Assembly: GCA_042408215.1 (NCBI GenBank) | Contig: JAYFMW010000005.1 | Location: 288,001-352,000 of the forward strand | DNA: 64,000 nt | Direction of reading: 5' to 3' | Origin: Microcoleus sp. | Lineage (GTDB): Bacteria; Cyanobacteriota; Cyanobacteriia; Cyanobacteriales; Microcoleaceae | Part shown: positions 1 through 64,000 of the stretch, piece after piece | Layout of the letters: every line of letters begins with the position of its first letter | Numbering within the stretch: the stretch's first letter is position 1 | Made by a program: the position numbers and the translations under genes | The notes under the pieces: generated by a model | What the model was told of the DNA's origin: nothing | Seen by the model: only the letters and a program-made list of their open reading frames with translations | Database searches by the model: none

Positions 1-271
1 TGCGTCTAGCTCTAGCAATTCTAAGATAGCTCTAGCGTCTTCCAAGCTTGCTTGCCAATGGTGGTATTGGTCTAAGTGAGATTTGAGGTCATTAAGTTCT
101 TGGAGGGTTTCTTGGGCTTGGTTTTGGTCGTCCCAAAAAGCTGGTTGAGCGGCAATTTGCTCTAAGTCTTGGATTTTTGCGGATAGTGCGGGGATGTCAA
201 AGATAGTCCTGAGTTTTACCCAGGCGATCGCACAATGTTTCGATATCGCGTTTGATGTCTAGAATTTCCAC
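1..271 (-). CDS. prfB: Peptide chain release factor 2, N-terminal part (runs off window start), programmed +1 frameshift
   Basis: GTG at 271 with GAGGA RBS reads MEILDIKRDIETLCDRLGKTQDYL, then CTT TGA C (196-202), continuing in +1 as DIPALSAKIQDLEQIAAQPAFWDDQ. Confidence 0.95.
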
Positions 272-454
272 TGTTAGTCCTCGTGGTTTTGGAGTGTTTT
301 GTTTATTATAGCTTAAATTTGGATATTTCAACAAAATGTTATTGCTTCTTCCTGATTAGATATACTGCCAACCCGTTGAATGACAAATTTTACTACCTAT
401 AAAATTAAACATGAAGCGAGCTGAACATCTGAGTATTTGCGATCGCAAGGAATC

Positions 455-637
455 GATCCCGATCGCCAGCCTGAATCGTGACATTCGATCGGCTTCACCG
501 CATTCTTCCTTGTAACTAATGACCAATGACTAATGAGTGGGGAATGGTTCATGGGGAATCGGGAATGGGGAATGAGGCATTGGAATTAACACAAAGAACC
601 AATGACTAATGACCAATGACTACTGACTAATGACTTC
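455..637. repeat. Heptamer tandem repeats (STRR-type TGACTAA/TGACCAA, GGGAATG)
   Basis: Short runs of 7-nt units visible directly. Confidence 0.75.
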
Positions 638-1490
638 TTAAATATACTGCGAACCAGTGGCATTGAAAGTTTTACCACATTCGTGAGCGCAAACATCCAA
701 TCTTTTAGAACAGGAAAAACTTGCTGTGAGGTCTTCGCGAAACCAATCACTTGTTAGCGCATCTTTCACAGATTTAGTTTTGAGAGAATTAAATTCCTTT
801 CCGTACTTTGCAATTAAAGCCAGCATTTGCGGTCTGTAAGTGTCCTTAGAAACAGCGTATTTAGTATGACTTATACCAATTTAATGGGTCGTTGCATATA
901 TCTCGATCCCCCTCGCATCCCCCTGAATAAGGGAGTAGGGTGTGAGTAGGGGTTGACGAAAGAGCAGAATCTTGTTCCCCCCTTATTAAGGGGGGTTATA
1001 CCAATTTAATGGGTCGTTGCATATATCTCGATCCCCCTCGCATCCCCCTGAATAAGGGAGTAGGGTGTGAGTAGGGGTTGACGAAAGAGCAGAATCTTGT
1101 TCCCCCCTTATTAAGGGGGGTTAGGGGGGATCAGATTCTACGGGGCCTCATAAAAAACTGGTATTACCCAACAACAGGGCCAAAGTTCCGCTTCAAAGCT
1201 AATGAAAATATCTTTGCTGGCTTGAGTTTGACAGCTAATTTCTACATTGCGGTAGTAATTGTTTAGGCCACCGTAGGTTTCTACAACTTTGAGAAATTCG
1301 CCTCCCTGTGGATTTTGATATTGTTCCAACGATGGGGGTTGGAGTTCTTTGCTGGCTGGCTTTGATGGGACAGACTGAGTTGGTTCTGGGTGCTTGAGAG
1401 GTTTCGATAGCTATAGCTTGATACCAAGCGTAATTTGCTTTTTCTGGTTGTCCCAACTGCGTCAACACTTGAGCTAAATTGCGATCGGCA
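638..1490 (-). pseudogene. Remnant with a TPR-like segment followed by a radical-SAM SPASM-like Cys domain, split by a MITE
   Basis: Removing 874-1163 plus one TTA joins ISCQ...LWPCCWV to SHTKY...RLDVCAHECG in frame; the upstream RNLAQVLTQLGQPEKANYAWYQA is TPR-like but in another frame; no N-terminus found. Confidence 0.6.
874..1163. mobile_element. 165-bp MITE (999-1163) preceded by a tandem partial copy (874-998); TTA target duplication
   Basis: Ends TACCAATTT...AAACTGGTA flanked by TTA; near-identical copy at 7714-7878. Confidence 0.9.
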
Positions 1491-1747
1491 CGAATGATAA
1501 CATGACGATTGTCGGGGCGGGTTTGACCAACAATCATCGCCATAAACCAACAATCTCATCAACCCGCCCCCACCCAACCAAAAATCCGTACATTTTTTCC
1601 ATCTAATAAAATGTAAGGTTGAGGTAGGTAATCCGCTTATAACATGATTGTAGGGGCGGGTTTTACTAACAATCATCGCCAGAAACCAACAATTTAATCA
1701 ACCCGCCCCCACCCAACCAAAAATCCGTACATTTTTTGCAGCTAATA

Positions 1748-1850
1748 CAGCAGATTGCAGGTTTATGAAGTACACCCGCCTATCGATTAATCCCCCTAGG
1801 GACACGGCATTGCGTGTCCCTACAGCACTTCATAAACCTGGGATACGCTG
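1748..1850. mobile_element. TA-flanked MITE carrying a REP hairpin
   Basis: CAGC...CAGGTTTATGAAGT / ACTTCATAAACCTG...GCTG inverted ends with TA on both sides; empty site in the first tandem unit. Confidence 0.85.
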
Positions 1851-1990
1851 TAAAATGTAAGGTTGATGTAGGTGAGCCGCTTATAACATGATTGTAGGGC
1901 GGGTTTGACCAACAATCATCGCCAGAAACCAACAATCTCATCAACCCGCCCCCACCCAACCAAAAATCCGTACATTTTTTGCAGCTAATA

Positions 1991-2094
1991 CAGCAGATTG
2001 CAGGTTTATGAAGTACACCCGCCTATCGTTCAATCCCCCTAGGGACACGGCAATGCCGTGTCCCTACAGCACTTCATAAACCTGGGATACGCTG
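1991..2094. mobile_element. Second copy of the TA-flanked MITE
   Basis: Near-identical to 1748-1850. Confidence 0.85.
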
Positions 2095-2290
2095 TAAAAT
2101 TTAAGGTTGATGTAGGTGAGTCCAAGCGTACCTCATTGAACAGAGAAGGGCTATATATGAAAGAAAATAATTATGAAATACGATGTAGGTACTCCGCTGT
2201 GTGGGGGCGGGTTTTCGAGATAGTGAGTTGCCGACATAAATGGTTGGTAAAACCCGCCCATAGGAGAAATATATATGAAAGCAAATAATT

Positions 2291-2812
2291 ATGAAATACG
2301 ATGTTAGCCCCCGCAGGTGTTACTGGAAGAGTTGCACTTTTACAAAAAGTTTATTTCTGTGCCTAATTGCTGTTTCTGCTTGGCTTCTTGCCTTATCCCC
2401 ACAGCAATCTGTGGCTGCATTCCCCCAGCAGCTTCTGTGCCCCACGGGCGACGTTGCCAACTTCCCAGCACCTCCGCTTTCGCAAACTCAAAAGAGTGTT
2501 CCGAGTCTGTGGCGGGCTCAAAAAGAATTTGGTGGAAAATTACTCGATCGCTGGTTTGTCGATCCGAGCGATACTTGGGTAGTTCTGATAGTCAACCGCC
2601 AACTTTGGAGTTTACTCGACTATATGGAACGGTATCAGTTTGTCAACCGCTTCGGTAATGTTGCCAACGAATATGGATACAATATGCGAGTGTGTAACCG
2701 TCAAGGCAATGCTTTGGCTGTTTACTCTTGCAATTCCTCTAGACTAAGCTGTCGCATCGATTTAGAATCAGTATCAAATCCGGGTATTCAAAGAAGGCAA
2801 AAGCTATTTTAG
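2291..2812 (+). CDS. Hypothetical exported protein
   Basis: 173-aa ORF with hydrophobic signal-like N-terminus; FGGKLLDRW...VNRQLWSLLDY block recalled from cyanobacterial hypotheticals. Confidence 0.75.
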   Translation: MKYDVSPRRCYWKSCTFTKSLFLCLIAVSAWLLALSPQQSVAAFPQQLLCPTGDVANFPAPPLSQTQKSVPSLWRAQKEFGGKLLDRWFVDPSDTWVVLIVNRQLWSLLDYMERYQFVNRFGNVANEYGYNMRVCNRQGNALAVYSCNSSRLSCRIDLESVSNPGIQRRQKLF

Positions 2813-2828
2813 AATCATCCTAATATTA

Positions 2829-2951
2829 CTCGTTCCCCAGCTCTGACTGGGAATGCCTTTCACTCTTGCTCTGTCTCCATTAAAATGAGCCAGTAATTGG
2901 GAGGAAGCAGAGCCGAAGGATATTCATTACCAGGCGGAGCCTGGTAACGAG
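2829..2951. repeat. Palindromic dispersed repeat (CTCGTT...CTGGGAATG / CATTACCAGG...AACGAG)
   Basis: Imperfect terminal inverted repeats between convergent genes. Confidence 0.7.
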
Positions 2952-2975
2952 AAACAAGGGGATTTTACCCCTACT

Positions 2976-4085
2976 TTAACTCTTAACTACTTGCCGCATT
3001 TCTTGCCAGTGCGATCGATATTGTGCAATTCCAGCATCCCCAAAAGGCAGCATAAACTCGCTCCGATCAAGAATCTTGGCATCCGGCAACAATAAAGGAT
3101 TAGTGCGAACATCTGCCGGCAAATCCTCCTGTTTCATGCCGACAATTATCGGCGAACTAGCCTTACTCAGCAAAGACAATTGAGGAGCAATCGCAGGTTG
3201 TAAACAAAAATCAATCCATTTTTCTACTAAAGGCACTTGATTTCCCGACGCTGGTTCTACCCACAAATCTGTCCAAAGTGCCGTTCCAGAAACGGGAATT
3301 ACCACGGCAATATCCTTCTGAGTTTGCAACAATGGCAGCACATCACCAGAGGAACCGACAGCCAACCAAGTATCGCCTAAAATCAAAGGTTGTAGATAAG
3401 AGTCGGAACTATAAAGTTTAACTTGCTGATGTAATTTGGTGAGTTCTTCTTTGAGATTGGGAACTTTATCTAACTGCTGGGTATTGTAAGATTTACCTAA
3501 TTTTTTCAAAGTTAAACCAATAACTTCTCTAGCATTGTCTGGTAGAGAAATACGATCGCGCAATTCCTCACGCCACAGGTCGCTCCAATCTTTGGGAGTC
3601 CACCCCAAAGCCTTAAATTTGTCAGTTCGATAAGCAATTACTGTATTTCCCCAGCGGTAAGGTACACCCCAAACTTTACCTTTGGCATCTAACAAACCCC
3701 GATCGTTTCTCGTTACCAATTTTCGCCATCTTTCGGGCAATTTTGACCAATTAGAAAACTTCGCTGCTTCGATTGGCTTAATCAATTTTTGTCGAATTGC
3801 CAAAGTTAGCCAGTAATCTCCTAGCATCACCAAGTCAGCTTGATTTTTTGTTTCGGGAAGCCGTTTCCAATCCTGCAAAAGGGCGAACAATTCTTGTAAT
3901 TGCCATGACTGCGTTACCTGCAAAACCGGAGACGGCTTTAACTCCCGGCTAAACTTACTTACCAGTTGGGCTGGAACAGCATTTTTGAGCGATCGAATTT
4001 TTAGAGTTGGCTTCGAGTCGCACCCAGCCGCCAATTGACTTAAAGTTAGGGTAGCTGCCCCCAGTAGCAAAGACCTTCGTTTCAC
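2976..4085 (-). CDS. PotD/PotF-like polyamine ABC transporter substrate-binding lipoprotein
   Basis: RRSLL and LAAGC lipobox; GVPYRWG, WSDLW and GTALWTDLW motifs. Confidence 0.85.
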   Translation of the reverse strand: MKRRSLLLGAATLTLSQLAAGCDSKPTLKIRSLKNAVPAQLVSKFSRELKPSPVLQVTQSWQLQELFALLQDWKRLPETKNQADLVMLGDYWLTLAIRQKLIKPIEAAKFSNWSKLPERWRKLVTRNDRGLLDAKGKVWGVPYRWGNTVIAYRTDKFKALGWTPKDWSDLWREELRDRISLPDNAREVIGLTLKKLGKSYNTQQLDKVPNLKEELTKLHQQVKLYSSDSYLQPLILGDTWLAVGSSGDVLPLLQTQKDIAVVIPVSGTALWTDLWVEPASGNQVPLVEKWIDFCLQPAIAPQLSLLSKASSPIIVGMKQEDLPADVRTNPLLLPDAKILDRSEFMLPFGDAGIAQYRSHWQEMRQVVKS

Positions 4086-4852
4086 TTGATCTGATGTGCT
4101 TTTCTCAATATTGACCGATCGTACTCAACTTACCATTGATCCACCCACTTCTGCCTTTTTGCCATCCCCTTCCCTTCCATTTGACCTAGTTTTGCCTCCT
4201 GTCGAGCGATCGACCAAATCTGTGTTATATTTCTTAAGATGTATCCCCAATAACAGAGTGCAGTCATCCCCCGCTCCTTCGACTCGCCCATCAAATCGAT
4301 CAGGTCGATCTAAAATGTAGCGAAAAAAGTAAATAAACTACTAGGCATATAGCAACCTTCGGGCGCGGTTAGGAGGTTTTGAATTGCTGAAACCATTGAT
4401 TTTATTGCTTCTGACTTCTGCGTTCTTCCTTCTGACTTGAACATCTGCTATAAATGCGATCGAACACAGACCAAGGGAGAACGGGAGCAGCGGAAACGCT
4501 CTGATGATTATTCCACATTTCGACTACGCTCAATGCACCGCAAAATCGGTTAAATACTAAGAGAGAAATGCACGACAACTTAATAGGTAAAAACGGATAA
4601 ATGTATCGATTTGAGATTTGAGATTTGAGATTTGAGATTTGACCCCAGGGATAAATCTGTTCGCAGGTCGATCGGATACCACTTTTTTTATTTGTGGACA
4701 GATGAATCCGGGAGCTTGTAACCCAATTGCTTTCGGTCAGGATTGAGGACACAACATAAGCCTCAAAAATTAAATAATTTAGTGATAAATCCCAGTTGTG
4801 CAAACCGTTGCCTAAAATAAAAGATCTAAATTAGGACACAAAGGATGATTGT

Positions 4853-5248
4853 ATGGAAGCACTCCGACAACAAGTTACAGCATTGACTCAACAAGTCGAG
4901 GCCCTCTACAAACTCATAGAAAACCTGAATGCAAAGCTACTGGAGTCAGCCAACGAGACTAAGCTAGCCCAGCAGCATAAAGACTGCTCCCGAAAGGAAG
5001 GAACTGACAAAACCTCCCCCTATCCAAGCTACAGAAGTCTCGACGCGATGCTGGAACACAAAGACATACTCTTAGATGACGGCTACTTCGACAAGAATTA
5101 TCAAAGCCTGGAAAAAGAGCTGACAGCAGATATTCAAATCCAGCGTCTCACAGCTCAGTTAACAGCAGCTTACAATCGAATTGCCGCCTTGGAAGAACAG
5201 TTGCTGGCCAAAAGAATGCACTCGCAACAGGTAGGTGGCTCTAATTAA
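4853..5248 (+). CDS. Hypothetical coiled-coil protein
   Basis: 131 aa with AGGA RBS; heptad C-terminus QIQRLTAQLTAAYNRIAALEEQL. Confidence 0.8.
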   Translation: MEALRQQVTALTQQVEALYKLIENLNAKLLESANETKLAQQHKDCSRKEGTDKTSPYPSYRSLDAMLEHKDILLDDGYFDKNYQSLEKELTADIQIQRLTAQLTAAYNRIAALEEQLLAKRMHSQQVGGSN

Positions 5249-5341
5249 ACATGACTACCGGGGAGGGGGCATTAATTCTGGAAGAAATATAAGTTACGTT
5301 TATTTCTGCAACAGCGCGTCTGAAATTTTAATTTTTAATTT

Positions 5342-6448
5342 CTAATATTTAATTTCACACCGATCGGCTAATGCTTCAACTGCTTGGAGGAGTTGAGTAG
5401 GACTCCAATTTGCAGCGAGCCCGCTGGCGATCGCACAACTTCCGGCGCCCACCCCTTCCTTTACAAATCCGCGATCGTAAGCTTGCAATTGGGGGTAGCG
5501 AGACCCAGCAAAACTTAGCTGTGCCGCCAACAGAGGCACCGCGCCGACCTCACGAGCGAGTCCTACCGTGTCCCCTGTCGGGTCTTGGGCCACCCAGCAG
5601 GTAGTCCCCACCACGACTTGTTCGGGACACCATACAAGAGCATATTCGCGGGCGATCGCCTCCATCAAAGCGTACACTGCCAGCATCTGGGTGCCGCCAG
5701 CTAGCATCACGCCGCAAGTTCGACTCGCGGCGATCGCCATTCCCGCCGTTACTACCTGCATCGGATCGCCCACCAGCGCTATAAGTTCCAGAGGAGACAT
5801 TTTTTCTCCTCCAATTTCCCAGCCAGCCATCTGCAATCCCGCTGTCACCGCGGCCAATTTTTGAGCATGATTGCACTGAGGATGAGAACTATTAACCTTC
5901 CCCGCCGCCGCGATCCCCAAACCCATTAATACCGCCAAAGCAGTAGTCGTTCCCCCAACTACGCACTCCCCTAAAATTAAATAGCTACCATTAGTTAAAG
6001 CCGCCAATTTATCTCCCCAAATTAACCCTTGTTCCAGCAAATGTTTGACTGTTTCGAGTTCTAAAGCATTCCCAGAAGTGAGACACTTGGCGGGGGTGCC
6101 ACCCAAATCGATCGCAGGTACGGGAGGTGGGAGGGGCAAACCAGCATTAAATAGGTAACAAGGAATATCCAAAGCCTCGACTACAGCGCGAGATATGAGT
6201 ACCGGGGAAGCACCAGCTTGTAGAGGCGGTAAAGGATATTGGGGATGATTTTGGGGGCCATTATACAAAAATTCTGCATCGGCCAAACAAGTAAATTGGC
6301 GATCGTGCGGCGTTGCTCCTGCTGCTGAAATACCCGGAATCAAGCCAGTATCTGTAAATCCTAAAATGCAAGCAAATATCGGTTTTCTTCCCCGATAGCG
6401 TTCCAGCCACCGCTGGCCCTGTTCGATTTGCGTATAAATACCAATCAT
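5342..6448 (-). CDS. cobT: Nicotinate-mononucleotide-dependent phosphoribosyltransferase (CobT, cyanobacterial/archaeal type)
   Basis: IPGISAAG, GECVVGGTTTA, LAGGTQM and VKEGVGAG motifs. Confidence 0.88.
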   Translation of the reverse strand: MIGIYTQIEQGQRWLERYRGRKPIFACILGFTDTGLIPGISAAGATPHDRQFTCLADAEFLYNGPQNHPQYPLPPLQAGASPVLISRAVVEALDIPCYLFNAGLPLPPPVPAIDLGGTPAKCLTSGNALELETVKHLLEQGLIWGDKLAALTNGSYLILGECVVGGTTTALAVLMGLGIAAAGKVNSSHPQCNHAQKLAAVTAGLQMAGWEIGGEKMSPLELIALVGDPMQVVTAGMAIAASRTCGVMLAGGTQMLAVYALMEAIAREYALVWCPEQVVVGTTCWVAQDPTGDTVGLAREVGAVPLLAAQLSFAGSRYPQLQAYDRGFVKEGVGAGSCAIASGLAANWSPTQLLQAVEALADRCEIKY

Positions 6449-6449
6449 A

Positions 6450-6890
6450 ATTAGTCAGTAGTCATTAGTCAGTAGTCAGTAGTCAGTAGTCAGTAGTCAG
6501 TAGTCATTAGTCAGTAGTCAGTAGTCAGTAGTCAGTAGTCATTAGTCAGTAGTCAGTAGTCATTAGTCATTAGTCAGTAGTCAGTAGTCAGTAGTCAGTA
6601 GTCAGTAGTCAGTAGTCAGTAGTCAGTAGTCAGTAGTCAGTAGTCAGTAGTCAGTAGTCAGTAGTCAGTAGTCAGTAGTCAGTAGTCAGTAGTCAGTAGT
6701 CAGTAGTCAGTAGTCATTAGTCATTAGTCATTAGTCATTGGTTGTTGGTTGTTGGTTATTGGTTATTGGTTATTGGTTATTGGTTATTGGTTGTTGGTTG
6801 TTGGTTATTGGTTATTGGTTATTGGTTATTTGTTAAAGGCCCCAATTCCCAATTCCCAATTCCCAATTCCCAATTCCCAATTCCCAATCA
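6450..6890. repeat. Long composite STRR tract: (TAGTCAG/TAGTCAT)n, (TTGGTTA/TTGGTTG)n, (CCCAATT)n
   Basis: About 440 bp of consecutive heptamers. Confidence 0.95.
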
Positions 6891-6904
6891 CAAATAACTT
6901 ATAA

Positions 6905-7660
6905 CTATTCTTCGTAATCAATCAAAACTTGCACCCAGTTTGGCGGGCGCGGAATTGGATTTCCCAAACGATCTAACAGCAGCAAAGCCACTAAATGCAC
7001 CACAAATAAATAGATAATATTGTTGACCAAAATCATCGCGGCGGCGATCGCCCCAATGGCGCTCAAACTCGGCACACTCAGCCAGCCCAGCTTCACAAAC
7101 ACCCATTCCACCATCTCTGTAACTTGCGCGGTTACGTAAACCCAGAGATCTTGACCCACCAAAGCTGACAGCAGCCAAAACCGAAAAAAGAAGCCAATGG
7201 TGCCAATCAGCGCACCCACACTAATAGAAACAGACCAACTCGCTTTGCGCCGCCAAAGTCCTCCCAGCGCAACTCCCATAATTCCAAAAGGCATTACATA
7301 TAAAATGCTGCGCGTCGGGCCCATGAGTACCGACAGCAGCAAACCGGAAACTAAAGCTGACATCCAAGCAGCGCGGTTCCCCCAGCGCAGGTAGACAAGG
7401 GCGATCGGCACCGGGAAAAAAACCCGCAGCAAAGGGCCTAGTGGAAAGTAATAATTTACTAGCCAAATCAAGCTAGCGGTACTTGCCAAAAATGCCGTTT
7501 CCACGAGCCTCAAAGAGTCTGACTCCGTAGCGTTTGTGGGGGAATTTGGATTTGTGCGATCGGCTGAGCAAGCTGAAATAGCGGCGGCTTCCCCCCGATC
7601 GTTGGTACTGGGTGAACTGCTCGAATTAGACGGGGAATCTGCTGACAAGAAATTACTCAT
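6905..7660 (-). CDS. DUF2232-like integral membrane protein
   Basis: LVETAFLAS...GPTRS with multiple TM segments. Confidence 0.8.
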   Translation of the reverse strand: MSNFLSADSPSNSSSSPSTNDRGEAAAISACSADRTNPNSPTNATESDSLRLVETAFLASTASLIWLVNYYFPLGPLLRVFFPVPIALVYLRWGNRAAWMSALVSGLLLSVLMGPTRSILYVMPFGIMGVALGGLWRRKASWSVSISVGALIGTIGFFFRFWLLSALVGQDLWVYVTAQVTEMVEWVFVKLGWLSVPSLSAIGAIAAAMILVNNIIYLFVVHLVALLLLDRLGNPIPRPPNWVQVLIDYEE

Positions 7661-7713
7661 CCGATTTTAGATTTTAGATCTGAGATTTGAGATTGGCAAA
7701 CTGCTGGCTGTTA

Positions 7714-7878
7714 TACCAATTTAATGGGTCGTTGCATATATCTCGATCCCCCTCGCATCCCCCTTAATCAGGGAGTAGGGTGTGAGTAGGGGTTGACGAA
7801 AGAGCAGAATCTTGTTCCCCCCTTATTAAGGGGGGTTAGGGGGGATCAGATTCTACGGGGCCTCATAAAAAACTGGTA
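7714..7878. mobile_element. 165-bp MITE with TTA target duplication
   Basis: TTA|TACCAATTT...AAACTGGTA|TTA; matches 999-1163. Confidence 0.9.
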
Positions 7879-7946
7879 TTAGCGGTAATTTCTCTGTTTT
7901 TTTGACATGAACCGCTAACAGTCGCAGCAGCCCGATCGATGAAACA

Positions 7947-8447
7947 CTATTCTTTTTCCTCCTTAACTTCCTGAATCACAAAAACCGAGCAAGATGCGTG
8001 GTGAACTACGTAATTGCTAACGCTGCCGAGAAAAGCTTCTGCCAGCCCCGTGCGGCCGCGCCTCCCCAATACTATTAAATCAGCGCCCCAATTTTGGGAA
8101 TATTCACAGATACAATGCCCCGGATCGCCGTCGATTTTAGAATCAAATTCTACCTGTAATCCCTGCTTTGCTGCTGCGTCGCAGTAATTTTGCAGCAAAC
8201 CCTCAGCCTGTTTTATATCCCTTTCCATCCGCAAACTTTGAGCTTGATAAGCTTGATCCATTAACTGCACATTCATGCCCAAATCTACCGGAATTGGCAC
8301 TGCTGACTCGCCCAGGGAGTGGATAGTAACGCAGTGAAATAGCATCACAGAAGCTTGATTAGCCAGAGCTAACTCTAAAGTTTGGCTGAAGACGCGGTGG
8401 CCCAGTTCCGAATCATCTACAGCAGCGAAAATTTTCTTAAAACTCAC
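7947..8447 (-). CDS. Universal stress protein (UspA family)
   Basis: GTG start after GGAGG; KKIFAAVD, ADLIVLGRRG and LGSVSNYVVHHA motifs. Confidence 0.92.
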   Translation of the reverse strand: MSFKKIFAAVDDSELGHRVFSQTLELALANQASVMLFHCVTIHSLGESAVPIPVDLGMNVQLMDQAYQAQSLRMERDIKQAEGLLQNYCDAAAKQGLQVEFDSKIDGDPGHCICEYSQNWGADLIVLGRRGRTGLAEAFLGSVSNYVVHHASCSVFVIQEVKEEKE

Positions 8448-8518
8448 AGTTTTACCTCCGTAAAAAATATTAAAAACAGTTAACAGAGAGTGCTTTTGGA
8501 ACTTTGACCGTCGTTCAT

Positions 8519-10108
8519 CTATCTTCCCCCTTGGAGACTCCCACTGTACCTGTACCCTGGTCAGTGGCGAGAGGAAAAGGGGGGCAAGGTTTATGCTGCA
8601 TACGAATAACCATCCTTTCGGTGAACAACTGAACAATATTTGTGACTAATTCCCGATACCAATTCGGATGCGGAAATATTGAATGAACCACTCGTTCTAA
8701 CGGCAACACGCCCAACGTATTTACCAATTTTTTTGCCGGAGGTTACAATCGCTTTAACGATATCTCCCGTTTGAAAGCCTTTGACAAATTTAAACCTGGG
8801 GACATAGCAAGATGGAAATCCAAACTTGTCAGTGCGGCACATTTGACCTGTCCCATGCCCAGTCGCTTTAATTAACAATGGCTTGTTTGTCACAACTTTC
8901 AGCGACTCAACTTTTCCAACACAGGCTGCATCTAACCAGTGAGTTTTAGCTAAATTCAATCGAGTGCGGTTGAACTTTGTTAGGCCACCACTGCCAGTAT
9001 AAACTGGTAATCCAGTCATGCGGAGTCGATTAAATAATGCCCAACGAGTCGAATTGACTGCTGCTGCATCTTTTAACGGACGATGAGCTTGAGATAGAAT
9101 CCGCTTCAAAATCTCTGGCTTTTTAGAGAGGAATTGCTCAATACTTTGAGTCCCTTTCCGAGTATTACAATTTTCGCAAGCAAGGCAAAGGTTAGAAATG
9201 CGATCGCTGCCACCTTTAGCTTTGGGATGAATATGTTCAATTTGCAAAGGTACATTTTCAACACCGCAATAAGCGCATTTCCTGTCCCATTTGTTCAATA
9301 GATATTCCCGAACTTCGTAGCCAGCTAATTCTCCTTGCTGATATTCAACGCCTGAGATTTCGGGATTTTCTAGTTGTTGTAAGTCAAATCTTACTAATTC
9401 TTGAACAATTGAACCAATGGGTGCGAGTCGGATAAATTTGTTAACCCAACTTAGGGTTGTTTCTACTCGATGTTGTAAGGATGGTGCTAACCAACCCTTT
9501 TGTCGGGTGCGATTGAAAAACCTCGCTTGACGATAACGAGTGTGACGATTTCTCCTACCTCTACGCAATGAACGGCGAGACTCCAAACTGGCTTTAATTG
9601 TTTGACCTCGGTGAGTTAATTCTGCACCAAAAATTACGTCCTCTCCTTGCACTAATGCGATTCCCGTAGTCTTAGAGCCTGGGTCTATTTTAAGAGTGAT
9701 TGATTTTTGGGTTGCTGTCACCTCTACTTTGAGAATTAGCGTGAACGGATACCTTTTGAAAACAGCAGCTTTGCCATTGTTTAGCAATTTACGAGCCAAT
9801 CCCGGTCGGATTGGATTGAGCGGTTGTTTTCTGGTATCAAGTACAAAAACAAAATTAGACATTTCAGTCCTCCCTTGCGGGGTAATGTTTGCTTCGTCAA
9901 TGTTTAAGGTCGGTAACTATATTAAAAGCACTGGCTTAACCCTTACACCTGTTTAACTTTTAATTTCTAGAGCAGAAAACTAGCACGCATTTTCTGGTAG
10001 GTACTTTAACGCTTACCTTAAACGTAGTGGCGAACCACTGAGACTGGTCAACTTTGCTTTTTCAAGCCCCCACTAGATCGGTACTCCGATTAGTGGTGGG
10101 TGGTTGAC
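8519..10108 (-). mobile_element. IscB-encoding IS200/IS605-superfamily element, no tnpA
   Basis: Starts GTCAAC at 10108; ends in a hairpin region followed by ATGA (8518-8515). Confidence 0.8.
8591..9862 (-). CDS. iscB: RNA-guided endonuclease IscB (PLMP, split RuvC, RRXRR helix, HNH)
   Basis: PLNP, IDPGSKTTG, RRSLRRGRR, ELVRFD, CAYC..EHIHPKAKGG..N..CENCN, HWLDAAC; catalytic residues appear intact. Confidence 0.95.
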   Translation of the reverse strand: MSNFVFVLDTRKQPLNPIRPGLARKLLNNGKAAVFKRYPFTLILKVEVTATQKSITLKIDPGSKTTGIALVQGEDVIFGAELTHRGQTIKASLESRRSLRRGRRNRHTRYRQARFFNRTRQKGWLAPSLQHRVETTLSWVNKFIRLAPIGSIVQELVRFDLQQLENPEISGVEYQQGELAGYEVREYLLNKWDRKCAYCGVENVPLQIEHIHPKAKGGSDRISNLCLACENCNTRKGTQSIEQFLSKKPEILKRILSQAHRPLKDAAAVNSTRWALFNRLRMTGLPVYTGSGGLTKFNRTRLNLAKTHWLDAACVGKVESLKVVTNKPLLIKATGHGTGQMCRTDKFGFPSCYVPRFKFVKGFQTGDIVKAIVTSGKKIGKYVGRVAVRTSGSFNISASELVSGISHKYCSVVHRKDGYSYAA

Positions 10109-10125
10109 TCCTGAAAGAGTGACAT
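9865..10125 (-). ncRNA. HEARO/omegaRNA of IscB; 5' guide taken from flank 10109 to about 10125
   Basis: GTCAAC...GTTGACCAG, CTACGTT and ACATTGACGAAG...CATTACC landmarks directly upstream of iscB. Confidence 0.85.
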
Positions 10126-10128
10126 CTC

Positions 10129-11362
10129 CTACACCAACCACAAGCTGTCACCATTGGTGTAGGCTTCGCAACCAATCCGGCTATCGCTTAGGAGGCGTTG
10201 CGCTTTAAGAACGGGATGACCCACCGCTCTATTTTTTATATTTATTGCTCCATTGTGGTCACGGTCAAGACTACACCCACAATCAGGGTAATCGTGCCAT
10301 CTTTCCGGCAGTTGTTTAGGTACTTTCTCGCCACAATTAGAGCAATCTTGTGAAGTATTATAGGCCCTTACTGCGACTACCAACTTTCCCAGCATTTGCG
10401 GCTTTATTTGTTAGGATCGAGAGCAAGCTTGACCACCCAGCATCCAACACAGATTTAGCCAATCTGGTACGAGCAAGTCCTTTGACGTTTAACTCTTCAT
10501 GAGCAACTACGTCATATTTTGACAGCAGGTAATTAGCTGTCTTGAAATGGAAATCTTTCCTTTTATCGGCAACTTTCTTGTGTTTCCTACCAAGTTGTTT
10601 AACCGTTTTTTGCCTGCGGTTGCTTCCTTTTTTACGTCGTGAAACACGCTTTTGGATTACCCCTAGGCGTTTTTGTGCTTTACGGTAATATTGAGGAATA
10701 GCAACGGTTTCACCTTCAGAAGTTGTCAATAATTCCTTCAGCCCAACATCAATTCCAGTAATTTTATTTGGGTGAAAATCTGGCTGAATTTCAGGAACAG
10801 TTGAATCTTCCAAACTGAGAGTTGCATAGTACCCATCAGCTTTTTTGGTGATAGAAACGGTTTTGACTTTAAATCCATCAGGTATGGAGCGGTGTAAAAC
10901 AACCTTAACTTTCCCGAACATCTGTAAGTTAATCAGATTGCCTTGTAAGCACCCGTCCTCGATCTGAGGATAGGTAAAGGTGCGGTAACGACTGCGTGCT
11001 TTAAATCGAGGTCTACCGCTACGCTTTCCATTGCTATCACCTTTCAGGAAACGGTCAAAAGTTACCTTGACTCGTTTAACTACATCTTGGAGAACTTGAG
11101 AGTAAATCTCGGCATACCAAGGATGAGTTTTTTTGAGCTGAGGTAGCGTCTTTTTTTGGCTATAGTAATCTGGATTGTCTCGCAGTTCAGGCAAGTAACA
11201 AAGCAGAGGACAAGCATTAATAGGAGAACGGTTTTGTTCGTACCAGTTAAATCTATCCGCCAACACATAGTGATACTGAGCGCATAGCATCGACAGCCAT
11301 CTGTCAAGCTCAATCGCTTGTAACTTTGTTGGACGTAATCGATACTGATAAGAGGTTCTCAT
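10129..11362 (-). pseudogene. tnpB: TnpB with a frameshift near 10385; element right end GAAG-hairpin-TCAC at 10119
   Basis: [17 protein letters not shown] and HEEL in one frame; TSQDCSNCG...LDRDHNGA in another. Confidence 0.88.
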
Positions 11363-11390
11363 TGACCAGACCCTATGGTTCGTGCTATAA

Positions 11391-11852
11391 TTGACACTCC
11401 CCGGCATGAATGCGCGGGGATTCTTGGTTCACCGATACACCTTTAAATTGCCTATCCTTTCGGCATTACTTAAACCAAAAACCCGTTCAATAGAACTAAG
11501 TTTCGAGCCTAAGTTAGACAATCCCAGAGGGCTGATCTCCCCAAGCGATAGAGAGTTTCCTCTCTTGTTTCCCTGTGCCCCACGGTACGTTTAATATTCA
11601 AGATTTTAGTTTTCTGGTCTGGGTTACGTTAGTTACCCTAGCTATGTTTTTCGTGGTGTTCGCCACCCACTAACCATTATTATTTCCCGACCAGTCGTTT
11701 GAGCTTGGTGCGCACTGTGTATCGGCGGTTATTCTACCTGTAGTATTACTCTATTGTACCATACTGTTCAATTAATTTTCGGAAACCTTGAACCGGAAAT
11801 TTAGATCGTTAAAGCCGTCCTAAAAGGACGGGGCTTTAGACCTAATTTACTG
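11391..11852 (-). mobile_element. ORF-less IS200/IS605 element encoding a putative expanded omegaRNA
   Basis: TTAC target, AAAG+CCCCGTCCTTTTAGGACGG left-end hairpin, GAAT-hairpin-TCAA right end, TGGTACAAT extended -10, GTGGGGCACA/CGCTTGGGGA scaffold motifs. Confidence 0.85.
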
Positions 11853-12049
11853 GTAAGTTAACTCACTGTCAACCCACTGTCAACCCACTGTCAATGCCAT
11901 TTCAAAAAAACCATAAACTCGACCCAAAGAAACGGTTAAAACGCCATTGAGACAAGGAAATAATCGGATTCAAAGGCCTTGTCGGGCAAAAATAGAAAAT
12001 TAAAACTGTTCCTGACTGGCAAGAACGTCTCAGGGAATTTGTCGATAAA

Positions 12050-12117
12050 TTACGCTCAATGTACCGCATTTCGACTAGGCTCAATGCACCACATTTCGAC
12101 TAGGCTCAATGCACCGC
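12050..12117. repeat. Tandem small dispersed repeats (CATTTCGACTAGGCTCAATGCACC)
   Basis: About 25-nt unit in 2-3 copies; related copies near 4516, 14974, 32796, 53182 and 60409. Confidence 0.75.
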
Positions 12118-12348
12118 CTCATCATCGTGAACAACTATGAGTCATTTTAGAAAAGTATTTGCCTATTTAGTCAAGCTCCACCCTTAAGGGTTTGACAGTA
12201 GCCACTCTATTTCTAATATTATATCCTAGAATCTTGCGAGCGCTGGTTTTTTTTTCGCTAACCCACCCAAATTAATGATTCTGGGTGGGGAATGGGGCCC
12301 GCGATGTAGTTCTCAATTTCCCATAATCCCTCAGACTTTTACACTTTT

Positions 12349-13059
12349 TTACACTAGGAGGCGCTCCAGGGCGTGCAGGTCAGGAATGCACAGAACGTCA
12401 CGATCGCGCTGAATACTTCCTTTTTTTTCCAGCTTGCTGAGCACCCGCGTGACGGTTTCCCGAGCTAGCCCGCTGAGGCTGCTCAATTCTCGGTGTGGCA
12501 AGTTGGGAATTTCTGTACCTCCTGTTGACATAATTTTGCCTTGCCCCTCGGCCAAAAACAAGAGAATATCTGCTACTCGCGAGGTGCTATCCGACTCTCG
12601 CAAGCGCAGGCGACGGTTGACTTGCCGCAGCCGACGGGCCATCAGTTGAGCCAGCCGAATGCCTGCGAGGGGCTCGGTGTGAATTAGCTGTACAAAATCT
12701 TGAGATGGCATATTGCCGATCAGCGTCGGAGCTAGGGTGATGACATCTGTCGATCGCGGTGCTTCTTCGATCGCAGCCATTTCGCCAAACAGTTCTCCTT
12801 TGCCCAAAATATTGAGCGTTACTTCTTTTCCATCTAGGTTGTAGGTGCGAATTTTCACCCAACCGTCCAATATGAAATACACTGATGTTCCCCAGTCATT
12901 TTCCAGCAAAATCACTTGATTTGGCGGATGGCTGCGGGTAACGATGTGGACAGTCGCTCTCTCGATTACAGGAGCGGGCAAGCCCGCAAAAAAAGGAGTA
13001 GATACTATCAATTGATTTATATTGGAATTCGGATCTCGGGTGTTAAAGCGGTCTTCCAT
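12349..13059 (-). CDS. crp: Crp/Fnr-family regulator (cAMP receptor protein-like)
   Basis: FGEMA..PRS cNMP pocket; GLARETVTRVL HTH. Confidence 0.85.
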   Translation of the reverse strand: MEDRFNTRDPNSNINQLIVSTPFFAGLPAPVIERATVHIVTRSHPPNQVILLENDWGTSVYFILDGWVKIRTYNLDGKEVTLNILGKGELFGEMAAIEEAPRSTDVITLAPTLIGNMPSQDFVQLIHTEPLAGIRLAQLMARRLRQVNRRLRLRESDSTSRVADILLFLAEGQGKIMSTGGTEIPNLPHRELSSLSGLARETVTRVLSKLEKKGSIQRDRDVLCIPDLHALERLLV

Positions 13060-13445
13060 GAGGCCATCATTTTAATTTATGCGCTGGTGCTGCGCTGGGC
13101 AGTTAGAAATAGCTTGCAGCCGAGTCATTGAATTTGAGATTTGAGAAACAAGGAGCTCAAATCGGCAATTTTACCTCTCAAGTTTTGCGGTCAAAGGTCG
13201 AGTCAGGGAATTAATAGCCTAAAGCTGTGATTGCGAGCTATAAACCAAAGATTATACCATAAAATTTGCTCTCCACACCAGCGATCGAAGTCAGAGTGAG
13301 AAACTGCGATCGGCGTGGTCAGGGATGAGCTACAGCTACTGGAGGCGAAGTTTTCCAGAAACCGCTCCTAGCGACCCCACATCATTGTACCATTAATGTC
13401 TACCCATAAATAAAGCTCACAAGCCATGATTAAGGCTGAGTAGAG

Positions 13446-13873
13446 GTCAAAAACCCACCGCGAACCCCTTCGGGTCGAGTTGGGGCTTGAACAAAAGTCG
13501 TGGTATAGTTGAGCGGATTTCGCTCCCGCGTCCTTGACCAGATTGCTTGGGGTAGGAGAGGAGTCGGCAGAGATGGACTAAATGGCCCAAAAAATTACTA
13601 AACTTAGTCATACTTAACTTGACTGATTAACATTGTGGGCAGTATGATTACACCAATGCCTAAAAAAGGCTTAATTATCTGGTTTGTAAACCACAGTTTT
13701 GTCAAAACTGACCAGCCTGTAAAAAGGTCGAACGGGAGTCCGCGTTTCGTTAAATTGGTTGAAAATAGTGGATGACTCATGGCTAAAAGCTTCAACTAAG
13801 ATTAATTAAATTAGGGCGATGCTCCACCCGAATTAACGCCTGTGGACAAGAATGAGCCGACTCCCTTGGATGA
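13446..13873 (+). mobile_element. Putative ORF-less element with an IscB-element-like end and a structured RNA interior
   Basis: GTCAA..ACCCACC...TGGGGCTTGAA...TTGACCAG resembles the end at 10108; finishes at GATGA; GGAGTCGGC/GCCGACTCC closing stem. Confidence 0.55.
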
Positions 13874-13941
13874 AACAGGAAGCAGACCCTTCAGAAGTAA
13901 TTCTGATTGAATGGTGAGACTTAAATAAGTTTAGCCAAGTT

Positions 13942-16900
13942 TTGTATAGCAGACAGTTATGGATAGGTTCTAGACAGCAGGTTCCGCCCTTGAATTCTCA
14001 GAATAAGTACAAAATTCAAGCACTGATTGCTGAGATTGACGAGGTACTCAGCAAGCCCGTACCCCGGTTTCCTTGGACGGGTTCGATGGATACTGTCCAT
14101 CAGCGTCAGCTTTTAGAGCGTGTTCGCACCTATCTGGTTTCGCCAGACTCAAAGCTAGTGGCCGACAAAGAACTTTCAAGCAGCCCAAGATTCCGCCCGG
14201 AAGTAGTGGGAGGAACGGAATCGACAGTGGCTACTAACCAGCAAGCGGTAGACCAAATCTTGCTGGCCGTAACCGGAGAAATCAGCCACCTGCGATCGGA
14301 GCTGATGCAGCCTCTCCAGGAAGATATACAAGCTCTAATGCAGGAGCAAGAAGCTCTAGTTCAAGAAATTCAACAGTTGGAAGCAAAACGGCAGCAGCAA
14401 CAATCCTTAGCTCAGCAACAAGCAAACCAACAGCAAATCATTGCGGAATTTTTGCAGGCGTTGACGCTCAGCTTGCAAGAAACTCTCGCTCGCGGTGTAT
14501 TCCGCCCAAGTGTGGAAAATCAGTGGTTACGGGGCGCTCAGGCGACCGATCGGGATCGGGGATCGGACTCGTCCCGACTTGAGCCGAGCCAACAAACCAA
14601 GGGAGAACCGGGGGAGATGACGGGGACCGAGGAGATTGACAGGAAGTTGCAACTGTTCGAAGCTAATGTCGATCGCCTGATGACGAGGCTGGATTCGACA
14701 ATGAGTATTGTGTTCGAGACCTTGGAAGCAAATCTGCAAAGTTATCAAGAATCCTTGAGCCAGGGAATCGAAAAAATGCACGGCTTGGACCAGCAGAGCG
14801 AGGTGATGTTCACGGCTTTGGTCAACCACTTGGCTGCACAGTTGGGGCGAGAAGCTTCTTCCTATTTGCAGCAGCCTTTCGACTTGTCCACTGCAAAGAG
14901 TGAAACCTCAACCGCAGTCGAACGCACCCCAGCCAGTCCGCTGCTCCCAAATCCGGCAGAATCTGAGTCAACACTTCGACTACGCTCTGTTACCGCCGCA
15001 GAGACTCCAATTCCAAATGCGCTCGTGGAAAGTGAAAATCTCCCCAGGAGTCAATTTGGAGAACAAGAAAGACTCCCCTACGCCGGTACAGAAATGTCTC
15101 CGCAATTCGGACAGTTGAGGCGCGAGCGCGACCGGAATCAATTGCCGATCTCGCTGCCAGATTTGGAAGAAAATTTGTTCGGTGATGAGTCTTTGGACTC
15201 ACGAGCCACAACTGGGTTCCCAGGGGCTGAGTCGGAAGTTCAGTTGGCCCAAACCGGTGAAGATGTTGAGGATTTATACGCGAGTTTGTTCACGGGAGAG
15301 GAAGTCGCTGAACTAGAACTCGAAGACTTCACCATCGAAAATACCGAAAATGCAGTCTCCAGAGAATTGGTGCAATCTCAAATTCCTCCAGAATATGACA
15401 ATTCTGAACCCTTAATTGCTGCGGTCGATTTGTTGGCAAATCTGCTGGATGAAGACGAGTCCGTAGAAGAGTTTCTAGGGCGTGAAAATTCAGACTTCGT
15501 AGCAGCTCATTACGTAGAGGATATAACTTTAGATACAGAAGATTTATTTGCTCCAGAAGTTGCGGGATTACCTCAGTTGTCAGCACCATTAGCCTCAACA
15601 TCGGAGCCACAACTAGACCTCGAAGAGCCAAAAAATCAAGAAATAGCGCCCAACCAGGCTGAACTAGACAGTGCTGCTGCCCATAAAACCAGACCTTTGC
15701 CCCCACCGCCGCCGCCGCCCGCTTTCAGAACGACGCCAGAAACTACCTCGAAGCTCCCCGCTGCTGCGCCCGGAGTGGCCAGTGTTGGGGATGTTCAAGC
15801 AGGCGAGTTAGGGGCGGTGGCCGAGCGACTAGATGATGCTTACATCCAAGCTTCGCCGGACGAAGATTTACTGCCTTCTGCTCGCTCAGAGGATAGCCTC
15901 GATCGAACTCTAAATTTGGACAACAATACTCTGCAACAGTTGGAGGCAGACCTCTACAGTATGGAGGGAGCGGAAAATCAGATCGAGAGGCGATCGCCAC
16001 CCTCAGCGGCCCTAAACTCCCAACAGTTGGTCGATTACCCAGACGGGAATGCAGAAACACCGCCCGACGATCGCCATAACGGGCAGGCTGCGGAAGAACT
16101 CGCCACCCTGGATGATTTGTTTGCTCATGTGTTAGAAGTCTCATCAGACGAAGATGAAACTTTGAGTTGGGAAGAGGAACTCGATGCTGAGTTGTTTTCA
16201 TCCAGCGAAGGATCAAGCCTCAGCCTAGACGAGATTTTGGTGAGTTTGACTCAGACAGAGCTCCCTCCCATGAATTCTCCAAATCAAGAGTCAGAAACCG
16301 CAGAGGAAACAAACGCACCGCAGTCAAATTCTGGGGAAATTCAAAAAAAAAACCTAATTTCGATAGAGACTAAAGCAGAAGTTATTCAGGGGAAAAACGA
16401 GTTAGCAGTTCCTCCGCAACCAGATGCCGATGGTGTCGCAGCGGTTTTATTGATGGGGAAAACTCTGACGAATGACGAAGGCCGATCGCCCTCTTTATTC
16501 TCTACAGCTCACCCCCAGGAACTAAGGAGATCTAACTGGTATTTGGGCATAGATTTGGGTTCAACAGGGCTTTCAGCAGCATTGCTCGATCGCACAACCC
16601 GCCAGGTGTATCCGATTTATTGGGAGGCAAGACGGGCTTTTGGCGCACCGCAGGATGGAGATTCTGAGGCCTGTCGCAGTTGTCGGATTCCGTCGGTAGC
16701 GGTTCTGGAAGACTCAGCTAATTCCAGTGACTCCCGACAAGCAGCAACAACTGCTGGGCAGTTTTTACTGCAAAATTTTAAGTTGCTGTTAAAGGTTGGG
16801 ATTCCCGATCGCGATGAGGTGACTGGGATCTACGAGCCGGTGTTTCAATTGTCCCAGGATCGGGCTGTGTCGATCGCCTTGCCGCTGCAAGGTTTGCGGG

Positions 16901-18483
16901 CGCTGCTGGCTACATTGGCTGGTTCTGTCAAGAGCAGTATTCAGCCGCCAACGGACGCGGATTCTGCAACCACAGGGCATCAGGAAGGGTTGCTAGTTCC
17001 TAATTTAGTCTGTAGAGCTTGCGGTTTCGCGGATCAGTCTTCTCTTGATGCGGCGCTGGAAGACTTACAGGGCGTAATTTTGGGCAGTCCCGCCCATTGG
17101 TCCGATGCTTATCGGTTTAATCTGCGCGAGGCGGTTTTGGGTGCGGGTTTGGTGGGGGATAGTTCGCAAATTTTTGTGGTGGAAGATGCGATCGCCACTT
17201 TGCTTTCGGCTGTGACTTCTGTGACGAATCTTAATTTAACACCGGGGCGATCGCGCGCTTCGACGGAGTTTACCCTGAGTCCTGAGCTATGCGTTGGATC
17301 TGAAGGGCTCAGGGACCAGCATCAGGCGCTTGACGAACAATCTTTGAGCGGGGGCACTCTAATTCTGAATGCGGGTGCGGCGACAGTGGAATTAGCATTA
17401 GTTGACTTGCCGGAAAATATGCAAGATTTAACCTATGCTGATTTTACTTGCCAAAGTTTTGCTTATGCAGGCAATGCCTTCGATCAGGATATCATCTGTC
17501 AGTTGCTGGCGAGTATGTTATCAAAGAGTGAAACTTTTGGAATGTCGATCGAATTGCCGCGTCCGGGACATCCAGATTTACCAAGTCGCTATCAATTACA
17601 GCAACGGTTGCAGAGTTCGGATTTGGGTCTGCAATTGTTGGAAGCAGCGAGACATTTGAAAGTGATTTTGCAACATCAAGAAAGCTTTGTTTTGGAACTT
17701 GGTCAGCAGCGCCTGGAAGTGAAGCGACGGGATTTGGAAAATCAGGTTTTGGTACCTTTTGTGCAGCAGTTGAACCGCGAATTGAATGCATTGCTAAGCC
17801 GTGTGAGAATGTCGCCGGTGGCGATAAATCAGGTTATTTGTACGGGGGGAATGGGCTCTTGGCCCTCCTTGGCCGGCTGGTTGCGACAGAAACTTCCCAA
17901 TGCGCGAGTGATTCAAGACCAAGAATTGGATGCAGCGGGAGAGGTTTCTCCTGTGCCGAATGCTGGATTGAAAAGCACAGATTTTAATTTAAAATTCTGT
18001 CGAGTGGCTTGTGGTTTGGCGAGTTTGGCTCTCTATCCTCAAATTTTAGATGTGCCGCGGCAGCAGTACAGCGACTTTTTCCTGCTGTGGGAATTAATGC
18101 AGGTTCTCGGAGAGGAAACTTTGAGCTTTGAGGAAATTGTGCAGTTATTGGAGCGCCAGGGTGTTAATACCCGCACCTGCGAACCCCGGCTGCTGGGGAT
18201 TTTGGAGGGGAGATTGCCGGCTGGACTTTTACCGACTGAGGAAGATTTAATGCTGCTGACGGAGGAGTCGAGGCAAAATCCCTATTGGGAGGCAATTTCC
18301 GCTGCGCCGCTTTTCTTTAGTATGTTTTCAAAGAGTGTCGATCGAGGTTTTCGATTGAATGTCGAACACGCTTCTATTGTCCGCGAATATTTAAGCAAAC
18401 TCGCCTCTAGCAGCCAGCAGTATGTTGTCAAAGAGTTGTTGGAACCGCTGACGATTGCTTGGGATGTTCGCAGCGATATTTAA
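13942..18483 (+). CDS. Large protein: N-terminal coiled coil, acidic low-complexity middle, C-terminal actin-like/Hsp70-type domain
   Basis: WYLGIDLGSTG, LILNAGAATVE and ICTGGMG motifs; true start uncertain (possibly TTG 13990). Confidence 0.8.
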   Translation: MYSRQLWIGSRQQVPPLNSQNKYKIQALIAEIDEVLSKPVPRFPWTGSMDTVHQRQLLERVRTYLVSPDSKLVADKELSSSPRFRPEVVGGTESTVATNQQAVDQILLAVTGEISHLRSELMQPLQEDIQALMQEQEALVQEIQQLEAKRQQQQSLAQQQANQQQIIAEFLQALTLSLQETLARGVFRPSVENQWLRGAQATDRDRGSDSSRLEPSQQTKGEPGEMTGTEEIDRKLQLFEANVDRLMTRLDSTMSIVFETLEANLQSYQESLSQGIEKMHGLDQQSEVMFTALVNHLAAQLGREASSYLQQPFDLSTAKSETSTAVERTPASPLLPNPAESESTLRLRSVTAAETPIPNALVESENLPRSQFGEQERLPYAGTEMSPQFGQLRRERDRNQLPISLPDLEENLFGDESLDSRATTGFPGAESEVQLAQTGEDVEDLYASLFTGEEVAELELEDFTIENTENAVSRELVQSQIPPEYDNSEPLIAAVDLLANLLDEDESVEEFLGRENSDFVAAHYVEDITLDTEDLFAPEVAGLPQLSAPLASTSEPQLDLEEPKNQEIAPNQAELDSAAAHKTRPLPPPPPPPAFRTTPETTSKLPAAAPGVASVGDVQAGELGAVAERLDDAYIQASPDEDLLPSARSEDSLDRTLNLDNNTLQQLEADLYSMEGAENQIERRSPPSAALNSQQLVDYPDGNAETPPDDRHNGQAAEELATLDDLFAHVLEVSSDEDETLSWEEELDAELFSSSEGSSLSLDEILVSLTQTELPPMNSPNQESETAEETNAPQSNSGEIQKKNLISIETKAEVIQGKNELAVPPQPDADGVAAVLLMGKTLTNDEGRSPSLFSTAHPQELRRSNWYLGIDLGSTGLSAALLDRTTRQVYPIYWEARRAFGAPQDGDSEACRSCRIPSVAVLEDSANSSDSRQAATTAGQFLLQNFKLLLKVGIPDRDEVTGIYEPVFQLSQDRAVSIALPLQGLRALLATLAGSVKSSIQPPTDADSATTGHQEGLLVPNLVCRACGFADQSSLDAALEDLQGVILGSPAHWSDAYRFNLREAVLGAGLVGDSSQIFVVEDAIATLLSAVTSVTNLNLTPGRSRASTEFTLSPELCVGSEGLRDQHQALDEQSLSGGTLILNAGAATVELALVDLPENMQDLTYADFTCQSFAYAGNAFDQDIICQLLASMLSKSETFGMSIELPRPGHPDLPSRYQLQQRLQSSDLGLQLLEAARHLKVILQHQESFVLELGQQRLEVKRRDLENQVLVPFVQQLNRELNALLSRVRMSPVAINQVICTGGMGSWPSLAGWLRQKLPNARVIQDQELDAAGEVSPVPNAGLKSTDFNLKFCRVACGLASLALYPQILDVPRQQYSDFFLLWELMQVLGEETLSFEEIVQLLERQGVNTRTCEPRLLGILEGRLPAGLLPTEEDLMLLTEESRQNPYWEAISAAPLFFSMFSKSVDRGFRLNVEHASIVREYLSKLASSSQQYVVKELLEPLTIAWDVRSDI

Positions 18484-18489
18484 AGGCTC

Positions 18490-18602
18490 TTCTTCCTTCT
18501 TCCTTCTTCCTTCTTCCTTCTTCCTTCTTCCTTCTTCCTTCTTCCTTCTTCCTTCCCAGCGTTACATCCGTTACATCCGTTACATCCGTTACAGAATCCG
18601 TT
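18490..18602. repeat. (CTTCCTT)n heptamers then (GTTACATCC)n nonamers
   Basis: Direct tandem repeats. Confidence 0.9.
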
Positions 18603-18622
18603 GCCGAACTTCCTTCTAATTT

Positions 18623-19141
18623 ATGAATTTGCCGAATTTGATTACTTTTTCTCGCTTGCTGGGAGTGCCTTTTCTGCTCTACGGTTTGTACGATCCAAGC
18701 GTGCAAAGTCGCTGGATTTGTGTGGCTATTTTTGTGGTGGCTGCGGCTACTGATTGGCTGGATGGCTATTTGGCTAGGAAGCTCAATCAAATTACGGATT
18801 TGGGGAAGTTTCTCGATCCTTTGGTGGATAAATTGTTAGTTTTAGCCCCGCTTTTAGTGTTGATTGAGTTGGGTAAAGTTCCTGCTTGGGGGGTGTTTTT
18901 GATTTTGGGTAGGGAGTTGACAATTGCGGGGTGGCGTGTTAATAAAACTAAAATTTCTGGTGCTAATATTTGGGGGAAGTTGAAGACGGTAAGTCAGATT
19001 GTGGCGATCGCACTTTTAATCGCTCCTCTCTCTGAAGCTTGGGATATTCCTGCACTAATTGCTTTTTGGATTTCTGTGGCTTTAACTTTGATTTCTGGAC
19101 TGATTTATCTCTGGCCGTCCAAGGTAGCCGATGAAAAGTAA
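18623..19141 (+). CDS. pgsA: CDP-diacylglycerol--glycerol-3-phosphate 3-phosphatidyltransferase
   Basis: NLPNLIT and DWLDGYLAR...GKFLDPLVDK signature. Confidence 0.95.
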   Translation: MNLPNLITFSRLLGVPFLLYGLYDPSVQSRWICVAIFVVAAATDWLDGYLARKLNQITDLGKFLDPLVDKLLVLAPLLVLIELGKVPAWGVFLILGRELTIAGWRVNKTKISGANIWGKLKTVSQIVAIALLIAPLSEAWDIPALIAFWISVALTLISGLIYLWPSKVADEK

Positions 19142-19317
19142 GCTACCTCCTTGATTACTGGTTCCAGGAATAGTTAATCTGTAGGGTGCGTCGCTACGAG
19201 ATATTGGATATAAATTGCAGATTGACCGATGGCGACGCACCGACGCTTGCCAGAAGATTATGTGTGCCACATATACATGGAATATGCTGTATTTGTAGGG
19301 ACTCCAAGATCCCATAG

Positions 19318-19514
19318 GTGTCAACTTAACGTTAAACCCAGTCACAGATTGCTGTTTGACCATTAAGCCTAGATCCCCCCTAACCCCCCTTAAGAAGGGG
19401 AGTAGGGGGTGGGACAGGAAGCCTCTTTAAGTCCCCCTTCTTAAGGGGGATTTAGGGGGATCTAGACTCAGCTAAAAACGAGATTTCTCAGGGCTTTCAG
19501 GCTTAAGTTGACAC
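19318..19514. mobile_element. MITE-like element with GTGTCAACTTAA/TTAAGTTGACAC ends
   Basis: 12-bp perfect inverted ends; internal CCCCC-TTAAG-GGGG hairpins; sits inside a degenerate REP. Confidence 0.7.
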
Positions 19515-19545
19515 TCCTTGGGCACTGCCCTGTCCTAGCCGTAGC

Positions 19546-21300
19546 TTAATAATGACTCCCCGACTTCCGGTGGTGTACTGCTGTCACCCCGTCATTTTTC
19601 AACAAATGACCGTTTTCAACTGCCGCATAAACTACCCAATGATCGCCGCATTCCATCCGACTCACCACCTCGCATTCCAGATAAGCCAAAGCATCACTTA
19701 ACACCGGACAACCATTGCTAGCTTCCATCGTTTCGACTCCAGCAAATCTGTCTTCTCCCGGAGCAAAGTTTTTCATGAAATACTTGCGTAACTGTCTCCC
19801 TTCTGCTAGAATATTCAGCACAAATTTATCGCCGGCATACATCAAAGCTTCGATCGCCCGATCCTTAGCAACCGCAATTGTCAAACCTGGAGGACTAAAC
19901 GTTGCTTGTGATACCCATGATGCGAGCATGGCACTGCTGACATCCCCCCGCTTGGCCGAGAGTACGCACAGGGAACCCACCAGTCTTCCTACTGCTTGTT
20001 CTGTGCGATCGCTCCCCCCAGTCAATGTCGCTTTTGGGGCCCGCAATTTTTGCGATCGAATCAAAGCTTGAGCAAAATCCGTCCCCGCTTCTTTGCACTC
20101 GTGAATCGTCGCAGCAGTCGGCTTAAATTTCGCTCGAATCGGTTCAAATCCGATGCGATAGCCAGCATCTTTTAACTTACCTTCTACTAAGTCGATCGCC
20201 TCTCCACTCCAGCCAAAAGAACCGAAAACCCCAGCCAGCTTACTCTTGGTTGCTGTAGATAAAACAACTCCCAAAGCCGTTTGAATTTGCGTCGGTGCGT
20301 GTCCTGCGAGGGTGGGAGTTCCGATGATAAATCCCGCGCATTTCTCGATCGCCTCTTGAATTTCTCCGGGTTCTGCAAATTCGCAGTTGATAGTTTCTAC
20401 CGCCACCCCAGCCTTAGTAATTCCTTTGGCGATCGCCTGCGCTAAAGTTGCCGTATTTCCGTAAGCAGAAGCATAAATCAACGCAACTGTCAAGTCTTTT
20501 GAATTTTGTTGTTGGCTCCATTCCCGATACAAATTGGTGAGTTCGTGGAGGCCGTAACGGACGATCGGGCCGTGACCCGGAGCATAAAATGCTGTTGACA
20601 AATCGGCTAACTTATCCATTGCCGCCAGCACTTGTTTCGCCTGCGATGCGTGCAGAGAATCATAATAATAGCGTCTGTCTTCGCTGTAAACGCTCCAACC
20701 TTCATCGAATACTTGATCGCCGCAAACGTGAGCTCCAAATAGTTTATCCGTAAACACAATTCGAGTCTGCGGGTCATAAGTGCAAAGTTCGTCCGGCCAG
20801 CGGGGAGTAGGAGTGGCGATGAATTTTAATTCGTGACCTTTTCCTAAGTTTAGTCTTTCTTCTCCTCGGACGATCATAATGTTTAATTCTTGCTCTGGAA
20901 AAGCACCTCGCAAGCTAATCGCGGCGGGATTTGTGCAAACAAATGCTATTTGAGGATACAATTCTAACAGAGCTTTAATTGTGACCGATCTGTTAGCATT
21001 AAAATGCCCCAAAATTACATAATCTAGCTTTTTCAAATCCACCCGCTTCTGCAAACATTCCAGATAGTTTTGAGTGAAAGATTCCCCCGGCGGGTCTAGC
21101 AAAGCTGTTTTGTCGGCTTGAATGATATAGCTATTGGCTGTTGTCCCTTTTTGCAGTGAATATTCTACTTCAAATTTGAGTCTGTCCCAAGTTCGCGATC
21201 GCACTGCTGCGGTATCTACTGCAATTTGAACAAACTGTACGTCGCGGGGTTTGGTATTAGATGGGGGTTTGGGAGTCAAAGTGTTAGTCATTGATTGCAC
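19546..21300 (-). CDS. flv1: Flavodiiron protein, non-canonical iron ligands (Flv1 type)
   Basis: RSRTWDRLKFEVEY, GHFNANR in place of HTEPDH, flavodoxin YASAYGNT, flavin reductase ending HHRKSGSHY. Confidence 0.85.
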   Translation of the reverse strand: MQSMTNTLTPKPPSNTKPRDVQFVQIAVDTAAVRSRTWDRLKFEVEYSLQKGTTANSYIIQADKTALLDPPGESFTQNYLECLQKRVDLKKLDYVILGHFNANRSVTIKALLELYPQIAFVCTNPAAISLRGAFPEQELNIMIVRGEERLNLGKGHELKFIATPTPRWPDELCTYDPQTRIVFTDKLFGAHVCGDQVFDEGWSVYSEDRRYYYDSLHASQAKQVLAAMDKLADLSTAFYAPGHGPIVRYGLHELTNLYREWSQQQNSKDLTVALIYASAYGNTATLAQAIAKGITKAGVAVETINCEFAEPGEIQEAIEKCAGFIIGTPTLAGHAPTQIQTALGVVLSTATKSKLAGVFGSFGWSGEAIDLVEGKLKDAGYRIGFEPIRAKFKPTAATIHECKEAGTDFAQALIRSQKLRAPKATLTGGSDRTEQAVGRLVGSLCVLSAKRGDVSSAMLASWVSQATFSPPGLTIAVAKDRAIEALMYAGDKFVLNILAEGRQLRKYFMKNFAPGEDRFAGVETMEASNGCPVLSDALAYLECEVVSRMECGDHWVVYAAVENGHLLKNDGVTAVHHRKSGSHY

Positions 21301-21515
21301 CTATTTCTATTAATTTTGCTACAGCAATGCTATTGATTTTGTGAATGAGATTTTTTTTTATTAACCGCAGAGGGCGCAGAGAACGCAGAGGAAGAAAGAA
21401 GAGAGGAAAAAAAACAAAAGATGGTTAGCCAGCTAATTTTTTCTTCCTTCTATCCCCTTGCGAATCCGTTGCTGAACATCCGTTACATCCCGTACATTGC
21501 CCGTTTCCGAACTTC

Positions 21516-23243
21516 TTAATAGTGATTTCCGACTTTCCGGTGGTGCACTGCGGGGAGTGCATCGGGATTGGATACGCGGCCGTTATCTACGATCGCATAT
21601 ACGATATGATGATCTGAAAGTTCCATCCGGCTGACTACTTCGCATTCCATGTAGGCTAAGGAATCTGTCAGAATGGGAGAACCGTTGGTTGCTGGTTGGG
21701 TTTTTACTCCGGAAAATCGATCGGCACCTGGTTGAAAACGTTTTAAAAAGTGCTTCATTAAGGTTTGATAATTGCCTTCTTCTAGCACGTTTAACACAAA
21801 TTTGTCTCCCGCGTGCATCATGGATTCGATCGCCCGATCTTTCGCCACTGCTATTGTTAAACCCAGTGGTTTAAAGCTGGCTTGCGTTACCCAAGAAGCT
21901 AGCATCGCACCGCTAACCTCGCCTTTTTGAGTGGTGATGATATACAGTCCGCCACTGATTCTTCCCAAGGCTTTATCGACATCACTATCCAAAGCTTTCA
22001 TCTGTTTGACGGCTTTGTCTCGTGTCAGCCATTGTCCTAAGTCTGTGCCGGCTTCGTCGCACAGTTGATAAATCGCTTCTGTTGGTGTTTCTTTAATCAA
22101 AATGTTGGGAAATATCTCTTTCAAACCCAACTCTTTGAATTTGTTTCGCAGCGGATAAATTGATGAGTCATCGCCTCCGCCGGATTCGCACAAACCGAAG
22201 GATTGTTTGTTGTTAGCTGCTACTAAAATTGTGTTGATGGCGGCTTCAGCATTCACCCCAGCAGGGCCGGTACTTGGTGGGGAACAAATTACAATCCCGG
22301 CGGCTGTACCCACGAGTTCGCGCACTTCTTGTAAGTCGGCGATTTTTAAATCCATCATTTCTACGGCTACACCGGTTTTGGTGATTCCGTGGGCGATCGC
22401 CTGACTGAGGCGATCGCTAAATCCGTAGTCGGATGTGTAAAATACTGCTACTGTGGTTTCTGCTTTGGTTTGTTCTTGGCTCCACTTTTTGTAGCGCCCG
22501 GTGAGTTCGACTACGTTGTACCTCAGCAAGGGACCGTGACCGGTCGCAACAGTACCTATTTCTCCTAAGTCGGCCATCCGCTTCATCGCACTTAAGACCG
22601 ATCGCGCGTTAGGAGCCATCAAACACTCATAATAAAAGTGGTAATCTTCCTCAACCGCTGCTAAATCGTCATCGTAGGTGCTGTCTGTACAGTAGTGCAT
22701 CCCAAAAGCATCGCAGGTGAACAGCACTTGACTTTTGCTGTCGTAGCTGAAAATAGTATCAGGCCAGTGCAAGTTCGGGGCCGATACGAATTCGATAATG
22801 TGACCGTTTCCTAAATCTAGTTTGTCACCATTTTTGACTACCAGTCGCTCAAAGGGCTGGTGTATCAGGTTTTCTAAAAATTGAATTGCTACTTTTGCGC
22901 CTACGACAATTGCTTGGGGTGCGATCGCCAGCACGTCTTTAACCAAACCGCTGTGGTCTGGTTCGGTATGGCTGATAATTATATAGTCAATCTGTTTCGG
23001 GTCGATTTCCCCCGTCAGAGTGTCCATGTATTGTTGGCGAAATTTCTCGTGAGAGGTATCGACGAGGGCTGTCTTTTCACCGCGAATGATAAATGAGTTA
23101 TAAGTTGTACCGTTTTTGAGTCCGAACTCAATGTCAAAGCGGTCTCGATCCCAGTCTAAGCATCGAATTGTTGTTGTATCAGTGGCAATTTCGACCTTTT
23201 CCACCGTCAATCTGCGTTGGACTCGTTCAGTCAGCGCTACCAT
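21516..23243 (-). CDS. flv3: Flavodiiron protein, canonical ligands (Flv3 type)
   Basis: DWDRDRFDIEFGL, SHTEPDHSG, LHWPD, CDAFGMH, ATGHG. Confidence 0.88.
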   Translation of the reverse strand: MVALTERVQRRLTVEKVEIATDTTTIRCLDWDRDRFDIEFGLKNGTTYNSFIIRGEKTALVDTSHEKFRQQYMDTLTGEIDPKQIDYIIISHTEPDHSGLVKDVLAIAPQAIVVGAKVAIQFLENLIHQPFERLVVKNGDKLDLGNGHIIEFVSAPNLHWPDTIFSYDSKSQVLFTCDAFGMHYCTDSTYDDDLAAVEEDYHFYYECLMAPNARSVLSAMKRMADLGEIGTVATGHGPLLRYNVVELTGRYKKWSQEQTKAETTVAVFYTSDYGFSDRLSQAIAHGITKTGVAVEMMDLKIADLQEVRELVGTAAGIVICSPPSTGPAGVNAEAAINTILVAANNKQSFGLCESGGGDDSSIYPLRNKFKELGLKEIFPNILIKETPTEAIYQLCDEAGTDLGQWLTRDKAVKQMKALDSDVDKALGRISGGLYIITTQKGEVSGAMLASWVTQASFKPLGLTIAVAKDRAIESMMHAGDKFVLNVLEEGNYQTLMKHFLKRFQPGADRFSGVKTQPATNGSPILTDSLAYMECEVVSRMELSDHHIVYAIVDNGRVSNPDALPAVHHRKVGNHY

Positions 23244-23720
23244 AACGTGCCTCCTTGTCAGTGACTCATACCTTATTACTTACATTCTTGCACGTTTTTT
23301 TTGTAAATCTTTATCAAATTTCCTATCAATCAGTTAAGTATCCCTAAAGTTATGGCAGAAGGAAGAAGGCTTTAGTTATCTAGGAGATCGGGCAGAAGAG
23401 CGATGTCAAAATTCCATAAAATTAATTTTCTGTCGATCGACTGTTGACAAAAAGCTAATATGTGTGGTAGGGAAACCGAGTTAGATCGGTTGGGCGATCG
23501 CCCCTTGAAGAAACTACCAGTCTAAATGCACCCGGTCTATAATAACATGAACTTATACCCAGTTGTGGATTACTCCATACTTTTGATACATGGCGGACAG
23601 GCATGACATCTGAAAACAATCTTTTGGCAGTAACAGCTTGTACTCAATAATTATTTATTTATTGAAACAATATTAAAATTAATTAAGCCTTTTAGTCACA
23701 ATAGACTAGATCCTATCCCA

Positions 23721-26243
23721 ATGCCAAACAACCTAAATCCTGAAGTTACACAATTGCTCCTGTCAGCAGCCGAAAATCCAGCAGACGAGACAGTCAATCT
23801 GTCGCAGTCTCAAAGAGAACAGCAAAAGGCACTAGCTGGTGTAATTGCCAGGATTCGACAATCGTTAGATTTAGAAACAATATTTAAAACCACTGCGATC
23901 GAAGTCCGCAGCTTGCTGAAAGCCGATCGAGTAGGAGTATTTCGCTTCTCTCCCGCATTGGACTGGGAAGGGGAATTTGTTTCCGAAGATGTCGCTCCAC
24001 AATGGGATTCAGCGATCGCCACAAAAGTCTACGACTACTGCTTTGGCCAACAGTTTGCCGTCCACTACCAACAAGGTAAAGTACAAGCAGTTGCAGATAT
24101 CCATAACGCAGATTTAAGCAATTGTCAGATCGATATTCTGGCAAAATTTCAAGTCAGAGCCAATTTAATAGTACCGCTGTTGAAACAAAAAGAACTGTGG
24201 GGACTGCTCTGCATTCATCAATGCAGCAATCCCCGGGATTGGTTGGAGTCTGAGATTAATTTTACCAAACAAATTGCCGAATATTTGACAGTGGCAATCC
24301 AGCAAGCTGAATACCTGAAGAAAGTTCAAGATCAAGCAGAGCAACAACAAGCCTTGACAGCTCAACTGGCAAAAGCAACAGCCCAAGAAGCAGAGGCGAA
24401 ACGGCAAAAAGTCCTCGCTATTACTATTGATAAAATTCGCCAATCCCTCGACATTCAAACTATTTTTAATACCGCTTCTCAAGAAGTTAGGCAACTGTTG
24501 CAAGCTGACAGAGTAGCCATTTATCAATTTCATCCAGATTGGAGCGGGACATTTGTTGCAGAATCCCTCGCAAGTGGTTGGAATCCGCTAGTTAACATTC
24601 AGCCCATCATTGCAGATACTCACCTGCAAGAAACTCAAGGTGGACGGTATAAAGAGCATCAAACTTTTGCTGTCGATGACATCTATGAAATAGGACACGC
24701 AGATTGTCATCTTGCTTTATTAGAACAATTCGAGGCTAGAGCTTATGCGATCGCGCCGATTTTTCAGGGAGAAAAACTCTGGGGGTTGCTAGCAGCTTAT
24801 CAAAACTCAGAACCACGTCATTGGCAACAGTACGAGGTAGATTTACTTGCTCAAATTGGCACGCAGCTTGGTGTAGGTTTGCAGCAAGCTGAGTATGTCA
24901 AAAAAGTTCAGACACAAGCAGCCGATCGGCAGAGAGCACTTGCTACGACTGTAGAGAAAATTCGTCAGTCTCTCGATATTGATGTCATTTTTCAAACCGC
25001 AACTCAAGAAGTCCAGCAATTATTGGAAGTAGAGCGCGTAGCAATTTATCGATTTCACTCTGATTGGAGTGGCGAGTTTGTTGCTGATTCCATCGTCACT
25101 GGTGGGACTCCAATATTCACAAATCAGCCCGAAATTGCCGATGGTTTTTTGCAAGCAAATCAGGCAGGAAAGTATCCTCGACATGAAACTTTTGTGCCGA
25201 TTTTACAAGGCGAAAAACTCTGGGGATTGCTCGTAGCTTACCAAAACTCTCAGCCCCGCTATTGGCAAGACGAGGATATTAACTTGCTCGCTCAGGTGGG
25301 CTTGCAACTGGGAGTCGCACTTCAACAAGCGGAATTACTAACACAAACTCGCCAGCAAGCAGCAGAACTAAGCCAAACCTTGCAGGAGTTAAAACAGTCT
25401 CAAACCAGACTAATTCAAGGAGAAAAAATGGCTGGTTTGGGACAGTTAGTTGCTGGAGTTGCCCATGAAATTAATAACCCTGTGAATTTTATTTTAGGCA
25501 ACTTGACTCATGTGAACGAGTACACTCAAGCACTGCTAAATTTGATTAGTCTTTATCACAAAAACTATCCAGATCCTGTTTTAGAAATTCAAATAGAAGA
25601 AGATGATATAGATTTGGATTTCCTTAAGGAAGACTTACCGAAAACTCTGGCTTCAATGAACATCGGGGTCGATCGCATCCGGGGGATTGTTTCGTCGCTG
25701 CGTACCTTTTCTCGCATTGACGAAGCTCAAATGAAGCCAGTTGACATCCACGAAGGTATTGACAGCACGCTGTTAATTTTGCAGCACCGCTTTAAAGAAA
25801 GGAGCGATCGTCCCAGTATTCAGGTGATTAAGGAATATAATTGCTTACCATTGGTTGAGTGCTATCCAGCTCAACTAAATCAAGTGTTTATGAATATTTT
25901 GAGCAATGGGATTGACGCTCTGCAAGAAATATGCTTGCACAACTCTCCTGGAAAAACTCCGACTATTCACATTCGCACAAATCTGATTCTAGATCGCGTT
26001 GCAATTTGCATTGGCGACAACGGGCCAGGCATTCCAGAAGACGTGCGATCGCGCATTTTTGACCCTTTCTTTACTACAAAAGCAATCGGTAAGGGAACTG
26101 GTTTGGGGCTATCTATCAGCTACCAGATTGTTGTTGAAAAACACAAGGGTCAATTGCAGTGTATTTCCGATCGCGATCGAGGTACTGAGTTTTGGATTGA
26201 AATTCCGATTAAGCAATCATCCGATTTGAGATTTGAGATTTGA
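23721..26243 (+). CDS. Multi-GAF cyanobacteriochrome-type sensor histidine kinase
   Basis: GAF1 DYCF..CQ; GAF2 [14 protein letters not shown]; shortened GAF3; AHEINNP, N box, DPFFTTK..GTGLGL. Confidence 0.9.
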
Positions 26244-26256
26244 GATTTGAGATTAA

Positions 26257-26519
26257 GAGGATGTTTCACTCATTCTATAATGGTATATAGCGGTTCTCAA
26301 AAAAGTGAGGTATGCCCACGGAACCCTATGCCCTATGCCCCATGCCCCATGCCCTATGCCCAGTCGTACCTCATCTTTCTGAGAAAGGCTATAAATTTGT
26401 CATTCTGAATCGAGCGAAGCTTAACGAATAATCAGCGGGTTTCGGGAAAATACTTAGATGTTTCACTCCGATCGAGCAGCCTTCAACATCACAGATCAAG
26501 ACCCTTTTAAAACATCCTC
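26257..26519. mobile_element. TAA-flanked MITE containing a nested TA-flanked MITE (26288-26391) that itself holds CCCYATG heptamers
   Basis: TAA|GAGGATGTTT...AAACATCCTC|TAA; inner TA|TAGC..TTCTCA...TGAGAA..GCTA|TA. Confidence 0.75.
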
Positions 26520-26527
26520 TAAGGAAT

Positions 26528-28624
26528 TCAGCCCCTCTGATTAGTCAGCGGCAACTCGATAATCAACTCAGTTCCTTCACCAATCTGGCTGACACAGTTA
26601 ATCCGGCCACCGTGAGCTTGAACAATCACTTGATAGCACACTGAAAGCCCCAAACCAGTGCCTTTACCCACAGGTTTTGTCGTAAAAAATGGGTCAAAAA
26701 TCTTGTCTTGAATTTCCGCAGGAATGCCAGTACCTGTGTCGCGGACAGAAATTTTTACCCACCCTGGTTCGCTGGCTGTGCGAATTGTTAATTCCCCTGG
26801 TTTTTTACTTGAGTCGATCGCATCTAAAGCATTGTCAATCAATGCATAAAATACTTGATTTATTTGACCTGCATGACAGTTCACGAACGGCAGATTTCCG
26901 TATTCTTTGTTGATTTTGATATTTGGTTTGAGCTTATTTTGCAACATCAATAAACTACTTTCTAAACCTTCATTCAAATCTACAGCTTTAAATTCAGAGT
27001 GGTCTAAGCGAGAAAAACTCCGCAGCGTCGTCACAATCGAGCGAATCCGACCGCTGCCTTCTCGCATTGAATTGAGCAATTTGTCAAAGTCTTCTCGAAT
27101 GTAATCTAGTTCTAGTTCTTCGTTGATTTTGGCGATCGCCTCCACTGCTTCCGGGCCGGCTTGAGCGCACAAGTCAAGGGCTTCTGTTAATGTTTTTACG
27201 TATTCTTGAGCGTGAAACAAATTAGCGTGGATGAAATTGTTAGCGTTGTTAATTTCGTGAGCAATTCCCGCCACCATTTGCCCCAAACCGGACATTTTTT
27301 CGCTTTGAATCAATTGCTGTTGAGTCGATCGCAATTCTTCTAACGTAGCCTGCAACTGCTGGGTTTGAGCTTGAGATTTGACCGCAGCTTCTTGGACTTG
27401 GCTGTAGAGTTCTGCTTGCTGAATTGCGATCGCCATTTGGTCTGCTATCTGGGACAGCAACTCCATTTCTTGCTGCTCCCAATTGCGGGTATCGCCGCAC
27501 TCGTGAGCAATCAGCAAACCCCACAGCCTACCGGGGAATTTAGGATTATAGCTGACGGCTGTGTCGGGGGAATTTTCTTCGGTTCTCGATGTAACAATCG
27601 GTACAATCAGATTAGCTTTTACCTGCAAACTATCTAAAAAATCAACGTGACAAGGCTCTAAACCAGCATGAAAAACATCATTGATTGCTCTGACTCGTCC
27701 TTGCTGATAAAAATCGGCATAATCCCCCTTAAAACACTTGTCTGCACCCATATCTCCTAAAATTGAAGGCCAAGGGATGACCATATCTTCAACAACAACT
27801 TTTCCTTGCCAGTTATCTTGAAACTGATAGATAATTACCCGATCGCAATTCAACAGTTGGCGAACTTCCCTCACTGCTGTTTGCAGGATGGTATCGAGGT
27901 CTAGGGTACTGCGAATTTGGTTGCTAATCAGCCGCAGCAGCGATTCCTGTTCGGCGAGGCGACGAGTTTTGCTGTACAATTTAGCTTGATTGATCGCGAT
28001 CGCCAACTGCGAAGCCACCCCTTCTAACAACTGCCGTTCCCAATCAGTCCATTCCCGTTCGCGATCGCACTGGTGCAAGCCAATTATGCCATTCACTTCA
28101 CCTTGATAGCGAGTAGCTACTGCTAGCATTGACTTAATCTCCAAAGCCTCGACAATTTTTTTGCTTTGTTCGTTCAATCCCGGAAAATCTATAAACTTCG
28201 TCACTGCTAGTGAATCTTGCTGAGACACGATCGCTTCCAAGTGCGGATTGCCAGTAATCGGTACTTTCATGCCAAGCTGCATGGGATAGTCTCCGGCGTT
28301 GTATTCTCCCCGCGTGCTCAATGTTTTGTCTGTATTTGATTCTTTCACCAAAATACTCGATCGGCTGCACTTTAGCACTTGACCTAGCAACCTGCAAGCC
28401 GATGTCAAAATTTCTTCTATGTCGAGGGTACTGCGAATTTCATTGTTAATTTGGTTCAGCAACTTTGATAGCTGAACCTGCTGTTTCATCTGCATAATGA
28501 GGTTTTTGTGTTCGTCTACTTCTGGTAAGGTAAGTCCCTGTTCTGGCATCCACTTTTCTGATTCTAGCAACCAGGAATTTAATCTCGGTGATAGATGGTC
28601 TGATTCCTGTATATTGTAAGACAT
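26528..28624 (-). CDS. Two-GAF sensor histidine kinase; second GAF is DXCF cyanobacteriochrome-like
   Basis: DKCF and PCH cysteines; [23 protein letters not shown]. Confidence 0.9.
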   Translation of the reverse strand: MSYNIQESDHLSPRLNSWLLESEKWMPEQGLTLPEVDEHKNLIMQMKQQVQLSKLLNQINNEIRSTLDIEEILTSACRLLGQVLKCSRSSILVKESNTDKTLSTRGEYNAGDYPMQLGMKVPITGNPHLEAIVSQQDSLAVTKFIDFPGLNEQSKKIVEALEIKSMLAVATRYQGEVNGIIGLHQCDREREWTDWERQLLEGVASQLAIAINQAKLYSKTRRLAEQESLLRLISNQIRSTLDLDTILQTAVREVRQLLNCDRVIIYQFQDNWQGKVVVEDMVIPWPSILGDMGADKCFKGDYADFYQQGRVRAINDVFHAGLEPCHVDFLDSLQVKANLIVPIVTSRTEENSPDTAVSYNPKFPGRLWGLLIAHECGDTRNWEQQEMELLSQIADQMAIAIQQAELYSQVQEAAVKSQAQTQQLQATLEELRSTQQQLIQSEKMSGLGQMVAGIAHEINNANNFIHANLFHAQEYVKTLTEALDLCAQAGPEAVEAIAKINEELELDYIREDFDKLLNSMREGSGRIRSIVTTLRSFSRLDHSEFKAVDLNEGLESSLLMLQNKLKPNIKINKEYGNLPFVNCHAGQINQVFYALIDNALDAIDSSKKPGELTIRTASEPGWVKISVRDTGTGIPAEIQDKIFDPFFTTKPVGKGTGLGLSVCYQVIVQAHGGRINCVSQIGEGTELIIELPLTNQRG

Positions 28625-28935
28625 ATTTACTCAGTATTTTTGCTGTAAGATTTGAAACCTCTGCTCACCAGGCCAAGAGCCTGAGCCTAGCCACCCCGAA
28701 TATTGGAAATTATTAAAACATTATAAATGATACGGCCTTAGCTTAGCAACTTAACCATTTATCTATTATTTTTAATCAAAGAGAAAACTTCCGGTCTCTA
28801 GTAAGCAATACTAATGAGGTGGACGCAATTGAAGGTAAGATGTCAATTAGAGTTGACCGCCCGGTTGAGTCCAAAAAACTAACTTAAAATCTATCTTTAG
28901 TTCAATGTTTGTTGTCCTGCACTTCTTCAAGAGAA

Positions 28936-29856
28936 ATGGAAAGTCCTATGGCCGAAAGTTTTCAACCCAGCGCTCACACCAACAATCTTAACTGTCTGTT
29001 AACCAATACAGACCACATTAAAATAGCTTTGGCGATCGGCAATTCGCGGCTGCACTGGGGACTATTTGCTGGGGAAAATCTTCTGGAAACATGGGATACA
29101 CAGCATTTGAGTGCTGGTGCTGTGGAGCGGGTATCCGAGTCGGAAAAGGCAGAATATTTGGTGCAGACAGTAATTAGGTCGATCGAGGACATATCTGCTA
29201 AAAATCTCCTTTGTCTTCCTACTACTCCCGATTTTGCCAGCGATCGCAAACTTCCTTTGGTTCCATTACCTCTAATTTTAGCTTCTGTTGTGCCCGAGCA
29301 AACAGCACTTTGGCAGAGTTATCCTGATGTCGTAATTATTACTTTAGACCAGTTACCGCTCCAGGGACTCTATCCTACCCTGGGAATCGATCGAGCTTTG
29401 GCTTTACTCGGTGCTGGAACTGAATTAGGTTGGCCAGTTTTAGTTATAGATGCTGGTACTGCCTTAACATTTACTGGTGCTGATGTCAATAGGCGTTTAG
29501 TAGGAGGCGCTATTTTACCGGGTTTGGGTTTGCAGTTGTCGTCCCTAGGAGAAAAAACTGCTGCTTTACCTTTGTTAAGCTTACCAGAAAATATGCCACA
29601 GCGGTGGGCTACCGATACGGCGATCGCCATTGAAAGCGGAGTTGTGCGGGGGGTTGTAGCAGCCGTAAATGATTTTATTGAAGATTGGCTGCGTTTGTTT
29701 CCTGAGAGCAAAATTGGATTGACTGGGGGCGATCGAACTTTGTTATTAAAATATCTCGCCTCAGCCTTTCCCGATACAGCCGCAGCGGTAATTGAAAGCC
29801 CAGAAGCCATTTTTTGGGGTTTCAGAAATGTTTTCAAAGAGGGTTTAAAACAGTAG
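28936..29856 (+). CDS. coaX: Type III pantothenate kinase
   Basis: IGNSRLHW, LGIDR, VIDAGTA, GGAILPG, LTGGD. Confidence 0.92.
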   Translation: MESPMAESFQPSAHTNNLNCLLTNTDHIKIALAIGNSRLHWGLFAGENLLETWDTQHLSAGAVERVSESEKAEYLVQTVIRSIEDISAKNLLCLPTTPDFASDRKLPLVPLPLILASVVPEQTALWQSYPDVVIITLDQLPLQGLYPTLGIDRALALLGAGTELGWPVLVIDAGTALTFTGADVNRRLVGGAILPGLGLQLSSLGEKTAALPLLSLPENMPQRWATDTAIAIESGVVRGVVAAVNDFIEDWLRLFPESKIGLTGGDRTLLLKYLASAFPDTAAAVIESPEAIFWGFRNVFKEGLKQ

Positions 29857-30255
29857 CCTAAAAATCTAGAATTATCTAGATTTTTTCAGTTATTGACGAC
29901 TTGCACAACAATCGCGATCGACTTGAGAAACGCGCTACTTTGTGCGGGTTGTTAAAGCTTACTTGGTGTGAAAACCACAGAAACACTCTTGCTCAAACTA
30001 ATCATCAAAAAACCAAATATTTTAAGTCCTCTGCTAAATCAAGGCAGTCTCTAACTGGGAAGATCGGGCCAACCTGAGCAATCGGGAAACTTAGAGCATC
30101 CGATAAGGGCTAAACATAAACCGCTAAGTTTGACCTACAGATTTCTGTAGATTTTTAGAAGCGGTATTGAGTTTTGAGTTAGGAAAAAGGAAGATTAATT
30201 CTCAATGCTCAATGCCCAATGCCCGATGCCCAATGCCCGATGCCCAATGCCCAAT

Positions 30256-31065
30256 TCAATTAGCAAATTCCCGAATATACTTAGCAACAAGATCCGGCGA
30301 TTCCAAAGGCAAATTGCTGCCTCCCGAATTGATAAATTGAATCTCGGCATTAGCAGCCAGAGCAGCATAAGACTGACACAGAGACGAGGAAGCATCAGCC
30401 TGAGCTTGAGAGTTCTGCAACAGCAATAAAGGAGCTTTCAGCCCAGACAACTTCTCGTCAACCAACTCCGCCTTAATTGCGGCTCGCCGCCGCCCAAACA
30501 GCAATTTCATGGCAACTTTGGAATCTATCAACTGCTTTCTGAACTTTAGCAGTTCGTCAATCTTGGTTTGGCCGCCGAACCACTTAGCAATGGGATAAAT
30601 CGATCGCAGCAGCCAGTAAGCCACAGGAGGTTGAGCCGTCAGCCACCGAGCCTCCTGCCAGCGTCCCCGCCGCAGGCCCGTATTCACCCCTTCTGGCGCT
30701 AACAACACCAAGCCCTGGACTCGATCGGGATATTTGAGCGCGTAGCTAGTGGCCACCCAGCCGCCCAAAGAGTGACCAATTAAATAAACCTGTCGCAGAT
30801 TCAACGTATCGAGGTATTGGGCGAGACATTCTACTTCGAGGTCGATCGAATAATTCGTCTTAGGGCGTTCCGAATCGCCAAATCCCAGCAAATCCGGTGC
30901 GAAACAGTGGTAGTGGGGACATAAATATTCGATCGTCCTCAGCCACTGATTGCTATCGTCCCAAGAACCATGCAAAAACACCAAATTTGGGCCCTGGCCG
31001 ACTTCGTGCCAGAATATTTGGCCTAAAGAAAGTTTGACGCGAGAATTTCGTAGCTGTGAGTACAT
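30256..31065 (-). CDS. Alpha/beta hydrolase
   Basis: FLHG, PDLLGFGDS and GHSLGG nucleophile elbow. Confidence 0.9.
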   Translation of the reverse strand: MYSQLRNSRVKLSLGQIFWHEVGQGPNLVFLHGSWDDSNQWLRTIEYLCPHYHCFAPDLLGFGDSERPKTNYSIDLEVECLAQYLDTLNLRQVYLIGHSLGGWVATSYALKYPDRVQGLVLLAPEGVNTGLRRGRWQEARWLTAQPPVAYWLLRSIYPIAKWFGGQTKIDELLKFRKQLIDSKVAMKLLFGRRRAAIKAELVDEKLSGLKAPLLLLQNSQAQADASSSLCQSYAALAANAEIQFINSGGSNLPLESPDLVAKYIREFAN

Positions 31066-31540
31066 CCGGTTAAATATTTTTATATACAAAAACCATAATT
31101 ATATCTTCTGGGATGTCAATTTAAACAAGGAAAAAAGTTAAAATTCATTCAAAACTCATAATTTATCTCAATTCCGGTTGCACTCTTGGAGATGATTGTT
31201 GACAGTGACAGTTGACGGTTGACAGTGAGTCAAAAAACTGAAAATTGCGCTTATGCTTTGGTGACTACTTGACCAATAATTTCAAAGGTGGTACAAGCCC
31301 CCGGATTTATCCGTGGAATCAATCCAAAATCCCAAATCTAAAATCCTCAAGCCCCCGCATTTATACGTGGGGTAAATCTAAAATCTAAAATCTAAAATCT
31401 AAAATCGATTGACTCGACTTTACCAGGACGATGTTAGCGGATTTGATCTGATTGCGGATAATTTGTAAATCACCTTGGTGTGGCAATTCCCGACTTTCAT
31501 AAAATCTGGTGACCACCTTGTTTCAATCTAATCAATCTAA

Positions 31541-31996
31541 TCAATCTAAAATTGTTAGACCTTGAAAATAGTCCTGCAAATGCTTGTCGCTATTATGGCT
31601 GAACTCGCCCTCCGGCAGCGATGTCGGCAAAAAAGCCTCAACCTCGCTGACTTCGAGTGTATCCTGAACCCCCATTTTTCCCTGCACCTCTGCGGCCACA
31701 ACGATACAAATCGAGTGCAGTCGAGGATCGCGATCGGGCTCTGAATATACTCCCACCAAACGGCGGATTTTTACCAGTTCTAGTCCTGTTTCTTCAGCCA
31801 ATTCACGCCGCACTGTTGTGGTAATATTTTCGCCCCAATCCACCATACCTCCCGGCAGTGCCCAGCAACCATTGTCCCGGCGGCGAATTAACACAATTCG
31901 TCCGTCAGGCAATATGGGGATGATGCCAGTACCAGCGATCGGATGTCGAAATATTAGTCCTAGGACAGTTTGGAAAATTTGCCACAATCGACGCAT
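31541..31996 (-). CDS. NUDIX hydrolase
   Basis: Nudix box GGMVDWGE....VRRELAEETG. Confidence 0.92.
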   Translation of the reverse strand: MRRLWQIFQTVLGLIFRHPIAGTGIIPILPDGRIVLIRRRDNGCWALPGGMVDWGENITTTVRRELAEETGLELVKIRRLVGVYSEPDRDPRLHSICIVVAAEVQGKMGVQDTLEVSEVEAFLPTSLPEGEFSHNSDKHLQDYFQGLTILD

Positions 31997-32042
31997 ATAT
32001 TCAAAAACTTTAAGAAAGGGCTGATAGCTGGTAAAAGTATAG

Positions 32043-33335
32043 TCATTTATAGGCATGGGAGGCTTCAAGTCCCTCCCCCTTCACTTTTACTTTGAGCGGA
32101 TTAACCCGCCTCGGCTGAACTACGCAGCTCTCTATCCCATCGCTGAAGGCATTTGGGATTGCTTTTCTGAGGATATTGTACGAAGCGTTGATATCAGAAT
32201 TAATTAACTGACCAGTCGATGTTTTGTACAAACCTCGCTTAATACGCTTACCAGTAAACATTGGCTCTTTTTCTGTTTTCCCGTAGACAGGGATTGGGTC
32301 TAGACCCACGAAGTTGGCCCGCGATGTGTAGGATTCTTCCTGTACAATTACTGTGATTCCTACCAGCCGAGCTTTGTATTCTAACATCTCAATTAATCGA
32401 GAGTGAGGAATACTGACAAAATTTTGATTGGTTTGCTTACCTAGATTGATATCGGTTTTCCACTGTGGATTTTTGCCGATTACCAGCGTTCCAATTTGGT
32501 TCACTACCAAATGGTCAACAATCACACGACTAGCATGATGCAAGTAATTATCAACTTTCTGATTACGACAGCGAGTTAATCGCTGAATTCTGGGTGAGGT
32601 TTGACGATTCCCTTTCAATTGGGATTGTAATCGGGATTTGCGTTTGTTGTAGAACTGGTTAATCGATTTTAATGGTCGCCCGTTAATCAACAAAGGAATA
32701 AATCCCGGTTGATTTGAAGTTAACGCCACTAAGTTATCCAGTCCCAAATCAATACTAGCTACAGAGTTGGCATTGCCAAGGGTGGACTCCGGTTCACTTC
32801 GACTACGCTCAGTACAAGCATCATAAATCACCTCAATTACATAGGAATCACATTTCGGAACCAGTCTAACTTGACAAATCTGGTTGGGATTGACTTGGGT
32901 TTTAATTGAAAGTTCAGTGCCGGAAAGTTTGATAATTCCTTTCTTTAACTGTTTGCTACTAATTGCTTGAATCGTGTAGACGAGAAGGTTTCGCCCTTTG
33001 ACTTTATTTTTGTACTTTGGCAGCTTTGGGCGACCCGTGAATCTTGAAGAGTCAGCTTTGTAAGCTTTAACGGCTTCAAAAAACGATTTCCAATTCTTGT
33101 CTAGCACCATCAAGATTTGCTGACTTACTTTAGCAGGCAAAGCCTTATATGCTTCGTGAGACTTCATCAATCGGTTCATTTCGTTGTAATTGACATAGCC
33201 CCACCCATAAATAAAACTCTGACGAATGACGTAATTGGTGGCATTGTAGAGGTTTTTGGACTTGAAAGCTAATTCGTCAATCTGGACGAAACGATGTTCC
33301 GTTGATTTAATGATGTGCCTCTCTGTTAGCTGCAT
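32043..33335 (-). CDS. tnpB: TnpB, zinc-finger-less type with displaced RuvC glutamate; contains an 8-codon repeat insertion
   Basis: SKNLYN, SIDLG, IGKN, QEESYTS, INSDINAS; TGAC plus CAAG-hairpin left end near 33490-33528; right end not located. Confidence 0.9.
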   Translation of the reverse strand: MQLTERHIIKSTEHRFVQIDELAFKSKNLYNATNYVIRQSFIYGWGYVNYNEMNRLMKSHEAYKALPAKVSQQILMVLDKNWKSFFEAVKAYKADSSRFTGRPKLPKYKNKVKGRNLLVYTIQAISSKQLKKGIIKLSGTELSIKTQVNPNQICQVRLVPKCDSYVIEVIYDACTERSRSEPESTLGNANSVASIDLGLDNLVALTSNQPGFIPLLINGRPLKSINQFYNKRKSRLQSQLKGNRQTSPRIQRLTRCRNQKVDNYLHHASRVIVDHLVVNQIGTLVIGKNPQWKTDINLGKQTNQNFVSIPHSRLIEMLEYKARLVGITVIVQEESYTSRANFVGLDPIPVYGKTEKEPMFTGKRIKRGLYKTSTGQLINSDINASYNILRKAIPNAFSDGIESCVVQPRRVNPLKVKVKGEGLEASHAYK

Positions 33336-33762
33336 TTGAGACTTCCGTTCTTTGGGCTGTGCGTATTTCTTGTTCAACACTCATAGCGATATGATACCAT
33401 TATTGTTTATAATTGCTTATAAACTCAACGAAGTTTTACAATACCAAACACTACAATATATTCTGATGAAAATATAGTATGATATTTTGCCCTAGAAGGG
33501 CGACGCTTGAAACCCAATTTTTTGGTCAGGAGCTAAATCGCCTGGATTAAGTATCATTTGTCATATTTGTCAATAGTTTGTTGATTTTTTTTTAGCTTGG
33601 CCTGTAGCCTGCTATGATTTACAAGTCACGCTGTCTGTTAGATGTATTCCTGAATTCAGGAATATTAGTTATGATGACAGATCGCAGGTAAAGCCGAAGT
33701 AAGGCTTAGAGGCTGCTTTGACAGCAGCCGTTTTATTGTTGTTTATTAGTGATGAGGTCAGA

Positions 33763-33954
33763 ATGGCTAAACGCCGTAATCTCAAGAAAGAGAAGGCACA
33801 ACGAAATCAAGCATACGCCCGCAAGTTTCGCAAGCGCAGAAATCAAGATATGTTCTCTAACAAGAGAAGACGATTTGACGGAGGCAACGGTGGTGGCATG
33901 GGCGCCATGACTGGCGGCGGCAGAGACAAAGATATGGCTGCCGCTGAAGATTAA
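33763..33954 (+). CDS. Small basic hypothetical protein
   Basis: [32 protein letters not shown]. Confidence 0.7.
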
Positions 33955-35339
33955 TCGCTGAGCCGATCGCGCGCAGCAATCAGTGATTTCCTCACTTGTT
34001 CAAACCCGGTACCCCCGTAACTATTGCGAGCCGCTACCACTTGCTGAGGTGCGATCGCGCTGTAAATGTCTGTCTCAAAAGCTGGGTGCAATTCTTTCCA
34101 CTCCTCAAGTGTCAAATCTTTGAGGAGTTTGCCCCCCAACAGGCAAGTTTTGACAACTTTGCCCACGAGGTTGTAAGCTTCCCGGAAGGGAACGCCTTTA
34201 GTTGCTAGGTAGTCTGCTACATCTGTAGCATTAGAAAAGTCTTCTGTAACAGCCGCGGCGAGGCGATCGCTGTTAAACGCGATTCCTTCCCGCAGCAAAA
34301 TCGTCATTGCTTCCAAACAAGCTTGTACCGTTTTCACGCTGTCAAACAAAGCTTCTTTATCTTCTTGCAAATCTTTGTTATAGGCCAAAGGCAGTCCCTT
34401 CATCACTACCAGCATAGCCTGCAAGTGACCGAAAACTCGCCCCGCCTTACCCCGCACCAATTCTGGAACGTCAGGATTTTTTTTCTGGGGCATAATGCTC
34501 GAACCCGTAGCGCAGCTATCTTTGAGCGAGATAAACCCAAATTCGTGAGACGACCAGAGAATCATTTCTTCTGACAAGCGGCTCAGGTGTACCATAATCA
34601 GACTGGCTGCTGCGAGAAATTCGATCGCAAAATCTCGATCGCTAACTCCATCTAAGCTATTAGCATAAACTTTGTCAAAATGCAATAGTTCGGCGGTATA
34701 ATGTCGGTCGATCGGGAAAGTCGTCCCCGCCAGAGCACTCGAACCCAGAGGCGAAATATTTACCCGCTTGTAGACATCGCCGAGGCGTTCCCAGTCGCGA
34801 TCGCTCATTTCAAAATAAGCTAACAGGTAATGAGCCAAACTAATCGGCTGAGCGCGCTGCAAGTGCGTGTAACCAGGGATTAAAGTTTCCACGTTCAGCT
34901 CAGCAATATCTAGCAAAACAGCTTGAAATTCTCGTAATTGCTCGCGAATTTGTGTGATTTGGTCGCGCAAATACAAGCGAGTATCAGTACCAGCTTGATC
35001 GTTGCGCGATCGAGCCGTGTGCAGCTTTTTTCCTGCATCGCCGACGATTTCCGTCAGCCGCTTTTCTACTGCAAAATGAACGTCTTCTGAGTCAATTCCC
35101 GGTACAAACAGTCCTTGTTGATATTCCCGACGAATCTGTTCCAAACCATTGACCAACTGTTCGCCTTCTGCTGCTGAAATAATCCCAGTTTTCGCCAGCA
35201 TCTTAGCATGAGCGACGGAACCAGTCAAGTCGTACTCAATCAGTTCAATGTCAAAGCCAATACTAGCATTAAATCGTGCGATCGCTGGGTGCAGCGCCGA
35301 TTCAAATCTTTGACTCCAGGTTGTTTGTGGTGTTGTCAT
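33951..35339 (-). CDS. argH: Argininosuccinate lyase
   Basis: [28 protein letters not shown]. Confidence 0.98.
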
Positions 35340-35396
35340 TTGTGAATGTAAAACTAGATGATCTCTTTGACAAAAGGCTATGAAAACCTTTCTGTA

Positions 35397-36769
35397 TTGA
35401 CACTCCTCGGCTATCAGGCACGAGGATTCTTGGTTCAGTCAGTCGGCTTGCCCGTTGATGTCATCACCAACGAGTAGAGGTCGTTCTGTCCCCAAGCGTT
35501 AATTCCGGTGTGCCCCACCGTATTTAGATTAATTCCTGCACGGGCTTTCAATCCTTTTGCCAGAATATTCAAAGCTGCATTATGGTCACGGTCTAATACC
35601 GCCCCACATCCGCAAATATGAGTTCTGACCGACAACGATTTTTTAACAGTATTGCCACAGGCTGAACAATCCTGGGAAGTGTACTGAGGAGCAACAGCAA
35701 CTACTGTTTTACCGTACACTTTTCCAAAATATTCTAACCATTGAGCAAACTGTGACCAAGCTGCATCGCTAATTGATTTTGCAAGCTTATGGTTTTTCAC
35801 CATATTCCGCACCTGAAGATCTTCGTAGGCTACGAAATCGCTAGATTTCACTACGCACAACGCCGTCTTTATGGCGAAGTCTTTGCGTTGCCTACTGACT
35901 TTTAGGTGTTTCTTTCCTAACTTGTTAATTGCCTTCTTACGATTACTAGAACCTTTCTTTTTTCGAGAAACTCGTTTCTGTATTCGCTTTAAAGCTTTTT
36001 CACTTTTACGGAGATGTCGAGGATTTGGAACTGTTGCCCCGGTACTATCGGTGTAGAAATGGTTTAAACCTACATCTATTCCAATAGCTTTGCCAGTAGT
36101 AATAGATGCCTCTGTCCGTTCTACATTTATACAAAACTGAGCGTAATAGCCGTCGGCACGACGAACTACCCTGATTCGCTTAATCTCGTCAGGTGAATAA
36201 AAGTGCAAGTCTCGACTACCGAGTAACTTGAATTTTCCAGCAGCGAAGCCGTCTTTAAACGTCAAACATCTTTTGTCGTTAGAAAGCGACCAACCGGACT
36301 GTTTGTACTCTACGGAACGAGTATGTTTCTTGAACTGTGGGTATCCTTTTTTCCCTGGTTTTTTGGCTTGGCAATTAGCAAAAAAACGTTGGATAGCAAA
36401 AATAGCACGCTCCGCCGAAGCTTGACGTGCTGTTGAGTTAAGTTTACCTGCCCATTCAAACTCTTTCGCCATGATGGCGCATTGTTTGTATAGATCGACT
36501 AGCTTAACTCCTTGATTGTCGATCCAGTGCCTAAGAGTTTTATTTCGGACAAATTGCGCTGTGCGGATCATTTCGTCGATCATCCGGTATTGCTGCGATT
36601 TGCCTTTTAATTTAAACTCTAGTACAATCATGCTATTATTCTCTCGTTTTTCCAGAGCATTGTATTCACAAAGTGCATATATTTAAGAATTGTTTACACT
36701 TTGTGGAAATTAAAGCCGTCCTAGAAGGACGGGGCTTTAGCCCTCCGCTACGCTCCGCCCAAATTTTTG
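35397..36769 (-). mobile_element. IS1341-type (tnpB-only) IS605-family element
   Basis: TTAC target at 36773-36770, AAAG hairpin left end, GAAT-hairpin-TCAA right end. Confidence 0.92.
35435..36631 (-). CDS. tnpB: RNA-guided endonuclease TnpB, apparently intact
   Basis: [29 protein letters not shown]. Confidence 0.95.
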
Positions 36770-36957
36770 GTAAAGACTTTAATCCTGACTACGGTTTGTA
36801 GTCAAGACTACATTCCTGGCTATTTTGTGATGTAATAAAGGACTAAAGTCCTGACTACCAACTTTAGAGATTTTGGCGATCGGCTCCTTTCACTAATAAC
36901 TCACAACAGTCCTTACCGTCTACCCTTGCCTAATACTTCCAATTCCCAACCACAAAT

Positions 36958-37200
36958 CTAATGTCTGATAATCCCTTTAATGAACCAGCCGATAAAAATA
37001 CCGATAAAAAAAGCTCCTATTTGACCGGTAGAAACAAAATGGTTCCAAGCTTTTTGGAAATTAGTAAAAATCTCGTAGCTTTGACCCAACAGCACTGTCG
37101 AACTTAAATGAGATTTCCCAACTAACAAATGAGCCAGATCGTTCCCATGAATCGAACCAGTCAATGCAACAGTAATTTCCGGCATTAAATTAACTATCAT
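36958..37200 (-). CDS. Small membrane hypothetical protein
   Basis: Start overlaps the upstream stop; C-terminal GQIGAFFIGIFIGWF helix. Confidence 0.6.
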   Translation of the reverse strand: MIVNLMPEITVALTGSIHGNDLAHLLVGKSHLSSTVLLGQSYEIFTNFQKAWNHFVSTGQIGAFFIGIFIGWFIKGIIRH

Positions 37201-38677
37201 TTTTATTTTCTTCTGTGGAATTTTTAACTCTGAGTACAACCAGAGTCATGTCATCTTCATTACGGTTACCGATGCCGATAAACTGGTGAACGCGATCGAA
37301 CAAATAATCCAAAATTTTTTCAGAGTCCTGATAATTTTGACAAGCCCACTGAAAAGCAGCCGTCAAGTTTTCCTCATCAAAGCGATCGCCCCTTTGATTA
37401 GCAGCATCCGTAAAGCCATCAGTGTAATAAATAATAGTATCTCCAGGCTGCAATTGCACTTGTGCTTCTTGGTAGCGCGAATCAGCATCCAAGCCAATTA
37501 GCATCCCTTCGAGAGTATCGAGCCGCTCAATAGAATTAGTTGCAGCTTGCCAAAGCAAAGGTGGGTGATGAGCCGCATTGCTGTAAGATAAAACGCGAGT
37601 TTTGGGGTCATACTCCGAATAAAACAGAGTCACGAAACGGTGAGAATTTTCCAAATCCGCGTGCATTACCCGGTTTAAATGTTGCAGAATTATCGACGGC
37701 GAATGGCGGTTCAAAACCTCCGCCCGCAGCATCCCCCGGGTCATCGTCATCAGCAGGCCTGCTGGCACGCCTTTGCCCATGACATCACCGATCGCAATAC
37801 TCCAGCGACCCTTGTCGATTTTGGACTTCAGATTTTGGATCGGGGATGGGGGGTTTTCACCCTCACGATCCTGACCTATGGGGTCATAGTCAGCGGGAAT
37901 AAAATCATAATAATCTCCGCCAACTCTGCTAGCTGGTAGACAGCGAGCAGCCACATCAAGGCCGGGAATTTTCGGGCAGCTACGGGGCAGCAGTCGCACT
38001 TGAATTTCAGCGCCAATTTCCAATTCTCGGTCTAAGCGCTCTTTCTCGCCCAACTTAGCAGTAAGTTCGTCTTTCGAGATAGCGACTGCGGTTTGATCTG
38101 CCACTAGGCGGACTAATTTTTGTCTCCCTGGCGTCCACACATATTGCGGGTCACTGCTAAAAACATAAAGCCGTCCCCGTTCCAAATTCTTCAGCAAAAT
38201 TGGTGCCCCAAACAAGTGAACGTCCTGGCCCAAATAGCGACTGACGTGAATGTCGAGACTAGATATTTGCCCAGAGGTTTCGGAAATAACTTCTGCTGCG
38301 CTGGGCGAATTTGCTGTAACTTGCCTCGTTGCGATTTCCAGCGCTTTTCGCATATCTTGGCACTGCCGTCCTTCCTGACAGTGCAACTGCTGGAATCTGA
38401 CTTGACCGTTGGGCTTGAACAGCACCAAAGCTCCCCCATCGGCATCGGTAATCCGAGTAGCCACCAAAGGAACCAACTCCAAAAATTGGTTGAGATTGTT
38501 AAAACTTCGCAGGGCAAAGGAGAGCGAACTCAACATATCTTGAACGTTGTGCTGGTATCGATGCAAGCGCGCCACCAGTTCTTTGAGTGCGAAGACTGGC
38601 GTCACGTCGGTCGAATTGCGACCGGGAGGGCGGTCAGCAGGTTGAGGTGAGGAGCGAGACAAAGGCACAGCAGTCAT
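37190..38677 (-). CDS. GAF-like plus SpoIIE/PP2C protein phosphatase
   Basis: VGGDYYD, GDVMGKG, YTDG, DDMT. Confidence 0.93.
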   Translation of the reverse strand: MTAVPLSRSSPQPADRPPGRNSTDVTPVFALKELVARLHRYQHNVQDMLSSLSFALRSFNNLNQFLELVPLVATRITDADGGALVLFKPNGQVRFQQLHCQEGRQCQDMRKALEIATRQVTANSPSAAEVISETSGQISSLDIHVSRYLGQDVHLFGAPILLKNLERGRLYVFSSDPQYVWTPGRQKLVRLVADQTAVAISKDELTAKLGEKERLDRELEIGAEIQVRLLPRSCPKIPGLDVAARCLPASRVGGDYYDFIPADYDPIGQDREGENPPSPIQNLKSKIDKGRWSIAIGDVMGKGVPAGLLMTMTRGMLRAEVLNRHSPSIILQHLNRVMHADLENSHRFVTLFYSEYDPKTRVLSYSNAAHHPPLLWQAATNSIERLDTLEGMLIGLDADSRYQEAQVQLQPGDTIIYYTDGFTDAANQRGDRFDEENLTAAFQWACQNYQDSEKILDYLFDRVHQFIGIGNRNEDDMTLVVLRVKNSTEENKNDS

Positions 38678-38867
38678 TCAATTTTGGATTTTGGATTTTG
38701 GATTTTAGATTGTCCCCATGAATGAATCCAGGGGCTGGCAAATTTGGGATTTTAGATTTTGGATGAGATTTTAGATTCAAGGATTTTAATTGGTCTTAGT
38801 CCTGAGATTGCGCTCCCGTGTGTCCGTCCCAAGAATTTGGGACGGCTGCATCCTCTCAATCAAAAAT

Positions 38868-40616
38868 CTAAAATCTAAAATCGAGCAGGGCTTCAACAAA
38901 CTCGTAACTAGAAAACGGGCGCAGGTCTTCGATGCTTTCCCCTACTCCAATAAAGCGGATCGGCAGGCCTAGTTGCTGCACCACTGCTAGAGCAACACCA
39001 CCTTTAGCAGATCCATCGAGTTTTGTCAAGACTACTCCGCTCAATTTTGCAGATTCTGCGAAAACTTCCGCCTGTCGCAAACCATTTTGACCCAGTGTGG
39101 CATCCAAGACCAGTAGAGATTCTACGGTAGCACTAGGAGCTTTTTTATCTACAATGCGACGGATTTTGCTTAGTTCGTCCATGAGATTTTTTTTGTTTTG
39201 CAGGCGGCCGGCGGTGTCTACGATCAGCAGTTCTGTGCCTCTGGCGGTGGCGGCGGCGATCGCATCAAATACGACAGCAGCCGGATCGGTATTTTTCCCC
39301 TCGTTGGCAATAATTTCGACACCGCTACGACTTCCCCAAACTTTTACTTGTTCGACGGCGGCCGCCCGGAAAGTATCGGCGGCGGCAATTAAGGTTTTGT
39401 AGCCGGACTTTTGGGCAATGTGGGCCAATTTGCCGATCGTCGTAGTTTTGCCAGCACCGTTAACTCCTACGATCAACCAGATATTAAACGTATCTTTTTC
39501 TGGGGCAAAAGTCAGGCTGTAAGCGGGATTGCCGATCGCGCTTTGGGCACAGGGTGCATCGAGGATGTCGCGCAGAATAGTTTTGAGGTAGGCTAGGGCC
39601 TGTTCTGGCGGTAGCACTTCTTCTCTGAGTCTGGCTTGGAGGCGACTGATAATAATGTCGGTGGCTGCGACTCCGACATCGGCTTGCAGCAACAAAGTCT
39701 CAATTTCCGCCACTGCGTCTTCATTCAGCGGGCCTTGACCGACGATCGCCTTGAGTCGATTAATTAAGCTGCGGCGAGTTCTTTCTAAACCTTGGCGCAG
39801 CTTTTGCAGCCAAGTGATTTCTTCGACAGATACTTGATCGGGGCGGCGGCCTTGACTGGCCAAGATTTCCGAAGACCAGAGGAAGCCTTCATCAAAGGCA
39901 AAACCGGGAATTTCTTCGATAATTGCTGCTCTGGCTGCCGCTTCTGCAATTACCTCTGGTTCTTCAATGGCGGTTTCTTTGAGGCGTTCGATGCGTTCCA
40001 TTCGATCGGCCTGAGCTCTTGCCCAAAATGGCAGGGGTTCAGCATCGGAGGCGATATCAGGGGCGATCGGTGTTTCTGCGACTGTGGTTACAGGTTCGGA
40101 AATTTCTAAATTTTGTTGTATAGGAACTTCTATTTTTTCAGCAACTGGACTGGCAATTTCGGGCGACGAAGCTGCTGTTTCGGGAATTTCTGGAGTTTTT
40201 GGGGTTGGTTCGGCTTCTGTCGCTATTGGGGCTTCTGGCGGCTCTGCAATTGGTAGAGCTTCCGAGTCGAGGGCTGCGGGTTCGGCAGCAATTTCCACAA
40301 CTTCGGGTTCTGTAGTTTCTGAAACTTCTACTGCGACTGCTGTTTCTGCTGGCGGAACGGGGGTTTCTGCTGTCTCGGAAACTTCTGCTTCGGGTTTTTG
40401 CTGTTTTTGAATATTTTTGTAAGCAGCTTTAGCCCAATTGAGATAATCTTCGGCTACGGCGGGAGAGCTTGGCTCTGCTGCGGTTGGTGTGGCTGCATCT
40501 GTTTGAGGATCAACCGGAGGGGATTTGGCCGGCGAGTCTTGGAGTTGTTCGGGTGCTGTCTCTTTTTCAGAAGATCCGCTTTCACTGTATTGACGACGAA
40601 ACCAATTAAAAACCAT
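38868..40616 (-). CDS. ftsY: SRP receptor FtsY
   Basis: Acidic N-terminus, GVNGAGKTTT, DTAGR, TKLDGSAKGG. Confidence 0.97.
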   Translation of the reverse strand: MVFNWFRRQYSESGSSEKETAPEQLQDSPAKSPPVDPQTDAATPTAAEPSSPAVAEDYLNWAKAAYKNIQKQQKPEAEVSETAETPVPPAETAVAVEVSETTEPEVVEIAAEPAALDSEALPIAEPPEAPIATEAEPTPKTPEIPETAASSPEIASPVAEKIEVPIQQNLEISEPVTTVAETPIAPDIASDAEPLPFWARAQADRMERIERLKETAIEEPEVIAEAAARAAIIEEIPGFAFDEGFLWSSEILASQGRRPDQVSVEEITWLQKLRQGLERTRRSLINRLKAIVGQGPLNEDAVAEIETLLLQADVGVAATDIIISRLQARLREEVLPPEQALAYLKTILRDILDAPCAQSAIGNPAYSLTFAPEKDTFNIWLIVGVNGAGKTTTIGKLAHIAQKSGYKTLIAAADTFRAAAVEQVKVWGSRSGVEIIANEGKNTDPAAVVFDAIAAATARGTELLIVDTAGRLQNKKNLMDELSKIRRIVDKKAPSATVESLLVLDATLGQNGLRQAEVFAESAKLSGVVLTKLDGSAKGGVALAVVQQLGLPIRFIGVGESIEDLRPFSSYEFVEALLDFRF

Positions 40617-40619
40617 AGC

Positions 40620-40865
40620 AGGAAATGGGGAATAGGGAATAGTTATTAGTCATGAGTCATGAGTCATGAGTCATTAGTCATTGGTCATTGGTCATTGGTT
40701 ATTGGTCATTGGTTATTGGTCAGTTGCTACCAATAACTAATAACTAATAACTAATAGACATCTCCTAAAAAGCCTGTCACAAACAGGCAGGATGCCTGTT
40801 CCACAAGAAATATGGGAGATGTCTAATAACTAATGACTAATAACTAATGACTAATGACTATTGAC
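40620..40865. repeat. STRR tract with an embedded ~70-bp palindromic element (40755-40825)
   Basis: Heptamers; TAGACATCTCC...GGAGATGTCTA inverted ends. Confidence 0.8.
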
Positions 40866-41497
40866 TAATGACGAATGGCTTCTGCATTAATTTTATCGAC
40901 TACTCGGCGGAGGACTCCGTTGATGAACCGATGTCCTTCGTCGCCGCTGTAGCGTTTGGCTAGTTGGACGGCTTCGTTGACGCCGACTTGTTCGGGTAAG
41001 CCGAGAAATAGGATTTCGGCGATCGCGATTCTCATGATATCTCGATCGATCCTGGGCAACCGTTCTATTTGCCAGTCTACGAGGGATTCTTTGATCAATT
41101 CGTCAATTTGAGGGCGATTGCTGCTAACTTTCCCGAGGATTTGCAAAGCATAGGTGCGAACATCTTGCTGGTTGGCTAGCTGGATGATTTCGGGAAACTC
41201 CATCGCTGCGGCGAGACGGTCGATCGCGGTTTCGGTGAGTTCGACGGCTTCGCGCACCATTGCTCTAGCGCTTTGGACGTCAGGGGCGCGGATTTCGCTG
41301 GCGAGGAGCTTGTCGCTACCCCGCTGCACTTCGGCGGCGGCGGTTGAGAGGGCTTCTTGAACTTCAGTAGTCAGGGTGCGGATGGCGGCGAGGACGACAT
41401 CTTGCAGTTTCTTGGCTTCTAATAGTTCTGGATTGGCTGGAAGTTGGCTGATGCCGAGGAGTGCTAGTTCGCGTGCGATTTCGCGGGCTTTTTTCAT
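40865..41497 (-). CDS. nusB: Transcription antitermination factor NusB
   Basis: ARELAL, DRDIMR, NEAVQLAKRYS, FINGVL. Confidence 0.95.
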   Translation of the reverse strand: MKKAREIARELALLGISQLPANPELLEAKKLQDVVLAAIRTLTTEVQEALSTAAAEVQRGSDKLLASEIRAPDVQSARAMVREAVELTETAIDRLAAAMEFPEIIQLANQQDVRTYALQILGKVSSNRPQIDELIKESLVDWQIERLPRIDRDIMRIAIAEILFLGLPEQVGVNEAVQLAKRYSGDEGHRFINGVLRRVVDKINAEAIRH

Positions 41498-41703
41498 AGT
41501 TTTTAGAGTTTTTAGATAAGAATTGGGGATTTAGGAATTTTGGAGATTCGTAGGCGCTGGTTTAGCGCATAGACTTGAACTTTAGCAGAAAAATTATGCA
41601 CAAAGACCGCCCTCTCTCTCAGTCGGGGCTGGTTTTGGACAAGTTTTATCTTTTATTAGAAAGTTTACCCGCTCAAAGGGCCCCTACGGGTTTAGATATT
41701 GCT

Positions 41704-42429
41704 TTAATCTTCTTCTACTGGTACGGGCTGGTATCTTGATTCAGATACTAAGGGTTCGAGTATCTTACCCGTGGTGTTGTCGGTAGTTACTGGTATTGAG
41801 TTGTTGGGGTTGACGATTCCACCGGAGATGATGACTTTAAAGGCATCTTCGATCGACATCGAAAGATTGACCACATCGGCTTCTGGAACAATAGCGTACC
41901 ATCCGGTGGTGGGGTTTGGTGTGGTGGGGATGAAAATGCCGATCGGAGTTTCGCCGGCCAGGTGAGAGGGCAGATCGTTACTCTCGATCGTACCGGTCAC
42001 AAATGCCAAAGTCCAGATTCCCCGGCGGGGATACTCCACTAACACCACCCGACGAAATTTGTCGTTTGATTTGAGGATGGTTGCTAGCAGTTGTTTTAGG
42101 GTTTTATAAACCGATCCCGCTAGGGGAATTGCCTGCAACAGCCGTTCACCAAAGTCTAGCAGCCACTTCCCGAAGATGTTGCGGGCCATGAGACCGATGA
42201 CTAAAATGCTCAGCAGGGGTACAGCCAGCCCTACTAAGAAATTCAGCAGATTCACCAAAATCGGATGGAGTCCGTCAAAGGGGTTGATCTGCTTGGGAAT
42301 TTTCGTGAGAAAATTGATCACCCAACTGGCGATCGTAATTGTCAGCCAGATGGTGGTAGCTAAGGGGATCACTACCAGCAGACCTGCGATGAGGTCATTT
42401 TTTAAGTCTTGTTTGATGCGTTGGAGCAC
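41704..42429 (-). CDS. DUF502 membrane protein
   Basis: LIAGLLVVIPL, VLVEYPR, FIPTTPNPTTG. Confidence 0.9.
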   Translation of the reverse strand: MLQRIKQDLKNDLIAGLLVVIPLATTIWLTITIASWVINFLTKIPKQINPFDGLHPILVNLLNFLVGLAVPLLSILVIGLMARNIFGKWLLDFGERLLQAIPLAGSVYKTLKQLLATILKSNDKFRRVVLVEYPRRGIWTLAFVTGTIESNDLPSHLAGETPIGIFIPTTPNPTTGWYAIVPEADVVNLSMSIEDAFKVIISGGIVNPNNSIPVTTDNTTGKILEPLVSESRYQPVPVEED

Positions 42430-42831
42430 GGGTGGTCAACTCTCCTCGTAACTGGCTGCAAATAACGTGAACAAACCTGAGACTAAAGAAACTGCACGGG
42501 CGAAGAGTAGAAGTCGCCATTTTTATTGTCTTCTATCCCGTCTATGCCACGCCCTTTCCTCAAGGAAGAGTTAGGGGTCGGTGGTGCTGTACTGATATTG
42601 TAAAGAATTATTGCAACTTGGCCGCTGCCTGTTAAGTGTATATTTTAAGACATTTTGGCTCGGAATTTACAAGTGAGCCAAGAGGGGAGAGGCGGCGCGG
42701 GTTGGGGATGTCCTACAGGGTTGCGAGTGTGGCGAGTGCAGGGGATTAATTGAGCGATCGAGATTTTCCAGACTATAGCTTGAGTTGAACTTGCGCTCCT
42801 CCTAATGTACTGCTGAAATCTTTGACTTTAA

Positions 42832-42931
42832 CAGGACTTACGCATGGGGGCCAAAAACCCGGTTTCTGCGTCAATACTTATCGAAAAAGTGACGATTTTT
42901 GTCAGAAACCGGGTTTTTTGCGTAAGCCCTA
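42832..42931. mobile_element. MITE-like palindromic element
   Basis: AGGACTTACGCA...TGCGTAAGCCCT ends; internal AAACCCGGTTTCT/AGAAACCGGGTTT. Confidence 0.7.
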
Positions 42932-44917
42932 TTTAAGTAAGCCCACCTAAAAACCCATATCCCCGCAGGCTTTAAGAAGTCGGGGATCTAACAGCTATGG
43001 GATTTTACGTTTAATTAGAGCGATCTACTTATCGTAGGATTAATTTGTGGTTGTGAAAGTGTCAGAAAATTAACTTATGTTGAGTGCAGAAAGACTGTCA
43101 GAACAAGGTGTTTTTCCCGGAACGGTTGCGGGGATTTCGGCGGGAATTCCTGACCTCTTGGTTCCCAAGGAAGATCTGTTAAATCAGATGGCTGGAATCA
43201 AAGTCGGAGCCACAATGGCTGCGATAGATGCCAGGGATGATTTGACTCAAAAATCAGATTTTGGGGCTGCTGCGACGGTTGGTTCGATCGCCCTTTCTGA
43301 CAGTTTCTCCGATTTCGGCTTGCTGGTTCTAGGCGGCGACTCTCCTCAATTTGAAAATAGTCTCAAATCCCAGCCAGATATCTCCGGGAAAGTTCAACGA
43401 GACGAACTTACAGGGATGGATTTTGCGGTGGGCGATGGGGTTGGTGAACAATTGCGATCGGCATCCCGAACTGCTTCGCTAATCCCTTCAGAAAATGGGT
43501 CTTTTGATTTTCAAGATTATACCATCGAACACCAAGGTTTAAACACGCTCAACATCAAAGTTGATTACGAATTAAAACCGGGAATCGCCCAAGCAGAATA
43601 TCCCGATACTTGCTGCTATTTTATAAAAGTATAAACAATTTCCTAGTTAACTACCCGAACGAAACAGATTTCTGGGAAATTCTTAACAAAAATCTGACTC
43701 AAAAGGTGCTAGATGAAAATCCAGCACTGACAGATGTTGGCATTCAACTTGAAGTTTTGCCGACGAATCGATTACCTTACGATCGCACGAGCACAGTTTT
43801 CCGCAGCCGAGGGGGTAAATTACAGGAAGATTGGAATTTATCCTTGAACGACTACATCATAAATCACCAAGGATTGAACCAGATAAATCTCGATGTCAAT
43901 TACCAGTACAATCCGGGAATCACCACAGAAGAATATCCCGATACTTGCTGCTATTTTACAAGAGCATTGATAACTTTTTAACCAAATATCCGAAGGAAAC
44001 AGATTCCTGGGAAATTGTCAATAAAAAATTGACCAAAAATATCCTAGATGAAAATCCCGCCTTGGCGGCGATCGACATTAATTTAAGCGTTTTGCCAACC
44101 CCAGGATTGCCCTACAACCGTACCAGTAAAGTGAGCCGCACTCAAGCCAGCAATCCTCAAGGAACTTTTCTTGTCGGGAATACCAGGGGAAATAATGTAC
44201 TGCGATTTGACGGCAAAAATGGCAACTTTTTAGGGGAATTTATAACAGCGGGAAGTGGCGGTTTGTCAAATCCCGATACGATAATTTTCGGCCCAGACGG
44301 TAACGGTGACGGCAAATCCGACATTTACATTGCTAGCGGTGACAAAGCGGGAAATTCCGGCGAAGCCGCAGCATCTGCTGTGTTGCGGTACGACGGCATT
44401 ACAGGAGCATTTATTGACAAGTTTGTCGGCGACAATCCGAACACGGCGATCGATGAAACAGGCGGATTGTTTCGCCCTTATGGTTTAGCTTTTAGCCCGG
44501 ATGGGAATTTGTATGTCAGCAGTTTTTTGACTGACAAAATTCTCCGCTACAATGGCAAAACCGGGCAGTTTATTGATGTATTTGCTTCGGGAAATCAGCA
44601 AGGGGGAGGATTGAATGGGCCGAATGGTTTGTTGTTTGCTCCTGATGGCAATTTGTACGTGACAACGGAGGGGAGTATTGCTCGCGAGGGTCAAGCTGAT
44701 TTCAGCGCAAATTTACCCAGTCAGGTACTACGTTACAACCCGCAAACCAGGGAGTCAAGTATTTTTGCTTCCCCCGATCCTTCGCCTCGGAGTCAGGGTT
44801 TTGCGAGTCTTTTGGGAATGGCGATCGGGCCTGTTGATGGCGACATTTATGTGAGCGATTTTGCTAACGATATCAGGCGTTATAATCTAAAATTTGGGGA
44901 ATTAGTAGAGGTTTTAT

Positions 44918-46465
44918 AAGAAATACCCTGAAAACCCTGTGACTTTAGTCCAGGGATGAAAGGGCGTGGCAGGATAAATCCTGCCTGTTCGTAAGTTTCA
45001 AGATAACATAATGTTTAACCGTCCCCGGACAAATCCTTCTAGCAATTGAGACCAAGGTAAAGATTTGTTGAGGATTAATTAACTTGTTAATTCACGATAT
45101 ATACTAAACCTAGTATCATAACAGCCAGTAAATTAAATGTACGCAGTACAAAAAGATGTTTGGCATTTAAAAGGACTCGACAAAACCATTGTCGAACAAC
45201 TACTAAGATGGTCAAATAATCTGTTCAATGTCGGCACCTATGAAAGTCGGCAACAATACTTTAAGAACCCAAGCGTAGTTAAATATCCAGATTTGTATAA
45301 AATAGCCAAGACCAACGAAAATTACGGGTTGCTATACTCTCAAGTTGCCCAACAATCTCTTAAATCTGTCGCAGAATCTTTTACTTCTTTCCGAGCCTTA
45401 GAGAAGTTGGCAAATCAAGGAGAAATCCATCAAAAACCGAGAATACCAAGGTACAGAACCAAAGGGGGAATGTACCCCGTTTCATATCCCGGTCAAGCAT
45501 TAAAGGTAATTGGAAATAAAGTCAGATTACCCCTGGGGAAAAAAGGAAAAGAATACTTTGGGAAAGATGCGATTTGGGTGCCGCTACCTGAACGTATCAA
45601 GAATTGCCAGATCGAAGAACTCAGGTTAATCCCTAGAAATGGTGAGGTCTGGGTCGAATATGTCCACGAATCCCTGACTGAACAAGCCCCTAGTTGCAGC
45701 TTGGAAGTGACAGGGGTTCTGGGCATCGATCGCGGCATCAATAACTGGTTAACTTGTGTCTCTAGCAATGGTAAACCTTTCATCATTGATGGACTTAGAC
45801 TCAAGTCTTGGAACCAATGGTTTAATAAAGAAAAAGCGAGAGTTCAATCAGAACACGCAATACATAAACTGCCTAAAGGTTTCTCGTCAAAAAGATTGCA
45901 GCAGTTGTCGGAAACTCGCACTAGAAGGATGAGAGATGCTGTCAACAAAGCAGTTAGAACCATCGTAGATTATTGCGAAAATAACCAAATAAACGTCTTA
46001 GTCTTTGGCTGGAACAAGGCACAGAAGCAAGAGGTTAATATGGGGGTCGTAACTAATCAGAATTTTGTCCAAATACCCACAGCTAAAGTCAAAGATAGAC
46101 TCCAGCAAGAATGCGACTTAAGAGGGTGGCGATTTGTTGAACAAGACGAATCTTACACATCAAAAGCAAGTTTTTTAGACCGAGACATTTTGCCAGTAAA
46201 AGTCGGTGAAAAACCTGACAATTGGCAACCATCGGGTAAAAGAATCAAAAGAGGATTGTACTGTTCTAGCGCTGGGTTGTTAATCAATGCAGATGTTAAC
46301 GGTGCAGCCAATATCATTAGAAAGTCAAAAGTAGCCATAGACTCAATTCTTGAGCGAGTGGGTAGGGGGTTTCTGACTAACCCTTTAAGAATTAAACTTT
46401 GGGCGGATTCATCCCCCAAAGTTTGTCCTTAAGAATCCCCGTGTCTTTAGACCGGGGAGTGTCAA
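44918..46465 (+). mobile_element. tnpB-only IS605-family element inserted after TTAT with no target duplication
   Basis: Excision restores GTT TTA T|CT ACT AAT TAT (VLSTNY); right end GAAT-hairpin-TCAA. Confidence 0.95.
45137..46432 (+). CDS. tnpB: TnpB, zinc-finger-less type with displaced RuvC glutamate
   Basis: GIDRG, FGWN, QDESYTSKASFLD, INADVNGA. Confidence 0.92.
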   Translation: MYAVQKDVWHLKGLDKTIVEQLLRWSNNLFNVGTYESRQQYFKNPSVVKYPDLYKIAKTNENYGLLYSQVAQQSLKSVAESFTSFRALEKLANQGEIHQKPRIPRYRTKGGMYPVSYPGQALKVIGNKVRLPLGKKGKEYFGKDAIWVPLPERIKNCQIEELRLIPRNGEVWVEYVHESLTEQAPSCSLEVTGVLGIDRGINNWLTCVSSNGKPFIIDGLRLKSWNQWFNKEKARVQSEHAIHKLPKGFSSKRLQQLSETRTRRMRDAVNKAVRTIVDYCENNQINVLVFGWNKAQKQEVNMGVVTNQNFVQIPTAKVKDRLQQECDLRGWRFVEQDESYTSKASFLDRDILPVKVGEKPDNWQPSGKRIKRGLYCSSAGLLINADVNGAANIIRKSKVAIDSILERVGRGFLTNPLRIKLWADSSPKVCP

Positions 46466-47874
46466 CTACTAATTATACTGAGACTTTACCCAGCAGCAAT
46501 TATCTGGGCGGTTTGGCTTTTTCGCCGATCGGCAATTTGTTTGCAGTTGGCTTCGACAACCGCGCCAATGCTAACGGTGCCGGTGCAGTTTTGCGCTACA
46601 ATGGCAAGACGGGCGACCCGCTGCCATTAGTTGCGAATCCTGGAACATTTCCCAGTCCTATTTTTGTCTCTCCCGACAGCAAGTTACAGCGTCCGATCGC
46701 GATTTCGTTCTTTCCGTCCGATGCTACATTGACCGAAAAGTGGAATTTTCCGATCGCCAATTACCCAATTAATCATCAAGGGTTAAAAAACCTGAATTTA
46801 GATGTAAATTACAAGTATCAAGATGGAATTAAAAATTTCCAGCATCCAGATTTTGTGCCAATTTACAAAACCCTTGACAATCAGTTAGTTAATTCCCAGA
46901 ATGAAACTGATGTTTCGGAAATAGTTAATAAAAAATTGACCCAAAAAGTGATAGAGTCAAGTATCCTAAACTTGACTCTGTGACTGTGAATTTGGATGTT
47001 TTGCCAACCCACCGATTACCTTACAATCGCAACAGTACAGTTACTCGCACTCAAGATGGTAAATTAGGGGAAGCCTGGGATTTCAAGTTGGCTAATTACT
47101 CGATCGATCGTCAGGGTTTGAACAACCTAAATATTGATGTCAAGTATCAGTACAAACCAGGAATTACCCAGGATGAATATCCCGACACTTGACTCTGTTT
47201 TACAAAAGCATTGACAATTTCTTGGCTAATTACCCCAATGAAACGGATGTCTGGGAGGTAGTGAATCAGAATTTGACCCAAAAGGTGCTAGCTGAAAATC
47301 CGGCTTTGGATTCGCTGCAAATTGGCCTTGATCTGTTGCCGACCAATAAATTACCTTACGACAGGGCAAGTATTGTGGCGATCGCTTAGCAACGGATCGG
47401 TGCTACTATATCAAACAGGACAAGGGCCCAATATTTGTTGGGCCTGTTTTTTGGGGTGGTTGTGGCTAGAATCAACTTGTAGGGTGCTCTACTGCATTGT
47501 TGATTTCGATTTCAACAGGTTTGGACGCTCCGGAACACCCTACGCAACCAAGAAGCAGGAAGAAAACACGCCGATCTAGTCGCACGTCCAGATAAGTCGG
47601 GCTTTCTCTGAGCTGAGGTAAGTTTTTTAGAGTGGCGGAGGCAAAAGTGTATCTTTGGATAGATGTTTATTATACCAAAAAATATTTTATCCAGAGATGT
47701 ACACTGGCGATCGACTAGCAAATTGTGGCCGCAGGTAAAGCAGGCCACGAGACAAATTTTCACTTGTTTGTTGATGAACGATCAAAATTTAAGAAATAAT
47801 GGAAGTATTAGAGCTCGTTTGAATAACAGAACGCTTCCTCCTCCTATTTAAGTCAAAATATTTAAGTCAAAGGA

Positions 47875-50703
47875 TTGATTGTGAAAACCCTAAATATCCT
47901 CTTGGTAGAAGACAGTCCGCTGGATGCTGAACTGATTCAAGTCTATCTAATTGATGGTGGGATCGAGTACGATCTGCTGTGCGTGGAAACGCGGGAAGAG
48001 TTTGTCGCGGCACTGGAAAACAACAGTTTTGATATTATTTTGGCAGATTATATGCTGCCTGGGTTTAACGGGATAGCAGCGCTGGAAATAGCCCGGGCTA
48101 CTTGTCCGCAGCTACCGTTTATTTTTGTATCGGCTCCCTTTGATGAACAACTGGGCGAAGAAGTGGCGATCGAAACTTTGAAAAGTGGTGCTACAGATTA
48201 CGCGATCGAACCCCGTTTGACGAGGCTGGTGCCTTCAATTCAGCGGGCCATGCGGGAAGTTCAAGAACGGATGGAACGCAAGCAAGCCGAGGCACAGCGC
48301 CAAGACAGCGAAGATAGATTTCGGATCGTCGCAGACACCGCGCCGGTGATGATTTGGATGTCTGACACTGACAAACTTTGCGATTACTTTAACGAAGTTT
48401 GGCGATCGTTTACGGGCAGAACTTTGGAACAAGAAATGGGCAACGGTTGGATGGAAGGGGTACACCCAGACGATTTGCAACACTATCTGGAGACGCGCTC
48501 TGCTGCTTTCGAGGCCGAAGCCGAGTACCGCGCGGAGTACCGTCTGAGGCGCTTTGACGGCGAGTACAGGTGGGTTTTGGGTACGGGGGTACCCCGGTAC
48601 AGACCCGATGGCACTTTTGCAGGTTACATCGGTTCCTGCATTGATATTGGCGATCGCTTCCAAGCAGAACAAGAAGGCACCGCCACCTTGGTAAGAGAAC
48701 AAGTAGCCCGCGCCCAAGCGGAAGCGACAGCACAAGAACTGCTTGAGGCTAACTGGCGCATTACTAACATTCTCGAAACCATTAGCGACAGTTTTGTCAG
48801 CGTCGATTTGGAGTGGAAGTACACCTATGTCAACCGCAAAGCTCTTGAATTTTTGGGCAAGTCGAAAGCTGAGTTGATCGGCAAAAATATGTGGGAAGTG
48901 TTTCCTGATGCAGTTAATACCCCTGGTTACAAAATGGCTCAGAAAGCACTTGCCGAAGGCTTAACCCTGGAATATGAAGAATTCCATCCATTTCCGAATC
49001 AGTGGTTGGCAGTGCGCTGCTATCCGTCGGAGTATGGTTTGTCTATTTATTTCCAAGACATTACCGATCGCAAGCAAACAGAAGCAGCACTAAAAGCTAG
49101 CTCGGCCAAGCTGAGGTGTTTAGTAGAAGCTAACTTGATCGGAATTCTGTTCGGCGATGTTGACGGCGACATCAGCGAGGCAAATGACGAATTTTTGCGT
49201 ATGGTTGGCTACAGGCGGGAAGACTTGCAGGGCGGGAAAATCCGCTGGATTGACATTACGCCGCCGGAGTACCTGTCTCTCGACGAGATCAAGATTGCAG
49301 AGGCAAAAGCAACGGGGATTTGCACTCCTTACGAAAAGGAATACCTGCGGCCCGACGGCAGCCGAATTCCGGCGTTAGTGGGGTATATTTTGTTGGGGGA
49401 AAATCGGCAAGAATCTGTAGCTTTCATTCTCGATTTGAGCGAGAGAAAGCAGTTAGAAATAGAACTTCAGAATCGAGCCGAGGAGTTAGCCCGCGTCAAC
49501 CGGATTAAAGACGATTTTCTGGCTACTTTGTCCCACGAATTGCGGACACCGTTGAATGTCATCCTGGGGTGGACGCAACTGCTACGCTATCAGAAATTTG
49601 ACGAAACAACTACTGTTCGGGCTCTGGAAACGATCGACCGTAATAGCAGAGCCCTGGGGACACTAATCGAGGATTTGCTAGATGTGTCCCAGATTATTAC
49701 TGGTAAGTTACCTCTGAATTTCCGGTGTGTGGATTTGAGGCCAAGCATTCAGGCGGCGATTGACACTTGTGCACCCGCCGCTAGGGCAAAAAATATTGAA
49801 ATTGTCACCGAATTTGACCAGACAATCGGGCCAATTTACGGAGATTCGGAGCGCTTGCAGCAGGTGGCGTGGAATTTGATCTCGAACGCGATTAAGTTTA
49901 CTCCCCATGGCGGGGTGGTGGCAGTTGCTGTGAGGAAGGTGGAGGGCGCCTTTGCTACCAAGCTCCCAGAAAGGGAAAATTTGTTGCCAGCTGTTGTCGA
50001 AATTGAGGTAGAGGATACCGGAGGAGGGATTAGCCCGGAATTTTTACCTCGGGTTTTCGAGCGCTTCAGCCAAGCTGACAGTACGACAACCCGATCGTAC
50101 AACGGATTGGGCATGGGTTTGGCGATCGTCCGCCATTTGGTGGAAATGCACGGCGGTACGGTGAAAGCCGAATCTGCTGGGAATGGAAAAGGAGCGAGGT
50201 TTTTGGTGAAGCTGCCGATGCAACAGACAAAGGACGACTTTGCCTGTGTTGTGGCTGAGCCTGGGGAGTTTTTGATGCGACAAAAAAGCGCGATCGCGCC
50301 TGTAGATGAGTTGTTTGTCAGTACCAATCTTTCGGGAGTGCGGGTGTTGGTAGTCGATCGGGACGAAGATACCCGGAATTTTGCCCGTGCAGTCCTCGAA
50401 GATTGCGGAGCCGAGGTGGAGACCGTTGTCTCGGTAGCGGAGGTCTTGGAGGCGATGGAAAGGCTGAATCCTGATGTATTAGTGAGCGATATCGGGCTGC
50501 CGATGGCAGACGGCGACGACCTGCTCCGCCAGGTGCGATCGATTTGTGGCTGTGCCAAAATTCCGGCGGTAGCCTTCACAGCTTATGGCAGAGTTGAGGA
50601 ACGGGTTCGAGCCTTGCGAGAAGGCTTTCAACTTCATTTACCCAAGCCGATCGATCCTGCTGAGTTGGTGGCGGCTGTGGCAAGTTTGGTCATTAGTCAT
50701 TAG
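47875..50703 (+). CDS. Hybrid sensor kinase REC-PAS(x3)-HisKA-HATPase-REC
   Basis: LLVEDS, PAS motifs, LSHELRTPL, NAIKFT, GLGMGL, C-terminal VSDIG receiver. Confidence 0.93.
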   Translation: MIVKTLNILLVEDSPLDAELIQVYLIDGGIEYDLLCVETREEFVAALENNSFDIILADYMLPGFNGIAALEIARATCPQLPFIFVSAPFDEQLGEEVAIETLKSGATDYAIEPRLTRLVPSIQRAMREVQERMERKQAEAQRQDSEDRFRIVADTAPVMIWMSDTDKLCDYFNEVWRSFTGRTLEQEMGNGWMEGVHPDDLQHYLETRSAAFEAEAEYRAEYRLRRFDGEYRWVLGTGVPRYRPDGTFAGYIGSCIDIGDRFQAEQEGTATLVREQVARAQAEATAQELLEANWRITNILETISDSFVSVDLEWKYTYVNRKALEFLGKSKAELIGKNMWEVFPDAVNTPGYKMAQKALAEGLTLEYEEFHPFPNQWLAVRCYPSEYGLSIYFQDITDRKQTEAALKASSAKLRCLVEANLIGILFGDVDGDISEANDEFLRMVGYRREDLQGGKIRWIDITPPEYLSLDEIKIAEAKATGICTPYEKEYLRPDGSRIPALVGYILLGENRQESVAFILDLSERKQLEIELQNRAEELARVNRIKDDFLATLSHELRTPLNVILGWTQLLRYQKFDETTTVRALETIDRNSRALGTLIEDLLDVSQIITGKLPLNFRCVDLRPSIQAAIDTCAPAARAKNIEIVTEFDQTIGPIYGDSERLQQVAWNLISNAIKFTPHGGVVAVAVRKVEGAFATKLPERENLLPAVVEIEVEDTGGGISPEFLPRVFERFSQADSTTTRSYNGLGMGLAIVRHLVEMHGGTVKAESAGNGKGARFLVKLPMQQTKDDFACVVAEPGEFLMRQKSAIAPVDELFVSTNLSGVRVLVVDRDEDTRNFARAVLEDCGAEVETVVSVAEVLEAMERLNPDVLVSDIGLPMADGDDLLRQVRSICGCAKIPAVAFTAYGRVEERVRALREGFQLHLPKPIDPAELVAAVASLVISH

Positions 50704-50990
50704 TCATTAGTCATTAGTTATTAGTCATTAGTCATTAGTCATTAGTCATTAGTCATTAGTCATTAGTCATTAGTCATTAGTCATTAGTTATTGGTTAGTT
50801 GTTAGTTGTTAGTTGACGGTTGACTGTTGACTGTTGACTGTTGACTGTCTTAATGCCCCATGCCCCATGCCCCATGCCCCATGCCCCATGCCCCATGCCC
50901 CATGCCCCATGCCCCATGCCCCATGCCCCATCTTTGTTATTTGTTATTTGTTGGTTGTTCCTTCTAATAACCAATAACTAATAACCAATT
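50690..50990. repeat. Composite STRR tract: (TCATTAG)n, (TTGACTG)n, (ATGCCCC)n
   Basis: Direct heptamer runs. Confidence 0.95.
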
Positions 50991-50998
50991 CCCTTTAC

Positions 50999-52374
50999 CA
51001 AAAATTTGGGCGGAGCGTAGCGGAGGGCTAAAGCCCCGTCCTTCTAGGACGGCTTTAATTTCTACAAAGTGTAAATAATTATTAAACCTACGCACTTTTT
51101 GAACACAGTGCTTTGTGAAAATGATAGAATAATTGGCATGATAACATTAGAGTTTAAATTAAAAGGCAAATCGCAGCAATACCGGATTATCGACGAAATG
51201 ATCCGCACAGCGCAATTTGTCCGAAATAAAACTCTTAGACATTGGATCGACAATCAAGGAGTTAAGTTAGTCGATCTATACAAACAATGCGCCATCATGG
51301 CGAAAGAGTTTGAATGGGCGGGTAAGCTTAACTCAACGGCACGTCAAGCTTCGGCGGAACGTACCATTTTTGCTATCCAACGTTTTTTCTCAAATTGCCA
51401 AGCCCAAAAACCAGGAAAAAAAGGATACCCGCAGTTTAAGAAACACACCCGTTCCGTAGAGTACAAACAGTCCGGTTGGTCGCTTTCTAACGACAAAAGA
51501 TGCTTGACGTTTAAAGACGGCTTCGCTGCTGGAAAGTTCAAGTTAATCGGTAGTCGAGATTTGCACTTTTATGCGCCTGGTGAAATCAAACGAATCAGAG
51601 TAATCCGTCGTGCCGATGGCTACTACGCTCAGTTTTGTATCGACGTGGAACGGACAGAGGAAACAATTCCTACTGGCAAAGCCGTAGGGCTGGATGTAGG
51701 TTTAAACCATTTCTACACCGACAGTGCCGGGGCAACGGTTCCAAATCCTCGACATCTCCGTAAAACTGAAAAAGCTTTAAAACGAACACAGAAACGAGTT
51801 TCCAGAAAAAAGAAAGGTTCTAGTAATCGCAAAAAAGCTATCAACAGGTTGGGGAGAAAACACCTAAAAGTTAGTAGGGAACGCAAAGACTTCGCCATCA
51901 AGACGGCGTTGTGTGTAGTAAAATCTAACGATTTTGTAGCCTAGGTCGACCTTCAGGTAAAAAATATGGTGAAAAACCATAAGCTTGCAAAATCAATTAG
52001 CGATGCAGCTTGGTCGCAGACTTGATCATTATTTGCAATACTTTGGAAAAGTGTACGGTAAAACAGTAGTTGCTGTCAATCCTCAGTATACTTCCCAAGA
52101 TTGTTCAAGTTGTGGGAATCGTGTTAAGAAAACGCTATCAACTAGAACCCATATTTGCGGATGTGGGGCGGTATTAGACCGTGACCACAATGCAGCTCTG
52201 AATATTCTGGCAAAAGGATTGAAAGCCCGTGCAGGAATTAATCTAAATACGGTGGGGCACACCGGAATTAACGCTTGGGGACAGAACGACCTCTACTCGT
52301 TGGTGGTAGCATCAACGGGCAAGCCGACTGACTGAACCAAGAATCAAGAGTGCCTGATAGCCGAGGAGTGTCAA
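50999..52374 (+). mobile_element. Second copy of the 35397-36769 IS605-family element
   Basis: TTAC target, same end hairpins, high similarity to the first copy. Confidence 0.92.
51138..52335 (+). pseudogene. tnpB: TnpB pseudogene (TAG at 51942, extra base near 52020)
   Basis: YEDL has become *VDL; frameshift after AAWSQ relative to the intact copy. Confidence 0.9.
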
Positions 52375-52499
52375 AGAGGCGGATTTGTCAAGCCCCAAAA
52401 CTTTTAAACTTAACGGACGTTCCCAAAAAGCCAACTCCAGCCCCGTGCTTTCACACCTGGGTATGTCAGCAATTCGCCGATGGGAATGCGACTGAAGAT

Positions 52500-52694
52500 T
52501 CAACGGCTAGCTACCAGTTGAATCCTGCCTGCATCCATTTCATCCATCAATAACTCTAAAGCCTCATAATCAACATCAGAGATGTGACCGCTTCGGGTGA
52601 GTTCGTAATTGATTTCATTCTCAATGTCAGGCGTCAGCCGCTTGATGTAGAGAGCTTTTTCTACAAGTTTACGAATAGCATGAGTTGCTTGCAT
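52500..52694 (-). CDS. Small hypothetical protein
   Basis: 64 aa IRKLVEKAL..LTP..E...EALELLM....GRI; GGAG upstream. Confidence 0.75.
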   Translation of the reverse strand: MQATHAIRKLVEKALYIKRLTPDIENEINYELTRSGHISDVDYEALELLMDEMDAGRIQLVASR

Positions 52695-52749
52695 AGTAGA
52701 TCATAGAACTCCGTATATTTCAATTTTCCTATGAATTCTCAATCCGGCG

Positions 52750-52788
52750 CGTGATCTGAATCAGAAGTAACAAGTGATTTCAATTACA
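52750..52788. promoter_or_regulatory. Two CRP-like boxes
   Basis: CGTGA-N6-TCAGA (52750-52765) and AGTGA-N6-TTACA (52773-52788) against consensus TGTGA-N6-TCACA. Confidence 0.5.
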
Positions 52789-53385
52789 TTCTTGAAGTTT
52801 ACCGAAAGCATCCAGGGTAAAAAGCCCCCAGATTTATTCCTTCGCAGACTCAGGAACGGGTCGCTTTCTTTAATCTAAAATCTCAAATCTTAAATCGAAG
52901 TTACCTAACAGCTAGGGCAACTCTTGGCATTTTTGACAACGGCCAAGAGTAAATATCCGGCGATGAGTAAGAAACAGTAAGTAGAAGGAAGAAGGAAGAA
53001 GGAAGCAGGAAGAAGCAAGCAGGAAGAGTGCTTATATAGCAAGCTTTATTGCCATCTGTATCTGACGTTTAATGAGGTGGATTTACTGATTGAGTATTGG
53101 TTGAAAATGTACTAGGATCGGGATGATTCTAGAACTTAGTCAACTTGACAGAGTTTTTGAGAGATTTGATAATGCAGTGCGCTGAGCGTAGTCGAAGTGT
53201 CGAGATCTTTGAAGCTGAAAACCAGTGCCTAAACAGCCACGAGTAGAGGCGAGGCGAATTGGACAAGCGGGCAACAAAACCGATCGAATTCGGTGAAACG
53301 CCTGAAAATACAAGAACTACTCATGGCGTATTGGCAGATTTTAAGGTAAGCTCTTAGACAGTCGCAATTATTAGCGAGTCGAGCC

Positions 53386-56316
53386 GTGGCAGTAGCAATC
53401 GAAGAATTACTTACATCCGAAATCAAGCAGCCAGCTCGTTATCTGGGAAATGAGTTGGGGGCTGCACATAAGCCTTGGGATGGGGCAAGAGTACGCTGGG
53501 TGCTGACTTACCCAGAAGTGTATGAAGTTGGTGCTTCTAATCTGGGGCACATCATCCTTTACAATATTTTGAATGCTTTGCCGAGACAGTTGTGCGATCG
53601 AGCTTATTTGCCGGCACCTGACTTAGCAGCAAAACTTCGATCGACTCAAACTCCCTTGTTTGCGGTAGAGTCGAGGCGATCGCTCACAGAATTTGATATT
53701 CTGGGCTTTAGCCTCAGCTACGAACTGGGAGCAACAAATATTCTGGAAATGCTGGATTTGGCCGGCATTCCCCTAACTTGGCAAGCAAGAGCGAAAAATT
53801 CCGAACTGCCGCTGATTTTTGCTGGCGGACAAACAGCAACTTCCAATCCCGAACCCTACGCTGACTTTTTTGACTTCATTGCTTTGGGAGATGGAGAAGA
53901 ATTGCTGCCGGAAATTAGCTTGGTTTTGGCAGAAGGCAAAACTAATGGTTTGAGTCGCGAAGCTTTGTTACTGGATTTGGCGCAAATTCCCGGCGTTTAT
54001 GTCCCGCAGTTCTACGATATGGCCGCAGATGGTTCTGTCCATCCCAATCGCCCCCAAGTTCCAGAACGAATTTTGCGCCGGGTGGCGACTCCCATTCCAG
54101 CTTATTCGATCGGCTTGGTTCCCTACGTTGAGACAGTACACGATCGACTGACAGTAGAAATCCGCCGGGGCTGCACTCGTGGATGCCGCTTCTGTCAGCC
54201 GGGAATGCTGACTCGCCCCGCGCGAGATGTCGAACCTCAACAAGTGGTAGAGGCGATCGTTCAAGGCATGAAAACTACCGGACAAAGCGAGTTTTCCCTG
54301 CTTTCCCTGAGTTGTTCCGACTATCTGGCACTCCCAGCAGTCGGGATGGAAATCAAAAACCGCCTTCGAGATCAAAATATTTCTCTGTCTCTTCCCAGCC
54401 AGCGGGTAGATAGGTTTGATGACAACATTGCCGACATTCTCGGTGGCACGCGCCAGAGTGGCTTGACTTTTGCCCCGGAAGCTGGTACGCAGCGGATGCG
54501 GGACATTGTTAACAAAGGTTTGACGAATGAGGAATTGCTGCGGGGTGTCAAAACTGCTGTCGATCGCGGCTGGGATAAAATCAAACTGTATTTTATGATC
54601 GGTTTGCCTGGGGAAACCGATGCTGATGTTGTGGGAATTGCCGAAACAGTCCGCTGGCTGCAAAGGGAATGCAGGCTAGATGGCCGGCGCAAACTGATTT
54701 TTAATTTGACAATTTCTAATTTTACGGCTAAGCCTCACACTCCGTTTCAGTGGCACTCTGTTTCTACGACGGAGTTTTCGCGCTTGCAAAAGCTATTGAG
54801 GACTGAATTGCGATCGCTCAACAATCTTAAGGTGAATTTCACCGATGTGCGGATTTCGGCAATGGAGGATTTTGTCGGGCGGGGCGACAGGCGTTTAAGT
54901 TCAGTAATCCGCCGTGCTTGGGAACTCGGAGCCGGTATGGATGCGTGGTGGGAAAGCTTGGATCAGGCTCACAAGGCCTGGACTCAGGCGATCGCAGAAT
55001 CCGATCTTACCTGGAAATATCGCCAAGTCGAAAACGGTGAGTGGAATTTGTTTGAAAAGAAAGAGGGGCACGACACGGATTCGGACAGGGATACAGGGAT
55101 GAATTTAACTGTGTCTCCCAAGTCTCCCAATCTCCCACTCCCCCCCTCTCCCACTCTCCCCCTCCCCCCTTCTCCCCAGGGCGGTTTCATTCTCACCAAA
55201 AACGAGGTTTTTGTAGGGGTAGTGCCCCCGTGCCTACCCCCGCCACCAACGATCGAATGGGGGTTTCAGGCCAAAAGGGCCGGCACGGGGGCACGGCCCC
55301 TACCAAGAATGAAACAGCCCTGCCCTTCTCCCTCTCTCCCATTCCTAGATCGACCTTTGCCGTGGGATCATATAGATACAGGAATCGACAAAAACTGGTT
55401 GAAAAATGACTTGCAAAAGGCTTTAGAAGCCGCAACAGTTCCTGACTGTTCCTTTGAAGGCTGTTCTCGCTGTGGCGTGTGCGGTACTGACTTCGGACAC
55501 AATGTAGTTGTAGCACCTCTGCCAATTCCTGAATTTGCCGGAGAGTTTGTGCCTCATAGCGATCGCAAACAGCGATTTCGGGTTTGGTTTGGCAAACTCG
55601 GTGACATGGCTTTGGTCGGTCATTTGGATTTGCTAAGATTGTTCGATCGAGTAGTCCGCAGAGCCGATTTGCCGATTTCCTTTACCGGTGGCTTTCACCC
55701 ACTCCCCCGAATTTCTCTGGCAAATGCCCTGCCTTTGGGTGTCACCAGCACGGGGGAAATTGTGGACTTTGAGCTGACTGAGTTTATGGATGCTACCCTG
55801 TTTCGGGAAAAATTGGTGGCTCAGCTCCCGGAAAATATGCCTATTTACAGGGTAGAGTCGATCGATGTCAAGGCTCCTTCTGCTAATCAGTTGTTAGAAG
55901 CTGCGGAGTACGTGATTACTGTGGCTGTAGCGGGTGCGTTGGCAGAAAATGAGATATTTGACATGGAGAATGCTGCTCCTGTCTCCGTCGCTCCTGATGC
56001 CCACTGGGAAGCTTGGGTAAAGGCGATCGTCGAGACAGAGGCTTTTTGGTGGGAGCACACTACTAAGTCGGGTAAGACGCAGCAAGTTAATTTGCGCGAT
56101 CGACTGCAAAAATTAGAACTTGTAGAGCCCTCTTCAGACACCCAGGCTGAAGGTAAAGCCGAAGATAGAGCCGTCTTGCGCTATACGGGTAGCTGTCGCA
56201 ATGACGGTAATCTGCTGCGAGTAGAACATATTGTGTTGATGCTTGAACAAGTCAGTCAGCAGGAAGTTCAGCTCCTACAAGTTCAGCGCCGTCAGCTTAT
56301 CCTCGGTTATGGTTAG
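53386..56316 (+). CDS. Radical SAM protein (TIGR03960-like) fused to a radical-SAM-linked C-terminal domain
   Basis: QPARYLGNE, RGCTRGCRFC, CSRCGVC, GHLDLLR..FTGGFHP; located upstream of rne. Confidence 0.9.
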   Translation: MAVAIEELLTSEIKQPARYLGNELGAAHKPWDGARVRWVLTYPEVYEVGASNLGHIILYNILNALPRQLCDRAYLPAPDLAAKLRSTQTPLFAVESRRSLTEFDILGFSLSYELGATNILEMLDLAGIPLTWQARAKNSELPLIFAGGQTATSNPEPYADFFDFIALGDGEELLPEISLVLAEGKTNGLSREALLLDLAQIPGVYVPQFYDMAADGSVHPNRPQVPERILRRVATPIPAYSIGLVPYVETVHDRLTVEIRRGCTRGCRFCQPGMLTRPARDVEPQQVVEAIVQGMKTTGQSEFSLLSLSCSDYLALPAVGMEIKNRLRDQNISLSLPSQRVDRFDDNIADILGGTRQSGLTFAPEAGTQRMRDIVNKGLTNEELLRGVKTAVDRGWDKIKLYFMIGLPGETDADVVGIAETVRWLQRECRLDGRRKLIFNLTISNFTAKPHTPFQWHSVSTTEFSRLQKLLRTELRSLNNLKVNFTDVRISAMEDFVGRGDRRLSSVIRRAWELGAGMDAWWESLDQAHKAWTQAIAESDLTWKYRQVENGEWNLFEKKEGHDTDSDRDTGMNLTVSPKSPNLPLPPSPTLPLPPSPQGGFILTKNEVFVGVVPPCLPPPPTIEWGFQAKRAGTGARPLPRMKQPCPSPSLPFLDRPLPWDHIDTGIDKNWLKNDLQKALEAATVPDCSFEGCSRCGVCGTDFGHNVVVAPLPIPEFAGEFVPHSDRKQRFRVWFGKLGDMALVGHLDLLRLFDRVVRRADLPISFTGGFHPLPRISLANALPLGVTSTGEIVDFELTEFMDATLFREKLVAQLPENMPIYRVESIDVKAPSANQLLEAAEYVITVAVAGALAENEIFDMENAAPVSVAPDAHWEAWVKAIVETEAFWWEHTTKSGKTQQVNLRDRLQKLELVEPSSDTQAEGKAEDRAVLRYTGSCRNDGNLLRVEHIVLMLEQVSQQEVQLLQVQRRQLILGYG
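55177..55322. mobile_element. 146-bp MITE with 10-bp target duplication, in frame inside the radical SAM gene
   Basis: CCCTTCTCCC|CAGGGCGGTTTCATTCT...AGAATGAAACAGCCCTG|CCCTTCTCCC. Confidence 0.92.
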
Positions 56317-56378
56317 AATTAGGAAAGCTCAAGGTGGAATATTCCGCCTTTGGCTTTCGATCGGGATGTGTCGTTTCA

Positions 56379-56388
56379 TGCTATAATG
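56379..56388 (+). promoter_or_regulatory. Extended -10 promoter, probably for the long rne leader
   Basis: TGCTATAAT followed by GC-rich hairpins. Confidence 0.5.
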
Positions 56389-56660
56389 GCTTGTCAAGGA
56401 AGCCGCTGCGGATCGAGGGCAATATGTCCCTCGTCGCCAGAGTCAACCAGCAACGCGGGCTGGGTGCAAATTGCTTCTGTTCAAGACTTCAAGCCTTTTT
56501 GTACATTGTTGGCTAAATAAGTGCGCCAAACCCGCACCAGGGGGGTCAGAACTAAATTTAGTGGTTAATCCGATCGATCGACAGCAAGTCGATCGTTGGC
56601 TTACCAAAAATCTCATGGTTCAAGCCGCTCTGCGGGTGTTAAACAATAGATGTTTTTCAC

Positions 56661-57032
56661 CTAAAAAATGGGCGGAGCGAAGCGCAGGGGCCCAAGCCCC
56701 GTCCTTCTAGGACGGCTTTGTTAGAATTTAGAAAGGCAAGAAAGGCAAGTAAGAACAACCATCTACGTGTTGAAACAATTTCATAAGGTGAGACTCCTGG
56801 GTTGGATCGCTACTCGGCAATGCCGAGCCTGTCCAAACAAGCAATAGTGAATTGTTGAGCGTACCTAACTGGCTGATTGATGGACTCAGAAAGCAATCTA
56901 AAAACAAAAGTAAGCGCAATTGCAATACTTCTCGTACCAGTAGTTGTTTTGAGCGTGTAGAGGCGATTTGACAGCGCCTTTAAGACTCAAGTCTTAAGAA
57001 TCTCCGTGGCGTTGATTCCCGGAGAGTGTCAA
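56661..57032 (+). mobile_element. ORF-less IS200/IS605 element with putative structured RNA (copy A)
   Basis: TCAC flank, CCCCGTCCTTCTAGGACGG left end, TGTTAGAAT -10, GAAT-hairpin-TCAA right end. Confidence 0.85.
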
Positions 57033-57136
57033 AGGGTTCTACGGTTGGTATAGAGGAAGTCGCAGTCGAATGGGAAGAGTCAGGTGAGTTGAGTTCGATC
57101 GCACTCATAGTTCAACAAAAGTCTAGGCGCTTTCAC

Positions 57137-57546
57137 CGAAAGACGAGCGGGAAGCCCCGCCTTTCAAGGCTGGGGAGGAACGCGGTTGCGACTTATTTAG
57201 TCACCTAAAAACTATGGCACGGCTTAAGGCAAAGCGGTATACTAATTACAGCGATTAAGAATAACCATCTACGTGTTGAAGCATTTTAGTCTCGGTGAGA
57301 TTCCGGCACAGTAAGCAACTACTGCTTTTGAGCAGGAAGCCTATTTAACTGACAAGAAATATCAAAATGTGGAACGTACCTATCTCAGGCTAAGTGATGG
57401 ACTCCGAAAGCATAAAAAAGCTAAAAGTATACGCAAGGTTTGGATTTGTCTAAGCTAAGTGGGTAGAGGTGCCTTGATAACGCCTTTGAAAGTCCCTTTG
57501 TGGTCTTAATCAAGAATCCCCCCGATTCATCGGTGGGGAGTGTCAA
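57137..57546 (+). mobile_element. ORF-less IS200/IS605 element with putative structured RNA (copy B, diverged)
   Basis: TCAC target, GAAG-CCCC..GGGG left end, TGGCAC-N17-TATACT, GAAT-hairpin-TCAA right end. Confidence 0.85.
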
Positions 57547-57827
57547 TCTTACTTACTTTCTCTCGAAACCAGCCCTCAACCACCACTTCGCGGAGTTATC
57601 AGTTCGTAGTATTGAGTTGTGTGTTAAGAAATTGGTACGGTGCCACTGAATTGATGCGCTGAGTTCAAATTAAGAGTTACAAGTGTTGATTTTTGAGTAT
57701 TGAGTTCGCAATTCTCCACTCAAAAATCGAGATTACTAACTCGATAAAAGCATCCTCATTTCTATCTCCCAGATTAAGCTGCGGGGTCGAAATCATAACT
57801 CTGTACGAGCGGGTTTAACCACATCTG

Positions 57828-57932
57828 TAACAGTTAACAGTCAACAGTTAACAGTTAACAGTCAACAGTTAACAGTTAACAGTTAACAGTTAACAGTTAA
57901 CAGTTAACAATCAACAGTCAACAATCAACAGT
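57828..57932. repeat. (AACAGTT/AACAGTC)n STRR tract
   Basis: About 14 heptamers. Confidence 0.9.
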
Positions 57933-58058
57933 TTTTTCACCCTGCGCCAACTCACAGCGAATAACTCTTGAAGCTACTACCAATTAACGTCCAAGTCATA
58001 GGCACTGTGAGTGCGTAGGTGTCTCCAACTTGCAGCAAAATTTTTTCGAGGAAAGTGA

Positions 58059-60377
58059 ATGTCAAAGCAGATAGTTATAGCAGAGCAGCATCGGATTGCT
58101 GCCGTCTTTTCAGAAGATCAAATCCAAGAACTCGTGGTAGCCACAGGGAGCCATCAAGTTAGCGATATTTACTTGGGAGTTGTCGAAAATGTATTACCTG
58201 GGATAGATGCCGCCTTCGTAAATATTGGCGATCCAGAACGCAACGGGTTCATGCACGTCACGGATCTCGGCCCACTGCGGCTCAAACGATCGGCAGGGGC
58301 AATTACAGAACTCCTGACTCCGCAGCAGAAAGTTCTGGTACAGGTGATGAAAGAACCGACGGGCAGCAAAGGGCCCCGGTTGACAGGCAATATCACTCTG
58401 CCGGGGCGCTATTTGGTGCTGATGCCCTACGGTAGGGGAGTTAATCTCTCTAGGCGGATTAAGGCGGAAAACGAGCGCAACCGCCTCAGAGCACTGGCTA
58501 TTTTGGTTAAACCGGCGGGGATGGGGCTGCTGGTACGCACCGAGGCTGAAGGGATGACTGAAGAAGCCATCATGGAAGATTTGGAGGTGCTGCAAAAACA
58601 GTGGGAAGCTGTTCAACTTGAAGGCGGTTCTACGCGGGCACCGGCACTGCTGAATCGCGACGACGATTTTATCCAGCGGGTGCTGCGGGATATGTTCAGC
58701 GGTGATGTGAATCGGATTGTGGTGGACTCGCAAAATGGGATTAAGCGGGTGAAGCAGCAGTTGATGAGCTGGAATGGGGGCAAACTGCCTGCGGGAGTTT
58801 TGATCGACCATCACCGAGAACGGACCTCGATTTTGGAATTTTTCCGTGTCAACGCTGCCATTAGAGAAGCTCTGCGGCCGAGAGTAGACTTGCCTTCTGG
58901 CGGTTATGTGATTATTGAGCCGACGGAGGCGCTGACGGTAATTGATGTCAACTCTGGCTCGTTTACTCGATCGGCCACGGCTCGCGAAACGGTACTTTGG
59001 ACTAATTGTGAAGCGGCAACGGAAATTGCTAGACAACTGCGATTGCGGAATATTGCTGGGGTGATTATTGTTGACTTTATCGACATGGAGTCACGGCGCG
59101 ATCAGTTGCAGGTGCTGGAACATTTTAATAAGGCTCTCAAGGCTGATAAGGCTCGCCCGCAAATCGCTCAACTGTCTGAATTGGGGCTGGTAGAACTGAC
59201 TCGCAAGCGCCAAGGTCAAAATATTTACGAGTTGTTCGGCCATAGTTGCCCGACTTGCAGCGGGTTGGGCCATCTGGTGCACTTGCCTGGGGAAGAGGAT
59301 ATGGGGGCGGGTGTCCGGGAATCGGGCGATCGCACTGTTGCCACCTCGAACCGCGTTTTGTTGACTTTGCCAGAAGGAACGGAGCGTGCGCCACGCTTGA
59401 CGCCGACGGCTGCTGCAACGACATCACCAGTTCGGGAAGAACGCCCCGCCGAAGCGCAGCGGGCTGCTTGGGAATCTCAGAACGAAACCTCGGATTTTGA
59501 TGCGGGCAATATGTCAGCATTTTTGGGCTCGTCTTTGGACTTGCTCAACCATCCTAGCTATCAGGATTTGGGTAACGGTACTCGACGCCGCCGCCGCCGC
59601 CGGATCGGTGAAGAGGCTTTTGTCATCACCCCAGAGGAGGAACCGGTACGCAGCAAGTTGCGACTGCCGAATACTTCGGGTGTTCCCATCGCGGATGTGC
59701 GATCGGAGTATCTCGCACCCCCTGGCATCCGGGCGGCTTCTGAGGGCTTCGGGCTGGTAAATATGACTGCCGGCAGACGGGAGGATTTCGATCGGGTGCG
59801 TCCAACTAAGTCGGAGTTGATGAAGCCGATGGTGGAGCCTCCAGAGGTGATTTCGGTAGAAATGACAACGGAGGAGCAGGATGTTTATGCTTTGATGGGG
59901 GTTTCTCCTTTGGTGCTCGCGGATCGGAGCCCGAAAAATCCGAAAAATACGATCGTTTCGGTAACGCTTCCGGGCTCTGGCCCGGCGAAGCCTCCTTTCG
60001 AGCAGCTAGAACTTGAATTTGAACCGACGGCGGCACCGGAGGACGTTGAGGAACAGGATGATTATGCAGAGATGTCTGTAGCCGAGAATGCCCGGCCTGA
60101 TTTTTTTGAGGAGGTTGAGGCGGATATTTACGACGAAAGTTCGATCGACGAATCTGATTATTTTGATCCCATTTCGGAGTCGGAAATCAGCGATCGGGCG
60201 ATCGAATCAATGGAATCAATGGAATCGATCGAATCAATGGAATCAATGGAATCGATCGAATCAATGGAATCAATGGAATCAATCGAATCGATCGAATCAA
60301 TGGAATCAATCGAATCGGAAGAGCCGGCGATCAACCGCCGCCGTCGTCGTCGCTCCTCTGCCCTTTTGGATGAATGA
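58059..60377 (+). CDS. rne: Ribonuclease E
   Basis: S1 IDAAFVNIG, VIDVNSG, IIVDFIDM, CPTC zinc link, Arg-rich C-terminal motifs. Confidence 0.97.
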   Translation: MSKQIVIAEQHRIAAVFSEDQIQELVVATGSHQVSDIYLGVVENVLPGIDAAFVNIGDPERNGFMHVTDLGPLRLKRSAGAITELLTPQQKVLVQVMKEPTGSKGPRLTGNITLPGRYLVLMPYGRGVNLSRRIKAENERNRLRALAILVKPAGMGLLVRTEAEGMTEEAIMEDLEVLQKQWEAVQLEGGSTRAPALLNRDDDFIQRVLRDMFSGDVNRIVVDSQNGIKRVKQQLMSWNGGKLPAGVLIDHHRERTSILEFFRVNAAIREALRPRVDLPSGGYVIIEPTEALTVIDVNSGSFTRSATARETVLWTNCEAATEIARQLRLRNIAGVIIVDFIDMESRRDQLQVLEHFNKALKADKARPQIAQLSELGLVELTRKRQGQNIYELFGHSCPTCSGLGHLVHLPGEEDMGAGVRESGDRTVATSNRVLLTLPEGTERAPRLTPTAAATTSPVREERPAEAQRAAWESQNETSDFDAGNMSAFLGSSLDLLNHPSYQDLGNGTRRRRRRRIGEEAFVITPEEEPVRSKLRLPNTSGVPIADVRSEYLAPPGIRAASEGFGLVNMTAGRREDFDRVRPTKSELMKPMVEPPEVISVEMTTEEQDVYALMGVSPLVLADRSPKNPKNTIVSVTLPGSGPAKPPFEQLELEFEPTAAPEDVEEQDDYAEMSVAENARPDFFEEVEADIYDESSIDESDYFDPISESEISDRAIESMESMESIESMESMESIESMESMESIESIESMESIESEEPAINRRRRRRSSALLDE

Positions 60378-61137
60378 AATGAAGGAAGAAGGAAGAGGGA
60401 AGAAGGCCCTTCGACTACGCTCAGGAACCGGGAAGAAACAAGAGGGCAGAAACAAGGAGGAAGAAGTAGAAATTTTTACTCTCTTCCCCTCTTTTCATCT
60501 CCCACTCCCGCCCTCTTCCCCTCTCCCCCTCTCCCCCTTTCCCTCGCCCTCTCCCTCTCCCCACTCCCAGATCATTGCAGGTGTGGATGAAGTCGGGCGG
60601 GGGGCTTTGTTCGGGCCCGTGGTGGCGGCTGCTTGCATTTTGCCCAGTTCGCTTTTGGATGAGTTGGCAAGTTGCGGGGTGCGAGATAGCAAGCAGTTGA
60701 GCGCCACCAACCGGAGTCGGTTAGCTGTGAAAATCCGGGAGGTGGCTGTTGACTGTCAAATTGGTGTGGCTTCGGTTACGGAAATCGATCGCCTGAATAT
60801 TTTGCAGGCTTCTTTGTTGGCGATGAAGCGGGCGATTTTGAAGCTGAAGGTTACTCCTGATTTGTGTTTGGTTGATGGGAATCAAAGGATTCCCAATTTG
60901 TCGATCGAGCAAGAGACGATGGTGAAGGGTGATTCGCGATCGATTCAGATTGCTGCTGCTAGTATTGTGGCTAAAGTTTGGCGCGATGAATTAATTGTGC
61001 GCTTGGCTGTTAAGTATCCTGAATATGACTTGACAAATAACAAGGGATATGGTACGGCTAAACATAAATTGGGGTTGGAGCGTTATGGGCGATCGGCTTT
61101 TCACCGATTATCATTTAGCCCTTGTCGAAAATCTTAA
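60370..61137 (+). CDS. rnhB: Ribonuclease HII with repeat-derived N-terminal extension (start uncertain)
   Basis: GVDEVGRG, RDSK, VDGN, KGD..IAAASIVAKV.RD, KGYGT, HRLSF. Confidence 0.92.
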   Translation: MNEMKEEGRGKKALRLRSGTGKKQEGRNKEEEVEIFTLFPSFHLPLPPSSPLPLSPFPSPSPSPHSQIIAGVDEVGRGALFGPVVAAACILPSSLLDELASCGVRDSKQLSATNRSRLAVKIREVAVDCQIGVASVTEIDRLNILQASLLAMKRAILKLKVTPDLCLVDGNQRIPNLSIEQETMVKGDSRSIQIAAASIVAKVWRDELIVRLAVKYPEYDLTNNKGYGTAKHKLGLERYGRSAFHRLSFSPCRKS

Positions 61138-61198
61138 AATAATGACGCACAACCTAGCTAAACAATCTTAATTTAACCTCTTCACCATCACTGATAAT

Positions 61199-64000
61199 AT
61201 GTTAACAATTCCCGGCTATCGCATCATTGAGCAAATCTATAATGGCTCTAAAACCCAGGTTTATCGAGGGATTTCTGAGTCAAACAACACATCAGTAGTA
61301 ATCAAACTGCTCAAAAGCGAGTATCCGACTTTTAGCGAACTCGTGCAGTTTCGGAATCAGTACAGCATTACCAAAAATCTTGACCTGACGGGAATTGTCA
61401 AACCTATTGCACTCTTAAACTACCGCAATGCTTTTGCTCTGGTAATGGAGGATGTTGGTGGTGTTTCTCTTGCTGAGTATACTGCTAATGCAGACAGGAA
61501 TGATTCGGGGGATTCATCAAGTAATTCTGAGGTTTCCTCCCCCCAGATTTCGCCCCTACTGCTAGATGAGTTTTTGCCGATCGCAATTCAGGTTGTCCAA
61601 AGCATAGAAGGACTATATCACAACCGAATTATTCACAAAGATATCAAGCCTCAGAATATTATCATCAACCCCCAAACTAAAGAAGTCAAATTAATTGACT
61701 TTAGCATTTCCTCACTTTTACCCAGAGAAAACCAGGAAATCCAAAATCCAAACGTCTTAGAAGGAACCCTAGCTTATATGTCCCCTGAACAGACGGGACG
61801 CATGAATAGGGGACTCGACTACCGCACCGACTTTTACTCGCTGGGAGTCACGTTTTATGAACTGCTAACAGGACAATTACCCTTTAACTCGATCGAGCCA
61901 ATGGAGCTAGTTCACTGTCATATTGCCAGGATGCCAACTTCTCCAATAGCTCTGGTTCCAGCTATTCCGGTGATGCTGAATAACATGATTATGAAATTGA
62001 TGGCAAAAACTCCAGAATTACGCTATCAAAGTGCTATTGGACTGCGATATGACTTAGAAAATTGCTGGCAGGAATGGCAAGAAAATGGGAAGATTAGGGA
62101 GTTTGCCTTGGGGACATCGGGATATTTGCGATCGCTTCGTCATTCCCGAAAAACTCTACGGTAGAGAAACAGAAGTTAAAGCCCTATTAGAAGCCTTCGA
62201 TCGCATCAGCGAAGGCAGCAGCGAAATCATGCTAGTGGCGGGCTTCTCCGGCATCGGTAAAACCGCTGTAGTGAATGAAGTTCACAAACCCATTGTCCGC
62301 CAACGGGGTTACTTCATCAAAGGAAAATTTGACCAATTCAAGCGCGATATACCCTTCTCTTCCTGGGTGCAAGCATTCCAGAATTTAATCCGACAATTAC
62401 TTACTGAAAATGCTGCCGAAGTGCAGAAATGGCAGGTAAGAATTGTAGAGGCTTTGGGCGAAAATGGTCAGGTAATTATGGATGTAATTCCCGAATTAGA
62501 ACGACTAATTGGCAAGCAGCCAGAAGTGCCAGAACTAGAAGGAAATGCCGCTCAAAATCGCTTCAATCTTTTATTTCAAAAATTCATCAGAGTGTTCGCC
62601 ACAAAAGAACATCCTTTAGTGATTTTCTTGGATGATTTGCAATGGGCAGACTCGGCTTCATTGAAGTTAATGCAATTATTGATGAGTGAAACAGATACCA
62701 GGTATCTGTTGTTAATGGGAGCGTATCGGGACAATGAAGTTTTTCCAGCCCATCCATTGATGCTAACTTTGGATGAGATTCGCAAAGAGTCGGCGACAGT
62801 CAATCAAATTACTTTATCACCCTTAGACCAGCCTTCTCTAAATCGCCTGATTGCCGATACCCTGAGTTGTCCACCAGAAAGGGCGATTCCTCTGACAGAA
62901 TTAGTATTCGCTAAAACCAAAGGCAATCCTTTTTTTGCGACTCAATTCCTCAAATCTTTGCAGGTCGATGGATTAATTTCATTTGATTTTAATAGCGGAT
63001 ATTGGCAATGTGATATTGCCCAAGTCAAGGCCCTAGCTTTGACCGATGATGTGGTAGAGTTTATGGCGATTCAGTTGCAAAAGTTGCCTGTAAATACTCA
63101 GGAAGTTTTGAAATTAGGAGCTTGTATTGGCAACGAATTTGACTTGGCAACTCTAGCAATTGTCCATGAAAAATCTCAGGCTGAAACAGCTGCCGATCTG
63201 TGGAAAGCTTTGCAAGAAGGGTTAGTTATTCCGATTACTGAAGTTTACAAGTTTTTTCACGACTCGGAATCAGTTGCAGTTGCACAAGCGTCTGATTTAT
63301 CGGTTCCCTACAAGTTTTTGCACGATCGAGTGCAGCAAGCTGCTTATTCTCTGATTCCCGAATCCCAAAAACAGTCAACCCATCTCGAAATTGGGCGAAT
63401 GCTGTTGCACAAGGGCGGACCAGGGGGTACCGCCCCTACGGAAGCAGAAAGAGAAAATAAAATTTTTGATATTGTCAACCAGTTGAATATTGGTAAAGAG
63501 TTAATGACATATCGAACTGAGCGAGATGAACTAGCTCAATTGAATTTAATTGCAGGGCGCAAAGCTAAAGCTTCAACTGCTTATGCTGCTGCCCAAAAGT
63601 ATTTAACTGTGGGTTTGGAACTCATAGCTGCTGATAGCTGGGAGAGTCAATATGGCCTAACATTAGCTCTGTACGAGGAAGCGGCAGAAGCGGCGTACTT
63701 GAATGGTCACTTCGACGAAATGGATAAATTGGTTGATATTGTGCTACAAAAAGCCAAAAGTTTGCTTGAAAAAGTGAAAGTATATAGTGTCAAAATTCAA
63801 GGTACTGTGGCACAGGGAAACCTAAAAAAAGCGATTAAAATAGGGCTTAAAGTATCAGAATTGTTAGGGGTAATATTACCAGAAGAACCGAGTCAGTTGG
63901 ATGTTCAAAGAGGACTGGAGGAAACCGCTTCACTTTTGGAGGGGCAGGAAATTGAAAACTTAATTAACCTGCCGGAAATGACAGATCCCCAAAAATTGGC
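61199..64000 (+). pseudogene. Ser/Thr kinase plus AAA ATPase multidomain sensor, frameshifted near 62117; runs off window end
   Basis: HKDIKPQN kinase; removing one base gives GTRDICDRFVIPEKLYGRE...GFSGIGKT...FLDDLQWAD. Confidence 0.85.

What the first reader, a model, noticed from the sequence alone, without database searches (positions are those of the whole stretch)
11391..57546. Candidate system: a guild of RNA-only IS200/IS605 elements matched to co-resident nucleases
Seen: four ORF-less elements share one layout: transposon end, -10 box, structured RNA, and a long-range stem tying the RNA 5' end to the far terminus. The three TnpB-type ones each have AGAAYAACC near the predicted RNA start, although their interiors fall into two unrelated types. 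Each resembles the end of a different nuclease element in this window (TnpB 35435 clade, TnpB 45137 clade, IscB). Known: non-autonomous IS200/IS605 derivatives and trans-acting omegaRNAs exist. Inference: repeated acquisition of large extra RNA domains suggests an added function (RNA stabilisation, nuclease capture or modulation, catalysis, or an addiction-like role).
Basis: inference. Interest (0 to 1): 0.8.

Follow-up and report, generated by a model that had tools for sequence, protein, structure and literature searches.

The report
Guide-RNA mini-transposons with folded RNA heads
Small gene-less jumping elements in cyanobacteria carry a guide RNA for a nuclease made elsewhere in the genome, and each has in front of it an extra, tightly folded RNA domain that is not in Rfam and is kept while the element swaps its ends, so it probably has a job nobody has tested.

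Summary
Three of the four elements are real: A (11852-11391, -), C (56661-57032, +) and D (57137-57546, +). Each has an IS605 left end, a -10-like box, a 135-170-nt 5' RNA domain, an A/U-rich linker, a TnpB omegaRNA and a right end. The C/D domain has 22 copies in this genome, the A domain at least 14, and both span several cyanobacterial families. Empty alleles give exact ends for C and D with no duplication.

The domains fold locally with covariation. The C/D domain shows a kink-turn pattern and a T-loop-like hairpin with a covarying tertiary pair. It rides on several end/TAM sets and is kept when 3' ends are swapped.

Not supported: the long-range closing stems (no better than shuffles), AGAAYAACC as a shared motif, a peptide toxin, and an IscB-type fourth element in this window.

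Best reading: PATE-type stand-alone omegaRNAs (known) with undescribed heads, probably protecting the free RNA until TnpB binds and trims it. That role is inferred. The scan noted similar extra 5' domains before in other genomes. New variant of a known kind.

The parts
11391..11852 (-). Element A: ORF-less IS605-type mini-element, 462 bp, TAM TTAC at 11856-11853, right end TCAA
   Evidence: near-identical copies with different flanks
11753..11758 (-). A: -10-like hexamer (TACAAT); start of RNA predicted near 11746
   Evidence: similar hexamer at this place in most copies; not called by the sigma-70 scan; start not measured
11610..11743 (-). A-type 5' RNA domain (5' T-loop-like hairpin, P1, GCGAA-loop stem, closing stem)
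   Evidence: 94.5% paired, 8 of 17 pairs with double changes, 0/500 shuffles
11589..11609 (-). A: A/U-rich linker (20-22 nt, 77% AT, poorly conserved)
11391..11588 (-). A: TnpB omegaRNA of the 35435 superclade, with long added stems, and right end
56661..57032 (+). Element C: ORF-less mini-element, 372 bp, TAM TCAC at 56657-56660
   Evidence: empty allele in a contig of run X10
56722..56727 (+). C: -10-like hexamer (TAGAAT)
   Evidence: similar place in homologues
56747..56905 (+). C/D-type 5' RNA domain in C (P1, P2, kink-turn pattern, P3, T-loop-like hairpin, variable hairpin, P6) and A-rich linker
56906..57032 (+). C: omegaRNA of the 45137 superclade and right end
57137..57546 (+). Element D: ORF-less mini-element, 410 bp, TAM TCAC at 57133-57136
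   Evidence: empty allele in a contig of run X10
57238..57243 (+). D: -10 hexamer (TATACT)
57253..57422 (+). C/D-type 5' RNA domain in D and A-rich linker
57423..57546 (+). D: omegaRNA and right end; last 84 nt nearly identical to the tnpB element at G000:C14:67609-68859
13569..13952 (+). Element E (not identifiable in the finding): ORF-less IS607-type element with a third, unrelated conserved 5' domain (about 13656-13796), linker and omegaRNA-like 3' part
   Evidence: IS607 assignment of the ends is recalled
29840..30166 (+). Element F: ORF-less multicopy element with IS607-like ends and its own interior
   Evidence: IS607 assignment recalled, structure not tested
35435..36631 (-). tnpB of the superclade whose omegaRNA A carries and whose left end A and C resemble
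45137..46432 (+). tnpB of the superclade whose omegaRNA C and D carry (not their closest relative)

Best explanation
A, C and D are PATE-type non-autonomous IS200/IS605 elements. TnpA made elsewhere moves them (inferred). Each transcribes, from its own promoter, a precursor of 5' domain + A/U-rich linker + omegaRNA + flank-derived guide. A TnpB made elsewhere binds the omegaRNA and cuts the empty donor site after excision, so repair restores the element (known mechanism, inferred here). The 5' domain stands where the tnpB mRNA stands in a full element. It is a compact, self-contained fold that most likely protects the free RNA's 5' end and keeps the omegaRNA intact until a TnpB finds it in trans, after which TnpB's RuvC trims it off at the linker (inferred). 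The lineage persists by keeping its head and swapping in the ends of whichever tnpB family is active. SHOWN: anatomy, exact ends of C and D, copy number, local covariation, spread, association with the cognate clade, signs of end swapping. INFERRED: transcription, trans activity, trimming, protective role.
For: 22 C/D and 14 A domain copies, none heading a tnpB/iscB ORF. Empty alleles without duplication. C/D fold: 92.9% paired, 17 of 24 pairs with double changes, 0/500 shuffles; the tertiary pair 60-193 (CG 24, UA 19) was not in the model. Kink-turn G/A set in 40 of 48. In the A family the domain is as conserved as the omegaRNA (median 0.80 vs 0.79); spacer 0.49, linker 0.59. Of 48 full-length domain hits in named genomes, 43 have a right end 114-146 nt downstream. 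Cognate TnpB clade in 11 of 14 genomes with the domain, and in 10 of 137 without (kin not independent). D and a sister share a first hairpin, but their last 84-85 nt score 0.98 and 0.95 against two different tnpB elements. TnpB trims 5' extra RNA with RuvC (PMC10278001; 10.1101/2023.11.20.567912). PATEs with omegaRNAs used in trans are proposed in 10.1101/2023.03.14.532601.
Against: No test here bears on what the head does. Minimal mini-elements with no head also spread in this genome (a 10-copy cluster), so a head is not needed by every clade. Conserved unpaired bases and tertiary motifs look more elaborate than a simple protective hairpin would need. Transcription, strand and ends were not shown (only contigs). 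C's omegaRNA has no close tnpB partner in this assembly (best score 0.55). Three of 14 genomes with the domain had no cognate TnpB at E<=1e-80. The spacer control includes some mis-cut long spacers (42-332 nt).
Confidence: 0.45

Rival explanations
1. The head is a cargo RNA with a function of its own (binds a metabolite or host protein, or acts as a decoy). The mini-element is its vehicle and TnpB or RNase E releases it.
For: Riboswitch-like build: kink-turn pattern, T-loop-like hairpin with a tertiary pair, conserved unpaired bases. Cleavable-looking linker. Several unrelated heads.
Against: Never seen outside an element or in front of a host gene. Each head type stays with one TnpB superclade, which points to a role tied to the omegaRNA.
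Confidence: 0.17
2. The head is a brake or switch: it pairs with or shields the omegaRNA and limits TnpB cutting until it is removed.
For: In both families the head's 5' strand is about 77% complementary to an omegaRNA stem, well above slid controls. A tnpB mRNA region inhibits AmaTnpB (PMC10278001).
Against: That pairing shows no compensation (447/500 and 322/500 shuffles). Both strands have covarying local partners.
Confidence: 0.15
3. The head is a new self-cleaving ribozyme that frees the omegaRNA without TnpB.
For: Compact multi-way fold with conserved unpaired bases directly 5' of the guide RNA.
Against: No Rfam family matches, even at E<=5. Hammerhead core not present by eye (recalled consensus). 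Several unrelated new ribozymes would be needed. TnpB can already trim 5' ends.
Confidence: 0.1
4. The interior works as single-stranded DNA that helps TnpA excise or insert the short element.
For: IS200/IS605 move as ssDNA. RNA and ssDNA folds are hard to tell apart by comparison (PMC5737381 passage).
Against: It lies just after a -10-like box. It has G-U pairs, tandem G-A and T-loop-like features typical of RNA. Head-less elements also move.
Confidence: 0.06
5. The interiors are neutral captured DNA.
For: Copies are related by descent, which inflates conservation and shuffle tests.
Against: Compensatory changes at median 53% identity across families. Domain far better kept than adjoining spacer and linker.
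Confidence: 0.03

Closest known systems
PATE-like protein-less IS200/IS605 elements carrying omegaRNAs (Geobacillus stearothermophilus; 10.1101/2023.03.14.532601, passages read)
   Same: Left and right ends, no ORF, omegaRNA expected to be used by TnpB in trans, same genome full of tnpB/iscB elements.
   Different: The passages read describe no extra conserved 5' domain. Here there are several unrelated heads with covarying folds, and signs of end swapping.
Stand-alone omegaRNAs of OMEGA systems (as summarised in PMC10691335, passages read)
   Same: Mobile guide-RNA genes without effector or transposase; role called unknown there.
   Different: Here they are TnpB-type with an added head; function in trans is not shown for these.
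IStrons (10.1101/2023.11.20.567912, passages read)
   Same: An IS605/IS607 element with a large structured RNA 5' of the omegaRNA; ORF-less versions exist.
   Different: The IStron RNA is a group I intron that splices the element out. Here there is no intron match and an internal promoter-like box follows the left end.
FMN/cobalamin riboswitch T-loop modules and canonical kink-turns (10.1101/2022.12.26.521914; PMC12306022; passages read)
   Same: Seven-nucleotide loop with G2 and A5; three-base bulge followed by tandem G-A.
   Different: Only motifs are shared; no Rfam riboswitch match, no downstream gene, and about half the loops start with A instead of Y.
CORE-SINE/LINE parasitism (recalled analogy, not tested)
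   Same: A conserved RNA core kept while the 3' tail is taken from an active autonomous partner.
   Different: DNA transposon with a guide RNA, not a retroelement.

Membership tests
PATE / stand-alone omegaRNA element (IS200/IS605) | Subterminal hairpin left and right ends like those of tnpB elements | tested here: met
   Left ends 87-93% identical to tnpB elements; right ends in TCAA
PATE / stand-alone omegaRNA element (IS200/IS605) | Insertion 3' of a 4-nt motif without target duplication | tested here: met
   Empty alleles for C and D; TCAT 9, TCAC 7, TTAC 3, TGAC 2, none 1 among 22 C/D copies
PATE / stand-alone omegaRNA element (IS200/IS605) | No protein gene | tested here: met
   No ORF >=80 aa inside (apart from a tnpB frame whose first ATG falls in A's right-end hairpin); small ORF frames 40/32/23
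PATE / stand-alone omegaRNA element (IS200/IS605) | omegaRNA scaffold at the right end | tested here: met
   Similarity to tnpB 3' ends: D 87% over 125 nt, C about 70%, A core motifs; covarying stems in A
PATE / stand-alone omegaRNA element (IS200/IS605) | Moved by TnpA and used by TnpB in trans | not testable with these tools
   Six tnpA-like ORFs by motif and full-length cognate tnpBs are present; activity untested
IStron | Group I intron core within the element | tested here: not met
   No Rfam intron match
Known self-cleaving ribozymes and riboswitches | Match to an Rfam family | tested here: not met
   Only weak chance hits at E<=5
Group II intron remnant | Similarity to group II domain I models or to introns in the genome | tested here: inconclusive
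   No Rfam hit on the elements; R1 finds only the 22 elements at E<=5; RF02001 finds nothing in the genome, so no local comparison was possible
Kink-turn | C-stem, 3-nt bulge, tandem G-A/A-G, NC-stem | tested here: met
   All four bases in 40 of 48; 3b-3n A-U 19, A-G 19; the 3D kink itself was not tested
FMN/Cbl-type T-loop | 7-nt loop (YGNRA)NY | tested here: inconclusive
   G2 48 of 48, A5 47 of 48, position 1 is Y in 23 and A in 25; position 7 pairs with a distant strand
HEARO/IscB omegaRNA (fourth element) | HEARO match without iscB inside 11391-57546 | tested here: not met
Type I toxin-antitoxin | Conserved small toxin ORF | tested here: not met
   Peptide lengths 3-50 aa, random frame

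The most novel reading that the evidence does not exclude
Cyanobacteria harbour long-lived lineages of RNA-only transposon parasites, each defined by its own tertiary-folded RNA head that actively gains access to TnpB (by out-competing the nuclease's own mRNA, gating its cutting, or cleaving itself free) and that survives by swapping in the ends of new tnpB families. The heads would be new functional RNA classes and ready-made parts for stabilising or switching TnpB guide RNAs.
Probability: 0.25. Interest if true: 0.82.

Novelty: new variant of a known kind. Interest (0 to 1): 0.6.

Why it matters
The role of stand-alone omegaRNAs is called unknown in PMC10691335. A guide RNA cut off from its nuclease's mRNA must survive and be loaded in trans. 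These heads are candidate natural solutions, and a deletion assay can test them directly. They are at least two, probably more, structured RNA families absent from Rfam 15. They may also be useful for engineering TnpB guides. Exact ends, TAMs and a near-identical partner nuclease (D with G000:C14 tnpB) make a clean test pair.

Tried and rejected
Long-range closing stems: no covariation. AGAAYAACC as a shared signal: not above chance and structurally different in the two families. A stem closing the C/D head at its 5' end: weak, 21-45 of 48 paired. Conserved small peptide: rejected. Self-targeting: no TAM plus >=9-nt seed, or <=3 mismatches in 16 nt, for the guides of A, C, D in the assembly. 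IscB-type element: none found; 13447-13570 has only a HEARO-like start, is single-copy and folds no better than shuffles. Single-sequence folds of C and D are not better than shuffles (z -0.27, -0.45); A's is (z -3.45). A first kink-turn regex gave 24 of 103 and was faulty; it was replaced by the column count. Expression: 14 RNA runs of 7 studies hold 68-95% of the C/D stretch and summed contig depth is higher over C, but these are contigs of a multicopy family and may include DNA, so this is not counted as evidence of transcription. The joins that skip C and D carry other strain differences, so they are read as empty alleles, not splicing. No copies in plasmids. Viral contigs: 2 pattern hits not confirmed by R1, and 0. 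E domain: invariant pairs only, so no covariation either way. Sequence look-ups in earlier findings returned nothing.
Full report
SETTING. The window is G000:C5:288001-352000 of a 7.36-Mb cyanobacterial assembly. tblastn gave 279 tnpB/iscB-like loci and a motif scan six tnpA-like ORFs. The window holds tnpBs at 32043, 35435, 45137, two split ones (10129/10358 and 51099/51985) and an iscB at 8591. Rfam finds only the HEARO RNA in front of that iscB.

THE OBSERVATION. Each has a 4-nt TAM, a left-end hairpin, a -10-like hexamer, a 135-170-nt domain, an A/U-rich linker, a TnpB omegaRNA and a right end in TCAA. Contigs of run X10 skip exactly C and exactly D with no duplication. They carry other strain differences, so I read them as empty alleles. 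In C's empty allele the motif reads TGAC rather than TCAC. I found no fourth, IscB-type element: a HEARO HMM trained on this genome gave 77 hits, 25 before iscB and 52 orphans, and in the window only the iscB-linked one. Two further ORF-less multicopy elements with IS607-like ends (label recalled) lie in the window, E (13569-13952) and F (about 29840-30166), with 9 and 7 interior copies.

WHAT FAILED. AGAAYAACC occurs three times against 1.23 expected; 16 of 100 shuffles reach three. It is present in 40 of 103 distinct C/D elements. In the A family it is one form of a 5' hairpin that elsewhere reads GGUUGGAAAUCCC or GGUUGAGAUUCCC. The long-range stems come from single-sequence folding. On alignments of 23 and 26 homologues they are 76.8% and 76.6% paired, no better than shuffled partners, though above slid controls.

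THE HEADS. C/D type: 22 copies in the genome. On the hand-built alignment, 94.6% of cells pair and 12 of 21 pairs have double changes, 0/500 shuffles. On 49 sequences aligned to model R1, 92.9% pair and 17 of 24 pairs have double changes. That alignment leans to the model and relatedness inflates the shuffle test. However, pairs 45-195 and 59/60-194/193 were not in the model and came out of a mutual-information scan. The fold is P1, P2, a three-base bulge with tandem G-A (all four bases in 40 of 48; definition from PMC12306022), P3, a hairpin with a 7-nt T-loop-like loop, a variable hairpin and a short P6. The last loop base pairs with the strand entering P3 (CG 24, UA 19). The loop fits the (YGNRA)NY consensus of 10.1101/2022.12.26.521914 at G2 and A5, but position 1 is A in 25 of 48. 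A type: 14 strong copies, about 20 with divergent subtypes. Its local fold is 94.5% paired with 8 of 17 pairs showing double changes. Among the 14 copies the domain is as conserved as the omegaRNA (0.80 and 0.79), the linker 0.59 and the spacer 0.49 (some spacers were mis-cut). The conserved ATG in the C/D head opens no conserved peptide. E has a third head, found in 10 of 151 genomes; its pairs are nearly invariant in 11 sequences, so they are untested.

SPREAD AND CONTEXT. R1 hits 14 of 151 phylum genomes in three families, and one more family by BLAST. R2 hits 16 of 151 order genomes in 10 genera. A pattern scan of named genomes returned 117 stretches, 80 listed. Of these 80 plus 2 viral loci, 52 match R1: 51 are titled cyanobacteria and one an uncultured bacterium; none of the 28 other genome loci matched. 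Of the 48 full-length hits, 43 have a right end 114-146 nt downstream. Two have worn ends, two are cut by contig ends and one is interrupted (the regex gave 45, two of them spurious). The 20 hits printed had the same layout. A TAnnnT hexamer sits 5' of the domain in 44 of 48, but this is a weak pattern. No head was seen before a tnpB ORF or a host gene.

MATCH TO NUCLEASES. Each head stays with one omegaRNA superclade but rides on many end sets: TAMs TCAT, TCAC, TTAC and TGAC among the 22 C/D copies. D matches the tnpB at G000:C14 in left end (87%), omegaRNA (87%) and TAM. That protein is 416 aa with the three RuvC acidic residues visible by eye. D and the copy at C20:244k share a first hairpin unlike their partners', while their last 84-85 nt score 0.98 and 0.95 against two different tnpB elements. 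Across 103 elements, head and omegaRNA identity correlate only modestly (rho 0.38), and 10 pairs have omegaRNA >=90% but head <=65%. C joins a 35435-clade left end to a 45137-superclade omegaRNA with no close partner here. The cognate clade was found in 11 of 14 genomes with the head and 10 of 137 without; kin are not independent. Guides have no second target in the assembly, as expected for donor-joint guides. The genome also holds head-less mini-elements (10 copies), a 28-copy type with a short 5' piece, and other head types.

MECHANISM. Known: TnpA excises, TnpB cuts the empty joint, repair restores the element; PATEs often carry omegaRNAs that need TnpB in trans (10.1101/2023.03.14.532601). 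TnpB makes its omegaRNA by RuvC trimming of 5' RNA, and part of the mRNA can inhibit it (PMC10278001). Inferred: the head replaces the mRNA, shields the free precursor and is trimmed at the linker (0.45). Rivals are cargo RNA (0.17), brake (0.15), ribozyme (0.10), ssDNA role (0.06) and neutral (0.03); the remainder is unassigned. That the elements are PATE-type stand-alone omegaRNAs I put near 0.9.

LITERATURE. Nine full-text searches listed no paper describing these heads; I saw listings and abstract starts. I read passages of 10.1101/2023.03.14.532601, PMC10691335, PMC13565253, 10.1101/2023.11.20.567912, 10.1101/2022.12.26.521914 and PMC12306022, one fifth of PMC10278001 plus passages, and a term search of PMC5737381's main text (no IS605, kink or T-loop). 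I read no supplements. Motif lists in RNA-discovery supplements, closed bioRxiv files or subscription papers could already hold these domains, and the omega letter cannot be searched directly. Earlier AI notes of this scan report extra 5' domains on stand-alone omegaRNAs in a phage, in Lokiarchaeia and in another genome. I did not check them and they are not counted as support.

VERDICT. The elements are real and of a known kind. The heads are conserved, apparently undescribed and testable. New variant of a known kind; interest 0.6.

Noticed in passing
window 13569-13952 (+) and about 29840-30166 (+): Two ORF-less multicopy elements with IS607-like ends, each with its own conserved interior (9 and 7 copies); no close tnpB partner found for either in this assembly.
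   Followed up: partly
G000, e.g. C12:84171(-), C12:36408(+), C14:9939(+), C20:566907(+), C30:313526(+): More ORF-less TnpB-type families: 28 near-identical copies cognate to tnpB 45137, a 12-copy type, a 10-copy minimal type without head, and rarer types with other heads, one with a T-loop-like hairpin.
   Followed up: partly
window 11362-11391 (+): A sits just upstream of a split tnpB (10358/10129); a near-consensus promoter (TTGACC-18-TATAAT) at the junction points antisense into A.
   Followed up: no
window 56388-56505 (+): Single-copy TATAAT, hairpins and U-tail after the radical SAM gene; looks like a small RNA, no Rfam gathering hit, fold z -1.4.
   Followed up: partly
window 12178-11866 (-): Decayed element starting with an E-type left end and holding short tandem insertions; single copy.
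   Followed up: partly
window 13447-13570 (+): Single-copy stretch with a HEARO-like first 50 nt, abutting element E.
   Followed up: partly
G000 whole genome: 52 orphan HEARO (IscB omegaRNA) copies, several ending in ATGA.
   Followed up: no
G000:C17:92-93k, C20:546-547k, C30:559-560k, C17:754k: Different mini-element types often sit side by side, as C and D do in the window.
   Followed up: no
window 50993-52375 (+): Frameshifted copy, about 90% identical, of the tnpB element at 35397-36775.
   Followed up: no
L025 (G000:C30:487k) and window 31274-31410: A repeat also present in the window is inserted into the left-end hairpin of a C-type element.
   Followed up: no
G000:C9:29.9-30.2k (-): An A-family element whose 5' part is replaced by an inverted left end of the 45137-type element.
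   Followed up: no

What the first reader, a model, noticed from the sequence alone, without database searches (positions are those of the whole stretch)
56661..57546. Two diverged protein-free IS605 elements share a conserved ~290-nt RNA whose 5' domain stands where tnpB would be
Seen: both elements have IS200/IS605 ends, a -10 box and no ORF. Their left-end hairpins are of different types, yet they share ordered blocks: TAAGAAYAACCATCTACGTGTTGAA (56750, 57256), GGTGAGAYTCC, CGTACCTA, TGATGGACTCMGAAAGCA, AAAAGTA..CGCAA, GTAGAGG..TTGA...CGCCTTT and TCTTAA. Variable hairpins lie between the blocks. CCATC/GATGG, TACG/CGTA and 5' TAAGA/3' TCTTA can pair. The last ~90 nt resemble the 3' end of the tnpB element at ~46350-46465. 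Known: TnpB omegaRNAs are encoded at the right end and take their guide from the 3' flank. Inference: these are not simple deletion derivatives but RNA-only elements with a selected ~200-nt extra RNA domain of unknown function, fused to a trans-acting TnpB scaffold (guides start AGGGTTCTACGG and TCTTACTTACTT).
Basis: partly seen in the sequence, partly recalled or inferred. Interest (0 to 1): 0.88.

Follow-up and report, generated by a model that had tools for sequence, protein, structure and literature searches.

The report
Guide-RNA-only transposons with extra RNA domain
Two small protein-free mobile elements each carry a gene for a long guide RNA whose rear half is the usual scaffold for a TnpB nuclease and whose front half is a conserved, folded RNA domain of unknown role, found only in such protein-free elements of filamentous cyanobacteria.

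Summary
Element A (56661-57032) and element B (57137-57546) are separate IS200/IS605-type insertions behind a TCAC motif. A close relative has both sites empty. Neither holds a gene.

Each carries a ~290-nt RNA gene. The last ~125 nt, from AAAGTA to TCAA, match the right ends of tnpB elements, so this part is a TnpB omegaRNA scaffold. The first ~165 nt form a junction of helices with strong covariation: 93.5% of cells paired, 16 of 23 pairs changed on both sides, 0 of 500 shuffles as good.

The genome holds 22 full copies. The 5' domain was found in 14 of 151 sampled cyanobacterial genomes, all of one order. No fetched locus had it joined to tnpB. It is better conserved than the scaffold, matches no Rfam family, and was not detected in tnpB coding sequence by covariance model, HMM or tblastn. 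One tnpB lineage has a short similar patch.

Standalone omegaRNAs and long omegaRNAs are already published. The new part is this conserved 5' domain. Its function and expression were not tested. The likely partner nuclease is the TCAC-type clade, not the 45137 TnpB.

The parts
56657..56660 (+). TCAC target / transposon-adjacent motif in front of element A
   Evidence: The empty site in L209 reads TTTTTCAC|AGGGTTC. The same TCAC precedes the other A-type copies (by eye).
56661..57032 (+). Element A, a protein-free IS200/IS605-type element of 372 nt
   Evidence: Boundaries come from the empty site. No ORF of 80 aa or more. Six further A-type copies lie in the genome.
56699..56715 (+). Left-end subterminal hairpin of A (CCGTCC TTCTA GGACGG)
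56723..56728 (+). -10-like box TAGAAT of A. A 10-nt duplication in the leader puts it 10 nt further upstream than in sister copies.
   Evidence: A TANNNT box lies at -17/-18 in 47 of 69 distinct family upstream regions.
56745..56912 (+). 5' domain of the RNA of A. Helices P0, P1, P2 and P3 enclose a small GG..CC hairpin with a conserved loop and a variable hairpin.
   Evidence: Model R2 scores 170.9 bits, E 4e-34. Covariation.
56907..57032 (+). 3' omegaRNA-type scaffold of A, from AAAGTA to TCAA, including the right-end hairpin at 57002-57026
   Evidence: The nhmmer family model aligns positions ~147-289 to tnpB right ends, E 1e-10 to 1e-14. Helices covary.
57033..57052 (+). Predicted guide of A (AGGGTTCTACGG...), taken from the right flank
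   Evidence: Position next to the right end. Its 12-nt seed is unique in the genome. Guide use is inferred.
57133..57136 (+). TCAC motif in front of element B
   Evidence: The relative L209 has TCAA here. The tnpB element at C14 has the same ..CTCAC|CGAAAGACG junction.
57137..57546 (+). Element B, a protein-free IS200/IS605-type element of 410 nt
   Evidence: Empty site. Its left end is homologous to that of the C14 tnpB element. Its last 125 nt are 84-87% identical to the right ends of the C14 and C8 elements.
57155..57175 (+). Left-end hairpin of B (CCCCGCCTT TCA AGGCTGGGG), similar to its right-end hairpin
   Evidence: by eye.
57238..57243 (+). -10 box TATACT of B
57251..57429 (+). 5' domain of the RNA of B
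   Evidence: Model R2 scores 148.5 bits, E 2e-29.
57424..57546 (+). 3' omegaRNA-type scaffold of B, with the right-end hairpin at 57518-57540
   Evidence: tblastn finds residues 396-416 of the C14 TnpB at 81% identity inside it.
57547..57566 (+). Predicted guide of B (TCTTACTTACTT...)
44918..46465 (+). It is a different family and unlikely to be the partner.

Best explanation
A and B are two independent insertions of non-autonomous, protein-free IS200/IS605 elements (PATE-like). Each is a mobile RNA gene made of a left end, a -10 promoter, a ~290-nt RNA and a right end.

The last ~125 nt of the RNA are a TnpB omegaRNA scaffold of the 'derived' NADxN / TCAC-TAM clade. Transcription runs on into the right flank, so that flank supplies the guide. 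A TnpB made by another element would use this RNA to cut the empty TCAC+flank site after TnpA excises the element. Repair from the sister copy then restores it. TnpA is also supplied in trans.

The first ~165 nt are a separately folding junction domain that occupies the place of tnpB. It is specific to this RNA-only lineage and is under stronger constraint than the scaffold. Most likely it is a structured leader that makes a stand-alone transcript usable as an omegaRNA precursor. It could do so by protecting the 5' end, helping the scaffold fold or be presented, or controlling maturation by TnpB's own 5' processing.

Shown here: anatomy, mobility, homology of the scaffold, and covariation and distribution of the 5' domain. 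Inferred: transcription, use by TnpB, and the role of the 5' domain.
For: Mobility and ends:
- Both sites are empty in a close relative, each after TCAC and without duplication.
- The genome has 22 full copies with 22 different right flanks.
- 21 of 22 lie outside ORFs of 100 aa or more.
- The genome has 20 Y1 TnpA matches, 19 above the Pfam cut-off. Several sit beside TnpB genes of the partner clade.

Scaffold:
- B's last 125 nt are 84-87% identical to the right ends of the tnpB elements at C14 and C8. Its left end matches the C14 element's.
- The family HMM aligns positions ~147-289 to many tnpB right ends.
- Residues 383-416 of TnpB are still readable in the scaffold.
- The right-end hairpin lies within 10 nt of the end and covaries, as Nety et al. 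describe for omegaRNAs (PMC10278001, Results read).
- AmaTnpB of the NADxN clade uses TAM TCAC and a 106-nt scaffold (same paper).

5' domain:
- 45 sequences from several families give 93.5% paired cells, 16 of 23 pairs with changes on both sides, 0 of 500 shuffles as good, and 27-46% paired in slid controls. Searches agree.
- Mean pairwise identity is 70-71% in its core blocks against 55% in the scaffold.
- It is present with the scaffold, and without tnpB, in 28 of 30 same-genus loci, 30 named cyanobacterial loci and 17 of 19 loci from the phylum sample.

Promoter and guides:
- The -10 box is fixed in position.
- No second genomic copy of any guide seed follows that copy's own TAM; one A-type seed recurs after ATCAT, the C/D-type motif.
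- 4 of 5 other genomes with the RNA have an intact TnpB of the partner clade at 51-68% identity.

Published background:
- Standalone omegaRNAs act in trans (PMC10691335, passages).
- PATEs often encode omegaRNAs (preprint 10.1101/2023.03.14.532601, passages).
Against: - There is no expression evidence. 
- Single-sequence folding is no more stable than shuffles (z -0.28 and -0.73), and the minimum-energy folds only partly match the covariation structure.
- The promoter scan finds no more sites than shuffles do.
- One genome with the RNA (G102) showed no partner-clade TnpB with the query used.
- A-type scaffolds have no closely matching tnpB right end in this genome by blastn, so their partner is inferred only from HMM-level similarity and the shared TCAC.
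- The leader role of the 5' domain rests on no direct evidence.
Confidence: 0.6

Rival explanations
1. The elements are ordinary deletion derivatives. The whole ~290 nt would be the normal long omegaRNA of this TnpB clade. In full elements its 5' part would overlap the last ~110 codons of tnpB, from the RuvC-II ESYTSK motif onward. In RNA-only copies it would simply have drifted once freed of coding constraint.
For: - The full-length family HMM aligns into the tnpB ORF up to model positions 64-103 in the T1-like lineage.
- That lineage's window scores z 5.5 above shuffles, 36.2 against a maximum of 29.7.
- The block order is collinear by eye.
- RNAalifold on 35 tnpB 3' regions predicts a P3-like helix enclosing a GGUGAAAAACC hairpin that resembles the domain's GGUGARAYUCC hairpin. 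One pair there switches G-C to U-A.
- Processed omegaRNAs of 79-466 nt are known, and an mRNA region next to RuvC-II affects the RNP (PMC10278001).
Against: - The 5'-domain covariance model finds nothing significant in 10 tnpB elements plus the window. The best hit has E 0.2 and covers only AAAUCAAAAGUA.
- The 5'-domain HMM finds no tnpB hit at E<10 in the genome. Its best E is 6.7 against 74 tnpB elements.
- tblastn of TnpB C-termini against the domain finds nothing below E 0.07.
- 13 of 14 lineages score no better than their controls.
- The 32 short derivatives of the 45137-type family keep only the part from AAAGTA on.
- The domain is more conserved than the scaffold, which is the opposite of drift.
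- The one similar lineage is a young branch, 87% identical to the 45137 TnpB, so the patch may be chance or gene conversion.
Confidence: 0.15
2. The 5' domain is a functional RNA in its own right, such as a self-cleaving or ligand- or protein-binding RNA, or a regulator or decoy of TnpB. It would use an IS605 shell and an omegaRNA tail only to spread and be retained.
For: - Many unpaired positions are highly conserved (CGUACC, GAUGGACUC.GAAAGC, GUGUUGAA), and there is a multi-helix junction with a GNRA-like loop.
- The domain is combined with different scaffolds, left ends and TAMs: TCAC, TTAC and TCAT.
- It is never found with tnpB.
- One genome has the RNA but no partner-clade TnpB was found with the query used.
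- IStrons are a precedent for a catalytic RNA placed 5' of an omegaRNA scaffold in IS605/IS607 elements (preprint 10.1101/2023.11.20.567912, passages).
Against: - No Rfam ribozyme, intron or riboswitch matches, even at E up to 5-10, in the window or in 15 family members.
- The domain never occurs without the scaffold, except in copies cut by contig ends or diverged.
- The copies are intergenic with no orientation bias toward genes.
- Nothing here points to a ligand or a cleavage site.
Confidence: 0.2
3. The shared blocks are inert remains of a common ancestor element with no present function.
For: Repeated elements share sequence by descent, and related sequences can beat shuffles without selection. 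The counting tool itself carries this caveat.
Against: - Compensatory changes occur in 16 of 23 pairs across several families, and slid controls fall to 27-46% paired.
- The variable hairpin region is only 40% identical while the flanking cores hold 70%.
- The domain persists across an order of cyanobacteria.
Confidence: 0.03

Closest known systems
Standalone omegaRNAs / PATE-like protein-free IS200/IS605 elements that encode omegaRNAs used in trans (Altae-Tran 2021 as cited in PMC10691335; Meers et al. preprint 10.1101/2023.03.14.532601)
   Same: Protein-free, with left and right ends carrying subterminal hairpins. Inserts after a 4-nt motif. The omegaRNA scaffold sits at the right end and the guide comes from the flank. 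The elements are multicopy in genomes that also hold tnpB and tnpA.
   Different: These copies carry their own position-fixed -10 box and a conserved, covarying ~165-nt domain 5' of the scaffold. That domain was not found in the tnpB elements of the same genome. The passages I read mention no such domain. I did not see those papers' supplements.
TnpB omegaRNA of the 'derived' (RuvC-III NADxN) clade, e.g. AmaTnpB with TAM TCAC and a 106-nt processed scaffold (Nety et al. 2023, PMC10278001)
   Same: TAM is TCAC. The scaffold is ~125 nt with a 3' hairpin within 10 nt of the guide plus upstream stem-loops. The candidate partner TnpBs have NADCNGAAN.
   Different: The scaffold is not encoded over a tnpB 3' end. 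It is preceded by an unrelated structured domain instead of coding sequence.
IStrons (group I intron fused to IS605/IS607 with an omegaRNA scaffold at the 3' end) and their ORF-less PATE form (preprint 10.1101/2023.11.20.567912)
   Same: The layout is left end, large structured RNA, omegaRNA scaffold, right end. Protein-free versions exist.
   Different: There is no group I intron match in Rfam. The RNA has its own promoter inside the element, so the left end is not in the RNA. The copies are intergenic. Splicing is therefore not indicated.
HEARO / IscB omegaRNA protein-free elements (Rfam RF02033), also in this window at 9882-10108 (-)
   Same: Guide-RNA-only IS200/IS605 relatives that are abundant in the same genome.
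   Different: They have a different RNA family, carry the guide at the 5' end and work with a different nuclease. There is no sequence or Rfam similarity.

Membership tests
IS200/IS605 non-autonomous (PATE-like) element | Precise insertion 3' of a short specific motif, without target-site duplication or terminal inverted repeats | tested here: met
   Empty sites TTTTTCAC|AGGGTTC and GCTTTCA(A/C)|TCTTACTT in L209. TCAC, TTAC or TCAT lies in front of the other copies (by eye).
IS200/IS605 non-autonomous (PATE-like) element | Subterminal hairpins at the left and right ends that resemble each other | tested here: met
   A: 56699-56715 and 57002-57026. B: 57155-57175 and 57518-57540. The right-end hairpin covaries.
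IS200/IS605 non-autonomous (PATE-like) element | No transposase or nuclease gene inside, with Y1 TnpA available elsewhere in the genome | tested here: met
   No ORF of 80 aa or more. No tnpB within 2 kb of 21 of 22 copies. 19 PF01797 matches above the cut-off.
IS200/IS605 non-autonomous (PATE-like) element | Excision and integration by TnpA | not testable with these tools
   Only indirect evidence: presence/absence polymorphism between relatives.
TnpB omegaRNA | Scaffold homologous to the 3' end of a tnpB element and ending at the right-end boundary | tested here: met
   blastn 84-87% over 125 nt to the C14 and C8 elements. nhmmer E 1e-10 to 1e-14 to many right ends. tblastn finds TnpB residues 383-416 in the scaffold.
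TnpB omegaRNA | Conserved stem-loop within ~10 nt of the guide | tested here: met
   Helix at columns 351-360/369-376 of A4: 6 of 8 pairs changed on both sides.
TnpB omegaRNA | Transcribed, bound by TnpB, and guides TAM-dependent DNA cleavage | not testable with these tools
TnpB omegaRNA | The whole RNA, including the 5' ~165 nt, corresponds to sequence of tnpB-bearing elements | tested here: not met
   Model R2, the 5'-domain HMM and tblastn all give no significant hit in tnpB elements. 1 of 14 lineages shows a local patch.
IStron / group I intron | Group I intron core detectable by the Rfam model | tested here: not met
   No Intron_gpI hit at E up to 10 in the window region or at E up to 5 in 15 family members.
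Any described RNA family (Rfam 15) | Match of the 5' domain at or near a gathering score | tested here: not met
   There are only weak HgcC (RF00062) hits, E 0.19 and 3, on the 3' scaffold of two members.

The most novel reading that the evidence does not exclude
The ~165-nt 5' domain is a new class of structured RNA that lets a guide-RNA gene live as an independent, long-lived selfish lineage. It would replace what tnpB mRNA does in cis, for example by self-processing, recruiting or regulating TnpB, or sensing a signal. It would be shuffled among different IS605 shells and TAM types across Cyanobacteriales while exploiting TnpA and TnpB made by other elements.
Probability: 0.3. Interest if true: 0.8.

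Novelty: new variant of a known kind. Interest (0 to 1): 0.6.

Why it matters
The literature I read states that the role of standalone omegaRNAs is unknown (PMC10691335). Here a whole lineage of them carries an extra RNA domain that is more conserved than the nuclease-binding scaffold. That makes a concrete question testable: what does a guide RNA need in order to work, or to persist, without its nuclease gene in cis?

If the domain stabilises the omegaRNA, loads it or gates its maturation, it could also serve as a natural add-on for TnpB guide RNAs supplied in trans. If it is only the clade's normal long omegaRNA, the finding becomes a well-mapped example of a known kind.

Tried and rejected
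- **Rfam.** The gathering scan of the window found only HEARO at 9882-10108. Permissive scans of the region and of 15 family members found nothing relevant.
- **Default model R1.** The default RNAalifold model kept only 7 pairs. I replaced it with a manual structure (R2).
- **Mutual information over all column pairs** (44 sequences). It recovered the known helices but no convincing pairing between the 5' domain and the scaffold. Subfamily structure makes it noisy.
- **tnpB mRNA helices.** Base-pairing seen by eye between the ESYT and GLY codons of tnpB came out in different registers in different lineages. RNAalifold instead pairs the GLY codons with the NGAAN codons. I do not use it as evidence.
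- **Nezha MITEs.** I recalled these cyanobacterial MITEs as IS605-derived. The review passages describe terminal inverted repeats and direct repeats (PMC3184786), so they are not related.
- **Pro-Fanzor IS607 TnpBs of cyanobacteria** (PMC10711439). They belong to a different transposon family.
- **Truncated tnpB hits in G135**. They lie at contig ends, so they are an assembly effect and not short derivatives.
- **Sequencing runs.** 20 runs hold half or more of the sampled words, 14 of them labelled RNA.
- **Orientation or start-codon docking** like the HEARO elements noted earlier in this genome. No such bias appears in the 22 copies.
- **Literature.** Searches returned no listing that mentions this domain; I read only listings and selected passages, so this does not show it is unpublished. 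The library lacks most subscription journals, and I saw no supplements.
Full report
**What is there.** The region 56661-57546 holds two elements in tandem on the + strand, separated by 104 nt of ordinary DNA. No ORF of 80 aa or more overlaps them.

Their ends can be fixed exactly. In a same-genus genome (locus L209, flanks 86-98% identical) the left flank, the spacer and the right flank are contiguous. That locus reads ..TTTTTCAC|AGGGTTC.. and ..GCTTTCAA|TCTTACTT... Element A is therefore 56661-57032 and element B is 57137-57546. Each sits behind TCAC, has no target duplication and ends in ..GAGTGTCAA. This is the IS200/IS605 mode of insertion. The two are independent and fairly recent insertions.

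**Family.** A profile built from the copies finds 22 full-length and 3 5'-truncated copies in the 7.36-Mb genome. By eye they fall into subfamilies: A (7), B (5), C (5), D (4) and X4 (1). The subfamilies have different left ends and different target motifs, TCAC, TTAC and TCAT.
- None has a tnpB within 2 kb, except one copy with an unrelated complete tnpB element about 1.1 kb downstream.
- 21 of 22 lie outside ORFs of 100 aa or more, with no bias toward gene starts.
- All 22 right flanks differ. No second genomic copy of a 12-nt flank seed follows that copy's own target motif; one A-type seed recurs after ATCAT, the C/D-type motif.

**The 3' half is a TnpB omegaRNA scaffold.** From an invariant AAAGTA to the TCAA end (~125 nt) the RNA is homologous to the right ends of tnpB elements.
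- B's last 125 nt are 84-87% identical to those of the tnpB elements at G000:C14:67627-68914 and C8:27553-28839.
- The family profile aligns positions ~147-289 to dozens of tnpB right ends at E 1e-10 to 1e-14.
- tblastn still reads TnpB residues 383-416 in the scaffold.
- B also shares its left end and the ..TCAC|CGAAAGACG junction with the C14 element.
- The TnpBs concerned are OrfB_IS605 plus TNB-domain proteins with a NADCNGAAN RuvC-III motif. This is the 'derived' clade of Nety et al., whose AmaTnpB uses TAM TCAC and a 106-nt scaffold (PMC10278001, Results read).
- The scaffold helices covary, including the right-end hairpin within 10 nt of the end.

It inserts after TTAT and has an extra hairpin. 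Its 32 short derivatives keep only the part from AAAGTA on. It is an unlikely partner.

**The 5' half is a distinct, selected RNA domain.** On 33 sequences of the genus, a manual structure of 23 pairs (P0, P1 CCAUC/GAUGG, P2 UACGU/GCGUA, P3, and a small CC/GG hairpin) gave:
- 94.9% of cells paired,
- 11 pairs changed on both sides,
- 0 of 500 shuffles as good,
- 21-42% paired when the partner is slid.

On 45 sequences that include other families, aligned by the model, the figures are 93.5%, 16 of 23 pairs, 0 of 500, and 27-46%. That alignment leans toward the model's structure.

P3 carries most of the compensatory changes. A variable hairpin sits between conserved cores. Core identity is 70-71%, against 40% in the variable part and 55% in the scaffold.

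A TANNNT box starts 17-18 nt before TAAGAA in 47 of 69 distinct upstream regions. It falls within -24 to -15 in 54 of 69, against 2 and 9 of 69 in control windows. The RNA should therefore start about 5 nt before TAAGAA, inside the element and downstream of the left-end hairpins. Element A is an exception, because a 10-nt duplication moves its box upstream.

**Where else it occurs.**
- blastn with the 5' domain found it in 28 of 48 other genomes of the genus and in 0 of 32 genomes from other families of the order.
- The covariance model found it in 14 of 151 genomes sampled across the phylum: family f1 5 of 5, f12 2 of 3, f7 6 of 17, and none in the other orders sampled.
- A 15-mer scan of public genomes plus the profile found it in named Microcoleus, Tychonema, Dolichospermum, Nostoc, Acaryochloridaceae and Synechococcales-labelled records. 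That was 37 of 119 loci.
- The full RNA is present without tnpB in 28 of 30 genus loci, 30 named loci and 17 of 19 phylum loci. Upstream ORFs are unrelated host genes.

**Is the 5' domain just the tnpB-embedded part of a long omegaRNA?** This was the main open question, and the evidence is mostly negative.
- The 5'-domain model R2, run with filters off on the window and 10 tnpB elements, gave no significant hit. The best had E 0.2 and covered only the A-rich run before AAAGUA.
- A 5'-domain HMM found no tnpB at E<10 in the genome. Its best E was 6.7 against 74 tnpB elements.
- tblastn of eight TnpB C-termini against the domains found nothing below E 0.07.
- In a local-alignment test against shuffles and other tnpB windows, 13 of 14 lineages were at control level.

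On the other side:
- One lineage (G000:C30:668876-670204 and kin) has a ~35-nt patch at the collinear place, with z 5.5.
- RNAalifold on 35 tnpB 3' regions predicts a P3-like helix around a GGUGAAAAACC hairpin that looks like the domain's GG-UGARAYU-CC hairpin.
- Processed omegaRNAs of up to 466 nt are known.

I therefore keep an old origin from tnpB as possible. The domain as it exists today is specific to RNA-only elements.

**What it is not.** No Rfam family matches, whether ribozyme, intron or riboswitch. Two members give weak HgcC hits on the scaffold. From memory only, HgcC is an RNA linked to the 3' end of tnpB. The proposed 5' TAAGA / 3' TCTTA closing helix fails on the family. Single-sequence folding energies are ordinary, z -0.28 and -0.73.

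**Mechanism proposed.** TnpA genes are plentiful: 19 matches above the cut-off, several beside TCAC-clade tnpB genes. The elements can therefore be moved in trans.

Their RNA would serve as a trans omegaRNA. After excision, TnpB loaded with it cuts TCAC plus flank. Repair from the sister copy then restores the element. This follows the model of Meers et al. (preprint, passages read). Standalone omegaRNAs are reported to work in trans (PMC10691335, passage).

Since TnpB trims omegaRNA 5' ends itself, the 5' domain is most simply a structured leader. It would replace the tnpB mRNA context and be either removed or kept on loading. This step is inference.

4 of 5 other genomes with the RNA have an intact partner-clade TnpB. 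In one genome none was found with that query.

**Limits.**
- There is no expression data.
- Relatives are not independent, so the shuffle counts overstate significance.
- TAMs of copies other than A and B were read by eye.
- Subfamily labels are mine.
- I did not see the supplements of the cited papers, which may list cyanobacterial omegaRNAs.

Noticed in passing
window 9882-10108 (-): HEARO (IscB omegaRNA) match at 139.5 bits, the only Rfam hit at gathering score in the window.
   Followed up: no
window ~57825-57900: Tandem 7-nt repeats (GTTAACT/GTTGACT) give chance miRNA-like Rfam hits. The read-laying filter tripped on part of this stretch.
   Followed up: no
L210 and L214, just after the homologue of window 56660: In other same-genus genomes a different insertion of roughly 420-560 nt sits at the same spot, after TTTTGAC/TTTTGGC, and starts GGGTCAAAAAACGGAGATAAGCCCCCGAC. 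The site looks like an insertion hot spot.
   Followed up: partly
window 56729-56749: The leader of element A has a 10-nt tandem duplication (GAAAGGCAAG twice) that moves its -10 box from the usual -17/-18 to -27.
   Followed up: partly
window 57197-57227: The left end of element B contains a stretch resembling the start of an A-type left end (TCACCTAAAAACTATGG..ACGGCTT). It may be a remnant of an older nested insertion or of recombination (by eye).
   Followed up: no
G000:C30:669986-670204 and kin (L074, L075, L077): One tnpB lineage carries, inside its ORF, a ~35-nt patch (GTACCGTTCGGCTCAGGGATTAACTCTGAATGCA) similar to the conserved 3' block of the 5' domain. Its close relative at 45137 lacks it. 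It could be chance, an ancestral trait or gene conversion.
   Followed up: partly
G000, 32 places (e.g. C28:106164-106302): Short protein-free derivatives of the 45137-type element keep its left end and only the last ~140 nt from AAAGTA on. They insert after TTAT.
   Followed up: partly
window 43831-44919 and 46399-46983: The tnpB element 44918-46465 appears to split a repeat-protein ORF. One ORF ends at the left end and another resumes after the right end.
   Followed up: no
G000:C30:486826-487335 (copy A5): The left end of this copy is interrupted by ~150 nt that carries AATCTAAAATC-type short repeats and two hairpins.
   Followed up: no
L232:2103-2351: In a genome of another family, a HEARO RNA (122.9 bits) lies about 300 nt downstream of a member of this RNA family.
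   Followed up: no
A4 rows r54-r58, r65, r71: Mosaic copies combine an A-like 5' domain with a B-type scaffold, or the reverse. This suggests recombination between subfamilies (by eye).
   Followed up: no
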